This document shows, piece by piece, positions 1 through 64,000 of a DNA stretch of 64,000 nt. Numbering within the stretch: position 1 is the first letter of the stretch; every line of letters starts with the position of its first letter. Source of the DNA: a virus; IMG/VR virus record IMGVR_UViG_3300048837_000485, positions 2,511 to 66,510 of that record; one strand, given 5' to 3'. Both the position numbers and the translations under genes were made by a program. Below the pieces are notes generated by a model, which was not told where the DNA came from, did not search any database, and was given only the letters and a program-made list of their open reading frames with translations.

Positions 1-3000
1 ACTGGCCAGGATTCATTAGCTAGACAGTTTGATAAAACAAGGGCTGCTTTTGAAGAATTAATTACAACTTTAACTCAAGACGAGGGACTAAGATCTTTAC
101 TTGGTACCGTTTTGGAGATGACTAAGAGTTTTGCAGAGTTTGCTAATTCTATCGCTCCAGTATTACCATTATTAGCTGGAATTGGTGCTATTAGAGCGTT
201 CCCAAGAATTGCAACCTTTGTTGGTGCATCTATTAATAGAATTAAAGGATATGCTGATGGTGGACAACCGCCTAGTAAAGGAATTATACCAGCTGGTAGT
301 AGTGGAAAGATTCCTGGATATAGTCCGATTGATAACAGGCTGGCTTTTGTTGGTGATGGTGAATATATTGTTAAAGCATCATCTGTACAGAGGGTTGGTA
401 AGAATAGATTAGATTATATTAATCAGACCGGTAAAGTTCCTGGGTTTAATAAGGGTGGAATGAGGAGTTTTGATGATGGTGGATTATCCGGAAGCAGTGG
501 ACTTAGTCCTGAACAAGCTAAAATACAGACTGCTATTGATGTTTTGGTTGCTAAATTAAATACTCTTTCTGAGAAAATTCAACAGGGGGCAAATAGACTA
601 GAAGACCTGGGACCTTTTATTGAGTTAAATAAAGAAGCTAACAAAATAAAAGATGAGCTTTCTCTTCTTAGAAAAAAATTAGCATCTACCAAAGAATCTA
701 CAATTACTCCTGAAAAGCAGGCTGAATTACGTGCTGCTAATATAAGACCTAAGCCTAATTTAGTTTCCTTGGGCGTATCTGAAAATTTAAGAAGAGACAG
801 GGAATCCATTCTACCGCAGTCTGGATTACGTCCTAGTGAAATTATTAATAAGGCTAGATTAGAATCTAGACGAAGAGATTTTGAACAACAGTTGGCTCCT
901 GGGTTAGCTAAACAAGAAGCTAGAAAAAATAGAATATTACCAACAGCACAACAGGTTAGAGAATCCCAAGTAATTATTACTAATCTAAAATCTAAAATTG
1001 CAGACAGTCCTTATAATCCTGAATCTACAAAACCAATCAGATTAACAAAAACAAAACAATCTGAATTAAGAGGAAATACTCTAATACCTGGACCACGGAT
1101 AAGGAATGCAGATCCTGCTACTATAACAGCTAAAACCTTATCAAGAAATATAGGACTTTATGAACGTACGGCAAATATAGCTAAACAAATGGGAGTATCT
1201 TATCAGCAATTATTGAACTCTAGAAGAATACCAACCCCAGAATATGTTAGACCTATATCTGATATTGGACGCCCTTCTGAAAAAATTAAAAAACAATTAC
1301 AGATAAATAGAGATAAAAACCAGCTTTATCTATCAGAACATGCTGATCCAGTATCAAATACAATAGATAAAAATACCTATAAAACACTAGATAGAAACAG
1401 AAGAATTGGGTTGGCTCAAACTCAGGGTCGTGCCGGTGATTCTTCAATGTTAACCTCTCAGCTTGGTTCTGGTAATACTGGACAAGTAATTGGTAAATTA
1501 ACTAGTCTTACTGATACTATCCCAAGACAAAGTTCTGCATTAGCTAATGCTTTGCGTGAAAAGTCATTACAGATATATAAAGAAATAAGATCTTCTAATG
1601 CAGCAGAAATCAATACCCTTGAGAAAAAACTTGCGGCTGCTACATCGCAAAAAACTAGAGAAATACTAAAAGCAGCCCTTCTTGAAAAATCATCCATAAC
1701 ATCCCAAGATGTATTACAACAAGCTAGACTAAGGGCAGCTAATGAATTAAGTAAGGAAACATTATCTACTAGAGTACCAAATTCTGGTGGACCACCCAGA
1801 CCTCCTAATAAATTCATTTCCGGATTAAGAGATAAAGCATCATCAACACTTGGTGGTATTGGTGGAAAAATCTCCAAAAATTTTCAATTCTCTCCTGGGG
1901 CAGTTACACATTCTGCCGCAATTGGTGGATTGATTGCATTAAATACACAAACTGGACGAGATGCTCTATCCGGAACATTTGGAGAAAGAAGAGGATCTCA
2001 AGTTGGTGGTGCCTTAACTGGTGCATTAACTGGCGGATTAGCCGGTGCTAGTTTTGGACCAGCTGGTATAGCAGTAGGTGCTTTTGCTGGTGCTGTTATT
2101 GGTGCAAGTAGTGCTTTAAAGAAATTTGAAGAGGGGATAGTTCAAAATAAAATAGATGACACTTTCTCAAAATTAGATAAAGAATTAGAAAATAAAGATA
2201 AACCAATTAGTTCTGATGTAATAAAAGGAATTATTGAATCAAGTAAATTACAAAAGGAACAATTAGACAGTGCTAATGCACCAGGATTCTTTTCAAGATT
2301 AATTGGTACTAAACAAGATGAATCAGGGGTTACGCTGTCCCTACGAGAGAGGGCTATTAAAAAAGAAACCTTTTTAGGAGTACCATTAGCTACTGATTTT
2401 GGTGCAAACCTATTAGCATCACGAGATAAAAATTCTAACCTAGGTCTTCCCATTGCCAAAGATATTAATGGTAGAAATATAGGAACCGCTCAGGACTTAG
2501 TAGCAAACGAAGCAAGAAAAAATCTAGAACTTCAAACAAGAAACGCTACTGCCGGATCCGGTTCTGCTGCTGAAAAAGTGCTAGCAACATTAACTACAAC
2601 AACAGAAATAACAAAGGAAGAGTTTCGTGGGCTTACTGATGCAGTGGCACAGGCTAGAGATGGTCATCTTAGAAATGCAGATGCTGTAGAAAAGGAGCAA
2701 GCTGCTATTATAGATAATAGACGCAAGAATAAAGAGCGTCTAGATTTTGAAGCCAAGGCAACTAGCACATTCGTAGGCTCTTTAAACAGAAGTATTGATG
2801 CTAATTATAAATATGTACGATCTTTAAGTGAAGTTGGTACTAGACAAATTATCACACGTGGAACTTCTGCACAAGATTCTATACGTAATTTTTCTGGTCT
2901 TAATTTATTAGGTACTAAATCCTTTGGAGAAGCATTAAATCGTGCTCCAGTTGATAACAGTCAAAAACAAATATTTGATCAGTTAAACAGAAGTGTAAGT

Positions 3001-5898
3001 TTGATTGAACAGGTATTTAGTACACCAACCGTATTACAACCTGGACAGGATTTACCAACTGAATTAAATAAATTTATTGATGTATTATCTGGATCTAAGG
3101 GATTACAAGATAGTCCCGTATTAGAAGAAATAAAGAGACAGATAACAAACCCTAAAAATGCAGAAATTTTTGGTAATAAGGATCAATTACAAAAAACTCT
3201 AGATGAGAAAGGTATATCTGGTGTATTTGAATTATTAACTACTGAATATGCTCCTGGTATTAAAAGCCTTATCGATAAAACCAATGCCTACAATGCAGAA
3301 TTAAGTAGACAAGCTACAGAATTAGAAGGTGTATTTGGTCAACTTAACCAAACAATAGCCCAAAGAAGCATAGCTGGTCAAGCTGCCCGTCAAGTTGGAA
3401 TAACACAAAGACAATTTAACGGAGTTACTCTTGCTCCTTCTGGATTAGATAATCGTAGAGTAGTGGGTGAAGTAGCAGCATCAACCGGTGTTTCTGGTGC
3501 ATCTGGTCTTGTTAAATTATTACAACAGTCTGATGCTTTAGCAGAAACTCAATCTAGATATAGAGTCGTTTCTGAAAATGCAGTAGCTGGACTTAGAAAA
3601 CTAGCAGATGCGGGTAGTAGAACAGCAGATAGTATTGATAGACTCAATGCTCTAGAAAGTAGCCGTGGATCACAACGTGGATTAGTAGAAAAGTCATTAT
3701 TTGCATCTCCAAAAGAACGTGCGGAACTCAATGCTAGACAAACTGCCGCTAGAACCTTCGTGGCTCGTGGTGGTAGTGATATTTCTGGTTTTGGAATTAA
3801 GCAACAGCAAGAAATAATTACAGCACTTAGGGAATCGGGTTCTGAATTATTAAAGGGTGGAAAAGGAAAGACTGCCGATCAGATTGCTAATGATCTGTTG
3901 GATAAGCTTGGTGGATTAGATAAGGATCCAGTTGCTAAAGAAATAGATGGACTTCAAAAAGAAGTTATTAGAGTACAGATAGAAGCTGCTAATATACAGA
4001 AGGTTTTGGCAGATAGACAGCAGGGAATATATGAAGATCATGTAAGACAATTAAGTGATGAGAATAACAGATTCTTGTCTGAGTTGGGAAGGGTTATTAC
4101 TACTGGATCACCATCGATTCCTAAGCCTACTCCTGTAGTGTCTCCTAATACTGGATCACCATCGATTCCTAAGCCTGCTCCTGTAGTGTCTCCTAATACT
4201 GGTGGATTCTTTTCTGTTGGTAATCAGTCATTATCTCGGAAACCGCCTGTGGAACCAAGTTTTTCTGATCCTAAAGTACAAGCAGAGTTTAATAGAGTAG
4301 ATCGACAATTCGTTACGAATAATCCTGTTCCAGCTTCCAATGTTAATAGACTAGGTGAGTTTAGAGAAAAATTAGATAGAGAGACCGCCGCAGCTAGGAA
4401 TACTAAACCTAATAAAGGATTCGTAACCGGTACTGTTGATGCTGTATTTGGTGAAAAACGTGTAGATCGTTTTAGTAATTTTGTTGATAGAAATGCATCT
4501 CCAATTTTGAGAGGTATTGATCCTATTCCAAAAATCCAGGCTGCTACCAAAGGGACCGTATTTGAAACAATACCAGAAAAAGAATTATCTCCAGACTTAA
4601 AGCTTAAAATTGCAGCTGAACAAAAATTGGGATTACCCGATTTTAAAACCAGGGAACTCAGAAGTCCGCCTACTGATAGGGTCGAAAGACTTTTAGATTC
4701 AAGAGGTGGCCTGTTCAATGTTGGATCTGGCGATGTTAAAAAACCACTAACTTTATATCAAGAAATGGATAAAATTTTAGAACAAAGAAAACGTAATGTT
4801 GGATCTGGCGATGTTAAAAAACCACTAACTTTAGATCAAGAAATGGATAAAATTTTAGAACAAAGAAAACGTGATGAAAATAAAAGAGAACTTGATAATA
4901 TCTTAGATCCTAAGAAAAATCCATTAGGGTCCTCTGGACACGTTGGACCACTTAATATACCAAAAGATAATGACATAACCACTTTAACTAATCAATCTAT
5001 TTTGGATGATAAAAATCTAACGACACTTGAAAAAGCGAGAGCGATACAAGATGTTTTTGCCGCACAGAGTAGAGAAAGAGCAATACAAAAACCTAATCTT
5101 GGGCCTGATGGTAATCATAAGTTTGTGACAAACAACGTTATTCCAGCTCCTAATGTTAATAGGCTTGGTGAGTTTAGAGAAAAATTAGATAGAGATACGG
5201 CAGCCGCAAGAGCCAGTGTTAAACCTAATAAAGGATTAGTAACGGGTGCTGCCGATGCCGTATTTGGTGAAAAGAATGTAGATCGTTTTAGTAATTTTGT
5301 TGATAGAAAAGTGTCTCCTATATTAAGAGGTATTGATCCTATTCCAAAAATCCAGGCTGCTACCAAGGGGACCGTATTTGAAACAATACCAGAAAAAGAA
5401 TTATCTCCAGATTTAAAGCTTAAAATTGCAGCTGAACAAAAATTAGGATTACCCGATTTTAAAACCAGAGAACTAAGAAGTCCTCCTACTGATAGAGTTG
5501 AAAGAGCTTTTGACAGACAAAATTCTGGTGGTGGATTTTTTAACGTTGCTTCTGAACCAGTATCTTTAAGAAATAAATTCAAACCACAAAACGATGTTAC
5601 TAAATTACCAGATATTAAACCGTCTGAATCTAATAATATAGATATGTCAGCTTTTGAAAGATTTAATACTTTATTTGGTTCTCATGTTGAAAAACTTGCA
5701 GCTGCAATTAGCACAATGCCAGCAACTATAGAAATGAACGTAACACAAACCGTCAACGTGATTCATAATGGTGCACAAATTTTTGCTGAACTAAGTCCAG
5801 CCATGCAGAAAATGGCAACCCTAGCTGTAGAAAATGGTATCAATAAGTTTATTAAAGAAAGCTTGCCCGATGCTAAACAATTTAAGGCGGTGGGATAA
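1..5898 (+). CDS. Tail tape-measure protein (5'-truncated; frame open from base 1)
   Basis: >1900 aa, Ala/Gly/Leu-rich helical sequence with a GYADGG..GEYIVKASSV..G..LDYIN..PGFNKGG motif and a Gly/Ala hydrophobic segment typical of TMPs; no in-frame stop between 1 and 112. Confidence 0.8.
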   Translation, partial: TGQDSLARQFDKTRAAFEELITTLTQDEGLRSLLGTVLEMTKSFAEFANSIAPVLPLLAGIGAIRAFPRIATFVGASINRIKGYADGGQPPSKGIIPAGSSGKIPGYSPIDNRLAFVGDGEYIVKASSVQRVGKNRLDYINQTGKVPGFNKGGMRSFDDGGLSGSSGLSPEQAKIQTAIDVLVAKLNTLSEKIQQGANRLEDLGPFIELNKEANKIKDELSLLRKKLASTKESTITPEKQAELRAANIRPKPNLVSLGVSENLRRDRESILPQSGLRPSEIINKARLESRRRDFEQQLAPGLAKQEARKNRILPTAQQVRESQVIITNLKSKIADSPYNPESTKPIRLTKTKQSELRGNTLIPGPRIRNADPATITAKTLSRNIGLYERTANIAKQMGVSYQQLLNSRRIPTPEYVRPISDIGRPSEKIKKQLQINRDKNQLYLSEHADPVSNTIDKNTYKTLDRNRRIGLAQTQGRAGDSSMLTSQLGSGNTGQVIGKLTSLTDTIPRQSSALANALREKSLQIYKEIRSSNAAEINTLEKKLAAATSQKTREILKAALLEKSSITSQDVLQQARLRAANELSKETLSTRVPNSGGPPRPPNKFISGLRDKASSTLGGIGGKISKNFQFSPGAVTHSAAIGGLIALNTQTGRDALSGTFGERRGSQVGGALTGALTGGLAGASFGPAGIAVGAFAGAVIGASSALKKFEEGIVQNKIDDTFSKLDKELENKDKPISSDVIKGIIESSKLQKEQLDSANAPGFFSRLIGTKQDESGVTLSLRERAIKKETFLGVPLATDFGANLLASRDKNSNLGLPIAKDINGRNIGTAQDLVANEARKNLELQTRNATAGSGSAAEKVLATLTTTTEITKEEFRGLTDAVAQARDGHLRNADAVEKEQAAIIDNRRKNKERLDFEAKATSTFVGSLNRSIDANYKYVRSLSEVGTRQIITRGTSAQDSIRNFSGLNLLGTKSFGEALNRAPVDNSQKQIFDQLNRSVSLIEQVFSTPTVLQPGQDLPTELNKFIDVLSGSKGLQDSPVLEEIKRQITNPKNAEIFGNKDQLQKTLDEKGISGVFELLTTEYAPGIKSLIDKTNAYNAELSRQATELEGVFGQLNQTIAQRSIAGQAARQVGITQRQFNGVTLAPSGLDNRRVVGEVAASTGVSGASGLVKLLQQSDALAETQSRYRVVSENAVAGLRKLADAGSRTADSIDRLNALESSRGSQRGLVEKSLFASPKERAELNARQTAARTFVARGGSDISGFGIKQQQEIITALRESGSELLKGGKGKTADQIANDLLDKLGGLDKDPVAKEIDGLQKEVIRVQIEAANIQKVLADRQQGIYEDHVRQLSDENNRFLSELGRVITTGSPSIPKPTPVVSPNTGSPSIPKPAPVVSPNTGGFFSVGNQSLSRKPPVEPSFSDPKVQAEFNRVDRQFVTNNPVPASNVNRLGEFREKLDRETAAARNTKPNKGFVTGTVDAVFGEKRVDRFSNFVDRNASPILRGIDPIPKIQAATKGTVFETIPEKELSPDLKLKIAAEQKLGLPDFKTRELRSPPTDRVERLLDSRGGLFNVGSGDVKKPLTLYQEMDKILEQRKRNVGSGDVKKPLTLDQEMDKILEQRKRDENKRELDNILDPKKNPLGSSGHVGPLNIPKDNDITTLTNQSILDDKNLTTLEKARAIQDVFAAQSRERAIQKPNLGPDGNHKFVTNNVIPAPNVNRLGEFREKLDRDTAAARASVKPNKGLVTGAADAVFGEKNVDRFSNFVDRKVSPILRGIDPIPKIQAATKGTVFETIPEKELSPDLKLKIAAEQKLGLPDFKTRELRSPPTDRVERAFDRQNSGGGFFNVASEPVSLRNKFKPQNDVTKLPDIKPSESNNIDMSAFERFNTLFGSHVEKLAAAISTMPATIEMNVTQTVNVIHNGAQIFAELSPAMQKMATLAVENGINKFIKESLPDAKQFKAVG
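4101..4202 (+). repeat. 48-bp tandem repeat x2 (TGSPSIPKP[T/A]PVVSPN) in TMP
   Basis: Near-identical adjacent copies read directly in DNA and protein. Confidence 0.95.
4309..5505 (+). repeat. ~380-bp direct repeat in TMP (4309-4689 and 5122-5505)
   Basis: FVTNN...PPTDRVER duplicated, differences mostly synonymous. Confidence 0.95.
4717..4872 (+). repeat. 78-bp tandem repeat x2 (NVGSGDVKKPLTL[Y/D]QEMDKILEQRKR) in TMP
   Basis: Near-identical adjacent copies. Confidence 0.95.
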
Positions 5899-5937
5899 TA
5901 TGATATTTAGCAATAAGCAAACTAAGGTAGTAATCTA

Positions 5938-8190
5938 ATGCCAGTACGTAGAGTATACTTAGATAAAACACAAGAGAACTTCTGTTCTAATAGTTTAGCT
6001 AATATAAACGATTTTCAATATAATCAAACATATAATAATTATGATAGATATAAGGACTCTTTATCACGTGGACTGTTTTTTGATGATTCTGGGACAAGAA
6101 TGTATATTGGAATGTATTCTAGTGGAATCATTGATCAATATGATCTATCTATACCTTGGGATATTAATTCTGCCACTTTGAATTATAGTTTGCCACTATC
6201 TGGTCATCATAATGGACACATTTGTAATATTTTGTCTTTTATTATTGTTAATAATGGTTCTGATCTTTATTATGGAGATAATGTATCTGGTTTACTTGGG
6301 ATTAACTATATTGTAAAGGGGGTATTTACTTCTCCTTGGGATCTAAGCACATTTACTTATACTGGAGCATCTGCCACATCTTTTACAGAATTATATGGTT
6401 TTAGTCAAGAGTATCCTTATCAAAACTCGCTTACTAGCTTATTTGCATCTCCTTCTCAATCTACATATAGTGCTAATTATTTATTTTCACTAGATGGGGC
6501 CGGTCCATCTATTTTGAATGCTTATGGAACGTTTTCTCATAGATTAAATAGTAAGGTATATATATTAACTAATAAAGATGAATTTTTTGATAATGAGGTT
6601 ATTATATATCAATATTATAAAAATATTGTTAATAGTTATTCAGTATTACCAATATCGTCTGGATACTTTACTCCATCAATAAGTAATAGCGGAAATGTTG
6701 GCCATATGGAATCTATGTTTGTAGACCCGTATGGTGAAAATTTATATATACTTAGCACGAGTGGATTAGTTCATCAATATATATCTTCTGGTTTACATTG
6801 GTATGGTAGCTCAGATAGTGGAATTAATATTCAAAATTTGTTTTATTTACCAAAATATGATTCTAACAGTATTTCTGATTATATAGATGAAGGTACTACA
6901 ATTAATGATAAATCTAATTTTTTCATTAGTGTGGATTCTGGATTATCCACCTTTTCTTTAAAAACGGAAATACCGTTTGTTAAAAACGTATCTGATATTT
7001 ATTTTGACGTAGGTTATGAATCTATTGTTTCAGGAATGAAAATTAGTGATATATTAGTTACTATGTCTAATGTTAAATCTGCGTATACTCCAGTTAATTC
7101 CGGATATTATTTAAATAATTCTGGTATTAATAATATTAATCTGAATATATTTAATAACTCAGTATTTAATAGTATTGGCAATTCTTCTGGTTTAACAATA
7201 ATGTTTGATTTATTTTCACCAGCATCTGGAAATAAAATTACATCATTAAATTTATCTATACTTGGAGATTATTATCCGGCTACCGGTATTAATGATTTTC
7301 CATTGTATATTAATGCAGAACCATCTAGTGGATCTTTAGATTTATTTTTGGGAAATTATCATCTAGAATCAGATATTGATTTATTTATTCATGGATATAC
7401 AAATATAAGCGGAACTATTCCTTTATTTACAAAGGGTTCAATTGAACTAAATGATAATATTCCATTATATATAAGTGGTAATCCTGTTAATAATAATATT
7501 CCATTATATATTCCTGGTGCCTTTTCTGCTGAACATGTAGATCTTTATATATATGGACATGATACAGAAAAAAGCGGAGTATCGTTATTTACATATGGTC
7601 ATGATTTAGTTTCTGGAGATTTTCCATTATATATTCAAGGAGTTGTTACTCAGACTAATTCGTTAAATTTATATCTAGATGCCGGGGAACTTACGCCAGA
7701 TAGTAGTAATTTTCCATTATTTATGTGGGCAACTAATAATTCTGGATTATATTCCACTTTTCCATTGTCTATTGGTTCAGATACTAGTCCAGACCCAACC
7801 CATAATTTAAATCTATTCTTAGGAAATAATTCTACTGCTGATTTATATGGATCAATGCCACTTTATTTGTATAATGATAATAGTAGCATAAAAGATCTTG
7901 ACTTATTCATTGCTAATTACTATACTAATATAAGTGGATCTATTCCTTTATATATATTTACAGAAAATTATGGATCTGGACGTGCTGAATTACCATTATT
8001 TATTGCTAGAGATTCAGAGTCATTAGCTGGTGTAGTTCCGTTGTTTTTAAGCACAACAGAAACTATTAATGAAGATATTGATTTGTTTATTGAGGGTTCC
8101 AATAGTGGAATTAATGATTCGGTTAATTTATATATTTCTGGAATAGATCCAATAGATTTAACAATGAAATTATTTACAAAAGGTATTTAA
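5938..8190 (+). CDS. Putative virion structural protein (N-terminal beta-propeller-like part, C-terminal short PLYI/DLFI-xG repeats)
   Basis: Directly after TMP; GLFFDDSGTRMYI..IDQYDLSIPWDI propeller-like motif; repeated (I/F/M)PL(Y/F)I units; Ser-Gly rich. Confidence 0.6.
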   Translation: MPVRRVYLDKTQENFCSNSLANINDFQYNQTYNNYDRYKDSLSRGLFFDDSGTRMYIGMYSSGIIDQYDLSIPWDINSATLNYSLPLSGHHNGHICNILSFIIVNNGSDLYYGDNVSGLLGINYIVKGVFTSPWDLSTFTYTGASATSFTELYGFSQEYPYQNSLTSLFASPSQSTYSANYLFSLDGAGPSILNAYGTFSHRLNSKVYILTNKDEFFDNEVIIYQYYKNIVNSYSVLPISSGYFTPSISNSGNVGHMESMFVDPYGENLYILSTSGLVHQYISSGLHWYGSSDSGINIQNLFYLPKYDSNSISDYIDEGTTINDKSNFFISVDSGLSTFSLKTEIPFVKNVSDIYFDVGYESIVSGMKISDILVTMSNVKSAYTPVNSGYYLNNSGINNINLNIFNNSVFNSIGNSSGLTIMFDLFSPASGNKITSLNLSILGDYYPATGINDFPLYINAEPSSGSLDLFLGNYHLESDIDLFIHGYTNISGTIPLFTKGSIELNDNIPLYISGNPVNNNIPLYIPGAFSAEHVDLYIYGHDTEKSGVSLFTYGHDLVSGDFPLYIQGVVTQTNSLNLYLDAGELTPDSSNFPLFMWATNNSGLYSTFPLSIGSDTSPDPTHNLNLFLGNNSTADLYGSMPLYLYNDNSSIKDLDLFIANYYTNISGSIPLYIFTENYGSGRAELPLFIARDSESLAGVVPLFLSTTETINEDIDLFIEGSNSGINDSVNLYISGIDPIDLTMKLFTKGI

Positions 8191-8233
8191 ATGGGATATA
8201 AGGTAGTCGATGCAATAGAAAGGGGTATCGTTC

Positions 8234-9709
8234 ATGGCGTGGATCTACTATAATAGTTCCTTAATACGACCGGTTCCATCAGTAACCATTAGTCAAAACA
8301 AGATTAAAAATGGTGCAGGTGAAACCATTGGTAACACTTATTCTATAACTGTCAATATTATATTGATGAGTTTTAAAGGGTCACCGAGGTCCGATGGAAC
8401 CTTTTGGACAATAAGTAATGATCCGCCAGATGAAGATATTGATGTAGATGATAAGATAGCTGCAATATCTAGAAAACAAGAAGCAATTAGAGATTTATTT
8501 GCTACTGAGGGACAATTATTTGAGATTCAAAGCCGAGGAGGGGGACAGCCTATAAAATTTAACCCCAGAATTCTAAGCATTTCTTTTAACGAAGGACTAT
8601 GGGTAGAAACGTGTAGCTGTACCATTCAAATGGAAGCAGATAAATTATACCTAGGAGACGGAGACGAGTTCGATAACTACCTTAATAATAGTGAAGAATC
8701 TTGGCAGTTGGATACCGACGAAACTCCAGAAAATATAAATTCACCAAGAACGTATAGATTAAGCCACACTGTTTCGGCAACTGGACGTAGGCATTATGAT
8801 GACTCTGGAGCCTTAACAAAAGAAGCATGGCAAGCCGCAAGGGATGATGTTGTTTCTAAATTAGGTTTTGATTCCAGTATTTTACTATCGTCAGGAGTTA
8901 GTAATCTTCCATCTTATTATGGTGGGTTTAATCATGTAAGAAATGAAAATATAGATAAAAGTAATGGATCATATTCTGTTACTGAAACATGGTTAATTGC
9001 TAGTGGTACAGCACTTGAAGATTTTACTGTTAATACTAGTCGTGGAAACGATGGGTTAATTAATGTTACTGTAAATGGAAATATTACTGGTCTAGAACAA
9101 AGAGATGCTAACTTGGGCCTTAGCGTTAGTAAATGGGACAACGCACTTAGCAAGTTTAACACTATTCAACCATTAATCAAAAACAGGGCTGAGACTTATT
9201 CTTCTGCTTCACTTCATGCGACCCCTACATCATATTCGACTGCTAGAAATCCAGCGGCTGGTACTATTTCGTATGATTATGGATATAACTCTAGGTTTAG
9301 AAATTTAGTTACTGGAACTTTATCTGAAGTTATATCTGTACAAAATAACTTAGAAACTGACCTATTCGCTACGATTGGTATTATAGGAAGAACACTTGGT
9401 AATTTATTACAAGATTTAAATACACGTAGAGAATTACAGAGAACAGTAAATATTGAATTGGTTTTTGATAGTGATTATATTCCATCTGGTGCCAGTATAT
9501 CGGAAGTGATTAATAACTATAATCCAAGATTACACTCTCCACAATCAACAGAGATTGCTTCTATATTATCAGCTGCACATCCTGTAACTGCTGGATTGTT
9601 GAATAATAACGGAAATCCGGTAACAAAGAGTTATATTTCAGACCAATCAGAAAACTGGAATTTTAGTTCTCGTTCGTACTCCAGGAATATCACTTATGTT
9701 TATGAATAA
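8234..9709 (+). CDS. Putative tail/baseplate structural protein
   Basis: 491-aa beta-strand-rich ORF in the tail module. Confidence 0.55.
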   Translation: MAWIYYNSSLIRPVPSVTISQNKIKNGAGETIGNTYSITVNIILMSFKGSPRSDGTFWTISNDPPDEDIDVDDKIAAISRKQEAIRDLFATEGQLFEIQSRGGGQPIKFNPRILSISFNEGLWVETCSCTIQMEADKLYLGDGDEFDNYLNNSEESWQLDTDETPENINSPRTYRLSHTVSATGRRHYDDSGALTKEAWQAARDDVVSKLGFDSSILLSSGVSNLPSYYGGFNHVRNENIDKSNGSYSVTETWLIASGTALEDFTVNTSRGNDGLINVTVNGNITGLEQRDANLGLSVSKWDNALSKFNTIQPLIKNRAETYSSASLHATPTSYSTARNPAAGTISYDYGYNSRFRNLVTGTLSEVISVQNNLETDLFATIGIIGRTLGNLLQDLNTRRELQRTVNIELVFDSDYIPSGASISEVINNYNPRLHSPQSTEIASILSAAHPVTAGLLNNNGNPVTKSYISDQSENWNFSSRSYSRNITYVYE

Positions 9710-9724
9710 TTTAGGATTAAAATA

Positions 9725-12700
9725 ATGCCATTAGAGCAGCTCACATACCTAGGTGCATCAATAACAGCAGTCAATTCAAATATTGGATGGGGAACTTCTC
9801 CGTCTACAATACAGGTTGACGTAGTTGAAGATCCTGCTAATGGTGATAACTTTTTTAATCCTGGAGTTGGGGTTGTTACCTATTTTGAATATGGTGCTAT
9901 TCAAATGGGTGGTATTATAACTTCTATTCAAACCAATAATAACAATGGTGGTAATCCAACTTACTCCGTTACTATTGAAGATCCTAGATCTATTCTTGAA
10001 GGTGTTCAATTAATTATTAATGGGTATACTGGTTTTACATATGGTGTACCAAACCTATACAATATTTATGGCTATCTAGAAAGTCTTGGTTTCGGTCGTG
10101 CTGGCGTAAATAATTCTGGTATTCAATGGAAAAATATTCGAGATGGATTTTTGTTTTTACAAAATACTACACCTATTAAATTTGGAACTACTAATAATTT
10201 ATATTTAGATTTATCACAGCTACCAGTATTACCAGATTATTATCGCATTAGTGGTGATGTAATTACTTTGATGGATTTTATTGTAGAAATTTGTGACGCT
10301 TCTTCTCATGATTTCTTTTTCAATTTAGAACAAGTTAGTAATAATCATGTTATTAAATTATATACGATAAACAGATCAGCCCAGCCTACCCTTGGAAATA
10401 TTAGTGCGTTTATAGCATTACAAGATGAAGTAGTATCAAGTAATACTGGAATTGAATTAAGAAATGAAGTAAGCTCTAAATTTTTAATTGGTGGAAACAA
10501 AGCCCAAATATATTTTCAATGGCCAAATCTTGGTGATGCTAGTACTTATACTGATGATACTATCTGGCCATATTGGGGAGTTGAAAACAGTGGGGATGTT
10601 ATCATTGGTGAAAATGGGCCAATGTTTAACAATCATAAGTTTACTCTTGGTAGTAAAGGTGTAGATGTTATTGGAGTTGGTGATACATATGATACCGATA
10701 TTTTTGAAATGAGGGCGGCTATATCTAGCCAAGAATCTTGGGAGTTATTATTATCATCTTATAATGAAGATATAAATAGTCCCCATTATCATAAGGCTAC
10801 TAGAATAGGAATGATTCATGACGTTAAAGACTTAAGTTCTTTTTTAGCTGGAAAAACGATAGAGAAGATAGAAGGCTTAATACCTTTAGATTTTACACAT
10901 CTTACTGGTAAAGTTATGACATCGGCAACAGATTCTTCTGTAGAAAGTATCCACGAAGAAAATCAGGCCGCACTTTATTCCTACGTTAATAACTTTGCTA
11001 ATGAATACTATGGTAAGAAATACCAAGTCAGAATCCCGTTTGTTGCTGCAAAATTAGATGATGATACTGGAGAAATAGTTACTAGTTTGGAACCAACCGA
11101 TGGTGGATATTTAGATTCTATATATTGGAGCGGTGCCGTTGGTAATAATCTTTTGCCAAATAATCCTTACGAAGTATCTTTAGAAGATGGAAGAATTCAC
11201 GCTTATGCTAAATTTGATAAGTTTGTTGATTATCCGCATCCAGACTCAGGAAGGGTTACATTAGATCTTTCAGACTTAAGTGCTGACGATTATGTTGTAA
11301 GACTAGATACTAATTCTGTTTTTGTTAAATGCACAGTTCAGCCGCAATTACAGTTTTTAGATAAGCAACTTGCATATTCACCAAGAGCGGTTATTGAATT
11401 ACCGGGAAGAGTAACAAAAAAAGATAAAACAAAAGATACTGCTAGATTTGACGGAATGTTTACAAGTAGATTTGAAGAAGTATTAAAAGGCGAAAAGGGG
11501 TTTAGTGATGCTGATGCTACAGAAGTAACTAAAAAAGTTATGGCTAGATTTGGTGCGGAAGCACTAAAGGCCGGATTAGCAGGAATGGCAATTATGCCAG
11601 ATATGGTTGCTATACCATTAAAAAGTAATATAGATTTCTATGGCCCTTGGTATTCAATTGGAGTTAATGGTAAAACAGATTTTGAAAGAGATGAGTCATT
11701 AGTACCTTGGAATTACGGTGGATTTGATTTAATGAATCTCACCGCAAATGCTAGAGTTTCTTCTGCTTTAAGTCAGATGCAAGTTGGAGAAGGTGGATCA
11801 TTTACTATTCCAGGTGTTCCTATAATAAACATGGGGGCACAACTCGTTGCTGGTGGTCCTAATATTACAGATATAAGTGTTAATATATCAACAGGTGGTA
11901 TTACAACAACTTATAAGATGCAAACATGGACTCCTAGATTAGGAAAAATACCAAAGCAATTTTCAGAAAGATTACAAAAGCTTAAACTTAATAGTGCAAA
12001 AATGGATAAGAATTTTAAAGCTACTAAAAGTGCAGATTCTTATGCAACTAGAGAACATCATTTTAATCTAAAAAGAACAAAAAGAGAATTCTTTAAAGGT
12101 AGACCAAGAAGAAAATCTAATTCTAGCACTCATCAATATCTAACTGGTGAAGTAATTTTTGATGGTAGTGGCTTTACTAGAACTAACGTAGTAACTTCTC
12201 CTGTATATCAAATATCTTCTAGTTTAGGTAGTGGATATGAAGAAAAAGCAGTAGTTAGTTTAGATTCTATCTTTACTCCTTTTACTATGAATCCGGATTC
12301 AGTAAGCGGCCTTCCTCATATTGAATTATATGAAGGATCAGAGGTTATTAATGGTAGTAGTTTAAATCCATTTTATAATAATAATTTTGGGATGGTTACT
12401 AGGGATTATCCTGATAGTGATGTAGATTTGACTGATGGTAGTGGTGATTATAAAGGTATTGGATTAAGGGGTCCATTATGGGTTACTGGTCCAGGATATG
12501 ATACAAATGGAGAACCCGTTCCTGGTGATGGTAGTGGAAACTTTATCGAAGACTATCAAAGAAAGATTGATCTACATAAAACTGGGCCAGTCTATTTACC
12601 CTGGGATGATGATAGAAAAATGTGGATCGGTGGCGGTTCTAGTATCCAATTAGGTATTATGAATCAAAATCTTTTATATAGAAATTCTGGACTAATGAGT

Positions 12701-12868
12701 GTTTGGTCATATAATCCAGCGTCTGGAACAGAAATAGAGTCGTCTAGAGATATAATGGTTCATGATTGGTTTTTACCAACCGGTGGTGTTATATGGTCCG
12801 GTAGAAGAGTTGGTGTTACACAGATATCTGGACGGAATTATGTTATTGCAGCAGAGCCTAATTGTTAG
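9725..12868 (+). CDS. Putative baseplate hub / tail protein
   Basis: 1047 aa; position and hub-like terminal segments (YSVTIEDPR; ITDISVNISTGGITTTY). Confidence 0.55.
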   Translation: MPLEQLTYLGASITAVNSNIGWGTSPSTIQVDVVEDPANGDNFFNPGVGVVTYFEYGAIQMGGIITSIQTNNNNGGNPTYSVTIEDPRSILEGVQLIINGYTGFTYGVPNLYNIYGYLESLGFGRAGVNNSGIQWKNIRDGFLFLQNTTPIKFGTTNNLYLDLSQLPVLPDYYRISGDVITLMDFIVEICDASSHDFFFNLEQVSNNHVIKLYTINRSAQPTLGNISAFIALQDEVVSSNTGIELRNEVSSKFLIGGNKAQIYFQWPNLGDASTYTDDTIWPYWGVENSGDVIIGENGPMFNNHKFTLGSKGVDVIGVGDTYDTDIFEMRAAISSQESWELLLSSYNEDINSPHYHKATRIGMIHDVKDLSSFLAGKTIEKIEGLIPLDFTHLTGKVMTSATDSSVESIHEENQAALYSYVNNFANEYYGKKYQVRIPFVAAKLDDDTGEIVTSLEPTDGGYLDSIYWSGAVGNNLLPNNPYEVSLEDGRIHAYAKFDKFVDYPHPDSGRVTLDLSDLSADDYVVRLDTNSVFVKCTVQPQLQFLDKQLAYSPRAVIELPGRVTKKDKTKDTARFDGMFTSRFEEVLKGEKGFSDADATEVTKKVMARFGAEALKAGLAGMAIMPDMVAIPLKSNIDFYGPWYSIGVNGKTDFERDESLVPWNYGGFDLMNLTANARVSSALSQMQVGEGGSFTIPGVPIINMGAQLVAGGPNITDISVNISTGGITTTYKMQTWTPRLGKIPKQFSERLQKLKLNSAKMDKNFKATKSADSYATREHHFNLKRTKREFFKGRPRRKSNSSTHQYLTGEVIFDGSGFTRTNVVTSPVYQISSSLGSGYEEKAVVSLDSIFTPFTMNPDSVSGLPHIELYEGSEVINGSSLNPFYNNNFGMVTRDYPDSDVDLTDGSGDYKGIGLRGPLWVTGPGYDTNGEPVPGDGSGNFIEDYQRKIDLHKTGPVYLPWDDDRKMWIGGGSSIQLGIMNQNLLYRNSGLMSVWSYNPASGTEIESSRDIMVHDWFLPTGGVIWSGRRVGVTQISGRNYVIAAEPNC

Positions 12869-12935
12869 ACCGCAGACAGATAATGGAATTTTTATATGTG
12901 TGTTTTATACAGAATGAGGAAATAAGTAGAAGAAT

Positions 12936-15383
12936 ATGTTTAGATTTAACAACTGGACACCAAATACTTGTAATGATCTACCAGATTGTGGTCAGGGGTG
13001 TCACGATTTAAATGTATGTAGTGATAATTCTACTTATGTAGATAAGTCTGGAATTACTAGATATATTTTTGCTACATATGATTCTGATTGGAATTTAACA
13101 TGTATGAGCAGAATATCTTGCGATCAGGAAGTGTATGATAAACCTCCAAAGTACCATAGACATTATGCTCCATGTTGCTGGACCGTTTCTGTAGTTGGTG
13201 GATCTGGTATTGGAACATGTGGACAATCTTGTGAAAAAAATTATTCTTATACTACTAGACCATCCTATCTAGTTGATGTTAGTGATGATAATACTTATGC
13301 AGATGTATATATTAAGCATAATTTTTACGGATATGGAACTGGACGGTGCAATACACCTCTTGATTTAGATTATGATTTCTATTCTGATTCTGGTATCATA
13401 GGAAGGATTACTGATTTAGACTGTGGATTAAGCGGGAGTGGATTATCTTGTGTATTAAATAATTTTATACCAAAGTCTTCTGTTCCATTATTATGTAATT
13501 ATGACGATATCCAAGTTATTTACTCTGGATCATATACAAGAGAAGAATGTGCTACAGATTTATTTTTAAATATCTCTACTGATTTAGATTGGACGCCATG
13601 TTTAGATATTAGTACAATAATAGAAAGTGGATATCCAGGATGCTATACACAAAACGGGGATTTCATACAACTTGGAGATCCTTACGGTAATAGTTATACA
13701 GTTAGTTTATATGAAGCTATTAATTTTACATTAGATAATTTTATAGTATCTGGCGTTACTGGATTAGATGATAATATCCCACTTGCTTCAGCCTTAAAAT
13801 CAACATGTAATGAATGTAACTCTTTGAATAGAACTTGGTATGCCGGAGAATGGGATAATAAAATTCCATATAATCCAAAAGCGATATGCTGTAACTGTCC
13901 CGAAACAGATATGTGTCTGAATAGATGGTCTATAGATTTAGCTCAACCATCAGCTATTATTACACTTAGCTCATATGCACATGGGGCAACTGCCAAGTGG
14001 TTATGTAGTTTTCCAGACTCTGGGTGTGTTATTAATTCTAGCGGAGGAATGTGGAATTTTGAATATTTATGGCAAGCTGAACCTACTTCTGGAGATCTTC
14101 CTATTGATTCTGGCTTCTGGAATAGGTGTGACTTTACAGACTCTAATATAGAATTAAATTATACTGGAAACTTTACTCCTACTCCAGGTAATAGTGGAAC
14201 CGATTGTAAAGAACAAATTATTGAGCAACCTAATGGTTATTGTCATATATGTGCAGACAGAAATGGTCCAGACGAGTTTTTAGTTACTGTCGATCTAAAT
14301 TTTAAAAAGAGACCAGTTTATGCTGGTGTAAATGTATATCCCGGACCAAGGGTTTCTTGTGATCCACCAATATACACTAGTAAAACATGTGAAAATCCAG
14401 TTGAAGAATGGTGCGAGGGAGTTTCTTATATTGGTGATATGTATAATGGATGCATAGACAACCCTTTTAAATTATATAATTTTAATTTTATACAAGATTC
14501 TAGCTTTGATGATTGTTTTTGTGTTACACCAGCTGGTAGATTACACTGTTATCCTTATTTTGATACAACAACATTAATTAATTATACAGATAACGTATGT
14601 TGTAAACCATTTTGTGTAGCTGAGGTTATTTCTATAAACGACTGTCAGTGTGGACCTGAAATAATTAACGGCAGTTGGATTGTTCAAAAATCACGCGGAT
14701 CTTGCACTAATGATACTACTATTAGGGAGGAGGGAGGACAGTGTCCGTGTACACCATGCTCTAGTGGAATACGTCCAATAAATTCATGTACGTGGTCTGT
14801 TCCTGTAGATAACGATTGTTTATTTTCTCCCGCTAGAACATTTTCTTATCCTTACAGTGGACAGTGTCCATGTGGTCTTGGATCATGTGATGCAGCTGGA
14901 AATTGTGAATATAGTCAAATGTCTAATGAGTGTACAGGGTGTGATGGATTTAACTATACGTATTGTTCAGGCGATTCGATACCTAGGTTGTATGAACAAG
15001 GAACCAGAGAAAATTTCTATCCACCTTGGTTTATGGGCTCAGATTGTAAGTGTTGTTATAATGGTCCACAAGTTGTTTTATCAACAGAGACGGTTTCTGG
15101 AATATTAAAATTAAGATTATCCGTTATTATTCCTGGTTTAGAGTTGGTAGAATCTTGCGGAGCTAGTGCTTCTGTTTTATTAGATGCTGGTACTGATATT
15201 ATTAATGGGTATGATTGTAATGGGGACCCCCTTTTTGAAACATTAGTAGACTGTAGTAAACCAATAAATCACACATTTACAATACCATCTATAGCAATAT
15301 ATTCTGAAGACCCCTATAATTCTGGAGTTTTTTATACCACATCATGTTATGACGGAGGAACTGTTACAGTAGAATCATTATGA
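12936..15383 (+). CDS. Cysteine-rich putative tail fibre / receptor-binding protein
   Basis: 815 aa with dozens of Cys (CC, CxC, CxxC) in the tail module; function inferred from position. Confidence 0.5.
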   Translation: MFRFNNWTPNTCNDLPDCGQGCHDLNVCSDNSTYVDKSGITRYIFATYDSDWNLTCMSRISCDQEVYDKPPKYHRHYAPCCWTVSVVGGSGIGTCGQSCEKNYSYTTRPSYLVDVSDDNTYADVYIKHNFYGYGTGRCNTPLDLDYDFYSDSGIIGRITDLDCGLSGSGLSCVLNNFIPKSSVPLLCNYDDIQVIYSGSYTREECATDLFLNISTDLDWTPCLDISTIIESGYPGCYTQNGDFIQLGDPYGNSYTVSLYEAINFTLDNFIVSGVTGLDDNIPLASALKSTCNECNSLNRTWYAGEWDNKIPYNPKAICCNCPETDMCLNRWSIDLAQPSAIITLSSYAHGATAKWLCSFPDSGCVINSSGGMWNFEYLWQAEPTSGDLPIDSGFWNRCDFTDSNIELNYTGNFTPTPGNSGTDCKEQIIEQPNGYCHICADRNGPDEFLVTVDLNFKKRPVYAGVNVYPGPRVSCDPPIYTSKTCENPVEEWCEGVSYIGDMYNGCIDNPFKLYNFNFIQDSSFDDCFCVTPAGRLHCYPYFDTTTLINYTDNVCCKPFCVAEVISINDCQCGPEIINGSWIVQKSRGSCTNDTTIREEGGQCPCTPCSSGIRPINSCTWSVPVDNDCLFSPARTFSYPYSGQCPCGLGSCDAAGNCEYSQMSNECTGCDGFNYTYCSGDSIPRLYEQGTRENFYPPWFMGSDCKCCYNGPQVVLSTETVSGILKLRLSVIIPGLELVESCGASASVLLDAGTDIINGYDCNGDPLFETLVDCSKPINHTFTIPSIAIYSEDPYNSGVFYTTSCYDGGTVTVESL

Positions 15384-15787
15384 AATGTATTTTCAAAAAA
15401 ATAGATAATACCTCAAAACCGTGGGAATGTATTAATTGTAAATATAGATGCAAAGTGAATGCTAAAAGATCTTGTCCAATAGAACAGGAGACTATAGTAA
15501 CAAAAACAATGGGACCATCCTTCCTACAAAAAGCCATTAACTTCTCATCAGCAGTGGTACATGACGTTGCAACTGGAATGCAAAGATGCACTGAAGAAGA
15601 AATGGATGAACGTATTGAGATTTGCAAAGGAAGTGAAGATAAGGGTATTCCCAAGTGTGAATTCTATATTGACAGGGGCGATGGAAGTGGGGACTGTAGT
15701 GCGTGTGGCTGTAGATTATCGTCAAAGCGTATTTATTTAAATAAGATAGCCTGGAAAAATGAGACTTGCCCTAAAAATAAGTGGTGA
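15380..15787 (+). CDS. Small Cys-rich protein (DUF6171-like C-terminus)
   Basis: RIEICKG..C..CSACGC.L..K..W..ETCP..KW pattern; ATGA overlap with upstream gene. Confidence 0.55.
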   Translation: MKCIFKKIDNTSKPWECINCKYRCKVNAKRSCPIEQETIVTKTMGPSFLQKAINFSSAVVHDVATGMQRCTEEEMDERIEICKGSEDKGIPKCEFYIDRGDGSGDCSACGCRLSSKRIYLNKIAWKNETCPKNKW

Positions 15788-15792
15788 AATAA

Positions 15793-16782
15793 ATGTTTAT
15801 AATAGATAAAAATAATACATATAAACTTGACGTTTCTGGTATATATTATATACTTAATACTATCAAAGATAAGTGGTATATAGGATCTAGTTTTAATATT
15901 AATCAAAGATTATCCAAACATTTTAGTGTATTAAAGGGTAATCGTCACAAAAATCCAGATTTACAAAAAGATTTTATATCTGATTATCAAAATATGGTAT
16001 GCGGAGTACTATATACATGTGACACCAAAGATTTATTACATTATGAATATGAGTTTATAAATAAGTATGATAATTTATATAATATAATTAACAAGTATAG
16101 GGAAATTGATATTAACGATATTGATCAAAAATATTTATACTCTAAATGCACAAAAGACGGTATTTTCGGATGCTGGAACCTAATTTCTAGAAGTAAAAAG
16201 GGTTATGGACAATGTAGTATCAATAATAAAAAATATTTGGCACATAGACTATCGTATTTTCTGAATCATCCATATGATAACCAACAACAATTAATTTGTC
16301 ATTCTTGCAATAATAAAAGATGTATTAATCCAAACCATTTATATGCTGGATCTTTTCAAGAAAATGCAAAAGATAATTCAGAAACCAATTTAAATTTTAT
16401 TTACCATAACTTGATTAGAAATATTACCTATAGTAATAATATGATTACCAGAAGGGAAATTTTATATTTAGTTAATGATTATTATGATACATCTATGAGT
16501 TACGATTCATTTGATAATATAATTAACAATAAAGTGTCTCCTAATGAGGACTGGAAGTGTCCATATATTTTGAGAGATACAGAAAAACTAAGTAATATAA
16601 ATTGGGATATTGTACATTATATTAGATGTCAAACTGGAAAAATTAATGAAATTTTACAAAACGTTATGAAAAAATATAATATTACAACTACCGAGAGTAC
16701 TATACGTAGAATTATTAAGAATAAAAGGTGGTACGATCCTAATTATATAATTCAACGGCAAATGGCCAAACTTATTAGATAA
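15793..16782 (+). CDS. Homing endonuclease-like protein with GIY-YIG and HNH domains
   Basis: SGIYYI..WYIGSS..RL..H (GIY-YIG) and AHRLSY..ICHSCNNKRCINPNHL..N (HNH). Confidence 0.8.
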   Translation: MFIIDKNNTYKLDVSGIYYILNTIKDKWYIGSSFNINQRLSKHFSVLKGNRHKNPDLQKDFISDYQNMVCGVLYTCDTKDLLHYEYEFINKYDNLYNIINKYREIDINDIDQKYLYSKCTKDGIFGCWNLISRSKKGYGQCSINNKKYLAHRLSYFLNHPYDNQQQLICHSCNNKRCINPNHLYAGSFQENAKDNSETNLNFIYHNLIRNITYSNNMITRREILYLVNDYYDTSMSYDSFDNIINNKVSPNEDWKCPYILRDTEKLSNINWDIVHYIRCQTGKINEILQNVMKKYNITTTESTIRRIIKNKRWYDPNYIIQRQMAKLIR

Positions 16783-17015
16783 ACCAGAAGAAAAACAGGC
16801 AGAAGAATAGTACATAGATAGTGACAACGTTCCTCTAACTGAGGACAAACAATAAAAATGATTATTTGGCTAGAAAAACGTTTATGACGTTCCTAATACT
16901 GAGAAAAACAATTACGGCCTCTACTGGGGGGGGGTATAGTAATAAAACACCTTATTGGCCCCCAAAGAAAAATGGCCAGATTTAACCGAGAACACCAAAG
17001 ATAAAATCAATTAAC

Positions 17016-17023
17016 TGTATAAT
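17016..17023 (+). promoter_or_regulatory. TGTATAAT putative phage promoter
   Basis: Octamer recurring upstream of genes in gene orientation; ~40 bp before ATG 17063. Confidence 0.55.
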
Positions 17024-17062
17024 CTTATAGTATTTGGATATTTTTTATTTGAGGAATTTAAT

Positions 17063-17755
17063 ATGGCAACACGAAAAACAACTGGAAATATTATGGCAGA
17101 AAAATATGAGTTCCAATATGACGAAAGATTAAGTACTTTAGAAGCGGATGTAAAACATGTAAACCAATCCGTTGACTCCCTGGCTAGATCAGTGGGTAAT
17201 TTAGTTACCGAAATAAGATCAGAATTAAAAGAAATTAGGGAGGGAGGTAAAATTACATGGCCTTTGATTATGTCAGCTATTGGTACTATTGTTTCAGTAA
17301 CAGCAATTCTTGGAGCTTTGTTTTGGCAAAGTATGCAACCTATGTATCTTATTATGGAACATGCGGAAGTCAATAGTGCCTTAGCAAGAGAAGTTATAAA
17401 AAAAGAAGCTGATTTAGAAAAAGAAATAGTAAGAACTAAATTTGATCTAAACCAAAGACAAATTGATTCTGACATACTTTATTTACAAAGTCATTTAGAG
17501 AAGCTTGTGAATGAATATGATTCTCATAAAATTAAAAACATAGAAAAAGATACTTCTCAGGATGAGAGAATAGCTTTTATACAAAAAGAACTAGATGAAC
17601 ATTTAAATACCGGAGGACATTCTTCGGTTATATTAGAAATATCTGAATTAAGGTCAAAAATAGCATCAATTGAAGCTAATAGATTTACTTCTGAGAAAGG
17701 TTCAGAGATTGAGGGAAAGGTTGAAATATTGATGAATGATAGGAAAATTGAATAA
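17063..17755 (+). CDS. Membrane-anchored coiled-coil protein
   Basis: One hydrophobic helix (WPLIMSAIGTIVSVTAILGALFW) flanked by heptad-rich segments. Confidence 0.6.
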   Translation: MATRKTTGNIMAEKYEFQYDERLSTLEADVKHVNQSVDSLARSVGNLVTEIRSELKEIREGGKITWPLIMSAIGTIVSVTAILGALFWQSMQPMYLIMEHAEVNSALAREVIKKEADLEKEIVRTKFDLNQRQIDSDILYLQSHLEKLVNEYDSHKIKNIEKDTSQDERIAFIQKELDEHLNTGGHSSVILEISELRSKIASIEANRFTSEKGSEIEGKVEILMNDRKIE

Positions 17756-17758
17756 ATC

Positions 17759-17766
17759 TGTATAAT
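17759..17766 (+). promoter_or_regulatory. TGTATAAT putative phage promoter
   Basis: Recurring octamer in the intergenic gap before 17852. Confidence 0.55.
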
Positions 17767-17851
17767 ATATTGAGATGATGAGTGTAGGTTGTCTAGAGTG
17801 TCATCATGCGGTTTCACATATAATTTAAAATGAAAAATAAGGTAATTTAAT

Positions 17852-18472
17852 ATGGCATCAATCAGTTTTTATTCGGGAGAAGATTTTGCAATATCCAACC
17901 TGTCTTCGTCAGGTTTAGGATTTTTTGGGGCTGGGGGGTTTGGGAAGTCTGTAGAAGTTGGGGCATTTAATGACAGTACTTTTATTACAGATGGTAATGG
18001 TACAATACAAGGACCACAGTGCGACAACATTAAAAGAGTACATCCGAACTCTGGCGTTGTAAATGGTGCAGGCCCTTATGATTTAACACATATTCCGAAT
18101 TATCTAGCAACATTAAATATTAGATTTGAACACTCTTCCGCTGTAAAAACACAAAACGGAGAGGTTAGAATTTATGATAGATCAAATATAAATAATGCTG
18201 CAAGCGGAGTTTCTACTTATGCGGCAGAAATAATTCATGGAAATACCTCAATAGCCGCAGGAGGAAGCGGAGATATTACTTGGGTGGGTCCATTATTTGG
18301 ATCTGGTTCTATATTAGATTTGGTTGATAGTCCTGGAACAAGCGGAGATAGTCCAAATGGGTCTAGCACTACAGACACTCGTCATGATCATTATATAGCC
18401 ATTTCTGCAAGCCCTGATAGTGTTGGGAGCAAAAATCTTTACTCTTTGTACGCGAGTTTTGAATACATTTGA
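17852..18472 (+). CDS. Putative virion structural protein
   Basis: Ser/Gly/Asn-rich beta-type sequence, last gene of the + module. Confidence 0.5.
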   Translation: MASISFYSGEDFAISNLSSSGLGFFGAGGFGKSVEVGAFNDSTFITDGNGTIQGPQCDNIKRVHPNSGVVNGAGPYDLTHIPNYLATLNIRFEHSSAVKTQNGEVRIYDRSNINNAASGVSTYAAEIIHGNTSIAAGGSGDITWVGPLFGSGSILDLVDSPGTSGDSPNGSSTTDTRHDHYIAISASPDSVGSKNLYSLYASFEYI

Positions 18473-18496
18473 GTCCTTTTGTACCAACAGTTTACA

Positions 18497-20479
18497 TCAA
18501 CTAGACCCATTTAAAATATGGGTCTTTTTCTTTATATACTTGACTTGTCCACAGTCCCAAATTTTATATAATCCATTATCATATCCAGTATTTCCTGGAA
18601 ATTTCATTCGGTGGAATGTTTTATCATCCTTTACCCATTTAAAACTGATAAAATTACTTGCAAAACTAAATCCTAAATTTTCTAGATATTCTCCAGATCC
18701 GTACCTTTGATCTATAAAAGTTTGAATATCTTTATTATAAATATTATCTATATGTTTGATTAATCTAGAGAATCCACCAATTACGGTTGTATTTAATATA
18801 TGACAAAATCTTGATATATCTATAAATTCTTTTTTATTAGTAATTTGAATACATGTAACTAGTTTGTTATTATATTCTAACCCAAAGATTTTACCCTTAC
18901 CGTTTTCCATTAGATGATTATTTTTTAAAAACTCTTTGCCAATCTGGTATTTTACTTCTACTATCTTACACTTTCTAGCAAAAATCCTATTACTTTTATG
19001 TATCTTATTTAAAATAATAGACTCTACTATATCTAATTTTTTTGTTATCTCGTCCTCTCTAAAGAATACAGAATCATATCCTAGTTTATTATAATTATTT
19101 TTTTTGTTTTTATGATATTGATTATTTTTATTAATTGCGTCTGAGTGCCAATATAGACCATCACTTTCTATTACCAATTTATAATCTTCTAAAATAAAGT
19201 CGGTATAGTTTACTCCTAGTTTTTTATTATTACTAAATTGTATATTGTGTTTTTCTAATATCGACTGTATTAGTATTTCTATACTACTTCTGTTTGGCTC
19301 CATAGATATAGCAAATTCAAACCCATATTGCGATACGTGTTTATTAAACCAGGAAATATTCCTACCTAATTCTATTGCTATTTGTGATCCAGTTTTTCCA
19401 TTATAAACATTAGCTTGTCCACGATCTATTGTTAGTTGTCTAAACTTTTCCCTGTTTTCATCTAATTGTTGTGGATAGTCTACACCATATTTTTCTATAT
19501 TATTATTTTTTGTTATTTCTTTTACAATGTCGGATTTAGATGCATGTGTTACTCCGTATTTTTCTAAACTAGTGGCGACTATTTTTTTCTTAATTTCTTC
19601 TGATTGTTGAGGATACTCAGTTCCGTATTTTTTTACATTCGTAGCCTTACGTTTTTTTTGTACTTCAGTAGTTTGTGTAAAACAATAATTATTATCCTTA
19701 TTAATCTGATGTGCTATCTTTAGATTTTCTGATCCTATATTTCCAGACTGTATAAAATAACAATTATCTGGAAAAAAACCAATATTGTCTATTTTTCTAG
19801 TTAATGAATAGCCCTCTTTCCATATTAATATAGCCCAATCATAAAAATTTTTGAAATTATTCCAAGATTTATATATTTCTAATCCTAAATAATCATTACT
19901 ATTTTTATTATAACATCTTGTTTTCATAGATTTCCATGAATTATATAATGGGTGACCGGTTAAACCATGCTCCTTGTCTTTATTAAGGCTCTTCATTCTA
20001 TTAGATGCTAATTCTCTATTATAACATCCGCAACTTTTAGTAGTTCCACTTTTTAGGGAGTGGTGTGGTATATTTTTTATTATTCCACATTTACATTTAC
20101 ACTTATACTGAGTTTTACCGTCTTCCAAGAAACCATTTTCAATTATGGTAAAATAATTGAACTCGTCTCCAATATTAAATAATTGAAATTTTTTAATTTT
20201 TAATTGTCGTGCTCTAATTAATATAGAATTTTTTGTGCGATTTAGTTTTTCTGCTAATATGTCCGTATCAAAATGAATATAATTTTCTATTAAAAATTTA
20301 TCATCTTCTTTAGTCCATCGTTCTGGTGATTTATTATAACCCAATCTATGTGCTTTTTTAGATACAGATATTTGTGTTTTATTTAATACTTTTGATATTT
20401 CGTCATACGAAGATAACTCTACATTATCTATTAAATATTGCGTCTCTTCTTTGGTCCATCTGTTCATCTGTATCTCCAC
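18497..20479 (-). CDS. Modular homing endonuclease-like protein (WTxEE HTH repeats, Zn-binding module, KYG repeats, Vsr/DUF559-like nuclease, Hef-like C-terminus)
   Basis: RWTKEE repeats, CKCKCG..SCGC, KYGxxxPQQ repeats, TDF..KLVIESDGLYWH, RIFARKC..IGGFSRL..KIWDCG. Confidence 0.75.
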   Translation of the reverse strand: MEIQMNRWTKEETQYLIDNVELSSYDEISKVLNKTQISVSKKAHRLGYNKSPERWTKEDDKFLIENYIHFDTDILAEKLNRTKNSILIRARQLKIKKFQLFNIGDEFNYFTIIENGFLEDGKTQYKCKCKCGIIKNIPHHSLKSGTTKSCGCYNRELASNRMKSLNKDKEHGLTGHPLYNSWKSMKTRCYNKNSNDYLGLEIYKSWNNFKNFYDWAILIWKEGYSLTRKIDNIGFFPDNCYFIQSGNIGSENLKIAHQINKDNNYCFTQTTEVQKKRKATNVKKYGTEYPQQSEEIKKKIVATSLEKYGVTHASKSDIVKEITKNNNIEKYGVDYPQQLDENREKFRQLTIDRGQANVYNGKTGSQIAIELGRNISWFNKHVSQYGFEFAISMEPNRSSIEILIQSILEKHNIQFSNNKKLGVNYTDFILEDYKLVIESDGLYWHSDAINKNNQYHKNKKNNYNKLGYDSVFFREDEITKKLDIVESIILNKIHKSNRIFARKCKIVEVKYQIGKEFLKNNHLMENGKGKIFGLEYNNKLVTCIQITNKKEFIDISRFCHILNTTVIGGFSRLIKHIDNIYNKDIQTFIDQRYGSGEYLENLGFSFASNFISFKWVKDDKTFHRMKFPGNTGYDNGLYKIWDCGQVKYIKKKTHILNGSS

Positions 20480-20517
20480 ATAACAATCATGTTGTATATA
20501 AAAAGTATTACTACTAT

Positions 20518-20525
20518 ATTATACA
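20518..20525 (-). promoter_or_regulatory. TGTATAAT putative phage promoter
   Basis: Recurring octamer upstream of the 18497-20479 nuclease gene. Confidence 0.55.
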
Positions 20526-20542
20526 TATTTTTAAAAAAACAC

Positions 20543-20746
20543 CTAAATACACCTACCCTCTTTTCCACAATCCTTATATTTAAGCCCACTTCCACATGGG
20601 CATTTTTTATTTCTAGGCATAACCTGACCACCACGAATGCTTCTACCGTTCGTTGTGTGAACTGGAATACAATACTGCCGCTCTTGCTCTTTATCCCCAA
20701 TCATATTTAAAATATCGTTAATTTCATTAGTTGAGTCTTGATTCAT
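20543..20746 (-). CDS. SEC-C motif small protein
   Basis: PRNKKCPCGSGLKYKDC. Confidence 0.8.
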   Translation of the reverse strand: MNQDSTNEINDILNMIGDKEQERQYCIPVHTTNGRSIRGGQVMPRNKKCPCGSGLKYKDCGKEGRCI

Positions 20747-20749
20747 TTT

Positions 20750-21055
20750 TTAATTCCTGTATTCATATTGTTGTTCTAAAATACTATTTTCTTTTAGTTC
20801 TAAATAATCTTTTGTATATTCTTCATTATAAATATCTGTTGGTAGTTTTATACCATTTGTGATCATAGCATTATTCACAGCACGACGAATAATCTCTGGA
20901 TCTATTGATATAGACATAGGTGATAATGCAGCTGGCATTAGAGTTGTAACTGAAGATATTGCAGCGGTACCGGTTCTGGTAATAGAATATGGTACAATTG
21001 AGGATGGTGTAAAAAACAACCCAACCAATCCTTTTAATAATCCCCTACGTTCCAT
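20750..21055 (-). CDS. Hypothetical protein with twin-arginine-like signal
   Basis: MERRGLLKGLVGLF N-terminus. Confidence 0.55.
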   Translation of the reverse strand: MERRGLLKGLVGLFFTPSSIVPYSITRTGTAAISSVTTLMPAALSPMSISIDPEIIRRAVNNAMITNGIKLPTDIYNEEYTKDYLELKENSILEQQYEYRN

Positions 21056-21561
21056 TATTTTCTCTCCTCGTAAAACTGATGTGCCTCCAGGCCCTCCAAA
21101 AATCGTCTGTAACGTATTCTTTCGTTTCCTGATAGGAGTGACCGATACTCAAACAAACGGCTTCTAAGGGGCAATATTGAGCGTCTAACGGTAATTCCAT
21201 CCCAGAATCCCATCTCTCCAGACATGGCCCTATTAATATCTAGTACTTCTGGGGAGTCTGACATGAGAAAAAACTCTGGCCAGTTAATTATTCCGCCATT
21301 ATATTCTTCTTGTGTAAGAACTGGTGGTAATCTAGAATCGTTGCATTTCTTTAGGGTCTCTGCTGATGGTGCTGGCTCATGTATTTGATTGGATTTGTTT
21401 AACTGTTTTAACTTAAAATAGTAATCTGCTTCATTATACATTCTCCCGTATAAATAATCCTTACTTTTGACTATATCCTGTTCTTGTGTTTGAACAAGTA
21501 TATTTTGTCCGTAGGAAAATTGAGGCAGAAGAATTAGTAATAGGTATAGTGCGTACTTCAT
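21055..21561 (-). CDS. Hypothetical secreted protein
   Basis: Sec-type signal MKYALYLLLILLPQFSYG-Q. Confidence 0.6.
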   Translation of the reverse strand: MKYALYLLLILLPQFSYGQNILVQTQEQDIVKSKDYLYGRMYNEADYYFKLKQLNKSNQIHEPAPSAETLKKCNDSRLPPVLTQEEYNGGIINWPEFFLMSDSPEVLDINRAMSGEMGFWDGITVRRSILPLRSRLFEYRSLLSGNERIRYRRFLEGLEAHQFYEERK

Positions 21562-21564
21562 TTT

Positions 21565-21930
21565 TTATATCTCTGGATATATTCCATTCTCTACGTGTAT
21601 TGCACGATCATCTATATAATAATGTGCGGCTGGCTTACCCTGTCCTGTCCATACTTCATCATATGGTATTTCGTTCTTAACTAACCACTCTTCTACTAAC
21701 TTTCTAAGATACATACTATAATCCTCAAATGGTACATATCCAGGTATATCTTTTACATTCATAGACAGGTTCGTCCGAACTGTAAAAATAATAATTTTAT
21801 ACTTATTAGAAAGGTTAGTCATAAACTCTTTTGCGGCCGGAAAGGGTTTTCCAATATTATTAATACCCTTCCATCCATTATATTCAGCCAACGTTCCATC
21901 TAAATCAACACAAATTGTTTTCTTATTCAT
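21565..21930 (-). CDS. HAD-superfamily phosphatase
   Basis: ICVDLDGTL, IFTVR and GKP..YYIDDRA motifs. Confidence 0.85.
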   Translation of the reverse strand: MNKKTICVDLDGTLAEYNGWKGINNIGKPFPAAKEFMTNLSNKYKIIIFTVRTNLSMNVKDIPGYVPFEDYSMYLRKLVEEWLVKNEIPYDEVWTGQGKPAAHYYIDDRAIHVENGIYPEI

Positions 21931-22277
21931 TTTAAAAAATCCAGATATATGCCCTGTGGTACAACTACACCAACTCTATACGGAGTTTTTTCAGTAGTTA
22001 AATAACCATCCTTAGCATATATTTCATCGTTTAGTTTATAATTCAGCCAATCCCAATGTTCAATAATACCCTGTTGTAAAACAGTAAACTTTCCACCTTT
22101 AACGTGTTCATTAAATTGCGGCTTAGTTTCGTCTTGTTCTACTACATTATACATAGACATACCAGACGGCTTACCTTTTTTACATTTACTGGCTTGTATT
22201 CCATATTTAGTTTTGGTAAGTTTTACTAGATCATATACTTTAAATAATTCTTTGGCAAAAACATTTGTTGTTATCAT
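21927..22277 (-). CDS. Hypothetical protein
   Basis: ORF coupled to neighbours by ATGA overlaps. Confidence 0.6.
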   Translation of the reverse strand: MITTNVFAKELFKVYDLVKLTKTKYGIQASKCKKGKPSGMSMYNVVEQDETKPQFNEHVKGGKFTVLQQGIIEHWDWLNYKLNDEIYAKDGYLTTEKTPYRVGVVVPQGIYLDFLK

Positions 22278-22432
22278 ACTTTAGTTCTTTCTATTATAGA
22301 ATCACAAAACTGTTTTCTATCAAAATTAGAAAAATCTTTAGCCCATTCTTGTTTATCTAACCAGGATAATGCATCTATTAAGACTATATGGTATTTTTTA
22401 TCGTATTTAGAAATTAATTCTGAATTACTCAT
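22274..22432 (-). CDS. Small hypothetical protein (52 aa, not in ORF track)
   Basis: MSNSELISKY...ERTKV*, with ATGA overlaps at both ends filling the gap exactly. Confidence 0.6.
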   Translation of the reverse strand: MSNSELISKYDKKYHIVLIDALSWLDKQEWAKDFSNFDRKQFCDSIIERTKV

Positions 22433-22776
22433 ATTATCAAATTTATCCCTTCATGCTTAAAGATACAATAGCCACAACTCTTACAACTTCCATCTATAAC
22501 TGAGCTAACCCTTATCTCTTTCATATTACCACATCTACAAAGAAATAGGCCGAAAGTTTTATTCTCCCGGCCACATTTCTTTTTAAATGGTACATCTATT
22601 AATGTTAGTCTATTATTAGAATATGGAGGCTGAATACCAAACTGTTTAGCTCTTAATCTTTTCTTTTTAGACTTGACGGCATCAACAGTTTTAGATAATA
22701 TCTCAGCCAGTTCTTCATTACTAAGATGTAAGTTATCTACTATGTATAATTCTTCTGCTTTAGTCCACGGTTTCAT
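22429..22776 (-). pseudogene. Truncated homing-endonuclease-like gene (DNA-binding modules only)
   Basis: WTKAEE HTH plus CRCG..SCKSCG modules as in the other nucleases, but no nuclease domain. Confidence 0.5.
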
Positions 22777-22966
22777 CTTCGTCTTCTAACGGCTCAAATA
22801 TTGGCTTTAATAGAATAAAAGTTTGATCATTCTTTTTAACCCAGCCTAATTCAGTAAGTTTAGCTTGGTCAATTGGTGAAATACCACCCCTGGTTTTAAC
22901 TTGTGTATAGGTATCGGTTGAGCTAAATTCTAATGTATAGTGTTGTAGTAAGTCTGGTAGGTTCAT
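22760..22966 (-). CDS. Hypothetical protein
   Basis: Co-oriented ORF with AAGGA RBS. Confidence 0.55.
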   Translation of the reverse strand: MNLPDLLQHYTLEFSSTDTYTQVKTRGGISPIDQAKLTELGWVKKNDQTFILLKPIFEPLEDEDETVD

Positions 22967-23014
22967 TATTTATCCTTAACAAGATATATTATGTTCGTAT
23001 ACTGCAATTATTTT

Positions 23015-23245
23015 TTAACCACGCTCTTTAGACATTTCTTGTAATTTATCAAATTTAAGATCTTGATAACCAAAAATTTCTAACGGAATAGGAATATCAT
23101 AATCCTGCATAATTTGATATTTTTCTATATTAAAACAAATATCTAAATGTCTTTTAATTTCTGATAATTGTTCTTCATTGATGATTTTAGGATTTTCTAA
23201 TTCTAAATATCCTCGTAACCAATATCCAAAATCACGAAACGTCAT
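23015..23245 (-). CDS. Hypothetical protein
   Basis: FGYWLRGYLEL..QLSEIKRHL pattern common in phage small proteins. Confidence 0.6.
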   Translation of the reverse strand: MTFRDFGYWLRGYLELENPKIINEEQLSEIKRHLDICFNIEKYQIMQDYDIPIPLEIFGYQDLKFDKLQEMSKERG

Positions 23246-23634
23246 TATGCACTTTCTTTTTCTTTCTTAATGTATTTCGACCATCCATTTAAACCAGCAA
23301 GTGAGCTTTCTGGGACTTGCCACTTAGGAAACAACCCATCACTTCCGTCATCTAAGATACCAAATGCTTTTTTATATCCAGCCATTGGACCAGATTTAAC
23401 AATCTTTTCAAAATAGTCAGCAGTCTTTGTCTTACCCTTTTCATCTTGATATTCTGCCGACCGAACTTTAAATTGAATGTCATTTGATGTTACATATTTA
23501 CCATCAATTCTAGCAGCAGCATCATCTTCAAAAACTTCTTGAAATCGAGCCAGTTCTCTCCAGATTTCTTTTTGTGTGCTACCTTCTAGAGTTACTGTCA
23601 TACGACCATCTTTTGTTGTATAATTTAGCTTCAT
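23245..23634 (-). CDS. Hypothetical protein
   Basis: Co-oriented ORF with RBS. Confidence 0.6.
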   Translation of the reverse strand: MKLNYTTKDGRMTVTLEGSTQKEIWRELARFQEVFEDDAAARIDGKYVTSNDIQFKVRSAEYQDEKGKTKTADYFEKIVKSGPMAGYKKAFGILDDGSDGLFPKWQVPESSLAGLNGWSKYIKKEKESA

Positions 23635-23636
23635 AC

Positions 23637-23813
23637 TTATTCCTTTTCTTCTGCTTGATTTTTCTTATCTTGTTCTGTACGGTTAACATATTGAATAACT
23701 ACCTGTAAAGCCTGCTCTGTTAAAACAGCATCTTTAACTGGTAAAAAGTTCAATTGGGGATTGTGTACTACTTGGTCTAAAATTTGTAATGCTTGTTCGA
23801 TTGTTAGATTCAT
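23637..23813 (-). CDS. Small hypothetical protein (58 aa, not in ORF track)
   Basis: MNLTIEQALQ...AEEKE*, ATGA overlap with upstream gene. Confidence 0.6.
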   Translation of the reverse strand: MNLTIEQALQILDQVVHNPQLNFLPVKDAVLTEQALQVVIQYVNRTEQDKKNQAEEKE

Positions 23814-24640
23814 TTTTTAAGTTCCTCTGGAAGTTCTTTCCTTTGTTGTTGATACATATTTATTTCTTTAATTAAACTCGCCGCTTCATCACTACTAAGT
23901 TCTTCAATTTTCTTATTATCAATAGTAGCAACGAATTTTACATAATCCATTCCCAATCTATCACAGTTGTTAATTAAAAAAGAGCTTTGCGTGGATGAAA
24001 TACTGTTATTATTTGGTTCGATTTTTTCCTCCTGAGTAATATGCTCATTCTTAGTTTCTTCAGCAGCCGGTGTTTTAATCCTTAAGGCTTTACGTAACGC
24101 CCGTACTTCTGCTCTAGTTTCTGCCATAGCTTCTAAATATTCAGAATATGGTGCATCTGTGTTACTTTCTGTTGCAGAAGCAATTCCACTAAACCTTCGG
24201 GTCCTTGAGAAATCCCCAATACCACTCTTACCTTCAAAGTCTCTATTCCATAAGATTTCTACTATATAATTACATACTGTATTTCCAGTTCCTACAGATG
24301 TAACAATAGGTCCTAACAATACTTCTGTAACTCTTCTGAGTCCATGTACATTAGGATTACCCTTATCTAATTCTTTAGGTAGAAAATGTTTCATAACATA
24401 ATCATCCCAGTCTTCTGATAAATAGGATACGTCTGGAATACCGTCTACCCCTTTTTCTTCTGCTTGATCCGTTTGTGTTTCTAGTTTTTCAAAATCAAAT
24501 TCTTCTAGATTTTCACTCAATTTATTTTTAGCCTTTTCTAGTAAACTCATTAAGTTAGATTTTCCCTTTGTAGTATTAATAACATCTTCACTAATACCTA
24601 AGGTTAGTAACTCTTCTCGAATTTCACCAACTGAAATCAT
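23810..24640 (-). CDS. Putative single-strand annealing protein (Rad52/Sak-like)
   Basis: FSGIASA...AMAETRAEVRALRKAL motif and C-terminal LSSDEAASLI helix seen in phage annealases. Confidence 0.5.
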   Translation of the reverse strand: MISVGEIREELLTLGISEDVINTTKGKSNLMSLLEKAKNKLSENLEEFDFEKLETQTDQAEEKGVDGIPDVSYLSEDWDDYVMKHFLPKELDKGNPNVHGLRRVTEVLLGPIVTSVGTGNTVCNYIVEILWNRDFEGKSGIGDFSRTRRFSGIASATESNTDAPYSEYLEAMAETRAEVRALRKALRIKTPAAEETKNEHITQEEKIEPNNNSISSTQSSFLINNCDRLGMDYVKFVATIDNKKIEELSSDEAASLIKEINMYQQQRKELPEELKK

Positions 24641-24741
24641 ATTTTTACCTCTTATATCTTTACTTTGTAAAACCCATTGTCTTTATCAGGAAAATTCTTT
24701 TCTACTGAATGATAACATAATCTGGACAGATCCGGCCAAGA

Positions 24742-25515
24742 TTATATTTTAACCTCATAAAATCTATTATCTTTATCTGGAAAATTCTTTTCTACTGATT
24801 GAACTATCTCGATAATTTTATTCATGGCCATAGTCTTATTATACAAGGAAAGTTTATTATCATTAAACTTAAATCTAATGATTACATATCCTTTAGATAA
24901 TAAAAGTCCATTTTTATCAGCATCTAGCTTCTGTCTCTTTTTAAACGCTTCATCGCCCCAGATTGGTAATTGATGAGATGGTCCATCTACCTCTATAACA
25001 ATATTTAGAGATGGAATAAATATATCAACTTCTAAATTTAGATTTGCTAACATCTTTTTCTTATGATGAATAGCACTATAGCCAGCCTTTGTTAAGCCCT
25101 GAACAACAAAAAATTCCATTTTAGATCCATACTCAGCAGCCTGTCTAATTGCTTTAATTCCAGACTTATGAAATTGATCTCTCTCTTCTTCAGATTTTTC
25201 ATCCCATCTTTTTTTAGATAGTTCTGAGAAGAATTGCTTATCTTCATCGGTCATATCATCCCAGTATTTTTGCAAAGTTCTAGAGATTTTTAATTTGGTT
25301 TTCTCTTGACGAACCATACCTTCTGTTGGATGCTTTGCTTTTCCAGATGCTAGTGCTGCTTTTTGTACTTGTGATTTAGTTCTAATTTCAATATTATTAG
25401 ATTTTAGTATTTTATAAATCAAAGATGGATATAAATTAGTATCTACCTTTTTAATAACATCTCTAATACTTAAGCCGCTTTTATATAGTTCACATATTTG
25501 TTTTTCGTTACTCAT
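24742..25515 (-). CDS. Vsr/DUF559-like endonuclease with N-terminal HTH
   Basis: EVDIFIPSLNIVIEVDGPSH...GYVIIRF. Confidence 0.75.
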   Translation of the reverse strand: MSNEKQICELYKSGLSIRDVIKKVDTNLYPSLIYKILKSNNIEIRTKSQVQKAALASGKAKHPTEGMVRQEKTKLKISRTLQKYWDDMTDEDKQFFSELSKKRWDEKSEEERDQFHKSGIKAIRQAAEYGSKMEFFVVQGLTKAGYSAIHHKKKMLANLNLEVDIFIPSLNIVIEVDGPSHQLPIWGDEAFKKRQKLDADKNGLLLSKGYVIIRFKFNDNKLSLYNKTMAMNKIIEIVQSVEKNFPDKDNRFYEVKI

Positions 25516-25539
25516 AAATCTCTTTCATAGTACTCTATC

Positions 25540-25995
25540 TTATTTTTCATAGATTTCTTTTAGATTGAATCTCTTAACTACTCTAGGAACTATACCGCAG
25601 TAATTATTAATTTCTTTAGCATAGTCATCTGATACGGTTACTAGTTCTATATCTTTATTTTGATACACACTAATATTATCTAAATAATTCTTTTCATTTT
25701 TTAACCATTCTAATTCCCAGATATAAAATATCTTTCTTTCGGGCTTCATTGTTTTAATAGAAATTTTAGTATTAGATAATGTTGTTGATATTAATGTACC
25801 ATCATATGAAAATACTTCAGATGCGTTAAATAGTCCAAATATTGGTTTAATAATAGGAGGGGTAAATTCTTCAAAGAATATAGAAACATCGTAATTATGA
25901 TTATCAAAAACTAAATAATTACCCTCTTTAATTGCTTCATATGCTAACTGAGTATCAAAAGTATGTGGAAGTAATATTCCGATTTTTTTTACCAT
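25540..25995 (-). CDS. Glycosyltransferase-like (GT-B N-terminal-like) protein
   Basis: KIFYIWELEW..LVTVSD pattern; last gene of the glycan cluster. Confidence 0.45.
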   Translation of the reverse strand: MVKKIGILLPHTFDTQLAYEAIKEGNYLVFDNHNYDVSIFFEEFTPPIIKPIFGLFNASEVFSYDGTLISTTLSNTKISIKTMKPERKIFYIWELEWLKNEKNYLDNISVYQNKDIELVTVSDDYAKEINNYCGIVPRVVKRFNLKEIYEK

Positions 25996-26939
25996 TTGAT
26001 AACCTCATCTAGATTATCTTTGTTTTCTTTATACCATTGTATAGTTTCCATTAATCCAGTTTTAATTGGCGTAATATTAAAATTAAGATATTGTTTCATC
26101 TTGTCTGAATTAAGTTTCTTTCTCATCTGTCCAGATGGTTTATTTTCCCACTGAACTTTTCCAGTATATCCAACTAATTCACAAATTAAATCTGTTAAAT
26201 CTTTAATAGATATTTCTATATCACTTGTAATATTTATAGGATCGACTTCTTCGTATTTTTCTAGTACTTGAACTATACCTTCAGCAGCGTCTTGAACATA
26301 TATTAACTCTCTTAGATTACTACCATCTCCAAAGTTTTGAACAAATGGTATATTATTAATTTTTGCTTCGTAAATTTTCTTAATTAATGCACCAACAACT
26401 TTAGCTTTATATTTATCAAATCTATCGTGTGGCCCGTAACAATTTTGTAGGATACATGCGACACCATTGAAATTAAATTGTTGTCTTAAGAATCTAGAAT
26501 AACAATCTAAGGTTCTTTTGGCATAACCATGAGAGGCAATACTATCATTACATTTGCCGTTGTATAAGTCAGATTCTTTTAATTCTTGATTATCAAGATC
26601 AGCAATAGCACATGAGCTTAAAACACTTACCGTTTTTTTAACTCCATAATCTTTAGCACATGTTAATGTATTTATATTTATTAAAGAAGTTTTACGAAAA
26701 GTATCTGCTGGATATTTTGTGTTCCACCAAGCACTTCCGGAATTTGTTGCTAAATGTATAAATAAATCTGGCTTATGTTTTGAAAAAAATCTTTGTGCGT
26801 AAATAATATCTGTTAAATCATAGTCTGAATGATTACATGGTATAACCATTACACCACGCTGCTTCAGAATACTTGTTACAGCACGCCCAATCATACTATT
26901 CTGACCAGATATACCAACTGTTTGTCCATATATATTCAT
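25989..26939 (-). CDS. fcl: GDP-L-fucose synthase-like SDR
   Basis: YDLTD, IHLA, YPAD, LSSC, NCYGPHD, GDGSNLRELIYVQD; catalytic positions altered (see findings). Confidence 0.75.
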   Translation of the reverse strand: MNIYGQTVGISGQNSMIGRAVTSILKQRGVMVIPCNHSDYDLTDIIYAQRFFSKHKPDLFIHLATNSGSAWWNTKYPADTFRKTSLININTLTCAKDYGVKKTVSVLSSCAIADLDNQELKESDLYNGKCNDSIASHGYAKRTLDCYSRFLRQQFNFNGVACILQNCYGPHDRFDKYKAKVVGALIKKIYEAKINNIPFVQNFGDGSNLRELIYVQDAAEGIVQVLEKYEEVDPINITSDIEISIKDLTDLICELVGYTGKVQWENKPSGQMRKKLNSDKMKQYLNFNITPIKTGLMETIQWYKENKDNLDEVIKW

Positions 26940-26940
26940 A

Positions 26941-27852
26941 TTAAAACTTTATATTATCTACAGTAGCAGAATTGATTAATTTACTAATTCCAGTTTCCAT
27001 ACTTACCTGTGCAGTCCATCCTGTTTTATACATTTTTTCAAATGATATTTCATAATTTCTTTGATCCGGATCAACATATCCAGCATCAGCATAAACAACG
27101 TGACAACCAGTTTTCTTTTTTAGATATTCCGCCAAATCTCTCTTACTCCAGTTTCCTTCTGGATGACCAACATTAAAAACTTCACCTTCATGTTCTAGTA
27201 GACTCAATAGATTCATCATATGAATATCTGCTAATACTATATCAGTCACATAAATAAAACTTCGTTTAAAATCGGCTTGAAAAACCGTAATAGTTCCATC
27301 ATTAATAGCACGGTCTACGAAATCATTAATTAATAGTTTTACACGATGATTTCCAGATAATCCAAAAGCTGTACTTAGTCTTAATGCAATACCACCACTA
27401 CCTGTTACTATTTTTTCTGCTTCTAATTTTGTAACTCCATAATGTGAGATAGGAATAGCATTGGTTGTCTCCGTACATATTTCTTCTATTTTTCCATAAA
27501 CAGAACCCGTAGAATGATATATTACTGGAATATTTAAACCAACTACATTTTTAGTTCCTTCTATATTTATGTATGTAGCCTTACTAGGAAATTGTTTACA
27601 AATTGGTTCACCAACTAATGCAGCTAGGTGAAAAATAATGTCACATTTTCCTAGAGCTGACTGTAGTTTTGGCTTATCTAAAATATCCCCATATGTAAAT
27701 TTAAAATTATCATACGCACATAACCATTTTAAAGTATCAGTTTTTGGTCGAAAAAAATCATCTATTCCATATACTTGATGTCCACCGTTTAAAAGTTGTT
27801 GAGCTAATGGTATTCCTAAGAACCCGTTAACTCCAGTTATACCTACCTTCAT
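26941..27852 (-). CDS. NAD-dependent sugar epimerase/dehydratase
   Basis: GVNGFLG, HLAALVGEP, STGSVYG, YGVTK. Confidence 0.9.
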   Translation of the reverse strand: MKVGITGVNGFLGIPLAQQLLNGGHQVYGIDDFFRPKTDTLKWLCAYDNFKFTYGDILDKPKLQSALGKCDIIFHLAALVGEPICKQFPSKATYINIEGTKNVVGLNIPVIYHSTGSVYGKIEEICTETTNAIPISHYGVTKLEAEKIVTGSGGIALRLSTAFGLSGNHRVKLLINDFVDRAINDGTITVFQADFKRSFIYVTDIVLADIHMMNLLSLLEHEGEVFNVGHPEGNWSKRDLAEYLKKKTGCHVVYADAGYVDPDQRNYEISFEKMYKTGWTAQVSMETGISKLINSATVDNIKF

Positions 27853-27909
27853 AAATTTTCCTTTCTATATAGTATAGATCAAAAACCCAATCCTGTCCAG
27901 TCAGAAATC

Positions 27910-28368
27910 CTAAATATATGTAATACGATCATGTCCCTCCATAGGGTCGACGTAGTCAAACTCATCTTCTGTTCTCTTGGCTACCTTAATCCAGTCTTCA
28001 AGTGACCAGCCACGGGAATCTTTTTCAAAACGCCTCTTTGCCAGTGTCATGTGATCGACCCTTGGAAATACTACATATGTACATTCAGTCTTATATTTTT
28101 TACACCATTCTACATATCGTAATCTAGTTTTTCTTTTGTGACATCTTCTATCTATAACAACATCTATTTTATTTTCTAAACAATATTTTATAATTTCATT
28201 TTCAATATGTTTATATAAAGGTTTTAATTTCTTTTGGTATAGAGTATTTTCTATATGTAAAGAATTAACTATAGAATCATCAGATACAATAATAGCACCA
28301 TTTTGTGCCATTTGTTTTGAATAGGTACTTTTTCCGCAAGCTATGTTGCCCACTAGAACATAAATCAT
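27910..28368 (-). CDS. P-loop kinase (AAA_33/PNK-like)
   Basis: VLVGNIACGKST, VVID. Confidence 0.8.
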   Translation of the reverse strand: MIYVLVGNIACGKSTYSKQMAQNGAIIVSDDSIVNSLHIENTLYQKKLKPLYKHIENEIIKYCLENKIDVVIDRRCHKRKTRLRYVEWCKKYKTECTYVVFPRVDHMTLAKRRFEKDSRGWSLEDWIKVAKRTEDEFDYVDPMEGHDRITYI

Positions 28369-28441
28369 ATAATTTTCCAGTCTATTAATTTTTTATACTA
28401 CCAGGATAATAACAATGTAATCGTTTAAATCTTTTTAAGAA

Positions 28442-29251
28442 TTATATTAATTTCCAATCCATTAATTTTTTATACCACCAAGGATAATACTGAATGTATT
28501 GTTCAAGATGAGGTTTACCGAATATTTTTCTATTTAAATTTACTATTTCCGGTGTAATTAAATTATGCAACTCTTTAGACTGATCATCTCTCAGTTGTTC
28601 ATATCTATTACCTACTAACATTTTCTCTGCTTCACCATCTTTTTCTAATCTATCAAAAGAGCTACCAGATCCCATATGTGGAACCCTGTCAAAACCAAGA
28701 TCGGTAAAATTTAACTTTAATTTATTACAGATTTTTTCTCTATATTTAACTGAAGAATACCATTGGTTGTATAATATTACAGTTTTATCCTTAATTATTT
28801 TGGTATTACCTAATATTTCATTAGCTTGAGATATCCATGCACTTCTTAATTTTAATAAATTAGAAACACGGTCTTTATTTCTTTCTTGATGTTTGATAAG
28901 GCTGGCAAAGTTATTATAAAAATCTCTAAATACAATAATATTATCTGCATAGATAGGTGCTTTATGAAATCCTCTAATATAACAAAAATCTAATGCTTGG
29001 TTATCAATAAGAATGTTTTTAAAAGAATAGTCGGATAGCATTTTTCTTAAATTAGAATCTATAACGAATAGATCATTATATGGACATATGTAGATAGAAT
29101 TTTGTGTGTAAGTGTATGAGTAGTTATATGGTTCAGATCTTACTATTTTTGCACACGGATCACCAAGATATTCGGGATCGGAAGTTTGTGCGAGCCAAAA
29201 TGCTATTGCGGAGTGGCCAGACCGTGGTATGGAAATGACATTTATTTTCAT
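28442..29251 (-). CDS. Sulfotransferase-like protein
   Basis: SIPRSGHSA (5'-PSB-like) and FRDFYNNFAS (3'-PB-like). Confidence 0.6.
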   Translation of the reverse strand: MKINVISIPRSGHSAIAFWLAQTSDPEYLGDPCAKIVRSEPYNYSYTYTQNSIYICPYNDLFVIDSNLRKMLSDYSFKNILIDNQALDFCYIRGFHKAPIYADNIIVFRDFYNNFASLIKHQERNKDRVSNLLKLRSAWISQANEILGNTKIIKDKTVILYNQWYSSVKYREKICNKLKLNFTDLGFDRVPHMGSGSSFDRLEKDGEAEKMLVGNRYEQLRDDQSKELHNLITPEIVNLNRKIFGKPHLEQYIQYYPWWYKKLMDWKLI

Positions 29252-30132
29252 CCGGTATAATCCAATTTCCAGTTTTTACGATTTTCTTTATAGTTAGGAT
29301 CTACTACATTTGTCTTTAATTCGGCTAAATGTTCTCGTACATACTGTGGTGAATTTTCTTCTGTTAAAATCATAGTTTCAAATAGATCATTGCCATTCCA
29401 GTCAATCTTTTCTCCACGAGATTTTGCTCTTGGCCAGCAATTTAACTTTAATGCACCTTCAACACACTCAGGAGTAAAGCCAGTATGGCTATAATTTGTC
29501 TTTTTTTTATTGATTCCATCTTGTGAAAAGCAATAGCTGTACTCGTAAATAATTGAGTCATTATAACTACCGAATGTTCTACTCTCGTCGTGATAGTGCC
29601 TAGTTTGTGGTAATGCACTAGGATTTCCTAATACTATCTTAAGTGGTATAATAGGAACCCTGATATCTTTTAGAAAGCATTCATTATCAAAGTCGAACCA
29701 TGCCCTGCGACGACGGCAAAAAGTTACTCTGTCTTGTAATACACCCTGAAAAAATCTATCATATCGGCCCCTATTAGAAAAGTCTACCATCTCGTCCACA
29801 TCCGAAACTAATATGAGTGTATCATCTGGACATTGTTCTAGTAATTCGTAGCCCAGGGTACGCTGCCACCCTTCTCTCATAAAATTCTGATGTTCTTCTG
29901 ACCCTACTAGCGGGTTAACATCTGCGGAAACTACTTGAATCTTATGAAGATATGGCTTAAATCTTTCCTGCTTTAAAACTTCCTGGGCGTATACCCCTTT
30001 GTATTCACCCTTTAGATTATATGTATTTTCTTGTAAAATCCAAAGGTCTACACCTTCATCTTCTAGTGTACACTTCAAATGTAACAGGGTATCCTCGTGA
30101 CACCCATCGAAAAGAAAAGTTGAAACTAACAT
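29248..30132 (-). CDS. Glycosyltransferase family 17-like
   Basis: E.N....G..K, REGWQR, ILVSDVDEM, YSH motifs. Confidence 0.75.
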   Translation of the reverse strand: MLVSTFLFDGCHEDTLLHLKCTLEDEGVDLWILQENTYNLKGEYKGVYAQEVLKQERFKPYLHKIQVVSADVNPLVGSEEHQNFMREGWQRTLGYELLEQCPDDTLILVSDVDEMVDFSNRGRYDRFFQGVLQDRVTFCRRRRAWFDFDNECFLKDIRVPIIPLKIVLGNPSALPQTRHYHDESRTFGSYNDSIIYEYSYCFSQDGINKKKTNYSHTGFTPECVEGALKLNCWPRAKSRGEKIDWNGNDLFETMILTEENSPQYVREHLAELKTNVVDPNYKENRKNWKLDYTG

Positions 30133-30142
30133 ATTATCCTTC

Positions 30143-30789
30143 CTATATTCCTACATCCCGCACTAACCAGGATGCTATTGTATTTTCATTACGTGATGTC
30201 TTAATTCCCTCAAATTGTTTAAACTCTTCATTAACTATTCTTTGTATGTGTGGTGCAGTGTGATCATGACCACCAATCCATCCATTTGGTTTTATCTTTT
30301 TCTTAGAGATTTCTACGTCTTTCTTAAAAACTTCTTCTGAATGGCCGCCATCAATAAATATAAAGTCTAAAGAATGATCTGGGAATAGTTGCATTTTTTC
30401 ATACGAATCACCAGGAACCATTGTAATATCAGACTGACCAAATACCACAGTATTTAATATTTCTTTCGTATCATTACATTTATCATAACTTAAGTGCAAC
30501 TTTTCTATATTTTCAATAAACGTATCATATAAACTTTTTGGTAACTCCTTAATACGTCTCTGAGCTTCAGAGCAATTCAAATCCCTAACCATGTATCTAT
30601 ACAAAATAATCTTATATCTTTACCTGATTCTTTAATCTTTAGAGCTAAGTAAGCAGCCGATGCACCTTGCCAACATCCAATTTCTACAAATTGAGCATCG
30701 TCAAAATGATCTACAGCCATATCATAGACTTGTTCAAAGTCGAACCAACTGTTTTTGTCTAACTGGAAAACTTCATTATACTGTTTCAT
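30143..30789 (-). pseudogene. Class I SAM methyltransferase (Methyltransf_24-like) split by a frameshift near 30583
   Basis: VEIGCWQGAS..CIDTW in ORF 30577-30816; DFIFIDGGH..GGHD in ORF 30143-30604. Confidence 0.75.
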
Positions 30790-31462
30790 CTTTTCTCCTA
30801 TAAATTGTATCTCCATGCCATTCTTTATCTCCCCAGTCTTTTCTAATTGCTATTTTTTCAAATCCATAATTAGAAAGAAAATCTGTAATATCATTCTCTA
30901 ATTTTTGCCCATCATAGCACTCAAAATTAGAAACCTCACAGATGATCCACTTTAAAGAAGATTGGTTTAATATGCTTTTACCGCCCAAAAAACAATCATA
31001 TTCTGCCCCTTGTAAATCTAAAATCCATAAGTCATAATTAGGCAAGCCTATATCTTCAATATAGTCATCTAAAGTTATAGTTTTTAGTTTTACGGTATCT
31101 CCGGTTCTTTTACAATCAGGTATATACTTATTAAAATCTTTTTCTTTATATAAAGAACCAGCTCCGTCATACTTATCTCTATAAAAATGAAATTCTTTTT
31201 CTATATTAGATTCTGACCATAGACAACCGAAATGTGCTTTGTATATATTTTCTTTTCCTCTTATTCTATCTTTAAGAGAAGCAAATACTGTTGGATTACA
31301 TTCAAATAAATCTACCACGTTTGGCTCAAGTCTATCAAAAATATCTTTTTCTATAAAATCATGACTACCTGTAAATAATATGTTTTTATTTTTAATTGGT
31401 ATATTTAACGAATTTATCATCTGATATAGTGAATGATTCTCTGGTCTACATTGTAATAACAT
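30776..31462 (-). CDS. FkbM-family methyltransferase
   Basis: FECNP, TITLDD, LDLQGAEY, IICEV, HGDTIY. Confidence 0.85.
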   Translation of the reverse strand: MLLQCRPENHSLYQMINSLNIPIKNKNILFTGSHDFIEKDIFDRLEPNVVDLFECNPTVFASLKDRIRGKENIYKAHFGCLWSESNIEKEFHFYRDKYDGAGSLYKEKDFNKYIPDCKRTGDTVKLKTITLDDYIEDIGLPNYDLWILDLQGAEYDCFLGGKSILNQSSLKWIICEVSNFECYDGQKLENDITDFLSNYGFEKIAIRKDWGDKEWHGDTIYRRKDETV

Positions 31463-32143
31463 CTATCGGCTCCATCTTGATGGTTTTGGTAAAATTTGTT
31501 CTTCAATATTAGAATAATAATTATCCTTTTGACTTACTATACAAGGATAAATTCCATAACAATTAAATCTATCGTGTAAAAATCTTCCGGATAAATCATC
31601 ATATGGGCCAATTGGATCAAATTCTAACAAAGCTTTAACAACATAATCTTTAATTAAGATCGAATGAAATCCTCCGGCTCCACTGAGCCTCATAACATTT
31701 TCATGCTGAGTAGGACTCCATGATCCTGGATTTGGATAACTTCCTAAATATAACATGTCCCAACCAATAGTTTCTAGATAAGGACTAACCTTTTCTAAAA
31801 TATCCTTGGCATCTTCTTCTATAAACGAATCATCTTCAAGCAGAAGAAGAGTAGATAGTCCAGACTGGATAAAACTTTGGAAAATCTTCCTGTGACTTAA
31901 CCACGCATTATATGTATTAGCTTTCCACCACGTAGGATAATCAGTGGAGTTAGAATATACGGGCGGGAGTTTATCTATATCTATATGATTATACAAACTT
32001 TTTGAAAGCTTCTTACCTTTTCCAACAATAAATGGCTCAATAGAAATACCAAATTGAAACCATTCTTTTTTAATCCTTTGTACTTCTTCAATACGCTCAT
32101 CTAATGTAAGACACTGTCCTACGTAAATATTATCTAATATCAT
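31463..32143 (-). CDS. Glycosyltransferase family 25-like
   Basis: WLSHRKI, LLLEDD, WDMLYLG. Confidence 0.8.
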   Translation of the reverse strand: MILDNIYVGQCLTLDERIEEVQRIKKEWFQFGISIEPFIVGKGKKLSKSLYNHIDIDKLPPVYSNSTDYPTWWKANTYNAWLSHRKIFQSFIQSGLSTLLLLEDDSFIEEDAKDILEKVSPYLETIGWDMLYLGSYPNPGSWSPTQHENVMRLSGAGGFHSILIKDYVVKALLEFDPIGPYDDLSGRFLHDRFNCYGIYPCIVSQKDNYYSNIEEQILPKPSRWSR

Positions 32144-33011
32144 TTAAAGCTTCCTTAATTGAATCTTCACTATTAAGAAATCCAGTCCGACTCAACTTCA
32201 AACAAAACGAATTGTCCGCATGAAGATGTTTATTATCACCCTTCCAATTGGCCTCATCACCCATCCATCTAATTTTCTTATTTATTCCAGTATAAGACAT
32301 TATAATATTAGCAACATCCTCAACAGAAATAGGATCGTTATTACAAATATTTAAAACTTTATTATGTTTGATCATCTTGTTTAATGGAATCTCGACCATC
32401 TTATTTACAACATCTTTTACATAAGTATATGGCTTAATAGATCCCGGTTTATCACCAAGTAACTCAATATAATCATTATCAGTCTTTAGTTTTTCTAAGA
32501 TGATTTTAATTAATCCGTGGGTTAAGTGTGGGCCCACCATCGCTCCTAATCTACAAATAGTATAATCAATATCATTTAGAACAGAATAAGCTTTGATTAG
32601 TTCTTCACACGCTACCTTTGTTGCGGCATAGACAGATGTAGAATCACGATGATCTTCTTGTTCGTTTTGTTGAGTTGATTTATCACCATAAACTACTATT
32701 GAAGACGCAAATACCATTTTTGATCCAGGTTGCATATATCTTAAAATGTTGTGCGTACCCTTAATGTTAACATCTAAAATACGATTTTGGTCTTTGTCTG
32801 ATGGCTTGGAGTTTGGGATGGCGGCTAGATGATATACAACATCTGGCTTAAAAGACATCATTAATTCTACGTTTTTTTCATTAGTAATATCATTATAAAA
32901 ATACTGATTATCCCTTGGATTGAATAGAATTATATCATCATATTTTTTACTTAGATAACCGTGTAAATTTCTACCAAGAAACCCATTTCCTCCAGTGATT
33001 AAAATTCTCAT
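32130..33011 (-). CDS. NAD-dependent epimerase (UDP-glucose 4-epimerase-like)
   Basis: ITGGNGFLG, HLAA, FASSIVVYG, YAATK. Confidence 0.9.
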   Translation of the reverse strand: MRILITGGNGFLGRNLHGYLSKKYDDIILFNPRDNQYFYNDITNEKNVELMMSFKPDVVYHLAAIPNSKPSDKDQNRILDVNIKGTHNILRYMQPGSKMVFASSIVVYGDKSTQQNEQEDHRDSTSVYAATKVACEELIKAYSVLNDIDYTICRLGAMVGPHLTHGLIKIILEKLKTDNDYIELLGDKPGSIKPYTYVKDVVNKMVEIPLNKMIKHNKVLNICNNDPISVEDVANIIMSYTGINKKIRWMGDEANWKGDNKHLHADNSFCLKLSRTGFLNSEDSIKEALNDIR

Positions 33012-34042
33012 AAGTTCTTTTTCTCTGTTACTATTTGTTTACCATTAATTAATGATTTAGTATCTAAATTTAGTTTATTAAAAATATCTACTAGTCTCTC
33101 AAAGGCTGTGTGTTTTTCTAAAACACGTTTGTAAAGTATATCTATGTTATTTTTCTCTGCTTGATTATTTAAATAGTATTGAATAAGCTTTTCATATTCT
33201 TCTGGATTTTTAGCAGTGATACATTCTGGAAAATCTATTTTTAATCCTTCAACATAATCAGAAACAAAAAAGCATTTATTTATCATTAAGTTATATGGAC
33301 GTGTTACTATATCATAGCCAAGTTTTGTAGAATGAGGCTCATGTACCGATAAACATACTTTAGTAGATTTTAAAATATGTTTAGCCTGTTCGTCTGGTAA
33401 AAACCCACAATATTTTGCCGTAGCCCAATGCTGATTACCAAAGATTCTAATTTTATAATTACGATCTGGTTCACAAAGTGGCATGATATATTTATCTAAA
33501 TTTTGTGCTTTGTATCCCCAATATCCACCGATAAATGAAAGATCACATTCTAGTTCTTTTTGATATTCTCCATTTGTATATTCAAATAGATCGGCAAAGT
33601 TTTTAAATGAATATAGGTCAAATCCATCCGTCAACCAATTTTCATGTGTTTCTTTAATCCAATTTTCGTGGTGATGAGAATGAACTACTAACTTATTTGG
33701 TAATGTTTGAATATGCTTCATAAATTGAATTTCTTTTTTTGAAGCCGTTAGTACTGGATATACCGTCTTATCTAATTCGTCATTAAACTTTGACCAGTCT
33801 GAAACCCTTAAAACCAAACTCATATCCGGACGTTCTTCTATACACTTAACAAACGCTGGGGTTAGGTTGTATCCTTGTCCAAAAAATAAATCAGGATTAG
33901 CTTCATCAAATGCATCATATACTGGCTTTTGCCAAGTGTTCCATAAAATAGTTTCGTGGCCAGATACAGCAAGTGCTTTAGAAAATGCTGATCTAATGAA
34001 ACTATGGGCATTTTTATTATCGTTAGCTATTAATATACGCAT
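33008..34042 (-). CDS. Glycosyltransferase (GT-B, CgeB/Glyco_trans_1_2-like)
   Basis: DLSFIGG, IRIFGNQ.W, FFVSD, VLEKHT..RL. Confidence 0.75.
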   Translation of the reverse strand: MRILIANDNKNAHSFIRSAFSKALAVSGHETILWNTWQKPVYDAFDEANPDLFFGQGYNLTPAFVKCIEERPDMSLVLRVSDWSKFNDELDKTVYPVLTASKKEIQFMKHIQTLPNKLVVHSHHHENWIKETHENWLTDGFDLYSFKNFADLFEYTNGEYQKELECDLSFIGGYWGYKAQNLDKYIMPLCEPDRNYKIRIFGNQHWATAKYCGFLPDEQAKHILKSTKVCLSVHEPHSTKLGYDIVTRPYNLMINKCFFVSDYVEGLKIDFPECITAKNPEEYEKLIQYYLNNQAEKNNIDILYKRVLEKHTAFERLVDIFNKLNLDTKSLINGKQIVTEKKNL

Positions 34043-34742
34043 CTTCTTTTAACTTTCTAAAATGATCCTGGGTTTGTATTTTCTTAATTAACATACCATT
34101 TGGTTCTATACCGTTAAAAATACAACCATCATTAATTATTTGGTTTATAATTTCAAATAAAAATAGTTTATTATTGGTTTTATTACAAAGTTTATTTAAC
34201 AAGTAAAGAGATCTATTCTCAAAGAAGGAAATGTGGCACCATTTTTTCTCATCTAAAACTAAATCTATACGCTCTACTTTTTTATTAATGACAGTTATTC
34301 CTAGTTCACTGTCTCTAAGCTGCATTTTAGAATCAAATACTAATGTAGGACTAGTTGTTAAATTAGATACTGCATATTTATTAAAGATAAGGTCTGATGA
34401 TATAGTAATAACATGTTTACTGTTAGTGTTATTTAGTGCCAATCTTACATCTTCAACTTCATTTGTTTCATTATAAAACTGATTCTCAACTACACGAATA
34501 TTATCAGATTTAAATTTTAAAACCTTTTCAATTTGATATCCGCCAGTAATAATAATATCTGACTTAGGATAGATTTGTCTTATTGATTTAATTTGGGTTT
34601 CTAGCATAGGTTTCCCAAATTTATCTTTATATAAACACTTAGGCCCGAAAGATTTCATTGATTCATTAAATCTACTTCCGTAGATAATAATACAGACTTC
34701 TTTAGGATCTTGTTTATTTCTTCGTTTTATTTGTTCTATCAT
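34023..34742 (-). CDS. Sugar/choline-phosphate nucleotidyltransferase-like protein
   Basis: MKSFGPKCL, ITGGY, VVENQFYNETN, SSDLIF; N-terminal G-rich loop degenerate. Confidence 0.7.
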   Translation of the reverse strand: MIEQIKRRNKQDPKEVCIIIYGSRFNESMKSFGPKCLYKDKFGKPMLETQIKSIRQIYPKSDIIITGGYQIEKVLKFKSDNIRVVENQFYNETNEVEDVRLALNNTNSKHVITISSDLIFNKYAVSNLTTSPTLVFDSKMQLRDSELGITVINKKVERIDLVLDEKKWCHISFFENRSLYLLNKLCNKTNNKLFLFEIINQIINDGCIFNGIEPNGMLIKKIQTQDHFRKLKEDAYINS

Positions 34743-35484
34743 GTAATTTTTGAGATACCCTTTGCCAACATTGGTTCCATATTTCTTTTTTTACAGAATT
34801 TGTAGAATTATTTTGATGAACCCTAACTAAAGAAAGAGACTCTGGAACGTGTGATATATAGCATATTTCTGATAACCTAAGCCACAAGTCAAAATCTTCT
34901 GCACACCTAAGAGTTGAATCATACCATCCGGTATCTTCTTTAACCCTATTTAAAAAGTTTTTACTAATTAATGATCCACTATGAACAATACATTCTTGTG
35001 TTAATCTTGATCTAGAAAACCTTTCTTTATATTCTCTTCTAATTAAATCTTTATCAACATCTAAAATATCGTAGTCCGCATAAACTACTCCAACGTTAGG
35101 ATCTTCTAAATCTTTCAAACATCTTTCGAGTTTATTAGGATAGTTTTCATCATCAGCATCGAGTATGGCATACACGTCTGTATTTTTGATTGTCGCAGCA
35201 ATACCGATGTTTCTTGCATAGCTTGGACCATGATTTTTTGATAAGGAAATAAGTAAATCTGTTCCGTCTGTATATTTGATATATTCATTTTCTTCTATTT
35301 TTGAAGGTAAGTTTAACGTATTAAGTATAATTTCTACAGAATTATCTGTTGAACCATCATCTATAATACAAATTTTATTTTTAACAGTTTGGTTTTTTGC
35401 ACTTTGAATTGCATTCTGTATCCACTGTGAGTTATTGTAACAACAGATTATAAATGTTACTTGCTTATCCATTCTCTTATCCAA
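34714..35484 (-). CDS. Glycosyltransferase family 2
   Basis: IICCYN, IIDDGSTD, GPSYARN, LDADD, EDFDLWLR. Confidence 0.92.
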   Translation of the reverse strand: MDKRMDKQVTFIICCYNNSQWIQNAIQSAKNQTVKNKICIIDDGSTDNSVEIILNTLNLPSKIEENEYIKYTDGTDLLISLSKNHGPSYARNIGIAATIKNTDVYAILDADDENYPNKLERCLKDLEDPNVGVVYADYDILDVDKDLIRREYKERFSRSRLTQECIVHSGSLISKNFLNRVKEDTGWYDSTLRCAEDFDLWLRLSEICYISHVPESLSLVRVHQNNSTNSVKKEIWNQCWQRVSQKLHDRTNKTKK

Positions 35485-36179
35485 TCTGGCCTTTTATTTT
35501 CTTTGGCTATGTTTTCAATTTTGTCTATAATACTTGAGTCGGTATTACCATATACGGCTTTATGCATTAACCTATTTACAGTTAAGAAGTTCATTTTATC
35601 AGTAGGTCTTACCATTAAAACCCTTTGTAGGTCATCATTAATAATTTTATCCAAGTCATCTATTAATTGATTTTCCATTAAAGGAATTCTATTTTGTTCA
35701 ATAATCATATAATATTCACCCTTACAGTAATTAACTATATGATCTATTTTTCCTGCTTCATCTGTTTGGTCAAAGACTATACACACATTAAAAGGACAGT
35801 CGCAAAACTTAGAAAACACTTCTTGCACTTTCCAGTATTCTGAATTCTGATCAACAATTAATTTAACACAGTGTGGACCTAATGAACTAACACCAGATGC
35901 ACATAATGCTAAGTCTGTACGATCTAATGAAGTTATTGGAATTATAATATCTACCTTAATCCGTACCTCCATCCTAACTTCTTCTTTTGGACTAATATAC
36001 CTATCTAAATATTTTGTATGTCTACACATATTACAAAGACGATCAATCATAAAATGAGTACCACACTCAGAAGATTTAACCGCTTTTCCAAATTTTTCTA
36101 ATCTACCAATTTGACATCCTTTTTGGATACCGTTGGAATATATAGCAAACAAACAGTCTTTACAGGAAGTCTTAGTCAC
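35457..36179 (-). CDS. Hypothetical protein (Cys-rich N-terminus, degenerate GT-A-like C-terminus)
   Basis: CKDC..C..C..CNMC followed by VDIIIP; located in the glycan cluster. Confidence 0.5.
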   Translation of the reverse strand: MTKTSCKDCLFAIYSNGIQKGCQIGRLEKFGKAVKSSECGTHFMIDRLCNMCRHTKYLDRYISPKEEVRMEVRIKVDIIIPITSLDRTDLALCASGVSSLGPHCVKLIVDQNSEYWKVQEVFSKFCDCPFNVCIVFDQTDEAGKIDHIVNYCKGEYYMIIEQNRIPLMENQLIDDLDKIINDDLQRVLMVRPTDKMNFLTVNRLMHKAVYGNTDSSIIDKIENIAKENKRPDWIREWISK

Positions 36180-36204
36180 GATAAACCTCTAATCCACTCA
36201 TAAG

Positions 36205-36648
36205 TTATGCTCTGTAAGCCTCAACAATAAATTTAGTTTCTTCTAATCTTTGTTTTGTAATTTTAAGTCCCAATTGTGACAAAATTGAAGTTATATGAAT
36301 AATTGTGGTACAGCTTCTTTTAAAGCCCCATCCTGAAGGATTCCCGTCTCCATATAGAATAGTATTAATTTTTTGTACTGGGGTTGCTTGTGTTAAACAT
36401 TGTTTTGATACTTCAAAAACATCTGTACCACCAAGAATAATTCTGCCACCATGTCTAAGTTTAGAAACATACCCGGAAACAACTTCTTGAATTTTATCGT
36501 ATAAAATATAATCGATAATATCTTCAGCAATAATTTCTGTGCACTCGGCCTGTTCTACAGGAAGATCTAGAACGTTAGATCCAGTTAATGGTGATATATT
36601 TTTATATCCTGAAAGTTCGTATGGTTGGATTGTTATATTAAGTTTCAT
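36205..36648 (-). CDS. Methyltransferase-like protein
   Basis: EIIAEDIIDY..KLRHGGRIIL class I MTase-like core. Confidence 0.6.
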   Translation of the reverse strand: MKLNITIQPYELSGYKNISPLTGSNVLDLPVEQAECTEIIAEDIIDYILYDKIQEVVSGYVSKLRHGGRIILGGTDVFEVSKQCLTQATPVQKINTILYGDGNPSGWGFKRSCTTIIHITSILSQLGLKITKQRLEETKFIVEAYRA

Positions 36649-36964
36649 TTTTTGGTTCCATTACTATAAATCTTGATAATGAAGTTCTAAAACTAGATTC
36701 TTCATCTGGCTGAAATTCAAATCCAATATATCCTTGAAAATTATTATCACACCCAATTAATCCATTTAATATACCAAGTAAACCAACGGTATATCCGTCA
36801 TTTTGTCTCATAACTTGAACAGTTGGATGGTCTGACAACTTTTCATTACATGGAACCCTGTTTGCTATTAAACATGCTATAGCGTTTTTATCATATTCTA
36901 ATAATTCATTCATAAAATTAACAATATATTCTGCAAATTCTTTTTCTGTTATATTAAGTTTCAT
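36638..36964 (-). CDS. Hypothetical (inserted passenger) protein
   Basis: RVPCNEKLSDHPTVQV..VGLLGILNG; shares first 6 aa with the downstream gene. Confidence 0.65.
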   Translation of the reverse strand: MKLNITEKEFAEYIVNFMNELLEYDKNAIACLIANRVPCNEKLSDHPTVQVMRQNDGYTVGLLGILNGLIGCDNNFQGYIGFEFQPDEESSFRTSLSRFIVMEPKNET

Positions 36965-36973
36965 TATCTTATC

Positions 36974-37972
36974 CTAGTGTGAAAGTACATAATTAATCAC
37001 GCAGTGCCATTGTTTTACCCATCTATTTATATTACACCGCTCTATAATTGTTTTTCGAGCATTAGCACTTAGTTTTTCAGCTAAATCATTATCATTCATA
37101 ATCAATCTTATGGCTTCTAATATACCCTTTTCATCATTAGCTAATAATCCATTTTCCCCGTCTTTAATATAACTCGGTATTGCACAAGTAGCTACAGAAA
37201 CCGGAATACATCCACATGACATTGCCTCAAGCATTGATGTTGGAATTGGACTAAGTGGTGCAGTATTTAAAAAGATCTTAGCGGCCCTATATTCTTCAAT
37301 AAGCTCATTAACTGATTCTGCTGATTTGGATAACCCAGGAGTATCGCCTACGAATCTTGTAGGAATCTTACTAGCAATTTTTTGACATAGTTTCCAATTT
37401 AAAACATAATCACGACCAATTAAATCATTAGCAACTACTAAACATTTATTTTCTCGTTTTGTTGATCCCGGAGTAAAAAGATTAGAGTCAACAGTATGTT
37501 CAATCACAAATACATCATCACCAACAAATCCCCAATTTTCTTTACTCCATTCTGAAATAAATACATTGGCAGTACCACGCATATTTCTTAATTGACTCAC
37601 TTGTTGCTCATTCCACATTGGTGGTGGCATAACGCAAGTATGCTCAACAGAAATCATTGGCAATTGGAATTGCTCAGCTAGATGTGCTAGTGTTTGGAAT
37701 TGCCCAAATTTAGACTGAGATAATACAAAATCAAAATCTAACCACAAAGGAAACTCAGGTTGTCCTACACGATTATACAGTAAATGATAATTAGTAGGAA
37801 TTGGTGCGAATTTAGTATTCCACTGTTTATGATGTTTATTTTGAGAGATAGCCCAAAAGTCAACTCCGTTTAAATGTTGAAAATGACTTTCTGTCCTCTC
37901 ATGTGTGCAAACACTTAATCCATGCAAATGAGACCTGTCTAATGACTTCATTATTGATCTAGTTTGTGACAA
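36974..37972 (-). CDS. Glycosyltransferase family 4
   Basis: FLNT..SPIPTSMLEAMSCGC, IKDGENGLL. Confidence 0.9.
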   Translation of the reverse strand: MSQTRSIMKSLDRSHLHGLSVCTHERTESHFQHLNGVDFWAISQNKHHKQWNTKFAPIPTNYHLLYNRVGQPEFPLWLDFDFVLSQSKFGQFQTLAHLAEQFQLPMISVEHTCVMPPPMWNEQQVSQLRNMRGTANVFISEWSKENWGFVGDDVFVIEHTVDSNLFTPGSTKRENKCLVVANDLIGRDYVLNWKLCQKIASKIPTRFVGDTPGLSKSAESVNELIEEYRAAKIFLNTAPLSPIPTSMLEAMSCGCIPVSVATCAIPSYIKDGENGLLANDEKGILEAIRLIMNDNDLAEKLSANARKTIIERCNINRWVKQWHCVINYVLSH

Positions 37973-38165
37973 CTTCTTTTTCCTTTATATAATCAAAATC
38001 AGGCCATAGGTCGCCAGTATATTCTCTACCTTCTCTATTAAACCATTCCTTGGTTAGATTTATAATTGCATCTGATATAGTTGGACCATAATGTTTGTAA
38101 CTTGTAAAAAACGCTAAACAGTCAGCAGCCTCATTTGAAACTGTTATTAATCTAGTTTGACTCAT
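37959..38165 (-). CDS. Hypothetical (inserted passenger) protein
   Basis: Begins MSQTR like the downstream GT4; overlaps both neighbours. Confidence 0.55.
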   Translation of the reverse strand: MSQTRLITVSNEAADCLAFFTSYKHYGPTISDAIINLTKEWFNREGREYTGDLWPDFDYIKEKEVVTN

Positions 38166-39247
38166 ACCAAAAGCTCCACCATTCTTTCTCCGATATTATC
38201 ATACGAATAATTCTTAGCTATATTCAAACCATCATCTCTTTTATTCTTATGGTTCTCATATACAAGTCTCATATTCTTTTGTAATTCCAGTATATCAATA
38301 CTATTCCAAGTTTCACGACTAGACTGAATATCTTTAAAAGTATCCATTGTAGCATAACACTGTTCTTCCTTAGAAGAAACAAGATATCCATTAGAATATT
38401 CATTTAAATAATCCACAGGTCCACCGAAATCTGTAGAAATTACTGAATTACCAACTGCCATAGCATCAAAGGCACCATAGCACCAAGCTTCTCCAAAAGA
38501 AGAATTAATATAACAATGACAAGCTTGATGCAAAGACATAATCCGTTGTCTAGTTAAATGTTCAGTAATAATAATTTCTGGTTTATAATACTCAATACTT
38601 GGATATATTTTCAACCCTTCTTTAATTTTATTTAAAGAAAATATTACTTCTTTTCTAGTATCTTCTGAAGAAGTATTAAACTTACTAGTTTTAACAATTA
38701 AATTAACTGGCTCGTTAGATGAGAATTCATTATGAAATGCACGTATTAAAGATGGTAGATTTTTTCTACGGATGAATTCACCAATAGTATAGAAGTTAAA
38801 AGTTTCAGGCAGAGAAAAAGAGGGGTATAGCTCGTAGTATTCGTTAATATCACAAGCGTGTGGAACTAAAAACTTAGGCCGCGTAATATCTTTCTCTTTT
38901 AATGCTTGCTCATAAGGAACCCATATCTCATCCATAAGATTCAGGTTAGAACACCATCCTGAATATTTTATATTCCTAGATTCTAAGATGGAAATAGCTA
39001 TATTTTTATAATTGCCATTATAGTCCATCCAGTGTGGTAATAGATGCTGGATGATATGTGTAATTCCGTCGCTATCATTATCTAGACATTCTTGGATATC
39101 ATCAGGTGGTAATTCGTTTTTAGAGAGAAATATAGATCGGGCGACAACTTCTGTTTTTGTTTTTAACGAACGAATATAATCCCTGGCACATCTTGACCAT
39201 CCAGAATCACCCTCATTCAAATGTCCTAAATATAATACTTTAGACAT
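38162..39247 (-). CDS. Glycosyltransferase family 4
   Basis: RKNLPSLIRAF, SSFGEAW..DAMAVG. Confidence 0.88.
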   Translation of the reverse strand: MSKVLYLGHLNEGDSGWSRCARDYIRSLKTKTEVVARSIFLSKNELPPDDIQECLDNDSDGITHIIQHLLPHWMDYNGNYKNIAISILESRNIKYSGWCSNLNLMDEIWVPYEQALKEKDITRPKFLVPHACDINEYYELYPSFSLPETFNFYTIGEFIRRKNLPSLIRAFHNEFSSNEPVNLIVKTSKFNTSSEDTRKEVIFSLNKIKEGLKIYPSIEYYKPEIIITEHLTRQRIMSLHQACHCYINSSFGEAWCYGAFDAMAVGNSVISTDFGGPVDYLNEYSNGYLVSSKEEQCYATMDTFKDIQSSRETWNSIDILELQKNMRLVYENHKNKRDDGLNIAKNYSYDNIGERMVELLV

Positions 39248-39297
39248 TGTGGCTCCTAACTTGTGCCCAATCGTGTAAACGATCTAAATATAATACT

Positions 39298-40899
39298 TTA
39301 GACATTTTTGCTCCTAATCTGTTCCCAATAATTATACTTATTTGCTATATTCAAAATATATTTATAACATTCCTCTCTATTAAAAGGCATCATTTGAGCC
39401 CTTCCAGCTATAGATGTATCGTCTCCAAAATTAGATAATGGATTATGAGTAGTTACACCATAGTTCAATTGTCGTATAAGTTTCAATTCTAAATAAGTGT
39501 TTGAATATTTAGGAATTAAATGATGAATTAATGTTTTTACAAAAGTAGTATTAGAACATTTTTCTGGGGCTTTAATATTTGTATTAATATATTTAATAGG
39601 ATCTTTCCATTTATTTTGAATAACTATTTTATCAAAAACATCGGCCCATACTTTTATTGTTTTATCCCATCCATAATTTTTAATATAGCCATCATGTGCC
39701 CTCTTTCCTTCTGCTTTCATCAGCACACTTGGTTTATTAAAAAACTCCATTAACTTATCAACAAAGAATTCATTATCGGGCATCCCCCAATCTCTTCCGG
39801 TTTCTAATTCGTAGTATTCATAGATAACCTTTAATGGTTCACCATTTAGTTTTCTAACCACATCCTTCATTGCTGAAAAATCTACTTCCATAACCGGAAC
39901 ACCACAGGCTGCGGCTTCTACTCCAGGAACACCAAATCCTTCCAGGTAGGAATAAAGAACGAATAGATCCATTAAGTTATAAACTACCGCAAAGTCTTTT
40001 GTTGTGAGTCCATTTTTAACAGAACACATATGTGCTTTTGGTTGTTTACACCTATGGCAAAAATTAGAAATATCCGAAAAGAATGATGGAAAAAAGAACC
40101 CACAGTTTTCACATCTATAACTAAATAGTGTTTTAGAGCTAAGTCCATATTTATTTAAAAGTTTAGGTATATCCCATCCTGAATCTGGATATGAAGTATG
40201 ACAATAAAGTAAAATGTCGTTGCGTTCAGTTCGATCAAGGAATAATCTAAACGATTTAAATAAATCTGGAAAAGCTTTTCTTTTTTGGTTTCTCATAACG
40301 GTACCGATAATATATTTATCTTGTAATCCGTATGTTTTCTTAATATGTTCTTTGTTTAATGGCTTAAGATCAGAAGATACTGCTGGTGGTGCCTCCGATA
40401 AAACATCTAGTCTTTGAAAAGTTTCATTAATTAAAGTATCTTTAGACCAGTCATTATATGCTAATACTGTGTCACACCTAGAATAAACATCCAACCATTC
40501 TTCGTGTTGATTTGGTGCATCAGCAGTTACCATCCAAATCCAGTGAAATTTATCTCTAAATGGAGATTCGTCTACAAAATTATCTTGCCAAAAGTCTGAG
40601 GTAGAAATCACTACAGTAGGTTGAAAATCCAAACATATTTTTTCAAATATTAATTCTCCAAACATATATTTCTGATTTGATCTAAATTGCTCTAAAGCCT
40701 TAGTATCCTTTTTACTTGGTACTACCGGATAAACTTTCCACGGTTTGTTGTAAACCCTTTGGTCTTCAGGACTTACATACCGTGCCATCTCTGCAACTTC
40801 ATATTTCTTACTTAATTCCATAAGTAACTCACGACAGTACGCAGCATATCCTGTAGATAGATCAGAAAACTCGGAGATAACTAATATTTTATGATTCAT
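39298..40899 (-). CDS. Glycosyltransferase family 4 with CxxC..CxxC insert
   Basis: MRNQKRK, YSYLEGFGVPGVEAAACGVP; CENC/CHRC insert. Confidence 0.88.
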   Translation of the reverse strand: MNHKILVISEFSDLSTGYAAYCRELLMELSKKYEVAEMARYVSPEDQRVYNKPWKVYPVVPSKKDTKALEQFRSNQKYMFGELIFEKICLDFQPTVVISTSDFWQDNFVDESPFRDKFHWIWMVTADAPNQHEEWLDVYSRCDTVLAYNDWSKDTLINETFQRLDVLSEAPPAVSSDLKPLNKEHIKKTYGLQDKYIIGTVMRNQKRKAFPDLFKSFRLFLDRTERNDILLYCHTSYPDSGWDIPKLLNKYGLSSKTLFSYRCENCGFFFPSFFSDISNFCHRCKQPKAHMCSVKNGLTTKDFAVVYNLMDLFVLYSYLEGFGVPGVEAAACGVPVMEVDFSAMKDVVRKLNGEPLKVIYEYYELETGRDWGMPDNEFFVDKLMEFFNKPSVLMKAEGKRAHDGYIKNYGWDKTIKVWADVFDKIVIQNKWKDPIKYINTNIKAPEKCSNTTFVKTLIHHLIPKYSNTYLELKLIRQLNYGVTTHNPLSNFGDDTSIAGRAQMMPFNREECYKYILNIANKYNYWEQIRSKNV

Positions 40900-41215
40900 T
40901 TTTAGCTTGCTTCTTGAAAAGTCTAAACTTTGTTACTCGAAAATTTACTAATTTATAAAAATTATCATCAGTCTTTAAGGTGCGTTCTCTGGGAGTCGCT
41001 TCTACATATATAGTATCACCAACTGATGCATTTTCATATAAATATTTAGCAGCAGTATCCCATAATTCAAAATCAAAAAAGTGGGTATCTTCTACCTTTT
41101 GTCCATTAACAATACGTTCTTCTATAGTTGCAAGTCTAAAGTTACAAACAACAGAATCATTTACATTTACTAGTTTGGGTTGTTTAGCAAGGAATCCTAT
41201 ACCAAAAGTCTGCAC
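40889..41215 (-). CDS. ssb: Single-stranded DNA-binding protein
   Basis: G.L...P..VCNFRLA..THFFDFELW..A..G..IYVE OB-fold pattern; no acidic tail. Confidence 0.8.
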   Translation of the reverse strand: MQTFGIGFLAKQPKLVNVNDSVVCNFRLATIEERIVNGQKVEDTHFFDFELWDTAAKYLYENASVGDTIYVEATPRERTLKTDDNFYKLVNFRVTKFRLFKKQAKNES

Positions 41216-41234
41216 TACTTATTCTCCTAATTAT

Positions 41235-41675
41235 TTATTTATTTCTCTTTTTAAATATCTTCATAAACTTCTCAATACTAATTTTATTTTTCATATTATC
41301 TAAATTCTGAGATTTTATAAAATTAGATAAATCTAAAGTTAATTCACTTTCTTTTTCTTTATTTAATGGTTCCGACAAAAAAGAATATATTGTTGTAGAT
41401 TTTCCATTTTTATCATTAGCTATAATATATTTTGTTGGAATAGATCTTTCTAAAGATAATAGACAAATGTAACAAACAATAAACGGCCTTACTTCATAAT
41501 CTAAAACCCGAAAAGTATTTGTTTTCTTTTTATTTGAAATAACTAATTCGTTTTTGTAATAGAAAAACGTTATTTCCTCTTCAAACATGTCTAAATCTAG
41601 GTTTGCAGGTAAAAACACAGACAAAGCGTTTTCGGAAACGGGCTTTACATATACAATATAGTTATTTTCGATCAA
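41235..41675 (-). CDS. Hypothetical protein
   Basis: Co-oriented ORF. Confidence 0.5.
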   Translation of the reverse strand: MIENNYIVYVKPVSENALSVFLPANLDLDMFEEEITFFYYKNELVISNKKKTNTFRVLDYEVRPFIVCYICLLSLERSIPTKYIIANDKNGKSTTIYSFLSEPLNKEKESELTLDLSNFIKSQNLDNMKNKISIEKFMKIFKKRNK

Positions 41676-41689
41676 TAAGTCAAGTTCAT

Positions 41690-42763
41690 TTATTTGATTT
41701 TTGATATTACAAACCCTCCTTTTTTACCAGGATAACCCATAACGAATATTACGGCCCCTGGGTATAGCTTGTGTCTATTCTCTGTCCACACTTCTGAAAA
41801 TACCATACATTTGATTTCTCCGGTATTGTCAGACGCATTAAAAGACCCCATCATTTCACCCTTACTTTTTCCCTGCTTGATTTTATATTCTTTTGGTTCG
41901 GTAATTTCTAATATTAATGTACACTCATTCTGCTTACCATCGTTAATTTCTTTACATGTTGCATTTGCAATCTCGTCAGAAATATCTGTTTTGTGAAAGT
42001 CAAGACAAATACCAAGCATTTCATTTTCAACATCGTATCTCCAGGCCGGATCATCAATTAAAGAATATGGCGGATGATCTAAAGCCTTAATTAAATCTTG
42101 AATAATAACCCGCCTGTTAATATTAACCTTATCAAGTATAAATTTAAACTTTTCCTGTAAAGTACCTTTGCATTCTAACGTTAAATTGATTTCTCTAGAG
42201 GATAGCTTATTATAAATGGTATACTGATGCAGCATATCCTTTCTACTAATTCCATATTCATCAAAAAAACCAACAGATGTTAGATTGATCATTGTTTGTT
42301 TTTGTAAGTTAGCTTCTAATATATCTATCCATGATGGATTTTTAGAAAGAGTTTTCATAAGAGATTTAATATGAAGTTTACCAATTTGCTTTACATGTTG
42401 TAATCCAAATAAAATCTCTCCGTTCTTATGATAAAAATCTACAATACCATCTTCTTTAATGTCGGACAGGTGTGTCATGCGTACATTTATGTCATGTCTT
42501 TGAGCATCCGTAACTAATTCTTTAATTTCAATTTTTGGCTTTGGTTTATCTTTAGCATTGTTTAAATATTCAGTATAGAATTCTAGAGGGTAATGAGTTT
42601 TTAGATACGCAGTCCAGTAGGAGATGTAGCTATAACTAACTCCATGTGAATTTGATGTGATTATGTTATTAGCATAAAATAAATGATGATCATTATCAAC
42701 CTCTATATCTAGAGTTCTAATTTTTCCTATTGGTTTTATGGATTTAATTTTAGTAAATTGCAT
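41690..42763 (-). CDS. dnaE: DNA polymerase III alpha, C-terminal fragment preceded by a C-intein
   Basis: SHGVSYSYISYWTAYLKTHYPLEFY, ILFGLQHVKQIG (HhH), C-terminal OB fold. Confidence 0.9.
   Translation of the reverse strand: MQFTKIKSIKPIGKIRTLDIEVDNDHHLFYANNIITSNSHGVSYSYISYWTAYLKTHYPLEFYTEYLNNAKDKPKPKIEIKELVTDAQRHDINVRMTHLSDIKEDGIVDFYHKNGEILFGLQHVKQIGKLHIKSLMKTLSKNPSWIDILEANLQKQTMINLTSVGFFDEYGISRKDMLHQYTIYNKLSSREINLTLECKGTLQEKFKFILDKVNINRRVIIQDLIKALDHPPYSLIDDPAWRYDVENEMLGICLDFHKTDISDEIANATCKEINDGKQNECTLILEITEPKEYKIKQGKSKGEMMGSFNASDNTGEIKCMVFSEVWTENRHKLYPGAVIFVMGYPGKKGGFVISKIK
42650..42763 (-). mobile_element. Split intein, C-part (38 aa)
   Basis: MQFTKIKSI..TLDIEVDNDHHLFYANNIITSN|S (blocks F/G, terminal Asn, Ser+1). 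Confidence 0.9.
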
Positions 42764-43647
42764 AATTCTTTCTCAATTTGTTTTATATTATTAATAATAT
42801 CATCTTCCCAAAATCTTGTTAATGATAAATTATTATTTTTAAAATAATTATTCTTTTTTAAATCTCTGTAAAAGTTAACCTTTTGTGTTTTTGTCTTAGG
42901 ACCATTTGGATAAAACTTTATATTCGAGTGAAAATAATCACCATCAACTTCTATATATATATTATATTTTGGTAAATAAAAGTCCACTGACCAAAATTCT
43001 ACTATTTTTTCTCTTTCAAAAAGAATATTTAATTTTCGTAATAATTTACTAAACTCTTTTACGGGTTTCGTTTCGTTTTGATTAAATTTACCATCTTTAA
43101 TCATCTTCAATGTATTTTGTCTAAATTTTTCTTTATTTTCTGCCGTGTGCTTATGTCCAGTATGTCCATGAACAGTTCTTTTTAATGCAGATTCTTTTTG
43201 TTTTTGTCTAACCTTTAAGGGGGTTGTTCTACCCTTTGTTTTAATACTAGTTTGTAATACAGATGGGTGTGTAAATTTTGTTTCATCTTTATTCCAAGGT
43301 ATTTTTTTATACATTGGATTACCAGCACCTTTTCTAGTAATTTTTGCATCCTGACTCCATTTTTGTTGTCCAGGATTTCTACCGCATGCATACTTTTTAT
43401 ATCTAAATTTTGATCCTTGTATTATTATACTTAAGTATTTATTACAAATTTTACATGGGCACTTCTTTCTTTTTAACTTACATGTATTAAAAAAATATTC
43501 ATTATATGTTAAACCATGATCTATTTTTAGATGCTTTAAGAATACCTGTGTAAGATACACCCCACCGCCTCCATATATTGGAGCCAGTAACTTGATTGTT
43601 TTTTTGCATATTTTACATATATGCCATTCTTTATTATTTATATTCAT
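42736..43647 (-). CDS. Free-standing Vsr-like homing endonuclease between the split-intein halves
   Basis: SVDFYLPKYNIYIEVDGDYFH..RFWEDD; NUMOD3-like GAGNPMY/HTAE. Confidence 0.8.
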   Translation of the reverse strand: MNINNKEWHICKICKKTIKLLAPIYGGGGVYLTQVFLKHLKIDHGLTYNEYFFNTCKLKRKKCPCKICNKYLSIIIQGSKFRYKKYACGRNPGQQKWSQDAKITRKGAGNPMYKKIPWNKDETKFTHPSVLQTSIKTKGRTTPLKVRQKQKESALKRTVHGHTGHKHTAENKEKFRQNTLKMIKDGKFNQNETKPVKEFSKLLRKLNILFEREKIVEFWSVDFYLPKYNIYIEVDGDYFHSNIKFYPNGPKTKTQKVNFYRDLKKNNYFKNNNLSLTRFWEDDIINNIKQIEKELCNLLKLNP

Positions 43648-43678
43648 ATGATTGACTCCTATTAATGTCTCTCATAGT

Positions 43679-43686
43679 ATTATACA
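43679..43686 (-). promoter_or_regulatory. TGTATAAT putative phage promoter
   Basis: Overlaps the N-intein stop, ~32 bp upstream of the endonuclease ATG with AGGAG RBS. Confidence 0.55.
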
Positions 43687-44546
43687 TTATTTTCATCCAA
43701 AAGGGTCATTTCATGATTATTTTTAATAATATCAGACAATCGTCTTATAATTTTATCTGAACATAAAAATTTATGATTAAGAGTACATAAAATACTATCT
43801 CCAGATTCTAATATTACTTCATATACTTCTTGTTTTCCTTGTTCTATTTTATTTAGAACCGTAGAAAATACATTTGTTTTATAGTCACTAGATGGTGTTA
43901 AAATTTCATCCCCAATATTTACTTCATCTAGTGTTAGATAACCGTGTCTAGATTCTACTACTGTATCAGGACTTAAGCACTGATTAAATGAGTATCTTTG
44001 ACTGTTTTTAATATTCTCAAATACTTCTTTAGATAATTGCTCATCTAGTTTACCAATTGTTTTACAGCCATCAAGAAATGTTTTTTCTAATGATGCCATA
44101 ATTTTTGAATCTTTGGTACCAATAGCTTTACGTAAAATATCAGCTTGAATTAAATCAAAGCCTGCTAAAATTTGTGCAAGACGCATAGCCTGTTCTTGAT
44201 AAACAATAATCCCCTGAGTTGGCCCAAGAATAACTTCTAAATCTGGATGTTGAAATTTAATTATATCTATTTTGTTTTTACGATCACAGTAAACTTGTGT
44301 TAAAGATTTAACCTTTCCGTTTTCATCAGTTAATTTACTTTCGAGGGTTCCTGGTCGTATCACAGAGATTAAGTCAGATAACTCTTCAATAGATCTAGGC
44401 TTTAATTCTTTAGACCAGTGTTTACCTAGGTATTCTAGTTGAAAAATCCCCTTAACGTCTCCACGACAAATCGTATCCCACGTCAACTCATCATTCGTTG
44501 GTAAATTATATATTAGATCATTGATTGTGTTTTGTAACATATTCAC
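43680..44546 (-). CDS. dnaE: DNA polymerase III alpha, middle fragment followed by an N-intein
   Basis: GIFQLE, IRPG, TQGIIVYQEQAM, ADILRKAIG, YSFNQ|CLSPDT. Confidence 0.92.
   Translation of the reverse strand: MNMLQNTINDLIYNLPTNDELTWDTICRGDVKGIFQLEYLGKHWSKELKPRSIEELSDLISVIRPGTLESKLTDENGKVKSLTQVYCDRKNKIDIIKFQHPDLEVILGPTQGIIVYQEQAMRLAQILAGFDLIQADILRKAIGTKDSKIMASLEKTFLDGCKTIGKLDEQLSKEVFENIKNSQRYSFNQCLSPDTVVESRHGYLTLDEVNIGDEILTPSSDYKTNVFSTVLNKIEQGKQEVYEVILESGDSILCTLNHKFLCSDKIIRRLSDIIKNNHEMTLLDENNV
43683..43979 (-). mobile_element. Split intein, N-part (99 aa)
   Basis: CLSPDTVV (block A), ILCTLNHKF (block B), followed by stop. Confidence 0.9.
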
Positions 44547-45357
44547 ACATTCTTATAAAATACTCTTCTTTTAAATTTTGTTTCATCTTATTTATATCTT
44601 TATGTACCCATTGTACATTTTCTTTAGTATAACCTTTTGATGAGTCTATCCTATCAAGGGACGCATTTCTTTTTTTACCGGGTCCTAAATATAGACTTAT
44701 TCCACTTAATTTACATTTTCTATCTTGATCTAAAAAAACTTGCCAAATATATTCAATACTTATTGAAAATTCTATTTTATTATCTAATGCTCTTTGTTTT
44801 ATTCCATTAAAATGACCACCACTTATTTCCTCATAACCTTTCCACATATAATGTTTAGAACCGCTTCTATAACATCCGCAAGAATTGGTTTCTCCAGACA
44901 TTAAATTAGAAGATATAATATCTATGGTTTTACCACAATCACACAAGCATGTCCAAACTGAATTGTGTTTATTTTTTTTATTAGATAATTTTTGTACTGT
45001 TAGGTGTCCAATCTTTTTGCCTATTAAGTTAGTTGGAGTATTTCCTAATTTAGTGTTAATATTATATTTTTTAAGAAGTTTATATATTGCTTTATTACTA
45101 AAACCGTATTCTTTTGCTATTATATTACAACTTTTTAAGTTTATAAAATACTCTTTGTATAAAATATTTTTTGGAATAGCCTCTATTACTTTTTCTATTT
45201 TAATATGTTTTGTCGGCCCCTTTTGTAAATCATATTTTTTAATATATAAAGATATACTTCTTTTTTTTAGGTTTAGTATTTTAGATATTTTAAGTATAGT
45301 ATATTTTTTATTATAGTATAAATCATACAACTCTTCTTTAGATATCATTTTATTCAT
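44518..45357 (-). CDS. HNH-type homing endonuclease-like protein
   Basis: WTCLCDCG..SCGC; SLDRIDSSKGYTKENVQWVHKDINKMK. Confidence 0.8.
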   Translation of the reverse strand: MNKMISKEELYDLYYNKKYTILKISKILNLKKRSISLYIKKYDLQKGPTKHIKIEKVIEAIPKNILYKEYFINLKSCNIIAKEYGFSNKAIYKLLKKYNINTKLGNTPTNLIGKKIGHLTVQKLSNKKNKHNSVWTCLCDCGKTIDIISSNLMSGETNSCGCYRSGSKHYMWKGYEEISGGHFNGIKQRALDNKIEFSISIEYIWQVFLDQDRKCKLSGISLYLGPGKKRNASLDRIDSSKGYTKENVQWVHKDINKMKQNLKEEYFIRMCEYVTKHNQ

Positions 45358-46165
45358 AATTATACTTACTCATGATTCTAGTAATAACCTTGTTCTCTTC
45401 TTCAAAACACGTATTATTAAATTTTGATCTCATTTGTTTATGAACATGACGAGTTAATTTCATAAATTTAATTAATAACATTGCCCCTTGTAGAACATCC
45501 ACAATTCCACTATGAGCCCCTTCTTTATTAATACCAAACTTTTCTCTCATATTATCCATACTATAACTTTTTACAGTATAATCGGACTCAAACCAATGAA
45601 ATAACATACGGAGAAGGTCAAAATTATCTCTAGGATGAAAAAGTTTTGACTGTCCTTTTTTATCATCCCAAGGTCCAAGTTTATATGGTTCTTTAGTAGG
45701 ATAAGTATTAGTTACCATTTTTCCTAATTCATTCTTTTCTTCTATAGAATAGGTTGGATTTAACCTACAATTACCACCAATAATTCTATCAGTAATTATA
45801 TCATCAAATCTATTATTATTAAAACCAGCACAAATTGGGGCGTCCCATAATCTACCAGTCTTGTTAAATTGATTAACAAAGGTACAAAATTGAGCCCATA
45901 CTACTTTTAAGTCAGGTGCTTTTTCTAATCTTTCAATAGACATTCCTGTGATTTCTAATGCCTTATCTTCAATTTCACCTAGACCATTCTTTAACTGCTT
46001 GTCTTTATCAAAGATGGGTCTTATATCTGAATTAAAAATACCGGTTTCGATAATTTCCAACTTCTTAGGATCTATTGCAACAGCTGCAAGCTGTGTTGGT
46101 TGAGTATTGTTTTTATCCTTGCCGGTTGTTTCGTAATCCATGAAGATAATTGTATTAGAGTTCAT
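45350..46165 (-). CDS. dnaQ: DEDDh 3'-5' exonuclease (Pol III epsilon-like)
   Basis: MDYETTG, GFNNNRFD, AHSGIVDV. Confidence 0.85.
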   Translation of the reverse strand: MNSNTIIFMDYETTGKDKNNTQPTQLAAVAIDPKKLEIIETGIFNSDIRPIFDKDKQLKNGLGEIEDKALEITGMSIERLEKAPDLKVVWAQFCTFVNQFNKTGRLWDAPICAGFNNNRFDDIITDRIIGGNCRLNPTYSIEEKNELGKMVTNTYPTKEPYKLGPWDDKKGQSKLFHPRDNFDLLRMLFHWFESDYTVKSYSMDNMREKFGINKEGAHSGIVDVLQGAMLLIKFMKLTRHVHKQMRSKFNNTCFEEENKVITRIMSKYNYE

Positions 46166-46421
46166 TAGTTATACTTTCTGTTATAGTCCAATATTTATTT
46201 AATTCATCAATTGAATTATGCCATGAGGTAGCTCTTATTTCAGAAATAGCTTGATTATCTTTTTTAATAAAATATACCTGACCCAATGAATATTTTTCAT
46301 CCTTAGTTAGGATAAGATGTAATTTATGTTTAAAATAAACAATACTTACTATCCTACAATAATATGATAACATCATAAACATATCTCTAACCAAAATACT
46401 ATCATTAATTTTAAAACTCAT
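46155..46421 (-). CDS. Hypothetical protein
   Basis: Co-oriented ORF overlapping both neighbours. Confidence 0.5.
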   Translation of the reverse strand: MSFKINDSILVRDMFMMLSYYCRIVSIVYFKHKLHLILTKDEKYSLGQVYFIKKDNQAISEIRATSWHNSIDELNKYWTITESITNEL

Positions 46422-46983
46422 TTATTTTCTTTCCTCTCCAGAAATTATAAAAATCACATTCTGGAATAGTTACTGCTAGTTTATTTCCCATGTACCATAC
46501 CTTTTCATGAGGATACTTATCTAGTATATCTTTCATTGTTGAAGTTTTGATAATAGTATATCTGATATTTTTAATATTTTGATTTATTAATTCTATATGC
46601 TGATTAAGCTTATAATTCATTGGTTTTTTTAAAGATACTCTTCCGATATTATAAAACAATAGAATATCAGAACCATCTTTGATATAATTCTGTAATGAGT
46701 TAACTTTAAAAGTAACCTTCCCCTTAGTTGGACCCCATTTTACATCTAACTTTTGAATTATTTTTTTCTTATTTTTAAACAGATAAATCTTGTAGTCAGC
46801 CTTAGATGTAGCATATTTTGTTACTTTTCCAGTATTATCTGTACCATAATCTTCATATTCAATTTTATCATATTTATTACAAATCTGTTTAAGATATACT
46901 TTAATCCAAAATTTTTCTAATTTAGTACTAAATAATATATCTTTCTTAAAAGTATCGGCATCCCTGTAGTCTACTCTTTTCAT
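46411..46983 (-). CDS. Putative PD-(D/E)XK-like nuclease
   Basis: KADYKIY...KLDVK spacing. Confidence 0.45.
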   Translation of the reverse strand: MKRVDYRDADTFKKDILFSTKLEKFWIKVYLKQICNKYDKIEYEDYGTDNTGKVTKYATSKADYKIYLFKNKKKIIQKLDVKWGPTKGKVTFKVNSLQNYIKDGSDILLFYNIGRVSLKKPMNYKLNQHIELINQNIKNIRYTIIKTSTMKDILDKYPHEKVWYMGNKLAVTIPECDFYNFWRGKKINEF

Positions 46984-47282
46984 TAATGATTACCTTTATA
47001 CTGTTCAGATCTTAATATGCGATCTATTTCAGCAGCAATTAGTGCTCCGCTTTTTGTTAAATTTTCTATAGTATATTTTTTAGGCTTAAACCATGACTTA
47101 TTCCAGGTAACTGGCCACCAATTTTGATATTGATCCCATCTCCATATATAATTAAATAAAATATATGATACGGCTGCACTACAAAGTTCGCCTTTTGTAT
47201 ATGAATCGTCTAAAGATGGTAAAAATCCCTCTTCTTTTATTTGACGCTCTCGTTCTTTTGCTATTAACTCAATTCCATTCAT
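46983..47282 (-). CDS. Conserved phage hypothetical protein
   Basis: ERERQIKEEG..DD.Y..GEL..AA..WWP..GALIAAEIDR pattern. Confidence 0.7.
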   Translation of the reverse strand: MNGIELIAKERERQIKEEGFLPSLDDSYTKGELCSAAVSYILFNYIWRWDQYQNWWPVTWNKSWFKPKKYTIENLTKSGALIAAEIDRILRSEQYKGNH

Positions 47283-47754
47283 TAAAGACTTTCTTGAATT
47301 TTTCTAATATAGTTTTATTTCTGTTCATCACAAAATTAGCCGAATAAGTTGGTATAAATTTTGTATCAAATGATGTAAATTCTTCACCTATAATTTCTTG
47401 TATCTTTACTTTTCTATTTATAGGAATTAGATGATAACAAACTTCAATACCAAGACCAAATACTATTTTAGATTTCTTTATATCTTGTGATAACCAATTA
47501 TCAATACAAACTTTTTTATTTTCAGTCTTTGCTACACCGTTACATCTAGTTAAAAATGTGTATCTAAAAGGAACATTAATAATCTTTTTTAAGAAATCAT
47601 ATTCGGCACTACAAGGACTATTGATAAGAACCTCATCTTCTGATGGATTTGTTGCAACTAAAAGTATATCACCAGATCCGTATGTTTTAAATGGAGTACA
47701 TCCTGCTAATAAGTTTTCTGATAATGGACATAGTGTACAATTTTTTAATTCCAT
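47269..47754 (-). CDS. Uracil-DNA glycosylase family-4-like protein (degenerate)
   Basis: CTLCPL, ILLVATNP..E, LTRC, VFGLG, IPTYS. Confidence 0.65.
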   Translation of the reverse strand: MELKNCTLCPLSENLLAGCTPFKTYGSGDILLVATNPSEDEVLINSPCSAEYDFLKKIINVPFRYTFLTRCNGVAKTENKKVCIDNWLSQDIKKSKIVFGLGIEVCYHLIPINRKVKIQEIIGEEFTSFDTKFIPTYSANFVMNRNKTILEKFKKVFNEWN

Positions 47755-47951
47755 TAATACTCTTCTATATTTTCTAAATCTTCGTCATTAATGCACCAAA
47801 GTATATCCTCAAGAAAATATTTACGATCTGATGCCGACATAGAATCCCAATCTTCATTATTATGAATATGAAAATATATATTATTGTCTTTTATAAAATT
47901 TAATACTTCTTCTTTGGATGAGGTGATAGTTGGTAAATTATTATGATTCAT
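47754..47951 (-). CDS. Hypothetical protein
   Basis: Coupled co-oriented ORF. Confidence 0.5.
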   Translation of the reverse strand: MNHNNLPTITSSKEEVLNFIKDNNIYFHIHNNEDWDSMSASDRKYFLEDILWCINDEDLENIEEY

Positions 47952-48174
47952 TTTTATCTAATACCTTTTTCAATTCAATAAACTTATCAATAGCATCATT
48001 CATGTTTCTATAAATTTTACTAAATGGCTGTACTTTATTATCATAAAAAACCTGATATCCTCTACGTACAATAACACCATGTAAGTTTACGTATGTTAGA
48101 AATAATTTATTTTTATGAGAAATGTCTAATTTATTTTTTAATAATGTTTCGATTTCTGTTTTCATATTTTCCAA
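47941..48174 (-). CDS. Hypothetical protein
   Basis: Coupled co-oriented ORF. Confidence 0.55.
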   Translation of the reverse strand: MENMKTEIETLLKNKLDISHKNKLFLTYVNLHGVIVRRGYQVFYDNKVQPFSKIYRNMNDAIDKFIELKKVLDKNES

Positions 48175-48218
48175 TCTTGTTATTCTATACTATAGTAAAG
48201 GCCATATTTTATATTTGT

Positions 48219-49922
48219 CTATATATCTGATTTTACTGTTTTTCCTTGGATTATAGTGAATATATGCTCTACTTTTGCCAGTGCGTTAACAGAAAGTGCG
48301 TCGAACTTCGTAAGTCCAGCCTTCTTAAGAGAATCCATATCCATTCCTGCAACTTTAAAATCACTACTTTTATCATGTAACATTGGACAAACATCTTCTA
48401 AATTTATTGGAGATATAACTAAACCAGCAGCATGCTTGCCTTGATTCTTAAAAGTGCCTTCTAAACGAATGGCCTGTTCAAAATATCCAGCATAATCCCC
48501 AGTATATTTACCATCTTTATATTCACAATAATCTCTTAGTACATCTGGTTTATTTTCAAGAGTCCATTGTAATATAGAATATTTACCACCATTTTCTTCC
48601 ATTTCTACCAACTGTGGTTCTATATCGGCCTCTTGAGGAAGTAATTTTGTAATCCTATTAATCTGTTCAAAGCTACCAACTTCATGTGCTGAAAATATTT
48701 CTTTAACGATTGAAGACCCCATCATTCTTCCGAATGTTGCAACCTGTGCTACTCTCTTTTCTCCATATTTATTTCTAATATATTCAATAACTGATTCACG
48801 ACCATCAGGAGGAAAGTCCGTGTCAATATCTGGATATTCAATTTTACCCTCTGAAAATCGGCCAGAGTTTAAAAATCTAGAAAATAATAAATTATAAGGA
48901 ATCGGATCTAACTCCGTGATTCCTAATAAATAACATACTAAACTGCCCGAGCTTGACCCCCGACCAAGCCCGACTAACATTCTTTCTTTTGCCCATCTAA
49001 TATAATCAGAAACAATTAAGAAGTAACCAGTAAGATCATATTTTTGAATAACTCCTAATTCTTCTTTTACACGTTCTCCATATAATTCTTCATTCCAAGA
49101 TTCTTTCTTTCTGTTAGCATATCCTTCTCTGCATAATTTTAATAGATAATCTTTTTCAGATAATCCTTCTGTCCATTCATACTTTGGTAGACTTGGTTTA
49201 TTTAGAATATCATATTCTTCAATATTATCTACCCAAGAAACATTATCTAGCGGAACATGTTGTGATGATAATGCTGGAATAAATTCAGGATTAAGATCAA
49301 GGTTCTTATTAAGGTTTTTTAAAGAGCAACGAAAAGCCGAACATAATAATATCTTATAATCTTCTAAATCTGATTTATCGAGAATATGACAATCGTTAAT
49401 TTTATCAAGTTGTATTTTATATTTTTCACACAGTTTTATAATTTCACTGTTATTCAAACACTTTGGAGTTAGAATACCATAAAGATTCTTAAATTTGTTG
49501 ATATATTTTTTAAATTCTACTTCTGTAGTAACTGAATATAATCCACCAACTAAACAGATTAAGTTATCAGTATCGGTTATATCTTCTAAATTTAGAACTG
49601 GTCTGTGTTTATAGTTATCATTACTCTTAGAAACCAAGTGAAGTAACTGTGTATAACCCGTCTTATTTTTAGCTATTAAATGTATAGCTTTATTATTTGA
49701 ATCTAAAAACTTACATCCTATAATTGGTTTGATATCGTTATCTTTACAAGCTTTAGCAAACTCAATTGCACCCGATAATGAATTATAGTCACTTAAAATT
49801 AATTGTTTATCTGGACTTTTTTTACAAAAATCTTTTGGATGATATAATGCCGAAAGTAAGGCATTTTCCTGTTTAAGATTTAAGGGAGATAGTCCATAGG
49901 TTGTGTGTACAAGGGTTGTCAT
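48219..49922 (-). CDS. dnaE: DNA polymerase III alpha, N-terminal fragment (degenerate PHP + palm)
   Basis: YFLIVSD, GRGSSSGSLVCYLLGIT, LLFSRFLN, PDIDTDF, GKHAAG, LTKFD; likely start ATG 49922. Confidence 0.92.
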   Translation of the reverse strand: MTTLVHTTYGLSPLNLKQENALLSALYHPKDFCKKSPDKQLILSDYNSLSGAIEFAKACKDNDIKPIIGCKFLDSNNKAIHLIAKNKTGYTQLLHLVSKSNDNYKHRPVLNLEDITDTDNLICLVGGLYSVTTEVEFKKYINKFKNLYGILTPKCLNNSEIIKLCEKYKIQLDKINDCHILDKSDLEDYKILLCSAFRCSLKNLNKNLDLNPEFIPALSSQHVPLDNVSWVDNIEEYDILNKPSLPKYEWTEGLSEKDYLLKLCREGYANRKKESWNEELYGERVKEELGVIQKYDLTGYFLIVSDYIRWAKERMLVGLGRGSSSGSLVCYLLGITELDPIPYNLLFSRFLNSGRFSEGKIEYPDIDTDFPPDGRESVIEYIRNKYGEKRVAQVATFGRMMGSSIVKEIFSAHEVGSFEQINRITKLLPQEADIEPQLVEMEENGGKYSILQWTLENKPDVLRDYCEYKDGKYTGDYAGYFEQAIRLEGTFKNQGKHAAGLVISPINLEDVCPMLHDKSSDFKVAGMDMDSLKKAGLTKFDALSVNALAKVEHIFTIIQGKTVKSDI

Positions 49923-50968
49923 TAATACCAATCCTTACAAGTAATTACTTCATAGTTTGATCCATTTAGTAATTTTTCAATTCTTTTATTAATAGTAGAT
50001 ATTTTTGGTAATCTATATTTAGACCTTATTACTAATACTTTCCAACCAAGTTTTTGCAATTTTTTTACTCTTTTTAAGTCTTTTGATTTAGTGTTTTTAT
50101 GCCATTTTTTGCTATCATATTCTATGGCAATTTTTAACTTTGGAATAGCTATATCAATATACATTCTGGGATTATTTATTTTATAGTTATGATCTTTTTC
50201 GGTGGTATGATATCCAGCATCTATTAATCTTTGATGTAGGTCTAGAGCCATAAAGGATGTTTTAATACCATTTCTAAACTCATAACAGTTACCACAGGTT
50301 TTAACAGATTCTGATTTAATCAAATTAGAAGATAATTCTTTAGTTTTTCCACACTCACATTTACATAACCATAAAGCTTGTTTATTTTTTATTTTTAAAT
50401 ATTTAATAACTTGTAACTTACCGGTCTTTTGTTTAAAACCGTTTAAATCTAATCTAAATCTTAGCGACGTTTGTTGAGATTGATAGCATCCACATGATTT
50501 AGTATCGCCTTTAAAGATAGATTGTAATAAGGTATAAAATATTTTACCACAATGACATTGTACTTTATGTTTAATAAAGTTAGCACATTAATATTTTTCT
50601 AATAACTTCAACCCAAGTACTCTTAATCTTTCTTTTGCTAGTTCATCAGTAATTAGAGTTTTAGATTGTAAATTTAATCGTACTGCCTTTTTATTTATAC
50701 CTTTTTTAGTTCTTTTTAAAATTTTGGCACATTCAACACCACCTAAAAGTGTATAATTTTTGATCAGAAAATCCGTTTCTTCTTGCGTCCAAGATTTATT
50801 CTCAGAGGTAATTTTTATAGCAATAGCGTGTGATTTTACAGATGTATACGTACGGTTTAGTACATTAGAACATCCCCTGGGTCCTAATAGTTTATAATTT
50901 TTCCTAAGAAATTCTTCCTCTTTTTCGGTCCAAAGTTGTCTTTTCCAGCCGGTTTTTCGTTTATTCAT
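49922..50968 (-). pseudogene. Homing endonuclease-like gene with a single in-frame TAA (50588-50590); paralog of 61339-62421
   Basis: Frame continues after the TAA (CANFIKHKVQCHCG..KSCGC..) into ORF 49922-50323; same C-terminus NYEVITCKDWY as the paralog. Confidence 0.85.
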
Positions 50969-50984
50969 AATAATCTCCTATTAG

Positions 50985-50992
50985 ATTATACA
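50985..50992 (-). promoter_or_regulatory. TGTATAAT putative phage promoter
   Basis: Recurring octamer directly before AGGAG RBS and ATG 50968. Confidence 0.55.
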
Positions 50993-51013
50993 GAAAATCC
51001 GACTTTTTATTCA

Positions 51014-52138
51014 TTATGTTGCTCCTGGTGGACTATAAAATGATAAATCGTGGCCCGGTTTAGTATAAGTCTCAGTCACATAATCAATTCCATTCTTCTT
51101 GATTTCCTTATGAATAAAGTCACATATTCTTTGACCATTCATTTTTTCTTTATAATAAGTACAGACTCTGTTGCACATAAAGTGTTTATGCTTATGATCA
51201 AGCAGCTTTGGTAATTTCATACTCTTAATATCTTTAAAAATCTTTTCAAACATTTCAAAAGCCTGATCAATTTGTTTTTGTCCAAAGCATAATGTATAAG
51301 GTCCACCATCCCGAATAAAAAATATAGTCATTTGAATATTTTTGTCTGGATACAGTTGACTAGCAACATAATAATATAATAATAATTGCGGATCACTATG
51401 TAGACTATCATAGGTTTTTGGTAATCCAGTTCCAAAGTCTAGTTTCTGACCACTCTTCCAATCTACTATCTCGTAGGTATCATTATCAACTTGAGTAGTT
51501 AAATCAATTGTGCCTTTTAATCGTAACTGTCCTTTGATATGCTGGTCACCAATAAAATATTCATACCCAGCCCAATCTTCTTTTAATTCTATATCAAAAT
51601 GATTTTCAGTACAAACTATTGTGCGTTTTCTAGGATCAAACATTCCATTATTATAATCCAAAGCCATCCAAACCCAGTTCTTTACATGACGCTCATCAAT
51701 AGGTTCCCATTTATTATGATCGTGTTTCCTATAGTGTTCAATACATATATTACTTATTTTTTCAACTAAAGCAATACCATACCTAATATGATTATATTTT
51801 ATTGATGCATCTGTTTTGTATACACTTTTATTAATACGGCTGGTATTAATTTTATCTACTTCAATAGGTGATAATGTAGACTCTAATAAAAACTCATCTT
51901 TCTTTACTTCTAATGAAAAACCAATTTCGTCATCTATATAAGTTATTGTTTCTTTTTTAGATAAATCAAACTGTTTTTTAATTCTGGCCAAAACTTCTAA
52001 GATTTTATGAGTAGTAGTTCCTAATGTTGCCCTTTTTCCAACTTTAGAATCAAACCCAAGTTGATAATTAATATATGCTTGATGCTCACATACTTTTAAA
52101 TTACCAAGTAAACTTGATCGAAAATATGTTAATTTCAT
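51014..52138 (-). CDS. Cas4-like / PD-(D/E)XK exonuclease
   Basis: LGTTTH, LKGTIDL..IVDWKSG, QL..Y; one N-terminal and three C-terminal Cys (Fe-S-like). Confidence 0.85.
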   Translation of the reverse strand: MKLTYFRSSLLGNLKVCEHQAYINYQLGFDSKVGKRATLGTTTHKILEVLARIKKQFDLSKKETITYIDDEIGFSLEVKKDEFLLESTLSPIEVDKINTSRINKSVYKTDASIKYNHIRYGIALVEKISNICIEHYRKHDHNKWEPIDERHVKNWVWMALDYNNGMFDPRKRTIVCTENHFDIELKEDWAGYEYFIGDQHIKGQLRLKGTIDLTTQVDNDTYEIVDWKSGQKLDFGTGLPKTYDSLHSDPQLLLYYYVASQLYPDKNIQMTIFFIRDGGPYTLCFGQKQIDQAFEMFEKIFKDIKSMKLPKLLDHKHKHFMCNRVCTYYKEKMNGQRICDFIHKEIKKNGIDYVTETYTKPGHDLSFYSPPGAT

Positions 52139-52165
52139 AATTTTTTATTATTCTTTTCTAGAACA

Positions 52166-52993
52166 TTAATCAAGCAAATCATCCCAACCGAAACATTTTA
52201 ATGCATTATTAAGTTCTGCATGCTTTTCTTCTAAAGTCATTTTTGACTTATGTGGCATGATGTAATCATAGGATCTCTTTGGAATATTATCCAAAGCCCG
52301 TTCTGATTCATGCTGACCTCTTTCGTTATTAACAAAGATAATTTTTTTACAATCAAGCCAATCTGGTAATCCAAATAATAGTTCATTTGGAAACCTGCAA
52401 TCATCAATTACAGCTAAGTCTGAACCGTCGTTTAAAACTTGATTATAACAAGCATGTACCCAACAGTCAGAAAACATTTTTCTGCAAATATTAGTTCCGA
52501 AGTATTGTAAAACCTCTCTTACTGTCATTGGTCCTGGCTTATGATAAAATAGTTCATAATTTTTAGCAGGATCATCATCTTCTAGTGTTGCACTAAATTT
52601 ATTAACCTTGTCGCACAACACTTCGTTAGTACAAACCCCTGGCATATCTTTCCAATCGAGGTGGGTTAATTGTTCTTTATCTTCTTTATTACCATACACA
52701 AGATTAGAATCTAAACCTAATACTTGAATACAGAACTCTTTCAATTTATCTGCAAATGAATAATGTTTAATATGTGGCCAAACGTGCTGTCTAGCTACTT
52801 GTAAATATTCTTTATCTTTACGACGAAGATTACACTCTCCAGTTTCTCTGTTAGTAGTAATGATTAATTTTCCTGCTTCATCTATAATAAATGAATCAGC
52901 ACGCCCGTGTTTTTTTAATACTAGTCCACCTAAATAGTTAGATGCACTACTTTTTCCTGACTGCATTGGTCCTGCTAAGATTAGTAGTCTCAT
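52166..52993 (-). CDS. Deoxynucleoside monophosphate kinase
   Basis: GPMQSGKS, SFADKLK, REVLQYFGT, IDDCRFPNE, HESE. Confidence 0.88.
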   Translation of the reverse strand: MRLLILAGPMQSGKSSASNYLGGLVLKKHGRADSFIIDEAGKLIITTNRETGECNLRRKDKEYLQVARQHVWPHIKHYSFADKLKEFCIQVLGLDSNLVYGNKEDKEQLTHLDWKDMPGVCTNEVLCDKVNKFSATLEDDDPAKNYELFYHKPGPMTVREVLQYFGTNICRKMFSDCWVHACYNQVLNDGSDLAVIDDCRFPNELLFGLPDWLDCKKIIFVNNERGQHESERALDNIPKRSYDYIMPHKSKMTLEEKHAELNNALKCFGWDDLLD

Positions 52994-53062
52994 TGTTTTC
53001 CTTTTTAATTACAAATACCAAAAAGACGTTTTACCTCTTCCTGGTTCATTTCTGTTAGTACT

Positions 53063-53341
53063 CTACAAAGTACTTCTTAGTGATTCTTGTATAATAGTAA
53101 TAGAATATTTTAGTTTAGATAAGGTTGTATATTTATAAAATATATCTTGTAGTATAATTGTGTAATTACTAAAATTTTTATTAAATTTTATCTTGGCTAT
53201 TAAATTTTTATTATCGACTTTATATAAATCTCCGCCATTATAATGTACTTCATATGTATACTTACTATCATTGTCAACATAACCAATAGATTTAAAAATT
53301 AAGTACCCAATACACAAATGATATATAATCATTATGAACAA
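53063..53341 (-). CDS. Hypothetical (inserted passenger) protein
   Basis: Very AT-rich ORF flanked by duplicated primase 3' ends. Confidence 0.5.
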   Translation of the reverse strand: MFIMIIYHLCIGYLIFKSIGYVDNDSKYTYEVHYNGGDLYKVDNKNLIAKIKFNKNFSNYTIILQDIFYKYTTLSKLKYSITIIQESLRSTL

Positions 53342-54399
53342 ACTCCAAATAATCTTTTAACTTCTTCCTGGTTCATTTCTGTTAAATCTTTCTTATGTGG
53401 TATTAATATTTTTAACGTATACATTCTACTTAACTTGTTAATGATATTCTGAATGCCAGTCTGACCAGCATCGTCATTATCTAAACATAATGTTACAGTA
53501 GTTATCGGTAAGGTTTCTAAGATAATTTGTTGTTGATATGATATATTATTTGTTAATAATGCTAATGAGTTTTTAATTCCACACTCGTCAAGTCTCCATA
53601 CATCAGATGCGGATTCTACTAAAATACAAGATGATTCTTCTTCTATAAACTTTCTAGAGTGCCATAGATTGTAAAAAGTATTACCCAGGTGAGAAAAATT
53701 AAGCCATTTAGAACTATAAAATTTTTGAATATCAGTAACTGGACAGTAAGTTCCTTTTTGATGATATTTATCACACAAGTTACATTTATCATATACAGAT
53801 CTAGCAATAAAATTTACTACTTTATCATTCTCTAGATTAAATACTGGAATGATAGATCTATTTCTAAATTTTGCTTTCTCGTCCGAACAGTCGCCAACCT
53901 CAAATTTTTCTAATGTACTTTTATTAAAACCTCTATTTTGATAATATTCAGAAGGGGTTTTTAATTTTTTTAATACATGTCTATCAAAAGTCTTTTCAAA
54001 ATCTATAATTGGTTTTTGTAAAATTTTAACCTGTCTTATAAATTCCTCATTACTAGCATTAAAAGTTACCTTATCAAACGTAACCAAACTACGTACGTAT
54101 TCATCTGATTTTCTTTTATCCCAATTATTTACTATACAATAATACTCTTTTAATAAAGAATATACTGACTTGCCAATTTGATCTTCACATCCATGTGTAA
54201 AACATTTCCAATTACCAATAAGTCCTAACCGAGACTCCTCTGTAAAAACACATGCTGATTCTGAGTTGTTTGATCCGTGTATTGGACAAGAAAAAGAGAT
54301 TCGGTTATTATAAGTGTAGTGCTCTATATGTTCTTTGTCAAGTATTTCTGGTAGTTTTTTACATAGTTCTTTCAATAATCTCTTAAAATTTGGGTCCAT
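53332..54399 (-). CDS. dnaG: DNA primase
   Basis: CPIH..WKCFTHGC zinc finger; RSIIPV; TOPRIM LVESASD, LDNDDAG, KDLTE. Confidence 0.9.
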   Translation of the reverse strand: MDPNFKRLLKELCKKLPEILDKEHIEHYTYNNRISFSCPIHGSNNSESACVFTEESRLGLIGNWKCFTHGCEDQIGKSVYSLLKEYYCIVNNWDKRKSDEYVRSLVTFDKVTFNASNEEFIRQVKILQKPIIDFEKTFDRHVLKKLKTPSEYYQNRGFNKSTLEKFEVGDCSDEKAKFRNRSIIPVFNLENDKVVNFIARSVYDKCNLCDKYHQKGTYCPVTDIQKFYSSKWLNFSHLGNTFYNLWHSRKFIEEESSCILVESASDVWRLDECGIKNSLALLTNNISYQQQIILETLPITTVTLCLDNDDAGQTGIQNIINKLSRMYTLKILIPHKKDLTEMNQEEVKRLFGVCS

Positions 54400-54417
54400 T
54401 GGATCTCACAAGCTTGA

Positions 54418-54702
54418 TTATTCCAATAATTCTTTTTTCTTGTCTTCTATTAGTCTTTTGTGAAAAGTATCTTCTCCATCATCACCACTAACTAACCAAT
54501 CTATTCTTTGAGCATAGATAGATGCTAGTTTAAGATACTCGACCGCTTTTTTAAATTCTTCTATAGTTTCATCTGAATATAAATATCCGGTACAACCATA
54601 TTCATCTTCGGAAACATCTCCATTATTTCTAATAATATGTTCTATTTCGTCATAAATATAATTTATATCATATTGCTTGTAATCAAAATGACCACCACTC
54701 AT
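54418..54702 (-). CDS. Conserved phage hypothetical protein
   Basis: MSGGHFDY...IDWLVSGDDGED pattern. Confidence 0.7.
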   Translation of the reverse strand: MSGGHFDYKQYDINYIYDEIEHIIRNNGDVSEDEYGCTGYLYSDETIEEFKKAVEYLKLASIYAQRIDWLVSGDDGEDTFHKRLIEDKKKELLE

Positions 54703-54717
54703 ATTATTCCCAATCTA

Positions 54718-57180
54718 TTAAAAATCAACATCCTTTACTTCTGTTTCAAAACCATTCTCTTTAGATCTTCTGTTATTCATCACATCAAACCTAGTATTAA
54801 TTTCTCTCATTCTAAACATGTCCCTATCGGCCTGAACATTAATATAATTACTATCTTCTAACCCTGGTCCGAATCTACACTCTATAGGCTTAAACTTAAT
54901 GTTTCCATTCTCTTTGCCGTCCTCCATAATTTCTTCTTCGCTCTTTTTCTTAAATAGAATAGCAGACTGACATAACCACAAAAGACGATCAGACTGAGAA
55001 ATAACATCTGACGATTCTTTATTTATACCATCTCTATTAGACTGAGTAAAAGCTAAACACGGAAAATCATATTCTTTACAGAAGTCAACTAATTTACCAA
55101 TTTGAAAGCCAATAGCTTGATATTCTTGTAAATCATTTAACTCGTTAGTATCCATGATTTTAAAATAATCATATATTACTAAACAATTTTTTACCCGTCC
55201 GTTTTCATAACCAACTTTTTGTAAAATCCATCTACGAATAATAGATAGGATTTCTTCAAACGGCTTACCTGCCACAACCTTATGCTCAAACGGTAACTGC
55301 TTAATTCTTTCAATAGTTTTAGATCTTACTAACTTATTTTTTAAGAATGACCCATCTTCTATCTGTCTAATTGGTATTTCATTCATATTAGCTATGATAC
55401 GAGGGAATTGTTCTTCCAGAGTCATTTCAGTATCTAAGTATAGAATAGGAATATCTTGAGTTGATAAACTTAGTCCAGTACATATACCGATTGTTGATTT
55501 GCCACAATTATGAGTAACTATACAATTATCTGTTAAAAATAATCCATCCTCGGCATCGACTTCAATACATTTTGTTGGTAACTTACCAACCGGCTCTATT
55601 TTAACAATTGTTCTAGTAACCTGTTGAGTCCTGTTTACATATCTATTTCTTTTTCTTGATAGATAGAATGGATTATAATCATTAAATCTAATTTCTAAAC
55701 AATAAGACCAAAATATCTTTTTATTACAAGTAGTAGTTTGATATGTTATACTACCTATACCACCAAGTGATTCTATTAAGAATTTAACATCATAAGCTAG
55801 TTGTTTTGATACCGTAACATACCTCATTCTACAAGATTTTTTACTGTTATAAAATACTGTTCCATCTGTATCCATTAATCCAGCTAATAAATCTTTACGA
55901 TTTTGTATAGAATTATATAAATAATGCTTAGGAATAAATTTATTATAACAATTAGACTTGTCCATATTTAATAATCTTAATTTAGACAAGTATCCATTAA
56001 TTCTATAAGCTATTGCTTTACTATTTGGGTCATCATAGTCTATTTTTACTATATTAGAACCAATTCTGGATTTTATAATATCTATAATTTCTGGATCTGC
56101 ACTATGTATTTTTACAGTATGCGATACACTACCGTCTCCCAACCATGCACCAAAAGTATACGGGTCTATTTCTAGTTCTTGATGGTTAAAATCAGTAACA
56201 CCGGTTTTGATATAAAACTTATATTGTATTCTTCCAGAACCTTTTGTTTGATAAAAAAGTTTTTGATTAATTAAATCTAATGTAGATAATGTTGATTCTT
56301 TATTATTATAAAATCTATTAATAGTCCATAAGTGATCTTCTGAACAAATTATACTATCACCATCTCTAAAAGATACCTTGTAGCAATTTAACTTTTCAGT
56401 TTTAAGTACACGCTTTACTTTTGTAGTTCCGTTTTTTGGATGACAAATCACATCACCTTTTTTAATATCACATATATTTTTAGGTCCAGATGGAGTTATA
56501 ACATTATGATCAATATGAAGGCATTTTGGTCTTGCAATAAATAATGAAACCCCACCCCTCCGAATTCCTCCACCCATTACTTCATTTAGTATTGGAAACG
56601 GCAAAGGTATACCAATTGAGTTTCCTTCGTTTGATTCTAAAAAATCCAAATACGCTTCAATGTTATCACCAAGGTTTTTTGGAGAATCTTCTCTACCCTG
56701 ATGTAATTTACTAACCAAATCAAATATTGGTTTTTCGCTAATACCAACGATAGCATCGATACTTTCACTACCAGTGATATTAGAAAGATCTTTTATTGCT
56801 TCATAATGTTTTAATCTAGCTTCTCTTGCTATTTCCAATTTAGCTAATTTCTTAGCGTGTTCTCTAGCATTAAGCTTGGATGCTGGTAAAGAATATAATG
56901 CTCTAAGATAATCTAGATCTTCCTTTTCTTTACATACTAAAAAACCGAGGTTCATTTCCTCGGCTTGTGAGATTAAAGTTGGTATATCTATCTCTTGTTT
57001 CTTTTTTACTAACTCGTCAATACATTTAAAGATTGCTTGATTGTTTTCATTAGTAAACGCCGAACAAGAAATTATATCTGCAATATCATAAAAAGATTCC
57101 GAACCGTTTTGAGCAAGAATACTTAAGACAGCTCGTTCAGTACCATTATCTGATAGAACGTTTTCTTTTTGTTGTGACAT
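54718..57180 (-). CDS. dnaB: Replicative DnaB-like helicase containing an intein
   Basis: TERAVL, ARPK|..|CGKS Walker A, LDTEM, IYDY, QSNR. Confidence 0.92.
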   Translation of the reverse strand: MSQQKENVLSDNGTERAVLSILAQNGSESFYDIADIISCSAFTNENNQAIFKCIDELVKKKQEIDIPTLISQAEEMNLGFLVCKEKEDLDYLRALYSLPASKLNAREHAKKLAKLEIAREARLKHYEAIKDLSNITGSESIDAIVGISEKPIFDLVSKLHQGREDSPKNLGDNIEAYLDFLESNEGNSIGIPLPFPILNEVMGGGIRRGGVSLFIARPKCLHIDHNVITPSGPKNICDIKKGDVICHPKNGTTKVKRVLKTEKLNCYKVSFRDGDSIICSEDHLWTINRFYNNKESTLSTLDLINQKLFYQTKGSGRIQYKFYIKTGVTDFNHQELEIDPYTFGAWLGDGSVSHTVKIHSADPEIIDIIKSRIGSNIVKIDYDDPNSKAIAYRINGYLSKLRLLNMDKSNCYNKFIPKHYLYNSIQNRKDLLAGLMDTDGTVFYNSKKSCRMRYVTVSKQLAYDVKFLIESLGGIGSITYQTTTCNKKIFWSYCLEIRFNDYNPFYLSRKRNRYVNRTQQVTRTIVKIEPVGKLPTKCIEVDAEDGLFLTDNCIVTHNCGKSTIGICTGLSLSTQDIPILYLDTEMTLEEQFPRIIANMNEIPIRQIEDGSFLKNKLVRSKTIERIKQLPFEHKVVAGKPFEEILSIIRRWILQKVGYENGRVKNCLVIYDYFKIMDTNELNDLQEYQAIGFQIGKLVDFCKEYDFPCLAFTQSNRDGINKESSDVISQSDRLLWLCQSAILFKKKSEEEIMEDGKENGNIKFKPIECRFGPGLEDSNYINVQADRDMFRMREINTRFDVMNNRRSKENGFETEVKDVDF
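55507..56523 (-). mobile_element. Contiguous intein (339 aa) with LAGLIDADG endonuclease in the DnaB Walker A
   Basis: CLHIDHNV start, CSEDHLW, GAWLGDG and LLAGLMDTDG, ends FLTDNCIVTHN|C. Confidence 0.93.
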
Positions 57181-57191
57181 TTTTTTCCTTG

Positions 57192-57728
57192 TTACGATAC
57201 TCTAATACAATTATTACAACGCCATTCCTTACGGTATAGTTTTGGATTAATACTAAAAACCTTATGACACTTTAAACACTCAGCCTCAACCATTTTAAAT
57301 TCACCACGAGTTCTTTGTCCAACTGTAAACTTAACCTTTTTAGTAAACTCTTCGGTCTCATGTTTAAAATCACCAGTATCTATAAATTGTGTATTGATAT
57401 CACGTATTTGTTCTATTCTACACCTACGTCCTTCATCGCCATCTTGTTTTGGTTGTGGTTTAGATTTAGACATTGGTCTATGTATAAAAGATGATTGAAC
57501 ATCTTCTATTGGTTTTTCGACAATCTTCTCTAGTGGTTTTGAAGATGCAGTAATTTCTGATAATCCAAATTTTCCACACTCTGGACATTTTCTTTTTGGT
57601 TTTTCTGATACTAATTCATAAGAACAGTGATTACAATGATATGTTTTTCCTGCTTTAAATAAAGCTATAGCTTCTGGGTTTTGTGTTAACTTGGTTAAGA
57701 TAGCCATTTCTTCTTTTGTGAATACCAT
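57192..57728 (-). CDS. Zinc-ribbon protein
   Basis: CNHC..CPEC and CLKC..CNNC pairs. Confidence 0.7.
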   Translation of the reverse strand: MVFTKEEMAILTKLTQNPEAIALFKAGKTYHCNHCSYELVSEKPKRKCPECGKFGLSEITASSKPLEKIVEKPIEDVQSSFIHRPMSKSKPQPKQDGDEGRRCRIEQIRDINTQFIDTGDFKHETEEFTKKVKFTVGQRTRGEFKMVEAECLKCHKVFSINPKLYRKEWRCNNCIRVS

Positions 57729-57758
57729 ATATTCTTTCTTTCTTTAGTTATAAACATA

Positions 57759-58130
57759 TTAGTCTAACCTACTCATCTTATTTTTATTACCACTAAAGGG
57801 TAATCCAATTTTTTTCTTAGTAATTTCTATAGGTTTGGATTCTATTGCAATTTCTGCTAGGGATTCTATCCTATTAATTTCATCTTTAATATAAGGAATA
57901 ATTTGTTTACTCCTTAAGGAATAAACCCAGGAAATATCTTTGTGTTTTAAAGCTGATATTATAGATGAATAAGAATATACTTTTAGTAAAGAATGTGCTG
58001 CTACTACTTGTTCTTGATATCTTTTTTTCCAAAGTACAGAATTCCAGTAATTAGGTCCTAATATTTTTCCTTCTTTTTTTGCACGTCTTTGACAGACGAA
58101 ATCGGCAAGTAGTTTTGCTTCATCACACAT
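57759..58130 (-). CDS. Hypothetical protein
   Basis: Co-oriented ORF. Confidence 0.6.
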   Translation of the reverse strand: MCDEAKLLADFVCQRRAKKEGKILGPNYWNSVLWKKRYQEQVVAAHSLLKVYSYSSIISALKHKDISWVYSLRSKQIIPYIKDEINRIESLAEIAIESKPIEITKKKIGLPFSGNKNKMSRLD

Positions 58131-58611
58131 TCTTACCCTTTATCAAAAATTCTTTATCAGTTTCAAATTTTCTATTTCTATATGACTCCGGTATTAATTC
58201 CGGACATTTCCACTCGGTCGATTCTACACTACCATCATCTTTTAAATATCCAGTAATAAAATAGTGTGAATTACGATCAGATCCAAAATGACCCTTTAGT
58301 TTTCTTACTAAGAAATATCCAGATTCGTTTGGATTAAGGTGTTCATAATGAGATCTAAACTTTAGATACATTTTAGTTATATAAAAATTATTTTCATCAC
58401 AGTATTTTTTTAATCTAACCCACGATGGATCAATTAATCCTGGTCTTTTATCGTCATCCCAAATTTCTTCTCCATTATTAAGAAATACATGCCACACTGT
58501 GTTCCACATTTCATAATCAGATGTATAATCGTCTGGTTGTTTACAAATCACTATTGTTTTCCTGTTTATCAAAAAGTATTTCTCTTTCTGGTATACGACT
58601 CGGTTTTTCAT
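58123..58611 (-). CDS. Hypothetical protein
   Basis: Co-oriented ORF. Confidence 0.6.
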   Translation of the reverse strand: MKNRVVYQKEKYFLINRKTIVICKQPDDYTSDYEMWNTVWHVFLNNGEEIWDDDKRPGLIDPSWVRLKKYCDENNFYITKMYLKFRSHYEHLNPNESGYFLVRKLKGHFGSDRNSHYFITGYLKDDGSVESTEWKCPELIPESYRNRKFETDKEFLIKGKNV

Positions 58612-58993
58612 GACTTTTAAAAGCTGGTTCCAAAATATTTGTATCTAAATTATACAACATATATTTTAACTCTTTTGCTTCTTTAAATAAATTCCATGAG
58701 TCATATATAGAATTTACTATTTCAAAACATAGTTTCTCAGTTTCTTCTATTGAGGGTAGATAAGATATTGAATTTTGAAATTTACTTAAATCAGTATCTA
58801 TTGATGAAAGATATTTCTCCTTATCAATTATAGCAAAACTATAAAAACCAACTTTTCCAGAACGGTGTAAATATGTATCATAAAATACACCGACGTCTGA
58901 AATTTTCTCTTTGTTGTTTTCTAATAAAATTTTAATATACGAGGAAACCAAAACATTCTTCATTAAGTTAAATGTTTTTCTATTAATTGTCAT
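58541..58993 (-). CDS. Hypothetical protein
   Basis: Co-oriented ORF whose 3' end runs 71 bp into the next gene. Confidence 0.5.
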   Translation of the reverse strand: MTINRKTFNLMKNVLVSSYIKILLENNKEKISDVGVFYDTYLHRSGKVGFYSFAIIDKEKYLSSIDTDLSKFQNSISYLPSIEETEKLCFEIVNSIYDSWNLFKEAKELKYMLYNLDTNILEPAFKSHEKPSRIPEREILFDKQENNSDL

Positions 58994-59589
58994 ATTTTTA
59001 TACCATTTATGAATATTTTTATACCATTTATGAATCTATACTGTATTGAATGAGTAATCTCAATATATTTATTTTTTGGAAAATATCTTCCTATAAATTC
59101 TAAATATTTATCAGATATTCTATAGTGAACTTGTCTAATATAATAATTATTAATATATACAAATCTATAAAATTTTCTTAATACCTGAAAACGTTTTCTC
59201 TTATAATCTAAATTAGAAATTTGAAAAGTTTTTCGATTGTAATGAATTTCCTGTATTGTATTTGAATATGTTTTTTCTAATTCTAAAGCCATCTCATGCA
59301 AATCTTTACTTTCTAATACCTCATAATCTTTAGAACTGGGAATATTATAACTAATTACAGGAATATTATAACCAAACCAATATAAGATTTTAAAGTTTTT
59401 ACTCGTCCAATATTCTGTTCGTTTTTTAATTAAAAATCTATCTAACCAAGTTAAGTTTTTAACTACATTATTATTAGAATCTAAATTAAACAACACTCCA
59501 TATCTATTATTTTTCAAATTATTCACCCTTTGGCTTAAAAATCGTATCTTTATCAAAATACTTACCAGTATTGGTTCTTCTGGCTTCAT
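58990..59589 (-). CDS. Hypothetical protein (start probably near 59515-59526)
   Basis: AT-rich ORF; ends in a 21-bp tandem duplication (FINGIKI x2). Confidence 0.5.
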   Translation of the reverse strand: MKPEEPILVSILIKIRFLSQRVNNLKNNRYGVLFNLDSNNNVVKNLTWLDRFLIKKRTEYWTSKNFKILYWFGYNIPVISYNIPSSKDYEVLESKDLHEMALELEKTYSNTIQEIHYNRKTFQISNLDYKRKRFQVLRKFYRFVYINNYYIRQVHYRISDKYLEFIGRYFPKNKYIEITHSIQYRFINGIKIFINGIKI

Positions 59590-59845
59590 CTACAATTTCT
59601 GATCCAGCCTGTGTCATTACCGTAGCTCTTACTTTGCCATTCCTATCTAATCTTTTACCAGCTTTCATAGCTAATTCAAATTGAGTTGGTTGTGGCTTAA
59701 TCTTTTCGGCCTCAATTTTTTCTTGCTCAATACGTTCTATTTCAGAAAGCTTAGTCAGTGCTTCTTTTAATTCAGCCTCTTTTTCCCTTAATAGGGTTGC
59801 TGTTGTTTTTGGTCTACCGTGTGCTAATTTCTTTTTCTTTGCCAT
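59519..59845 (-). CDS. Hypothetical protein
   Basis: ORF with RBS; ATVMTQAGSEIVDE motif. Confidence 0.65.
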   Translation of the reverse strand: MAKKKKLAHGRPKTTATLLREKEAELKEALTKLSEIERIEQEKIEAEKIKPQPTQFELAMKAGKRLDRNGKVRATVMTQAGSEIVDEARRTNTGKYFDKDTIFKPKGE

Positions 59846-59880
59846 TTATTTTTACCTTTTCTTTTGTTCTATTTATATAA

Positions 59881-60108
59881 CTAGACCTTAACATTTCGTT
59901 CAGCTGTACTTAAATACCTACGTCTTCCATGTTTTAAAAAATTCATATTTACTACGTAAATTAGACCTTAACATTTCGTTCAGCTGTACTTAAATACCTA
60001 CGTCTTCCATGTTTTAAAAAATTCATATTTACTACGTAAATTAGACCTTCACGTTTCGTTCAGCTGTACTTAAATACCTACGTCTTCCATGTTTTAAAAA
60101 ATTCATAT
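59881..60108 (-). repeat. 80-bp tandem repeat (two extra copies of the 3' end of gene 60041-60328)
   Basis: Units start at 59881, 59961 and 60041, near-identical; each encodes MNFLKHGRRRYLSTAERNVKV*. Confidence 0.95.
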
Positions 60109-60328
60109 ATAAATCAAAACACTCTTGATTCACCTGAACTAGTTTCCAAGGGTGTCTCTTATGATATAAGGGTTCTGCATTTTGCACATCATATAATGTT
60201 TTACCATACGCCTTAACGTAGTATTTATTAATACCATCTTCTTTTTCTATATGCTTTGCAACACATTTTGATTCTTCGGTTTCAAAACCGTTTTTATTGT
60301 AGCATTTAGTTGATAATATTTTTAGCAT
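60041..60328 (-). CDS. Hypothetical protein
   Basis: Co-oriented ORF. Confidence 0.65.
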   Translation of the reverse strand: MLKILSTKCYNKNGFETEESKCVAKHIEKEDGINKYYVKAYGKTLYDVQNAEPLYHKRHPWKLVQVNQECFDLYMNFLKHGRRRYLSTAERNVKV

Positions 60329-60367
60329 AATTTACTTTCTTAAATGAAATTTTTTCTTTAATATAAC

Positions 60368-60571
60368 TTACTTTCTTAAGTACGTAATTCTATCTCTAAG
60401 TTTACTTATTAATTCCTCTTGATTAGATCCTTCAATAACAATAACTTCTTTGCTCTTGATTCCATGTGGTTCTAAATTAAGCGGCCTACCAGAACAATAT
60501 TTTTCATCAAGTTCATGTACCTCTATAGTTAACATGATAACTGCCTTATGTGGTTTTTCACAGGATTTCAT
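60368..60571 (-). CDS. Hypothetical protein
   Basis: Co-oriented ORF. Confidence 0.6.
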   Translation of the reverse strand: MKSCEKPHKAVIMLTIEVHELDEKYCSGRPLNLEPHGIKSKEVIVIEGSNQEELISKLRDRITYLRK

Positions 60572-60896
60572 TTTTTTCTAGTTCCTTGATTCTATCTTTT
60601 AGTTTTTGTATCTCTAATTCATTACGATACGAACGGTCCTCTTTATCCAAAACTAAACCCGTTTTGACAGACCAAATTGACCACTTTTCTATATCAGACA
60701 TGCGGCTTATATATTCCTTTGCCCGATCTAATGTCATTAGACTTGCTTTATCGATATCAATATCTGTAAATATTGATGATAAATATAAATTATAATTTAC
60801 AAAATACCTAATTGGGCTTAAATTTTCTGTAGAATCTTTCCAAAGTAAAACATATTTATTTTTAACTTCTTTATGTGGTTTTTCACAGGATTTCAT
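60558..60896 (-). CDS. Hypothetical (inserted/chimeric) protein
   Basis: First 26 nt identical to the downstream gene. Confidence 0.55.
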   Translation of the reverse strand: MKSCEKPHKEVKNKYVLLWKDSTENLSPIRYFVNYNLYLSSIFTDIDIDKASLMTLDRAKEYISRMSDIEKWSIWSVKTGLVLDKEDRSYRNELEIQKLKDRIKELEKNEIL

Positions 60897-61336
60897 ACCG
60901 TCCCCTTTTCAATATAAGTTTCCATCTTAGTAGCCTGTTCTTCTTTAGTACCACTAAAAATCTTCTTCTCGTCTTTTTTATCCATTTCACCCCAAGGGGT
61001 TTCTACATCAATATGCTTTTCTATAAGTTGTTTAGCTTGGTCTGGGTCGATGATGCCACGTTTTATTTGGGGTTCAAACTTTTGAATACCAAAATTAATT
61101 TTATCTTTACGCTTACGGTCTTGAAACTCAACAGAACTTGGATTGCTGTTTCTTTCAGCAAGTACCCCCAAAGATCTACATTCCGTATATGTATACAGAT
61201 TAAGATTTTCATAATTTCTATTTAATTTCAGTTTATGACATTGTGGGCATTTTTTTAAAATTTTATATTTAGATGGAGATTGTTCTATTTCTAACTCAAA
61301 ACTACAATTTTCACATATATAATCATATATCGCCAT
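60893..61336 (-). CDS. FmdB-like zinc-ribbon protein
   Basis: MAIYDYICENC..E..Q....KKCPQC. Confidence 0.8.
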   Translation of the reverse strand: MAIYDYICENCSFELEIEQSPSKYKILKKCPQCHKLKLNRNYENLNLYTYTECRSLGVLAERNSNPSSVEFQDRKRKDKINFGIQKFEPQIKRGIIDPDQAKQLIEKHIDVETPWGEMDKKDEKKIFSGTKEEQATKMETYIEKGTV

Positions 61337-61338
61337 TA

Positions 61339-62421
61339 CTAGTACCAATCCTTACATGTTATTACTTCATAATTAGAGTTATTTTTTAATTTTTCTATTC
61401 GTATATTAATAGTAGACATTTTTGGAAGTAACGCTTTAGATCGTATTCTAAGAATTTTCCACCCCTCTTTTCTTAGTTGTTTACTTCTTTTGATATCGTT
61501 TTTCTTTTTATATTTTTTATGATAATACCAGCCGTCATATTCAATAGCAATTTTTAGTGATGATAGAGCAATATCTATATAATATCCAGATTTAGTTTTA
61601 TAATTATAATATTTATCTTGCGTTGGATATCCAGCTTCTATTAATTTTTGATGAAGATCTAATGCTATAAAAGATGTCTTAATTCCGTTTCTATATTCAC
61701 AACAGTTACCGCATGATTTTATATGTTCTGAAACAAAATGATAGTAGGATATCTTAGTAAATTTACCACACTTACAGAGACATTTCCATATATTATTATT
61801 TTTCTTAGAATATAAATATTTTTTAGCAGTAAGTTTACCAAACTTTTGTTGATTATTAGTTATATCAATAAAATGCATATTATGCATAATATCTTTTTGT
61901 AAACAACCGCACGATTTTGTTTCACCCTGAATTAATGCTCCTCCATTTACATTTTTTATTTTTCCACAATCACACTTACATTTCCAGACGCACTTTTGGT
62001 GTTTATCAACACTAGCAAAATCTATAACTAACAACCTTTCAAATTTTTGATTTAATAAACTTTTTCTAGACCTATCAGAAATTATTTTACTAAAGTGACA
62101 ACCACACGATCTAGTATTACCACTTAATATTAACTTAATTGTAGTTTTAAAAACTTTACCACAATAACATTTTATTTTATGTTTATTATGAGAGTGAGTA
62201 TACTGTTCTAATAATATTAAATTTTTACTTAAAAGATATTCTTTAATATATTCATGAGTGTGTTTATTAACTTTTGGTTTAGTTATCTTTAATTTTTTAG
62301 CTTTATTTTGTATTGATTGTTTATCTCTATTTAATTTTTCACAACATTCTTGAATATTAGTAGATTTATAAGTATCTATTAAATATTGCTCATCTTCTTT
62401 TGACCACTCTCCACGTCTCAT
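61339..62421 (-). CDS. Homing endonuclease-like protein (Zn modules + Vsr/DUF559-like nuclease)
   Basis: WSKEDE HTH, repeated C.C.CG..SCGC, IDIAL..KIAIEYDGWYYH..GWKILRI. Confidence 0.8.
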   Translation of the reverse strand: MRRGEWSKEDEQYLIDTYKSTNIQECCEKLNRDKQSIQNKAKKLKITKPKVNKHTHEYIKEYLLSKNLILLEQYTHSHNKHKIKCYCGKVFKTTIKLILSGNTRSCGCHFSKIISDRSRKSLLNQKFERLLVIDFASVDKHQKCVWKCKCDCGKIKNVNGGALIQGETKSCGCLQKDIMHNMHFIDITNNQQKFGKLTAKKYLYSKKNNNIWKCLCKCGKFTKISYYHFVSEHIKSCGNCCEYRNGIKTSFIALDLHQKLIEAGYPTQDKYYNYKTKSGYYIDIALSSLKIAIEYDGWYYHKKYKKKNDIKRSKQLRKEGWKILRIRSKALLPKMSTINIRIEKLKNNSNYEVITCKDWY

Positions 62422-62432
62422 ATAAACACCAT

Positions 62433-62517
62433 AAAATAAAAAACCCTATAAAAACGGTTGGATGTGACATATGTCACCGCTAATATAGGGTCATTAATTT
62501 AATGAAAGCCACATCCA
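62433..62517 (-). promoter_or_regulatory. Structured 5' leader with terminator-like stem and competing helix
   Basis: ACCCTATA/TATAGGGT stem plus U-run; TGGATGTGGC/GTCACATCCA alternative helix. Confidence 0.55.
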
Positions 62518-62522
62518 TATAG

Positions 62523-62530
62523 ATTATACA
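62523..62530 (-). promoter_or_regulatory. TGTATAAT putative phage promoter
   Basis: Recurring octamer at the start of the structured leader. Confidence 0.55.
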
Positions 62531-62550
62531 GTTTTCTTAAACTTTTATGG

Positions 62551-63093
62551 TTAAAATTTAAAATCTCCAATTGCTATATCTTTTCTGCTTATTTTTGTTT
62601 TAAAGTCTTTTTCAAATCTGACAACATCATCAAAATTACCAAAGTTATAAATCGGAATATTATATTTCATGGCCAAACGTAAACTGGTCGCCGTCCCACC
62701 AACCGTATCCCCTCCTGGTGTCCAACATATTAATAGGTCTGACGGTTTATCTAAAGTCTTACCTAGAACCTGATAAATATTACGGGCGTGTAAAAGACGA
62801 ACCCATTTACTACACTTCTCCCATGCCGGATGAATTTCACTAGCTATCTTCAACGCTTTGTCATTAGCACCGATTAAATCAGAGGTTGACTTATTAAAAC
62901 CTTTCCAGGGAATATAGATTTCTTTTGCCCCATTTACTTCATATACTCCGAGTTCAGCAGCAGTATCCGACCCTTCGGCTGCTCCAGAACGTAAAATATA
63001 ACCCTGTAATGATAAGAATTGAGAAGCAGAGAAAAGTAAGTTATATCCTTCTTCATCTACTGATCTAGATCCTACCGCTGTAAAGTACTTCAT
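62551..63093 (-). CDS. DprA/Smf-like (SLOG) protein
   Basis: TAVGSR, LRSGAAEGSD, HARN, GGTATS. Confidence 0.8.
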   Translation of the reverse strand: MKYFTAVGSRSVDEEGYNLLFSASQFLSLQGYILRSGAAEGSDTAAELGVYEVNGAKEIYIPWKGFNKSTSDLIGANDKALKIASEIHPAWEKCSKWVRLLHARNIYQVLGKTLDKPSDLLICWTPGGDTVGGTATSLRLAMKYNIPIYNFGNFDDVVRFEKDFKTKISRKDIAIGDFKF

Positions 63094-63113
63094 ATTTATT
63101 GTTTTCTGGTGTT

Positions 63114-63121
63114 ATTATACA
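63114..63121 (-). promoter_or_regulatory. TGTATAAT putative phage promoter
   Basis: Recurring octamer ~20 bp before ATG 63093. Confidence 0.55.
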
Positions 63122-63149
63122 CTTATCAAAGCCTAATTTTAGGTAAATT

Positions 63150-63815
63150 CTACAAAATATTATCAAGTTTTTCACAAATTAAGGAAATAATCGAATCTCG
63201 AACAGTATCTTGTGGTAAAAAATGAATAAAATCTATACCATCAACATCTTTAAGGGCATTAATTACTTTTGTCAAATCAGAAGAAGGTTTATGATAAACC
63301 TGTTTTTCGTCCCCATTTATAACTATTCTTCCGCCACCTATTCTAGTTAAAAACATTCTTAATTGTTTAGTATCACATTGCTCAGCTTCATCTAATATAG
63401 CTATTGAGTTTTTCGGAAATGTCATTCCTATCATATATTCAAGAGGTTCAAAAATTATTTTTTCATCTTTAACCAGAGTTTGATATAAATGCTTATCAAT
63501 AATTTCTAAAATTATATGTTCCATTGGTTTAATGAAATTATAATATTTTTGCTCTAGCGTACCCGGCGTGAATCCCAATCCTTTATGACTTATTTCTTGT
63601 GTTGGTCTACAGATTATTATTTGATCTATTTTTCCACATAATAATTCTTCTAGACTTTTAGCTATTGGAATATATGATTTTGCTGTACCCGGTCCACCAG
63701 TACAAAATATAATTTTATTTTCTGATATTGATCGAATATAATCAGCCTGTCTATTATTTAGGGGCTTTAGAGTCTTCATAACTGTATCACTAGATGTAGA
63801 CTTTTTTCGACTCAC
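63150..63815 (-). CDS. phoH: PhoH-like ATPase
   Basis: Q..Y, GGPGTAKS, ICRP, LGFTPGT, ILDEAEQ, FLTRIG, INGD..Q. Confidence 0.9.
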   Translation of the reverse strand: MSRKKSTSSDTVMKTLKPLNNRQADYIRSISENKIIFCTGGPGTAKSYIPIAKSLEELLCGKIDQIIICRPTQEISHKGLGFTPGTLEQKYYNFIKPMEHIILEIIDKHLYQTLVKDEKIIFEPLEYMIGMTFPKNSIAILDEAEQCDTKQLRMFLTRIGGGRIVINGDEKQVYHKPSSDLTKVINALKDVDGIDFIHFLPQDTVRDSIISLICEKLDNIL

Positions 63816-63841
63816 ATTTGGTTCCTTTTTAAGGCAGAAGA

Positions 63842-63849
63842 ATTATACA
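63842..63849 (-). promoter_or_regulatory. TGTATAAT putative phage promoter (lies within the putative TnpB guide)
   Basis: Recurring octamer upstream of phoH. Confidence 0.5.
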
Positions 63850-63910
63850 TAGATATTACGAGCGATAGCGAGTAATAGTTACCAAAAATCTTGTTAAATA
63901 TGATAGCGGA

Positions 63911-64000
63911 CTATAGGCTCGCTAAAATATTGAGACTTGCATTTAAATCAGCATTCATGGTAAAACCACATGCTAGACATTTAAATTTGTCTTTAAATCG
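63911..64000 (-). CDS. tnpB: TnpB (IS200/IS605/IS607-family RNA-guided nuclease), C-terminal end only
   Basis: Manual translation RFKDKFKCLACGFTMNADLNASLNILASL* matches the TnpB FxCxxCG...NADxNAxxNI signature; hairpin downstream at 63854-63877. Confidence 0.85.
   Translation of the reverse strand, partial: RFKDKFKCLACGFTMNADLNASLNILASL

Follow-up and report, generated by a model that had tools for sequence, protein, structure and literature searches.

RESULTS

Second Copies of Gene Termini at Junctions of a Wastewater Phage

We analyzed a 64,000-nucleotide stretch (the window) of a wastewater phage whose gene junctions are unusually rich in short second copies of gene termini, called echoes below; the echoes, passengers and nuclease and annealase genes mapped below lie on the minus strand. 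At 53 kb, the functional end of the primase gene (53332–54399), located at 53338–53384, forms a 47-nt repeat pair with an echo at 53011–53057 (the site at 53005; repeat 53011/53338, terminus-scan score 31; pS 0.69, pN 0.13). Between the copies lies a passenger ORF of 89 amino acids that belongs to no known family (53063–53332) and whose ATG overlaps the primase stop; the echo's stop codon precedes the dNMP kinase start by 11 nt. Over its first 22 nt the pair is identical (p = 0.009), and the remainder is saturated with synonymous changes. The echo encodes GICN, and the primases of close relatives terminate in GICS or GVCS. The gene at 51014–52138, predicted to be Cas4-like, does contain a PD-(D/E)XK nuclease domain by domain match, and it is swapped for a very different allele in other samples. 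Record 21 of X3 carries 980 unaligned letters in place of window positions 51191–52174, a region of low depth in all four runs. The genome holds at least six endonuclease genes or fragments, and among the co-occurring alleles in run X3 is an endonuclease-free PolB. Family searches with the four passenger ORFs of the window returned no nuclease family.

The gene echoed at 24652 is a Vsr-like (DUF559) nuclease gene (24742–25515, by family match). Its last 20 codons recur at 24652–24712 (repeat 24652/24742, 61 nt, 84% identity; scan score 40), beginning 29 nt past its stop, and the echo closes with a TAA of its own; the 11 nt from there to the ATG of gene 23810–24640 include a ribosome-binding site. 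The pair is identical at 50 of 60 nt (Sd 7.0, Nd 3.0), and two of the three amino acid changes in the echo fall on family-invariant residues (R251 and E254). Sequence-level family searches with the 23810–24640 product gave no match; its predicted structure (mean pLDDT 81) aligned with the Redβ C-terminal domain (Z 8.0, rmsd 2.4, 59 residues), RAD52 (Z 6.5, 101–104 residues) and 80α Sak (Z 6.2, 151 residues). As modeled, the protein would combine a Rad52/Sak-like single-strand annealing core with a Redβ-like C-terminal domain, in agreement with its original description as annealase-like. In relatives, the homologs of the two genes appear to adjoin each other, judging from matches to both on same-sized contigs (3421, 3095, 84971 and 115724).

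The end of 25540–25995 probably has a short echo, MKEIYE-stop, at 25508–25534, which overlaps the start of 24742–25515. The echo has a protein-level p of 0.005 per junction for the peptide KEIYE, and its in-register identity of 15/24 nt was equaled by none of 78 other gene ends. The end of 28442–29251 has a decayed echo at 28363–28411 (site 28365; repeat 28363/28440, 50 nt, 86% identity, scan score 33), which carries an in-frame TAG and an indel and whose TGA overlaps the ATG of 27910–28368.

At 36–39 kb, gene starts are echoed. The start of 36205–36648 (36631–36649) is identical over 19/19 nt to that of an upstream passenger of 108 amino acids (36638–36964; repeat 36631/36947), which opens with the next gene's first six codons (36947–36965) and matches phrog_21281 only from residue 11. 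Codons 2–8 of a 68-amino acid passenger (37959–38165) match the next gene, 36974–37972 (site 38144; pair 38142–38165/37949–37972). Between the glycosyltransferase genes 39298–40899 and 38162–39247, the whole 58-nt stop/start junction is duplicated in tandem (39214–39329, two copies identical at 46/58 nt; sites 39240 and 39284; repeat 39226/39284, 46 nt at 89%), and the two copies jointly form a 21-codon mini-ORF.

Three tandem 80-nt units occupy 59879–60118 (site 59881): the first is the end of gene 60041–60328, and the other two are free-standing 21-codon mini-ORFs, two synonymous changes away from the first. A 112-amino acid passenger (60558–60896; site 60871) has its first 11 codons (32/34 nt) in common with 60368–60571 (pair 60863–60896/60538–60571; repeat 60538/60863, 34 nt, 94% identity).

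The statement that four pairs bracket a passenger ORF was therefore correct. Between each 3' echo and the downstream gene, stop, spacer and start look natively arranged, and the similarity of the echo ends sharply upstream; the downstream gene's native stop, ribosome-binding site and start are preserved, as the original prediction held. That 3' echoes are mini-ORFs abutting the next start is true of 39284, 53005, 59881 and 25508 and fails at 24652, where the echo frame has no start codon, and at 28365, with its in-frame TAG and indel. The 5' echoes start exactly at the start codon, as expected, since different genes lie upstream of the two copies. Each of the three 5' fusions maintains the reading frame and yields a long ORF, an outcome that calls for selection or some mechanism. 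The repeat cores are mutually unrelated and have no common motif.

Excess of Echoes over Chance

When gene ends were compared with the 400 nt downstream, scores of at least 18 were obtained in 5 of 77 cases against 0.16 expected from 5280 non-neighbor pairs; gene starts compared with the 400 nt upstream reached this score in 4 of 77 (0.09 expected). One of the four start matches, that of the start of 24742–25515 (score 19), is gapped and not at a start. The same test was positive in 9 of 150 cases in this phage and in 3 of 582 in four control phage segments (GBK1, BCD7, MVC_VPHSA2 and T4), with ORFs called by a crude caller; it detected no echoes in the segments of T4 and of MVC_VPHSA2, a nuclease-rich Staphylococcus phage. 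In an in-register start test, three adjacent gene pairs scored 26 (60538/60863), 15 (36631/36947) and 14 (37949/38142), and none of 2927 non-adjacent pairs reached 14 (maximum 12). All significant short-range direct repeats outside two big structural genes touch gene termini. Echoes are more frequent here than among non-neighbor pairs and in the other phages, an excess that was observed directly.

Fourteen sites had originally been listed. Nine (24652, 28365, 39240, 39284, 53005, 59881, 36947, 38144 and 60871) are far above chance, 25508 is probable, and the remaining four are compatible with chance. At 5900, the local DNA score was 8 and the in-register identity (13/24 nt) was matched by 1 of 78 other gene ends; at 36172, 11/24 nt was matched by 5 of 78, with a protein-level p of 0.15. 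The site at 60327 had a DNA score of 15.5 (null fraction 0.024 at ≥15) and a protein-level p of 0.15, and 57740 lay outside the top scores in both the gene-terminus DNA scan and the protein-level junction test.

Allele-like Divergence and Alternative Junction States

Summed over the pairs, the copies showed 23 synonymous (Sd) and 25 non-synonymous (Nd) differences at 61.5 synonymous and 277.5 non-synonymous sites, giving a pN/pS of 0.24 (binomial p = 2.4 × 10^-6), and pS was ∼0.7 in the 53005 and 24652 pairs. This synonymous bias indicates that the echoes are diverged alleles, formerly real gene ends, and not the result of fresh local slippage, as had been proposed. Differences are mainly synonymous at 53005, 24652 and 59881; this part of the proposal does not extend to 28365, 39240 and 38144. 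At 11–21% divergence, only one echo (28365) contains an indel.

Four echo structures recurred in independently assembled contigs of three other studies (X3, X4 and X13), in a comparison that covered junctions other than those at 24–28 kb and 59–61 kb. The 36631/36947 structure is present in X4 (record 22), 37949/38142 in X4 (record 22) and X13 (record 9), and 53011/53338 in X3 (record 21); 39214–39329 is spanned by contigs of X3 (record 18), X13 (record 10) and X4 (record 23). The contigs also contain other states of the same junctions, in which the passenger is missing, something additional is inserted or the neighbor differs, so that both the filled and the empty states anticipated by the original prediction occur in nature. 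In an X1 contig, 52992 adjoins 53332, and both the passenger and the echo at 53005 are missing. A minor X1 contig without the passenger 36638–36964 runs from 36651 to 37007 with 37 other letters between, and in an X1 contig lacking this passenger the end of the upstream gene is of another allele. An X3 contig has ∼478 extra letters between the 53005 echo and the next gene, and an X13 contig departs from the window at 53338. At other junctions in the same population (46161|46418 and 53003–53010), gene-sized insertions and deletions share 5–8 nt and have no echo, which is the signature of illegitimate joins. The insertions and deletions span start codon to start codon, with AATGA in common. Three contig collections were searched and yielded no DNA of relatives, and no parent genome was recovered in which an echo allele is a working gene end abutting the next gene.

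DISCUSSION

We propose, with a probability of roughly 60%, that recombination out of register between co-circulating strains left the echoes as scars. Closely related strains of the phage, which is lytic and rich in nucleases, do co-occur, and they differ in small genes and in strongly diverged alleles. In a segment exchange, one crossover would be homologous, within a shared flanking gene; because the neighbors differ and offer no homology, the second junction would have to form illegitimately, or with very little homology, within a few codons of a gene boundary. Products in which a gene is truncated or the downstream gene is parted from its ribosome-binding region would be lost, and surviving ones would keep both neighbors and their translation start regions, with overshooting joins leaving a short stub. 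After a 3' overshoot, the recipient's old gene end would stay attached to the next gene's start region as a 3' echo. After a 5' overshoot, the incoming ORF would carry at its start, in frame, the recipient's version of the next gene's first 6–11 codons, and the donor's own copy of the next gene would follow, giving adjacent genes with the same N terminus, a 5' echo. The echoes would persist and decay because short, diverged repeats are a poor substrate for recombining out quickly, and slippage may later amplify some of them, such as the 80-nt array. The Rad52-like annealase and the nucleases of the phage may provide the breaks and tolerant joins. The repeats, their excess, their allele-like divergence and the alternative junction states were observed directly; the order of events, the selection on translation start regions and the part played by the annealase and nucleases are inferred. 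The identity block at 53005 is not predicted by a homologous crossover far upstream and fits a crossover or nuclease cut right there. The undescribed, dedicated gene-capture mechanism originally put forward is not needed, as one homologous exchange, one out-of-register join and selection would suffice for every structure. That the empty cases mark passengers since lost, as first suggested, is a conjecture.

Homing that is one-ended and driven by a site-specific nuclease, of the kind known from fungal mitochondrial endonuclease ORFs (mORFs) and yeast WHO elements, is an unlikely explanation. A cut near the recipient's 3' end would be repaired by copying the donor's resistant, recoded end and the passenger, and joining of the far side without homology would displace the old gene end downstream. 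The 53005 layout (recoded end, ORF, old end) is that of mORFs as presented in the available text of PMC3630166, and its 22-nt identical block followed by recoding could mean that the nuclease cuts ∼22 nt away from a binding site that has been recoded; the six or more endonuclease genes or fragments and the endonuclease-free PolB allele in run X3 also favor homing. However, none of the four passengers matches a nuclease family, the gene echoed at 24652 belongs to a conserved family and apparently lies beside the annealase gene in relatives, and the layout does not suit the 5' echoes or the tandem junction at 39284. The segments of T4 and MVC_VPHSA2, phages rich in such nucleases, had no echoes; therefore, homing endonucleases alone do not explain the density. 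Quite improbable, too, is the self-propagating cassette system first envisaged, in which gene termini are short recombination cores and a passenger with one core loops out as a circle and enters the same core in a naive genome, driven by short-homology recombination by the annealase and analogous to PeSL mini-circles or integron cassettes minus the integrase. The encoded annealase, the perfect or near-perfect cores flanking inserts (22 nt at 53005, 19 nt at 36947 and 32/34 nt at 60871), the start-to-start insertions and deletions sharing AATGA and the PeSL mini-circle precedent in the accessible part of PMC2839356 agree with it, but the first copy of any such structure would still demand an illegitimate join, and double crossovers in kilobases of 97–99% identical flanks explain spread more simply. 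Moreover, the cores are unrelated to one another, the "empty" echoes at 24652 and 28365 have just 29–30 nt between copies, and the X1 empty variants at 52992|53332 and 36651..37007 differ from the products of core-by-core excision.

Local tandem duplication, by slippage or unequal crossing-over in one genome with neutral decay of the spare copy, could account for the two near-identical extra units of the 80-nt array and for 39214–39329, which is exactly 2 × 58 nt with differences that have no synonymous bias. As a general explanation it is very doubtful in view of the synonymous bias and saturated pS at 53005 and 24652, the unrelated ORFs that separate the copies in four cases and the single indel-bearing echo. 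A mixed-strain assembly artifact or chance similarity in AT-rich DNA might be considered for a metagenome-type assembly with co-occurring strains, in which four of the 14 listed sites are indistinguishable from chance, yet the structures found in X3, X4 and X13 and the excess over null pairs and control phages make it hardly credible.

Comparison with Known Systems

PeSL of T4-type phages were reportedly treated as regulatory cassettes by Comeau et al. in 2014. As with the passengers bracketed here, sister phages gain and lose small ORFs of unknown function through short flanking repeats, and the available portion of Arbiol et al. (2010, PMC2839356) describes recombination of such repeats in PeSL cassettes and mini-circles. 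As described there, PeSL reuse one conserved promoter-plus-terminator motif genome-wide, whereas in our phage each repeat is a different gene terminus, no motif is common to them, and the operons have stop codons that overlap start codons.

Rad52-like phage recombinases recombine short, diverged sequences, according to the accessible text of De Paepe et al. (2014, PMC3945230); our phage likewise encodes a predicted Rad52-like annealase, and its exchanges appear to use short identical stretches in diverged sequence. That text deals with in-register exchanges and contains no description of out-of-register joins giving rise to duplications. Barth, Dunham and Seed (2023, PMC10448857) place homing-endonuclease genes at exchange boundaries in phages. 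The nuclease-rich lytic phage, split essential genes and allele replacement around nucleases are points of likeness, whereas duplicated gene termini go unmentioned in the abstract of that paper.

In WHO elements of Torulaspora and Lachancea yeasts, repeated 3'-end replacement stacks old ends, as outlined in the available part of Coughlan et al. (2020, PMC7282813); the 80-nt array is similar in appearance, as is the additional insert of X3 at 53005. WHO elements, in this outline, target one gene and encode a nuclease, whereas many unrelated junctions are involved here. Fungal mitochondrial mORFs make gene hybrids with a duplicated C terminus in the portion of Beaudet et al. (2013, PMC3630166) at hand, where the Allomyces atp6 case is cited. 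Common to both are a foreign, mostly synonymously different working end and a native end displaced past the inserted ORF. The ORFs inserted in the mORF cases covered there encode endonucleases of the LAGLIDADG or GIY-YIG type; our passengers, in contrast, show no nuclease signature, and many echoes lack a passenger altogether.

The mycobacteriophage Island3, as portrayed in the accessible sections of Pope et al. (2011, PMC3029335), has a 60-bp 3' end in common between genes 67 and 68 and a small passenger gene missing from a 99.8% identical sister, which its authors attributed to recombination at ∼50 bp of similarity near gene boundaries. The likeness lies in a passenger bracketed by ∼60 bp that its own 3' end has in common with that of the upstream gene. 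Island3 in those sections offers one case per genome, in which the echo is the passenger's own C terminus, whereas our echoes mostly stand alone, untranslated or as mini-ORFs, and have a mirror-image 5' version as well. Single cases are already in print; what is new is the high density of echoes, with at least nine cases in 64 kb.

Detection of Echoes at Gene Junctions

Self-comparison of the window returned 12 short-range direct-repeat matches (<1 kb apart) with E < 0.01. Five lie inside two large structural genes, and the other seven make up six loci, each touching a gene terminus: 24652/24742, 28363/28440, 39226/39284, 53029/53356, an 80-nt array at 59879–60118, and 60538/60863. At 36631/36947, two adjacent genes have identical starts over 19/19 nt (E 0.026). 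The repeats are different gene termini, with no repeat family common to several junctions, and neither the spacers nor the passengers (unrelated ORFs between two copies) recur within the window.

For each gene, the terminal 60 nt were compared with the following 400 nt and scored, 5280 non-neighbour pairs serving as the null. Scores of at least 18 were reached by 5 of 77 gene ends (0.16 expected) and, against the 400 nt upstream, by 4 of 77 gene starts (0.09 expected), one of the latter being a gapped match away from any start that was set aside. Second copies of a neighbour's end (3′ echoes) or start (5′ echoes) are therefore more frequent than among non-neighbour pairs, as the original prediction had proposed. 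When codons 2–11 were compared in register, three adjacent gene pairs were found to share their beginnings (scores 26, 15, and 14). Because 0 of 2927 non-adjacent pairs reached a score of 14, the claimed echo at 38144 was rescued. In a protein-level test within 150 nt, four nearby strong 3′ echoes stood out.

Fourteen echo sites had been listed originally. Nine are confirmed (24652, 28365, 39240, 39284, 53005, 59881, 36947, 38144, and 60871), and that at 25508 (KEIYE) is probable, with a protein-level p of 0.005 and 15/24 nt identical in register, a value matched by 0/78 other gene ends. The remaining four lack support, being indistinguishable from chance: 5900 (13/24 nt in register, equalled by 1/78 other ends; local DNA score 8), 36172 (11/24 nt, equalled by 5/78), 60327 (DNA score 15.5), and 57740. 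An additional candidate 5′ echo at 30577/30776 (score 9) was rejected because the N-termini of the two genes differ.

The echo test was repeated on four control segments with a simple ORF caller of our own. The window gave 5 + 4 hits in 75 genes, compared with 0 + 1 in Geobacillus phage GBK1 (55 genes), 1 + 1 in the first 50 kb of Bacillus phage BCD7 (76 genes), and 0 + 0 in the first 50 kb of both Staphylococcus phage MVC_VPHSA2 (79 genes) and T4 (81 genes). This amounts to 9/150 tests in the window versus 3/582 in the controls, four segments being a small sample; homing endonucleases are abundant in two of the four. The echo pattern is real and unusually dense.

Anatomy of the Echoes

Every 3′ echo immediately precedes the next gene, and the arrangement looks native. 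At 53005 and 24652, the stop of the echo is followed by 11 nt with a ribosome-binding site and then by ATG; at 28365, its TGA overlaps the ATG of the next gene; and at 39284, the overlapping stop/start junction is duplicated whole. The likeness of an echo to the working gene end breaks off abruptly on the upstream side. The spacing from working end to echo is 29–30 nt at 24652 and 28365 and 14 nt in the 80-nt array. At 39284 nothing lies between the copies, which form two tandem 58-nt units, and at 53005 the copies are separated by an 89-codon ORF (passenger 53063–53332, minus strand) that starts on the last base of the primase stop. Both free-standing units of the array (59879–60038) encode an identical 21-residue basic peptide, each with its own ATG, and may be translated or act as RNA.

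At the 5′ echoes, the upstream passenger ORF (36638–36964, 37959–38165, or 60558–60896, all minus strand) opens with the first 6–11 codons of the following gene, continues with unrelated sequence, and crosses the start codon of that gene in a different frame. Since the two copies are preceded by different genes, their likeness sets in precisely at the start codon. Passenger 36638–36964 matches phrog_21281 only from residue 11, as would be expected for a borrowed N-terminus fused to a real gene. All three 5′ fusions are in frame, which calls for selection for translation through the passenger, and we infer that such selection has acted.

Divergence between the Copies

Codon-by-codon counting over nine aligned echo pairs gave 23 synonymous and 25 non-synonymous differences on 61.5 and 277.5 sites, respectively (pN/pS 0.24, binomial p 2.4e-6), a result driven by the 53005, 24652, and 59881 pairs. 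In the primase (53005) and 24652 pairs pS was ∼0.7, with pN values of 0.13 and 0.06, respectively, and only two changes, both synonymous, separate the 80-nt array from the gene copy. The proposal that echoes are alleles of different origin is thus supported for the set, but not individually for 28365, 39240, and 38144, which show no synonymous bias of their own; 28365 is visibly decayed. The substitution pattern indicates that the copies at 53005 and 24652 diverged while both were working gene ends. Two of the three amino acid changes in the 24652 echo fall at residues invariant in the family, which would fit later decay. The primases of close relatives (97–99% identical) have GICS or GVCS at their C-terminus; the counterpart in the echo, GICN, is one residue from GICS. 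Target-site duplication by a transposable element or MITE was rejected, since the synonymous bias argues against neutral decay and the inserts do not recur in the window.

In the primase pair, the repeat opens with 22 identical nt, and 11 of the 12 differences fall within the remaining 31 nt (p 0.009 if placed at random). This clustering suggests an exchange or a nuclease cut at this very position. By itself, a similar run of 20 identical nt in the 24652 pair does not reach significance (p 0.14).

Junction States in Independent Assemblies

The phage is common, occurring in at least 20 public sequencing runs from 13 studies (wastewater, sludge, aquatic), a run being counted if at least half of the sampled words of 48200–58199 were present. 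No DNA of a close relative was found in phage records by megablast or in the viral, metagenome, and genome contig collections searched, and tblastn with the primase against phages gave only 21–28% identical matches. Two metagenome contig loci (L001 and L002) from a 22-mer scan were discarded as relatives, being unrelated genes that merely share 22–30 nt. In a 206-aa relative of the primase (P0002), residues 1–139 are 84% identical and are followed by an unrelated Cys-rich tail, a switch that points to disruption of that strain's primase by an insertion.

Contigs of four public runs from four studies (X1, X3, X4, and X13) were compared with the window over 36100–56099; they show presence, not frequency, and parts of this region without long contigs are uninformative. 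The 36631/36947 pair was reproduced in X4 (record 22), the 37949/38142 pair in X4 (record 22) and X13 (record 9), the tandem junction 39214–39329 in X3 (record 18), X13 (record 10), and X4 (record 23), and the echo, passenger, and primase end together (53003–55641) in X3 (record 21). The recurrence of four echo structures in contigs of other studies shows that they are not an assembly artefact.

The same contigs contain other states. An X1 contig joins 52992 to 53332, so that passenger and echo are gone and the primase stop overlaps the kinase start. A minor X1 contig has 37 letters in place of 36652–37006; passenger 36638–36964 is lost, and the upstream glycosyltransferase ends in another C-terminal allele, with a ribosome-binding site after it. 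In X3 record 21, ∼478 extra letters lie exactly between the echo stop and the ribosome-binding site of the kinase, bounded by an 8-nt repeat, and X13 record 15 departs from the window sequence for 411 letters at 53338. Junctions thus occur among related contigs in filled, empty, and differently filled forms, as anticipated, with two junctions varying within X1; alternative states were seen at only 2 of the 9 confirmed sites.

Variation was also found at other positions. Gene 46155–46421 is absent in X1 and X3, with 5 nt (AATGA) shared at the joint; X3 has 532 letters in place of 17 nt at 47958–47974; and X3 has, in the same community, an endonuclease-free polymerase junction (42767, 7 letters, 43700) that is in frame. 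The PD-(D/E)XK gene is represented in X1 and X3 contigs by a mosaic, strongly diverged allele of about equal length; it is the most variable part of 36100–56099, and its depth is low in all four runs. A 39-nt skip at 36178|36218 in three runs, with unknown letters between the sides, shows only that there is variation there. Long-range joints with 20–24-letter sides (e.g. 42843 to 55301) probably reflect paralogous endonuclease genes and were not used.

Gene Content of the Phage

The window, whose G+C content is ∼31%, covers 64,000 bases of a virus record that consists of one contig of 66,510 bases. Nine structural genes occupy the plus strand (1–18472), and the minus strand carries ∼70 tightly packed genes. 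PHROGs and Pfam identified a primase (53332–54399), a DnaB-type helicase with an intein-like insert (54718–57180), a family-B DNA polymerase in at least three pieces (48219–49931, 43680–44546, and 41690–42763), a PD-(D/E)XK nuclease (51014–52138), and a block of sugar epimerase, glycosyltransferase, and methyltransferase genes (25989–40899), together with a dNMP kinase, a DprA-like protein, a PhoH-like protein, and at least six homing-endonuclease-type genes or fragments. No Rfam families or tRNAs were found in the window, and neither group I introns nor guide RNAs were detected at its junctions; Rfam likewise gave no omega RNA.

The helicase ORF encodes 820 aa, and the PHROG families matched by its central insert (residues ∼219–559) carry the label terminase large subunit; an intein or Hint-type insertion is the probable cause of this match. 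The polymerase pieces are separated by endonuclease genes (42736–43647 and 44518–45357) and ∼3 kb of small ORFs, and Rfam detected no intron in the split region (41690–49931). ORFs 49922–50323 and 50588–50968 resemble decayed fragments of a paralogue of endonuclease gene 61339–62421, which they match over 373 nt at 73% identity and in two short blocks. The giant open-ended structural ORF (1–5898; >1965 aa) has internal repeats: a ∼365-nt unit recurring 813 nt apart (89% identity) and tandem 78-nt and 48-nt units. The block at 25989–40899, on the early/replication strand, contains three nucleotide-sugar epimerase-like genes, at least three glycosyltransferases, and methyltransferase-like genes, and may be a DNA or surface sugar-modification pathway. 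Four echo junctions (36947, 38144, 39240, and 39284) lie inside it, and that at 28365 is described as just before it.

Annealase-like Gene and Its Nuclease Neighbour

The Rad52-type core is a beta-beta-beta-alpha fold, to which Redβ adds a small helical C-terminal domain. We predicted the fold of the gene at 23810–24640 from a 23-sequence alignment (mean pLDDT 81); no sequence-family match for this gene was found in PHROGs or Pfam. Residues 69–206 of the predicted fold matched RAD52 (Z 6.5, 101–104 residues aligned, rmsd 4.5), residues 210–268 matched the Redβ C-terminal domain (Z 8.0, 59 residues, rmsd 2.4), and comparison with 80α Sak gave Z 6.2, all moderate values. The annealase-like character originally proposed for this gene is in keeping with a predicted Rad52-like core and Redβ-like C-terminal domain.

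A Vsr-like (DUF559) nuclease gene, whose end is echoed, lies upstream. Because homologues of the nuclease and of the annealase occur on contigs equal in length, the two would form an adjacent pair, probably conserved in relatives down to ∼40–50% identity, and 23810–25515 may constitute a recombination module of two genes, the nuclease being an unusual partner. Relatives whose annealase homologues are 71% and 57% identical to that of the window are represented by short contigs, which carry P0026/P0055 and P0027/P0056. Rad52-like recombinases recombine short diverged sequences, according to passages of PMC3945230. The annealase and the nucleases may act in echo formation.

Origin of the Echoes

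The echoes are most likely scars of out-of-register exchange between related genomes (probability roughly 0.6), and one scheme would yield all the structures. A segment would be exchanged between related genomes that differ in a neighbour gene, with one crossover homologous and the other side, where homology is lacking, closed by an illegitimate or very short-homology join. Only products keeping both flanking genes and the start region of the downstream gene would survive. An overshoot on the 3′ side would leave the recipient's old gene end in place, still coupled to the next gene, and, after an overshoot on the 5′ side, the incoming ORF would start with codons from the beginning of the recipient's copy of the next gene. 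Such repeats, being short and diverged, recombine poorly and would therefore persist, and some, such as the 80-nt array, may have been amplified later. Echo-free insertions and deletions with 5–8-nt microhomology elsewhere would represent the identical process minus the overshoot. The phage's own tools, nucleases and a Rad52-like annealase, may allow frequent breaks and tolerant joining. The original description of the old end as kept is a fair one, but the new dedicated capture mechanism that it invoked is not needed, because exchange, illegitimate joining, and selection could account for all structures.

The 22-nt identical block of the primase pair keeps two other explanations alive. One-ended homing, as in fungal mitochondrial endonuclease ORFs or WHO elements, would fit this block and the clustered differences that follow it, and also the recoding of the working end relative to the displaced end at 53005 and 24652, the nuclease target being hypothetical. 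The four passengers speak against it: with E values as high as 5 allowed, PHROGs and Pfam placed none of them in a nuclease family, nor was any transposase family matched, although they could be decayed remnants. We regard homing as unlikely. Self-propagating cassettes that insert via a short core, as with PeSL mini-circles, would likewise be compatible with the identical block. However, the cores have no common motif, the first copy would still require an illegitimate join, the observed empty variants differ from the products of core-by-core excision, and, with kilobases of near-identical flanks, ordinary double crossovers offer an easier means of spread. This explanation appears less probable still.

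Just as improbable, in our estimate, is that gene termini are portable, integrase-free docking cores, with "start-to-start" cassettes inserted by annealase-driven short-homology recombination. A promoter-less ORF would then travel with one copy of a neighbour's first or last 20–60 nt, insert at a translationally coupled junction, borrow the resident start region, and supply a ribosome-binding site for the displaced gene. If real, this system would explain both why echoes are so dense and why the fusions are in frame.

Phage genomes are mosaics, and it is debated whether their joints arise by random illegitimate joining followed by selection or by recombination at short similarities; the joints are usually invisible. 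If the echoes are exchange scars, at least nine mosaic joints are readable in this phage. Because filled, empty, and differently filled junctions occur among public samples, the origin of the joints can be tested from existing reads, from which junction haplotypes, possibly including both parents of a joint, could be recovered. The echo structures also show small ORFs entering tightly coupled operons with the expression of the neighbours intact. Their main value would be as a natural system for working out the origin of phage mosaic joints.

Comparison with Known Systems

Passages of PMC3029335 report that genes 67 and 68 of phage Island3 have 60 bp in common at their 3′ ends, of which the sister phage Brujita has one copy, and describe this structure as the first of its kind in mycobacteriophages. 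A keyword literature search found no phage with many such echoes, and we do not claim their absence from print. The displacement of native C-termini behind mobile endonuclease ORFs is established in fungal mitochondria, as part of PMC3630166 sets out, and WHO elements provide the comparison for one-ended homing (PMC7282813). Both types lead one to expect an inserted endonuclease ORF, whereas the passengers in the window have no nuclease family. PeSL mini-circles provide the comparison for cassette insertion via a short core (sections of PMC2839356). Exchange of the PeSL or integron-like type leads one to expect a common flanking repeat motif, whereas the repeats in the window are different gene termini. 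The window phage is a rich further case of an already known structure.
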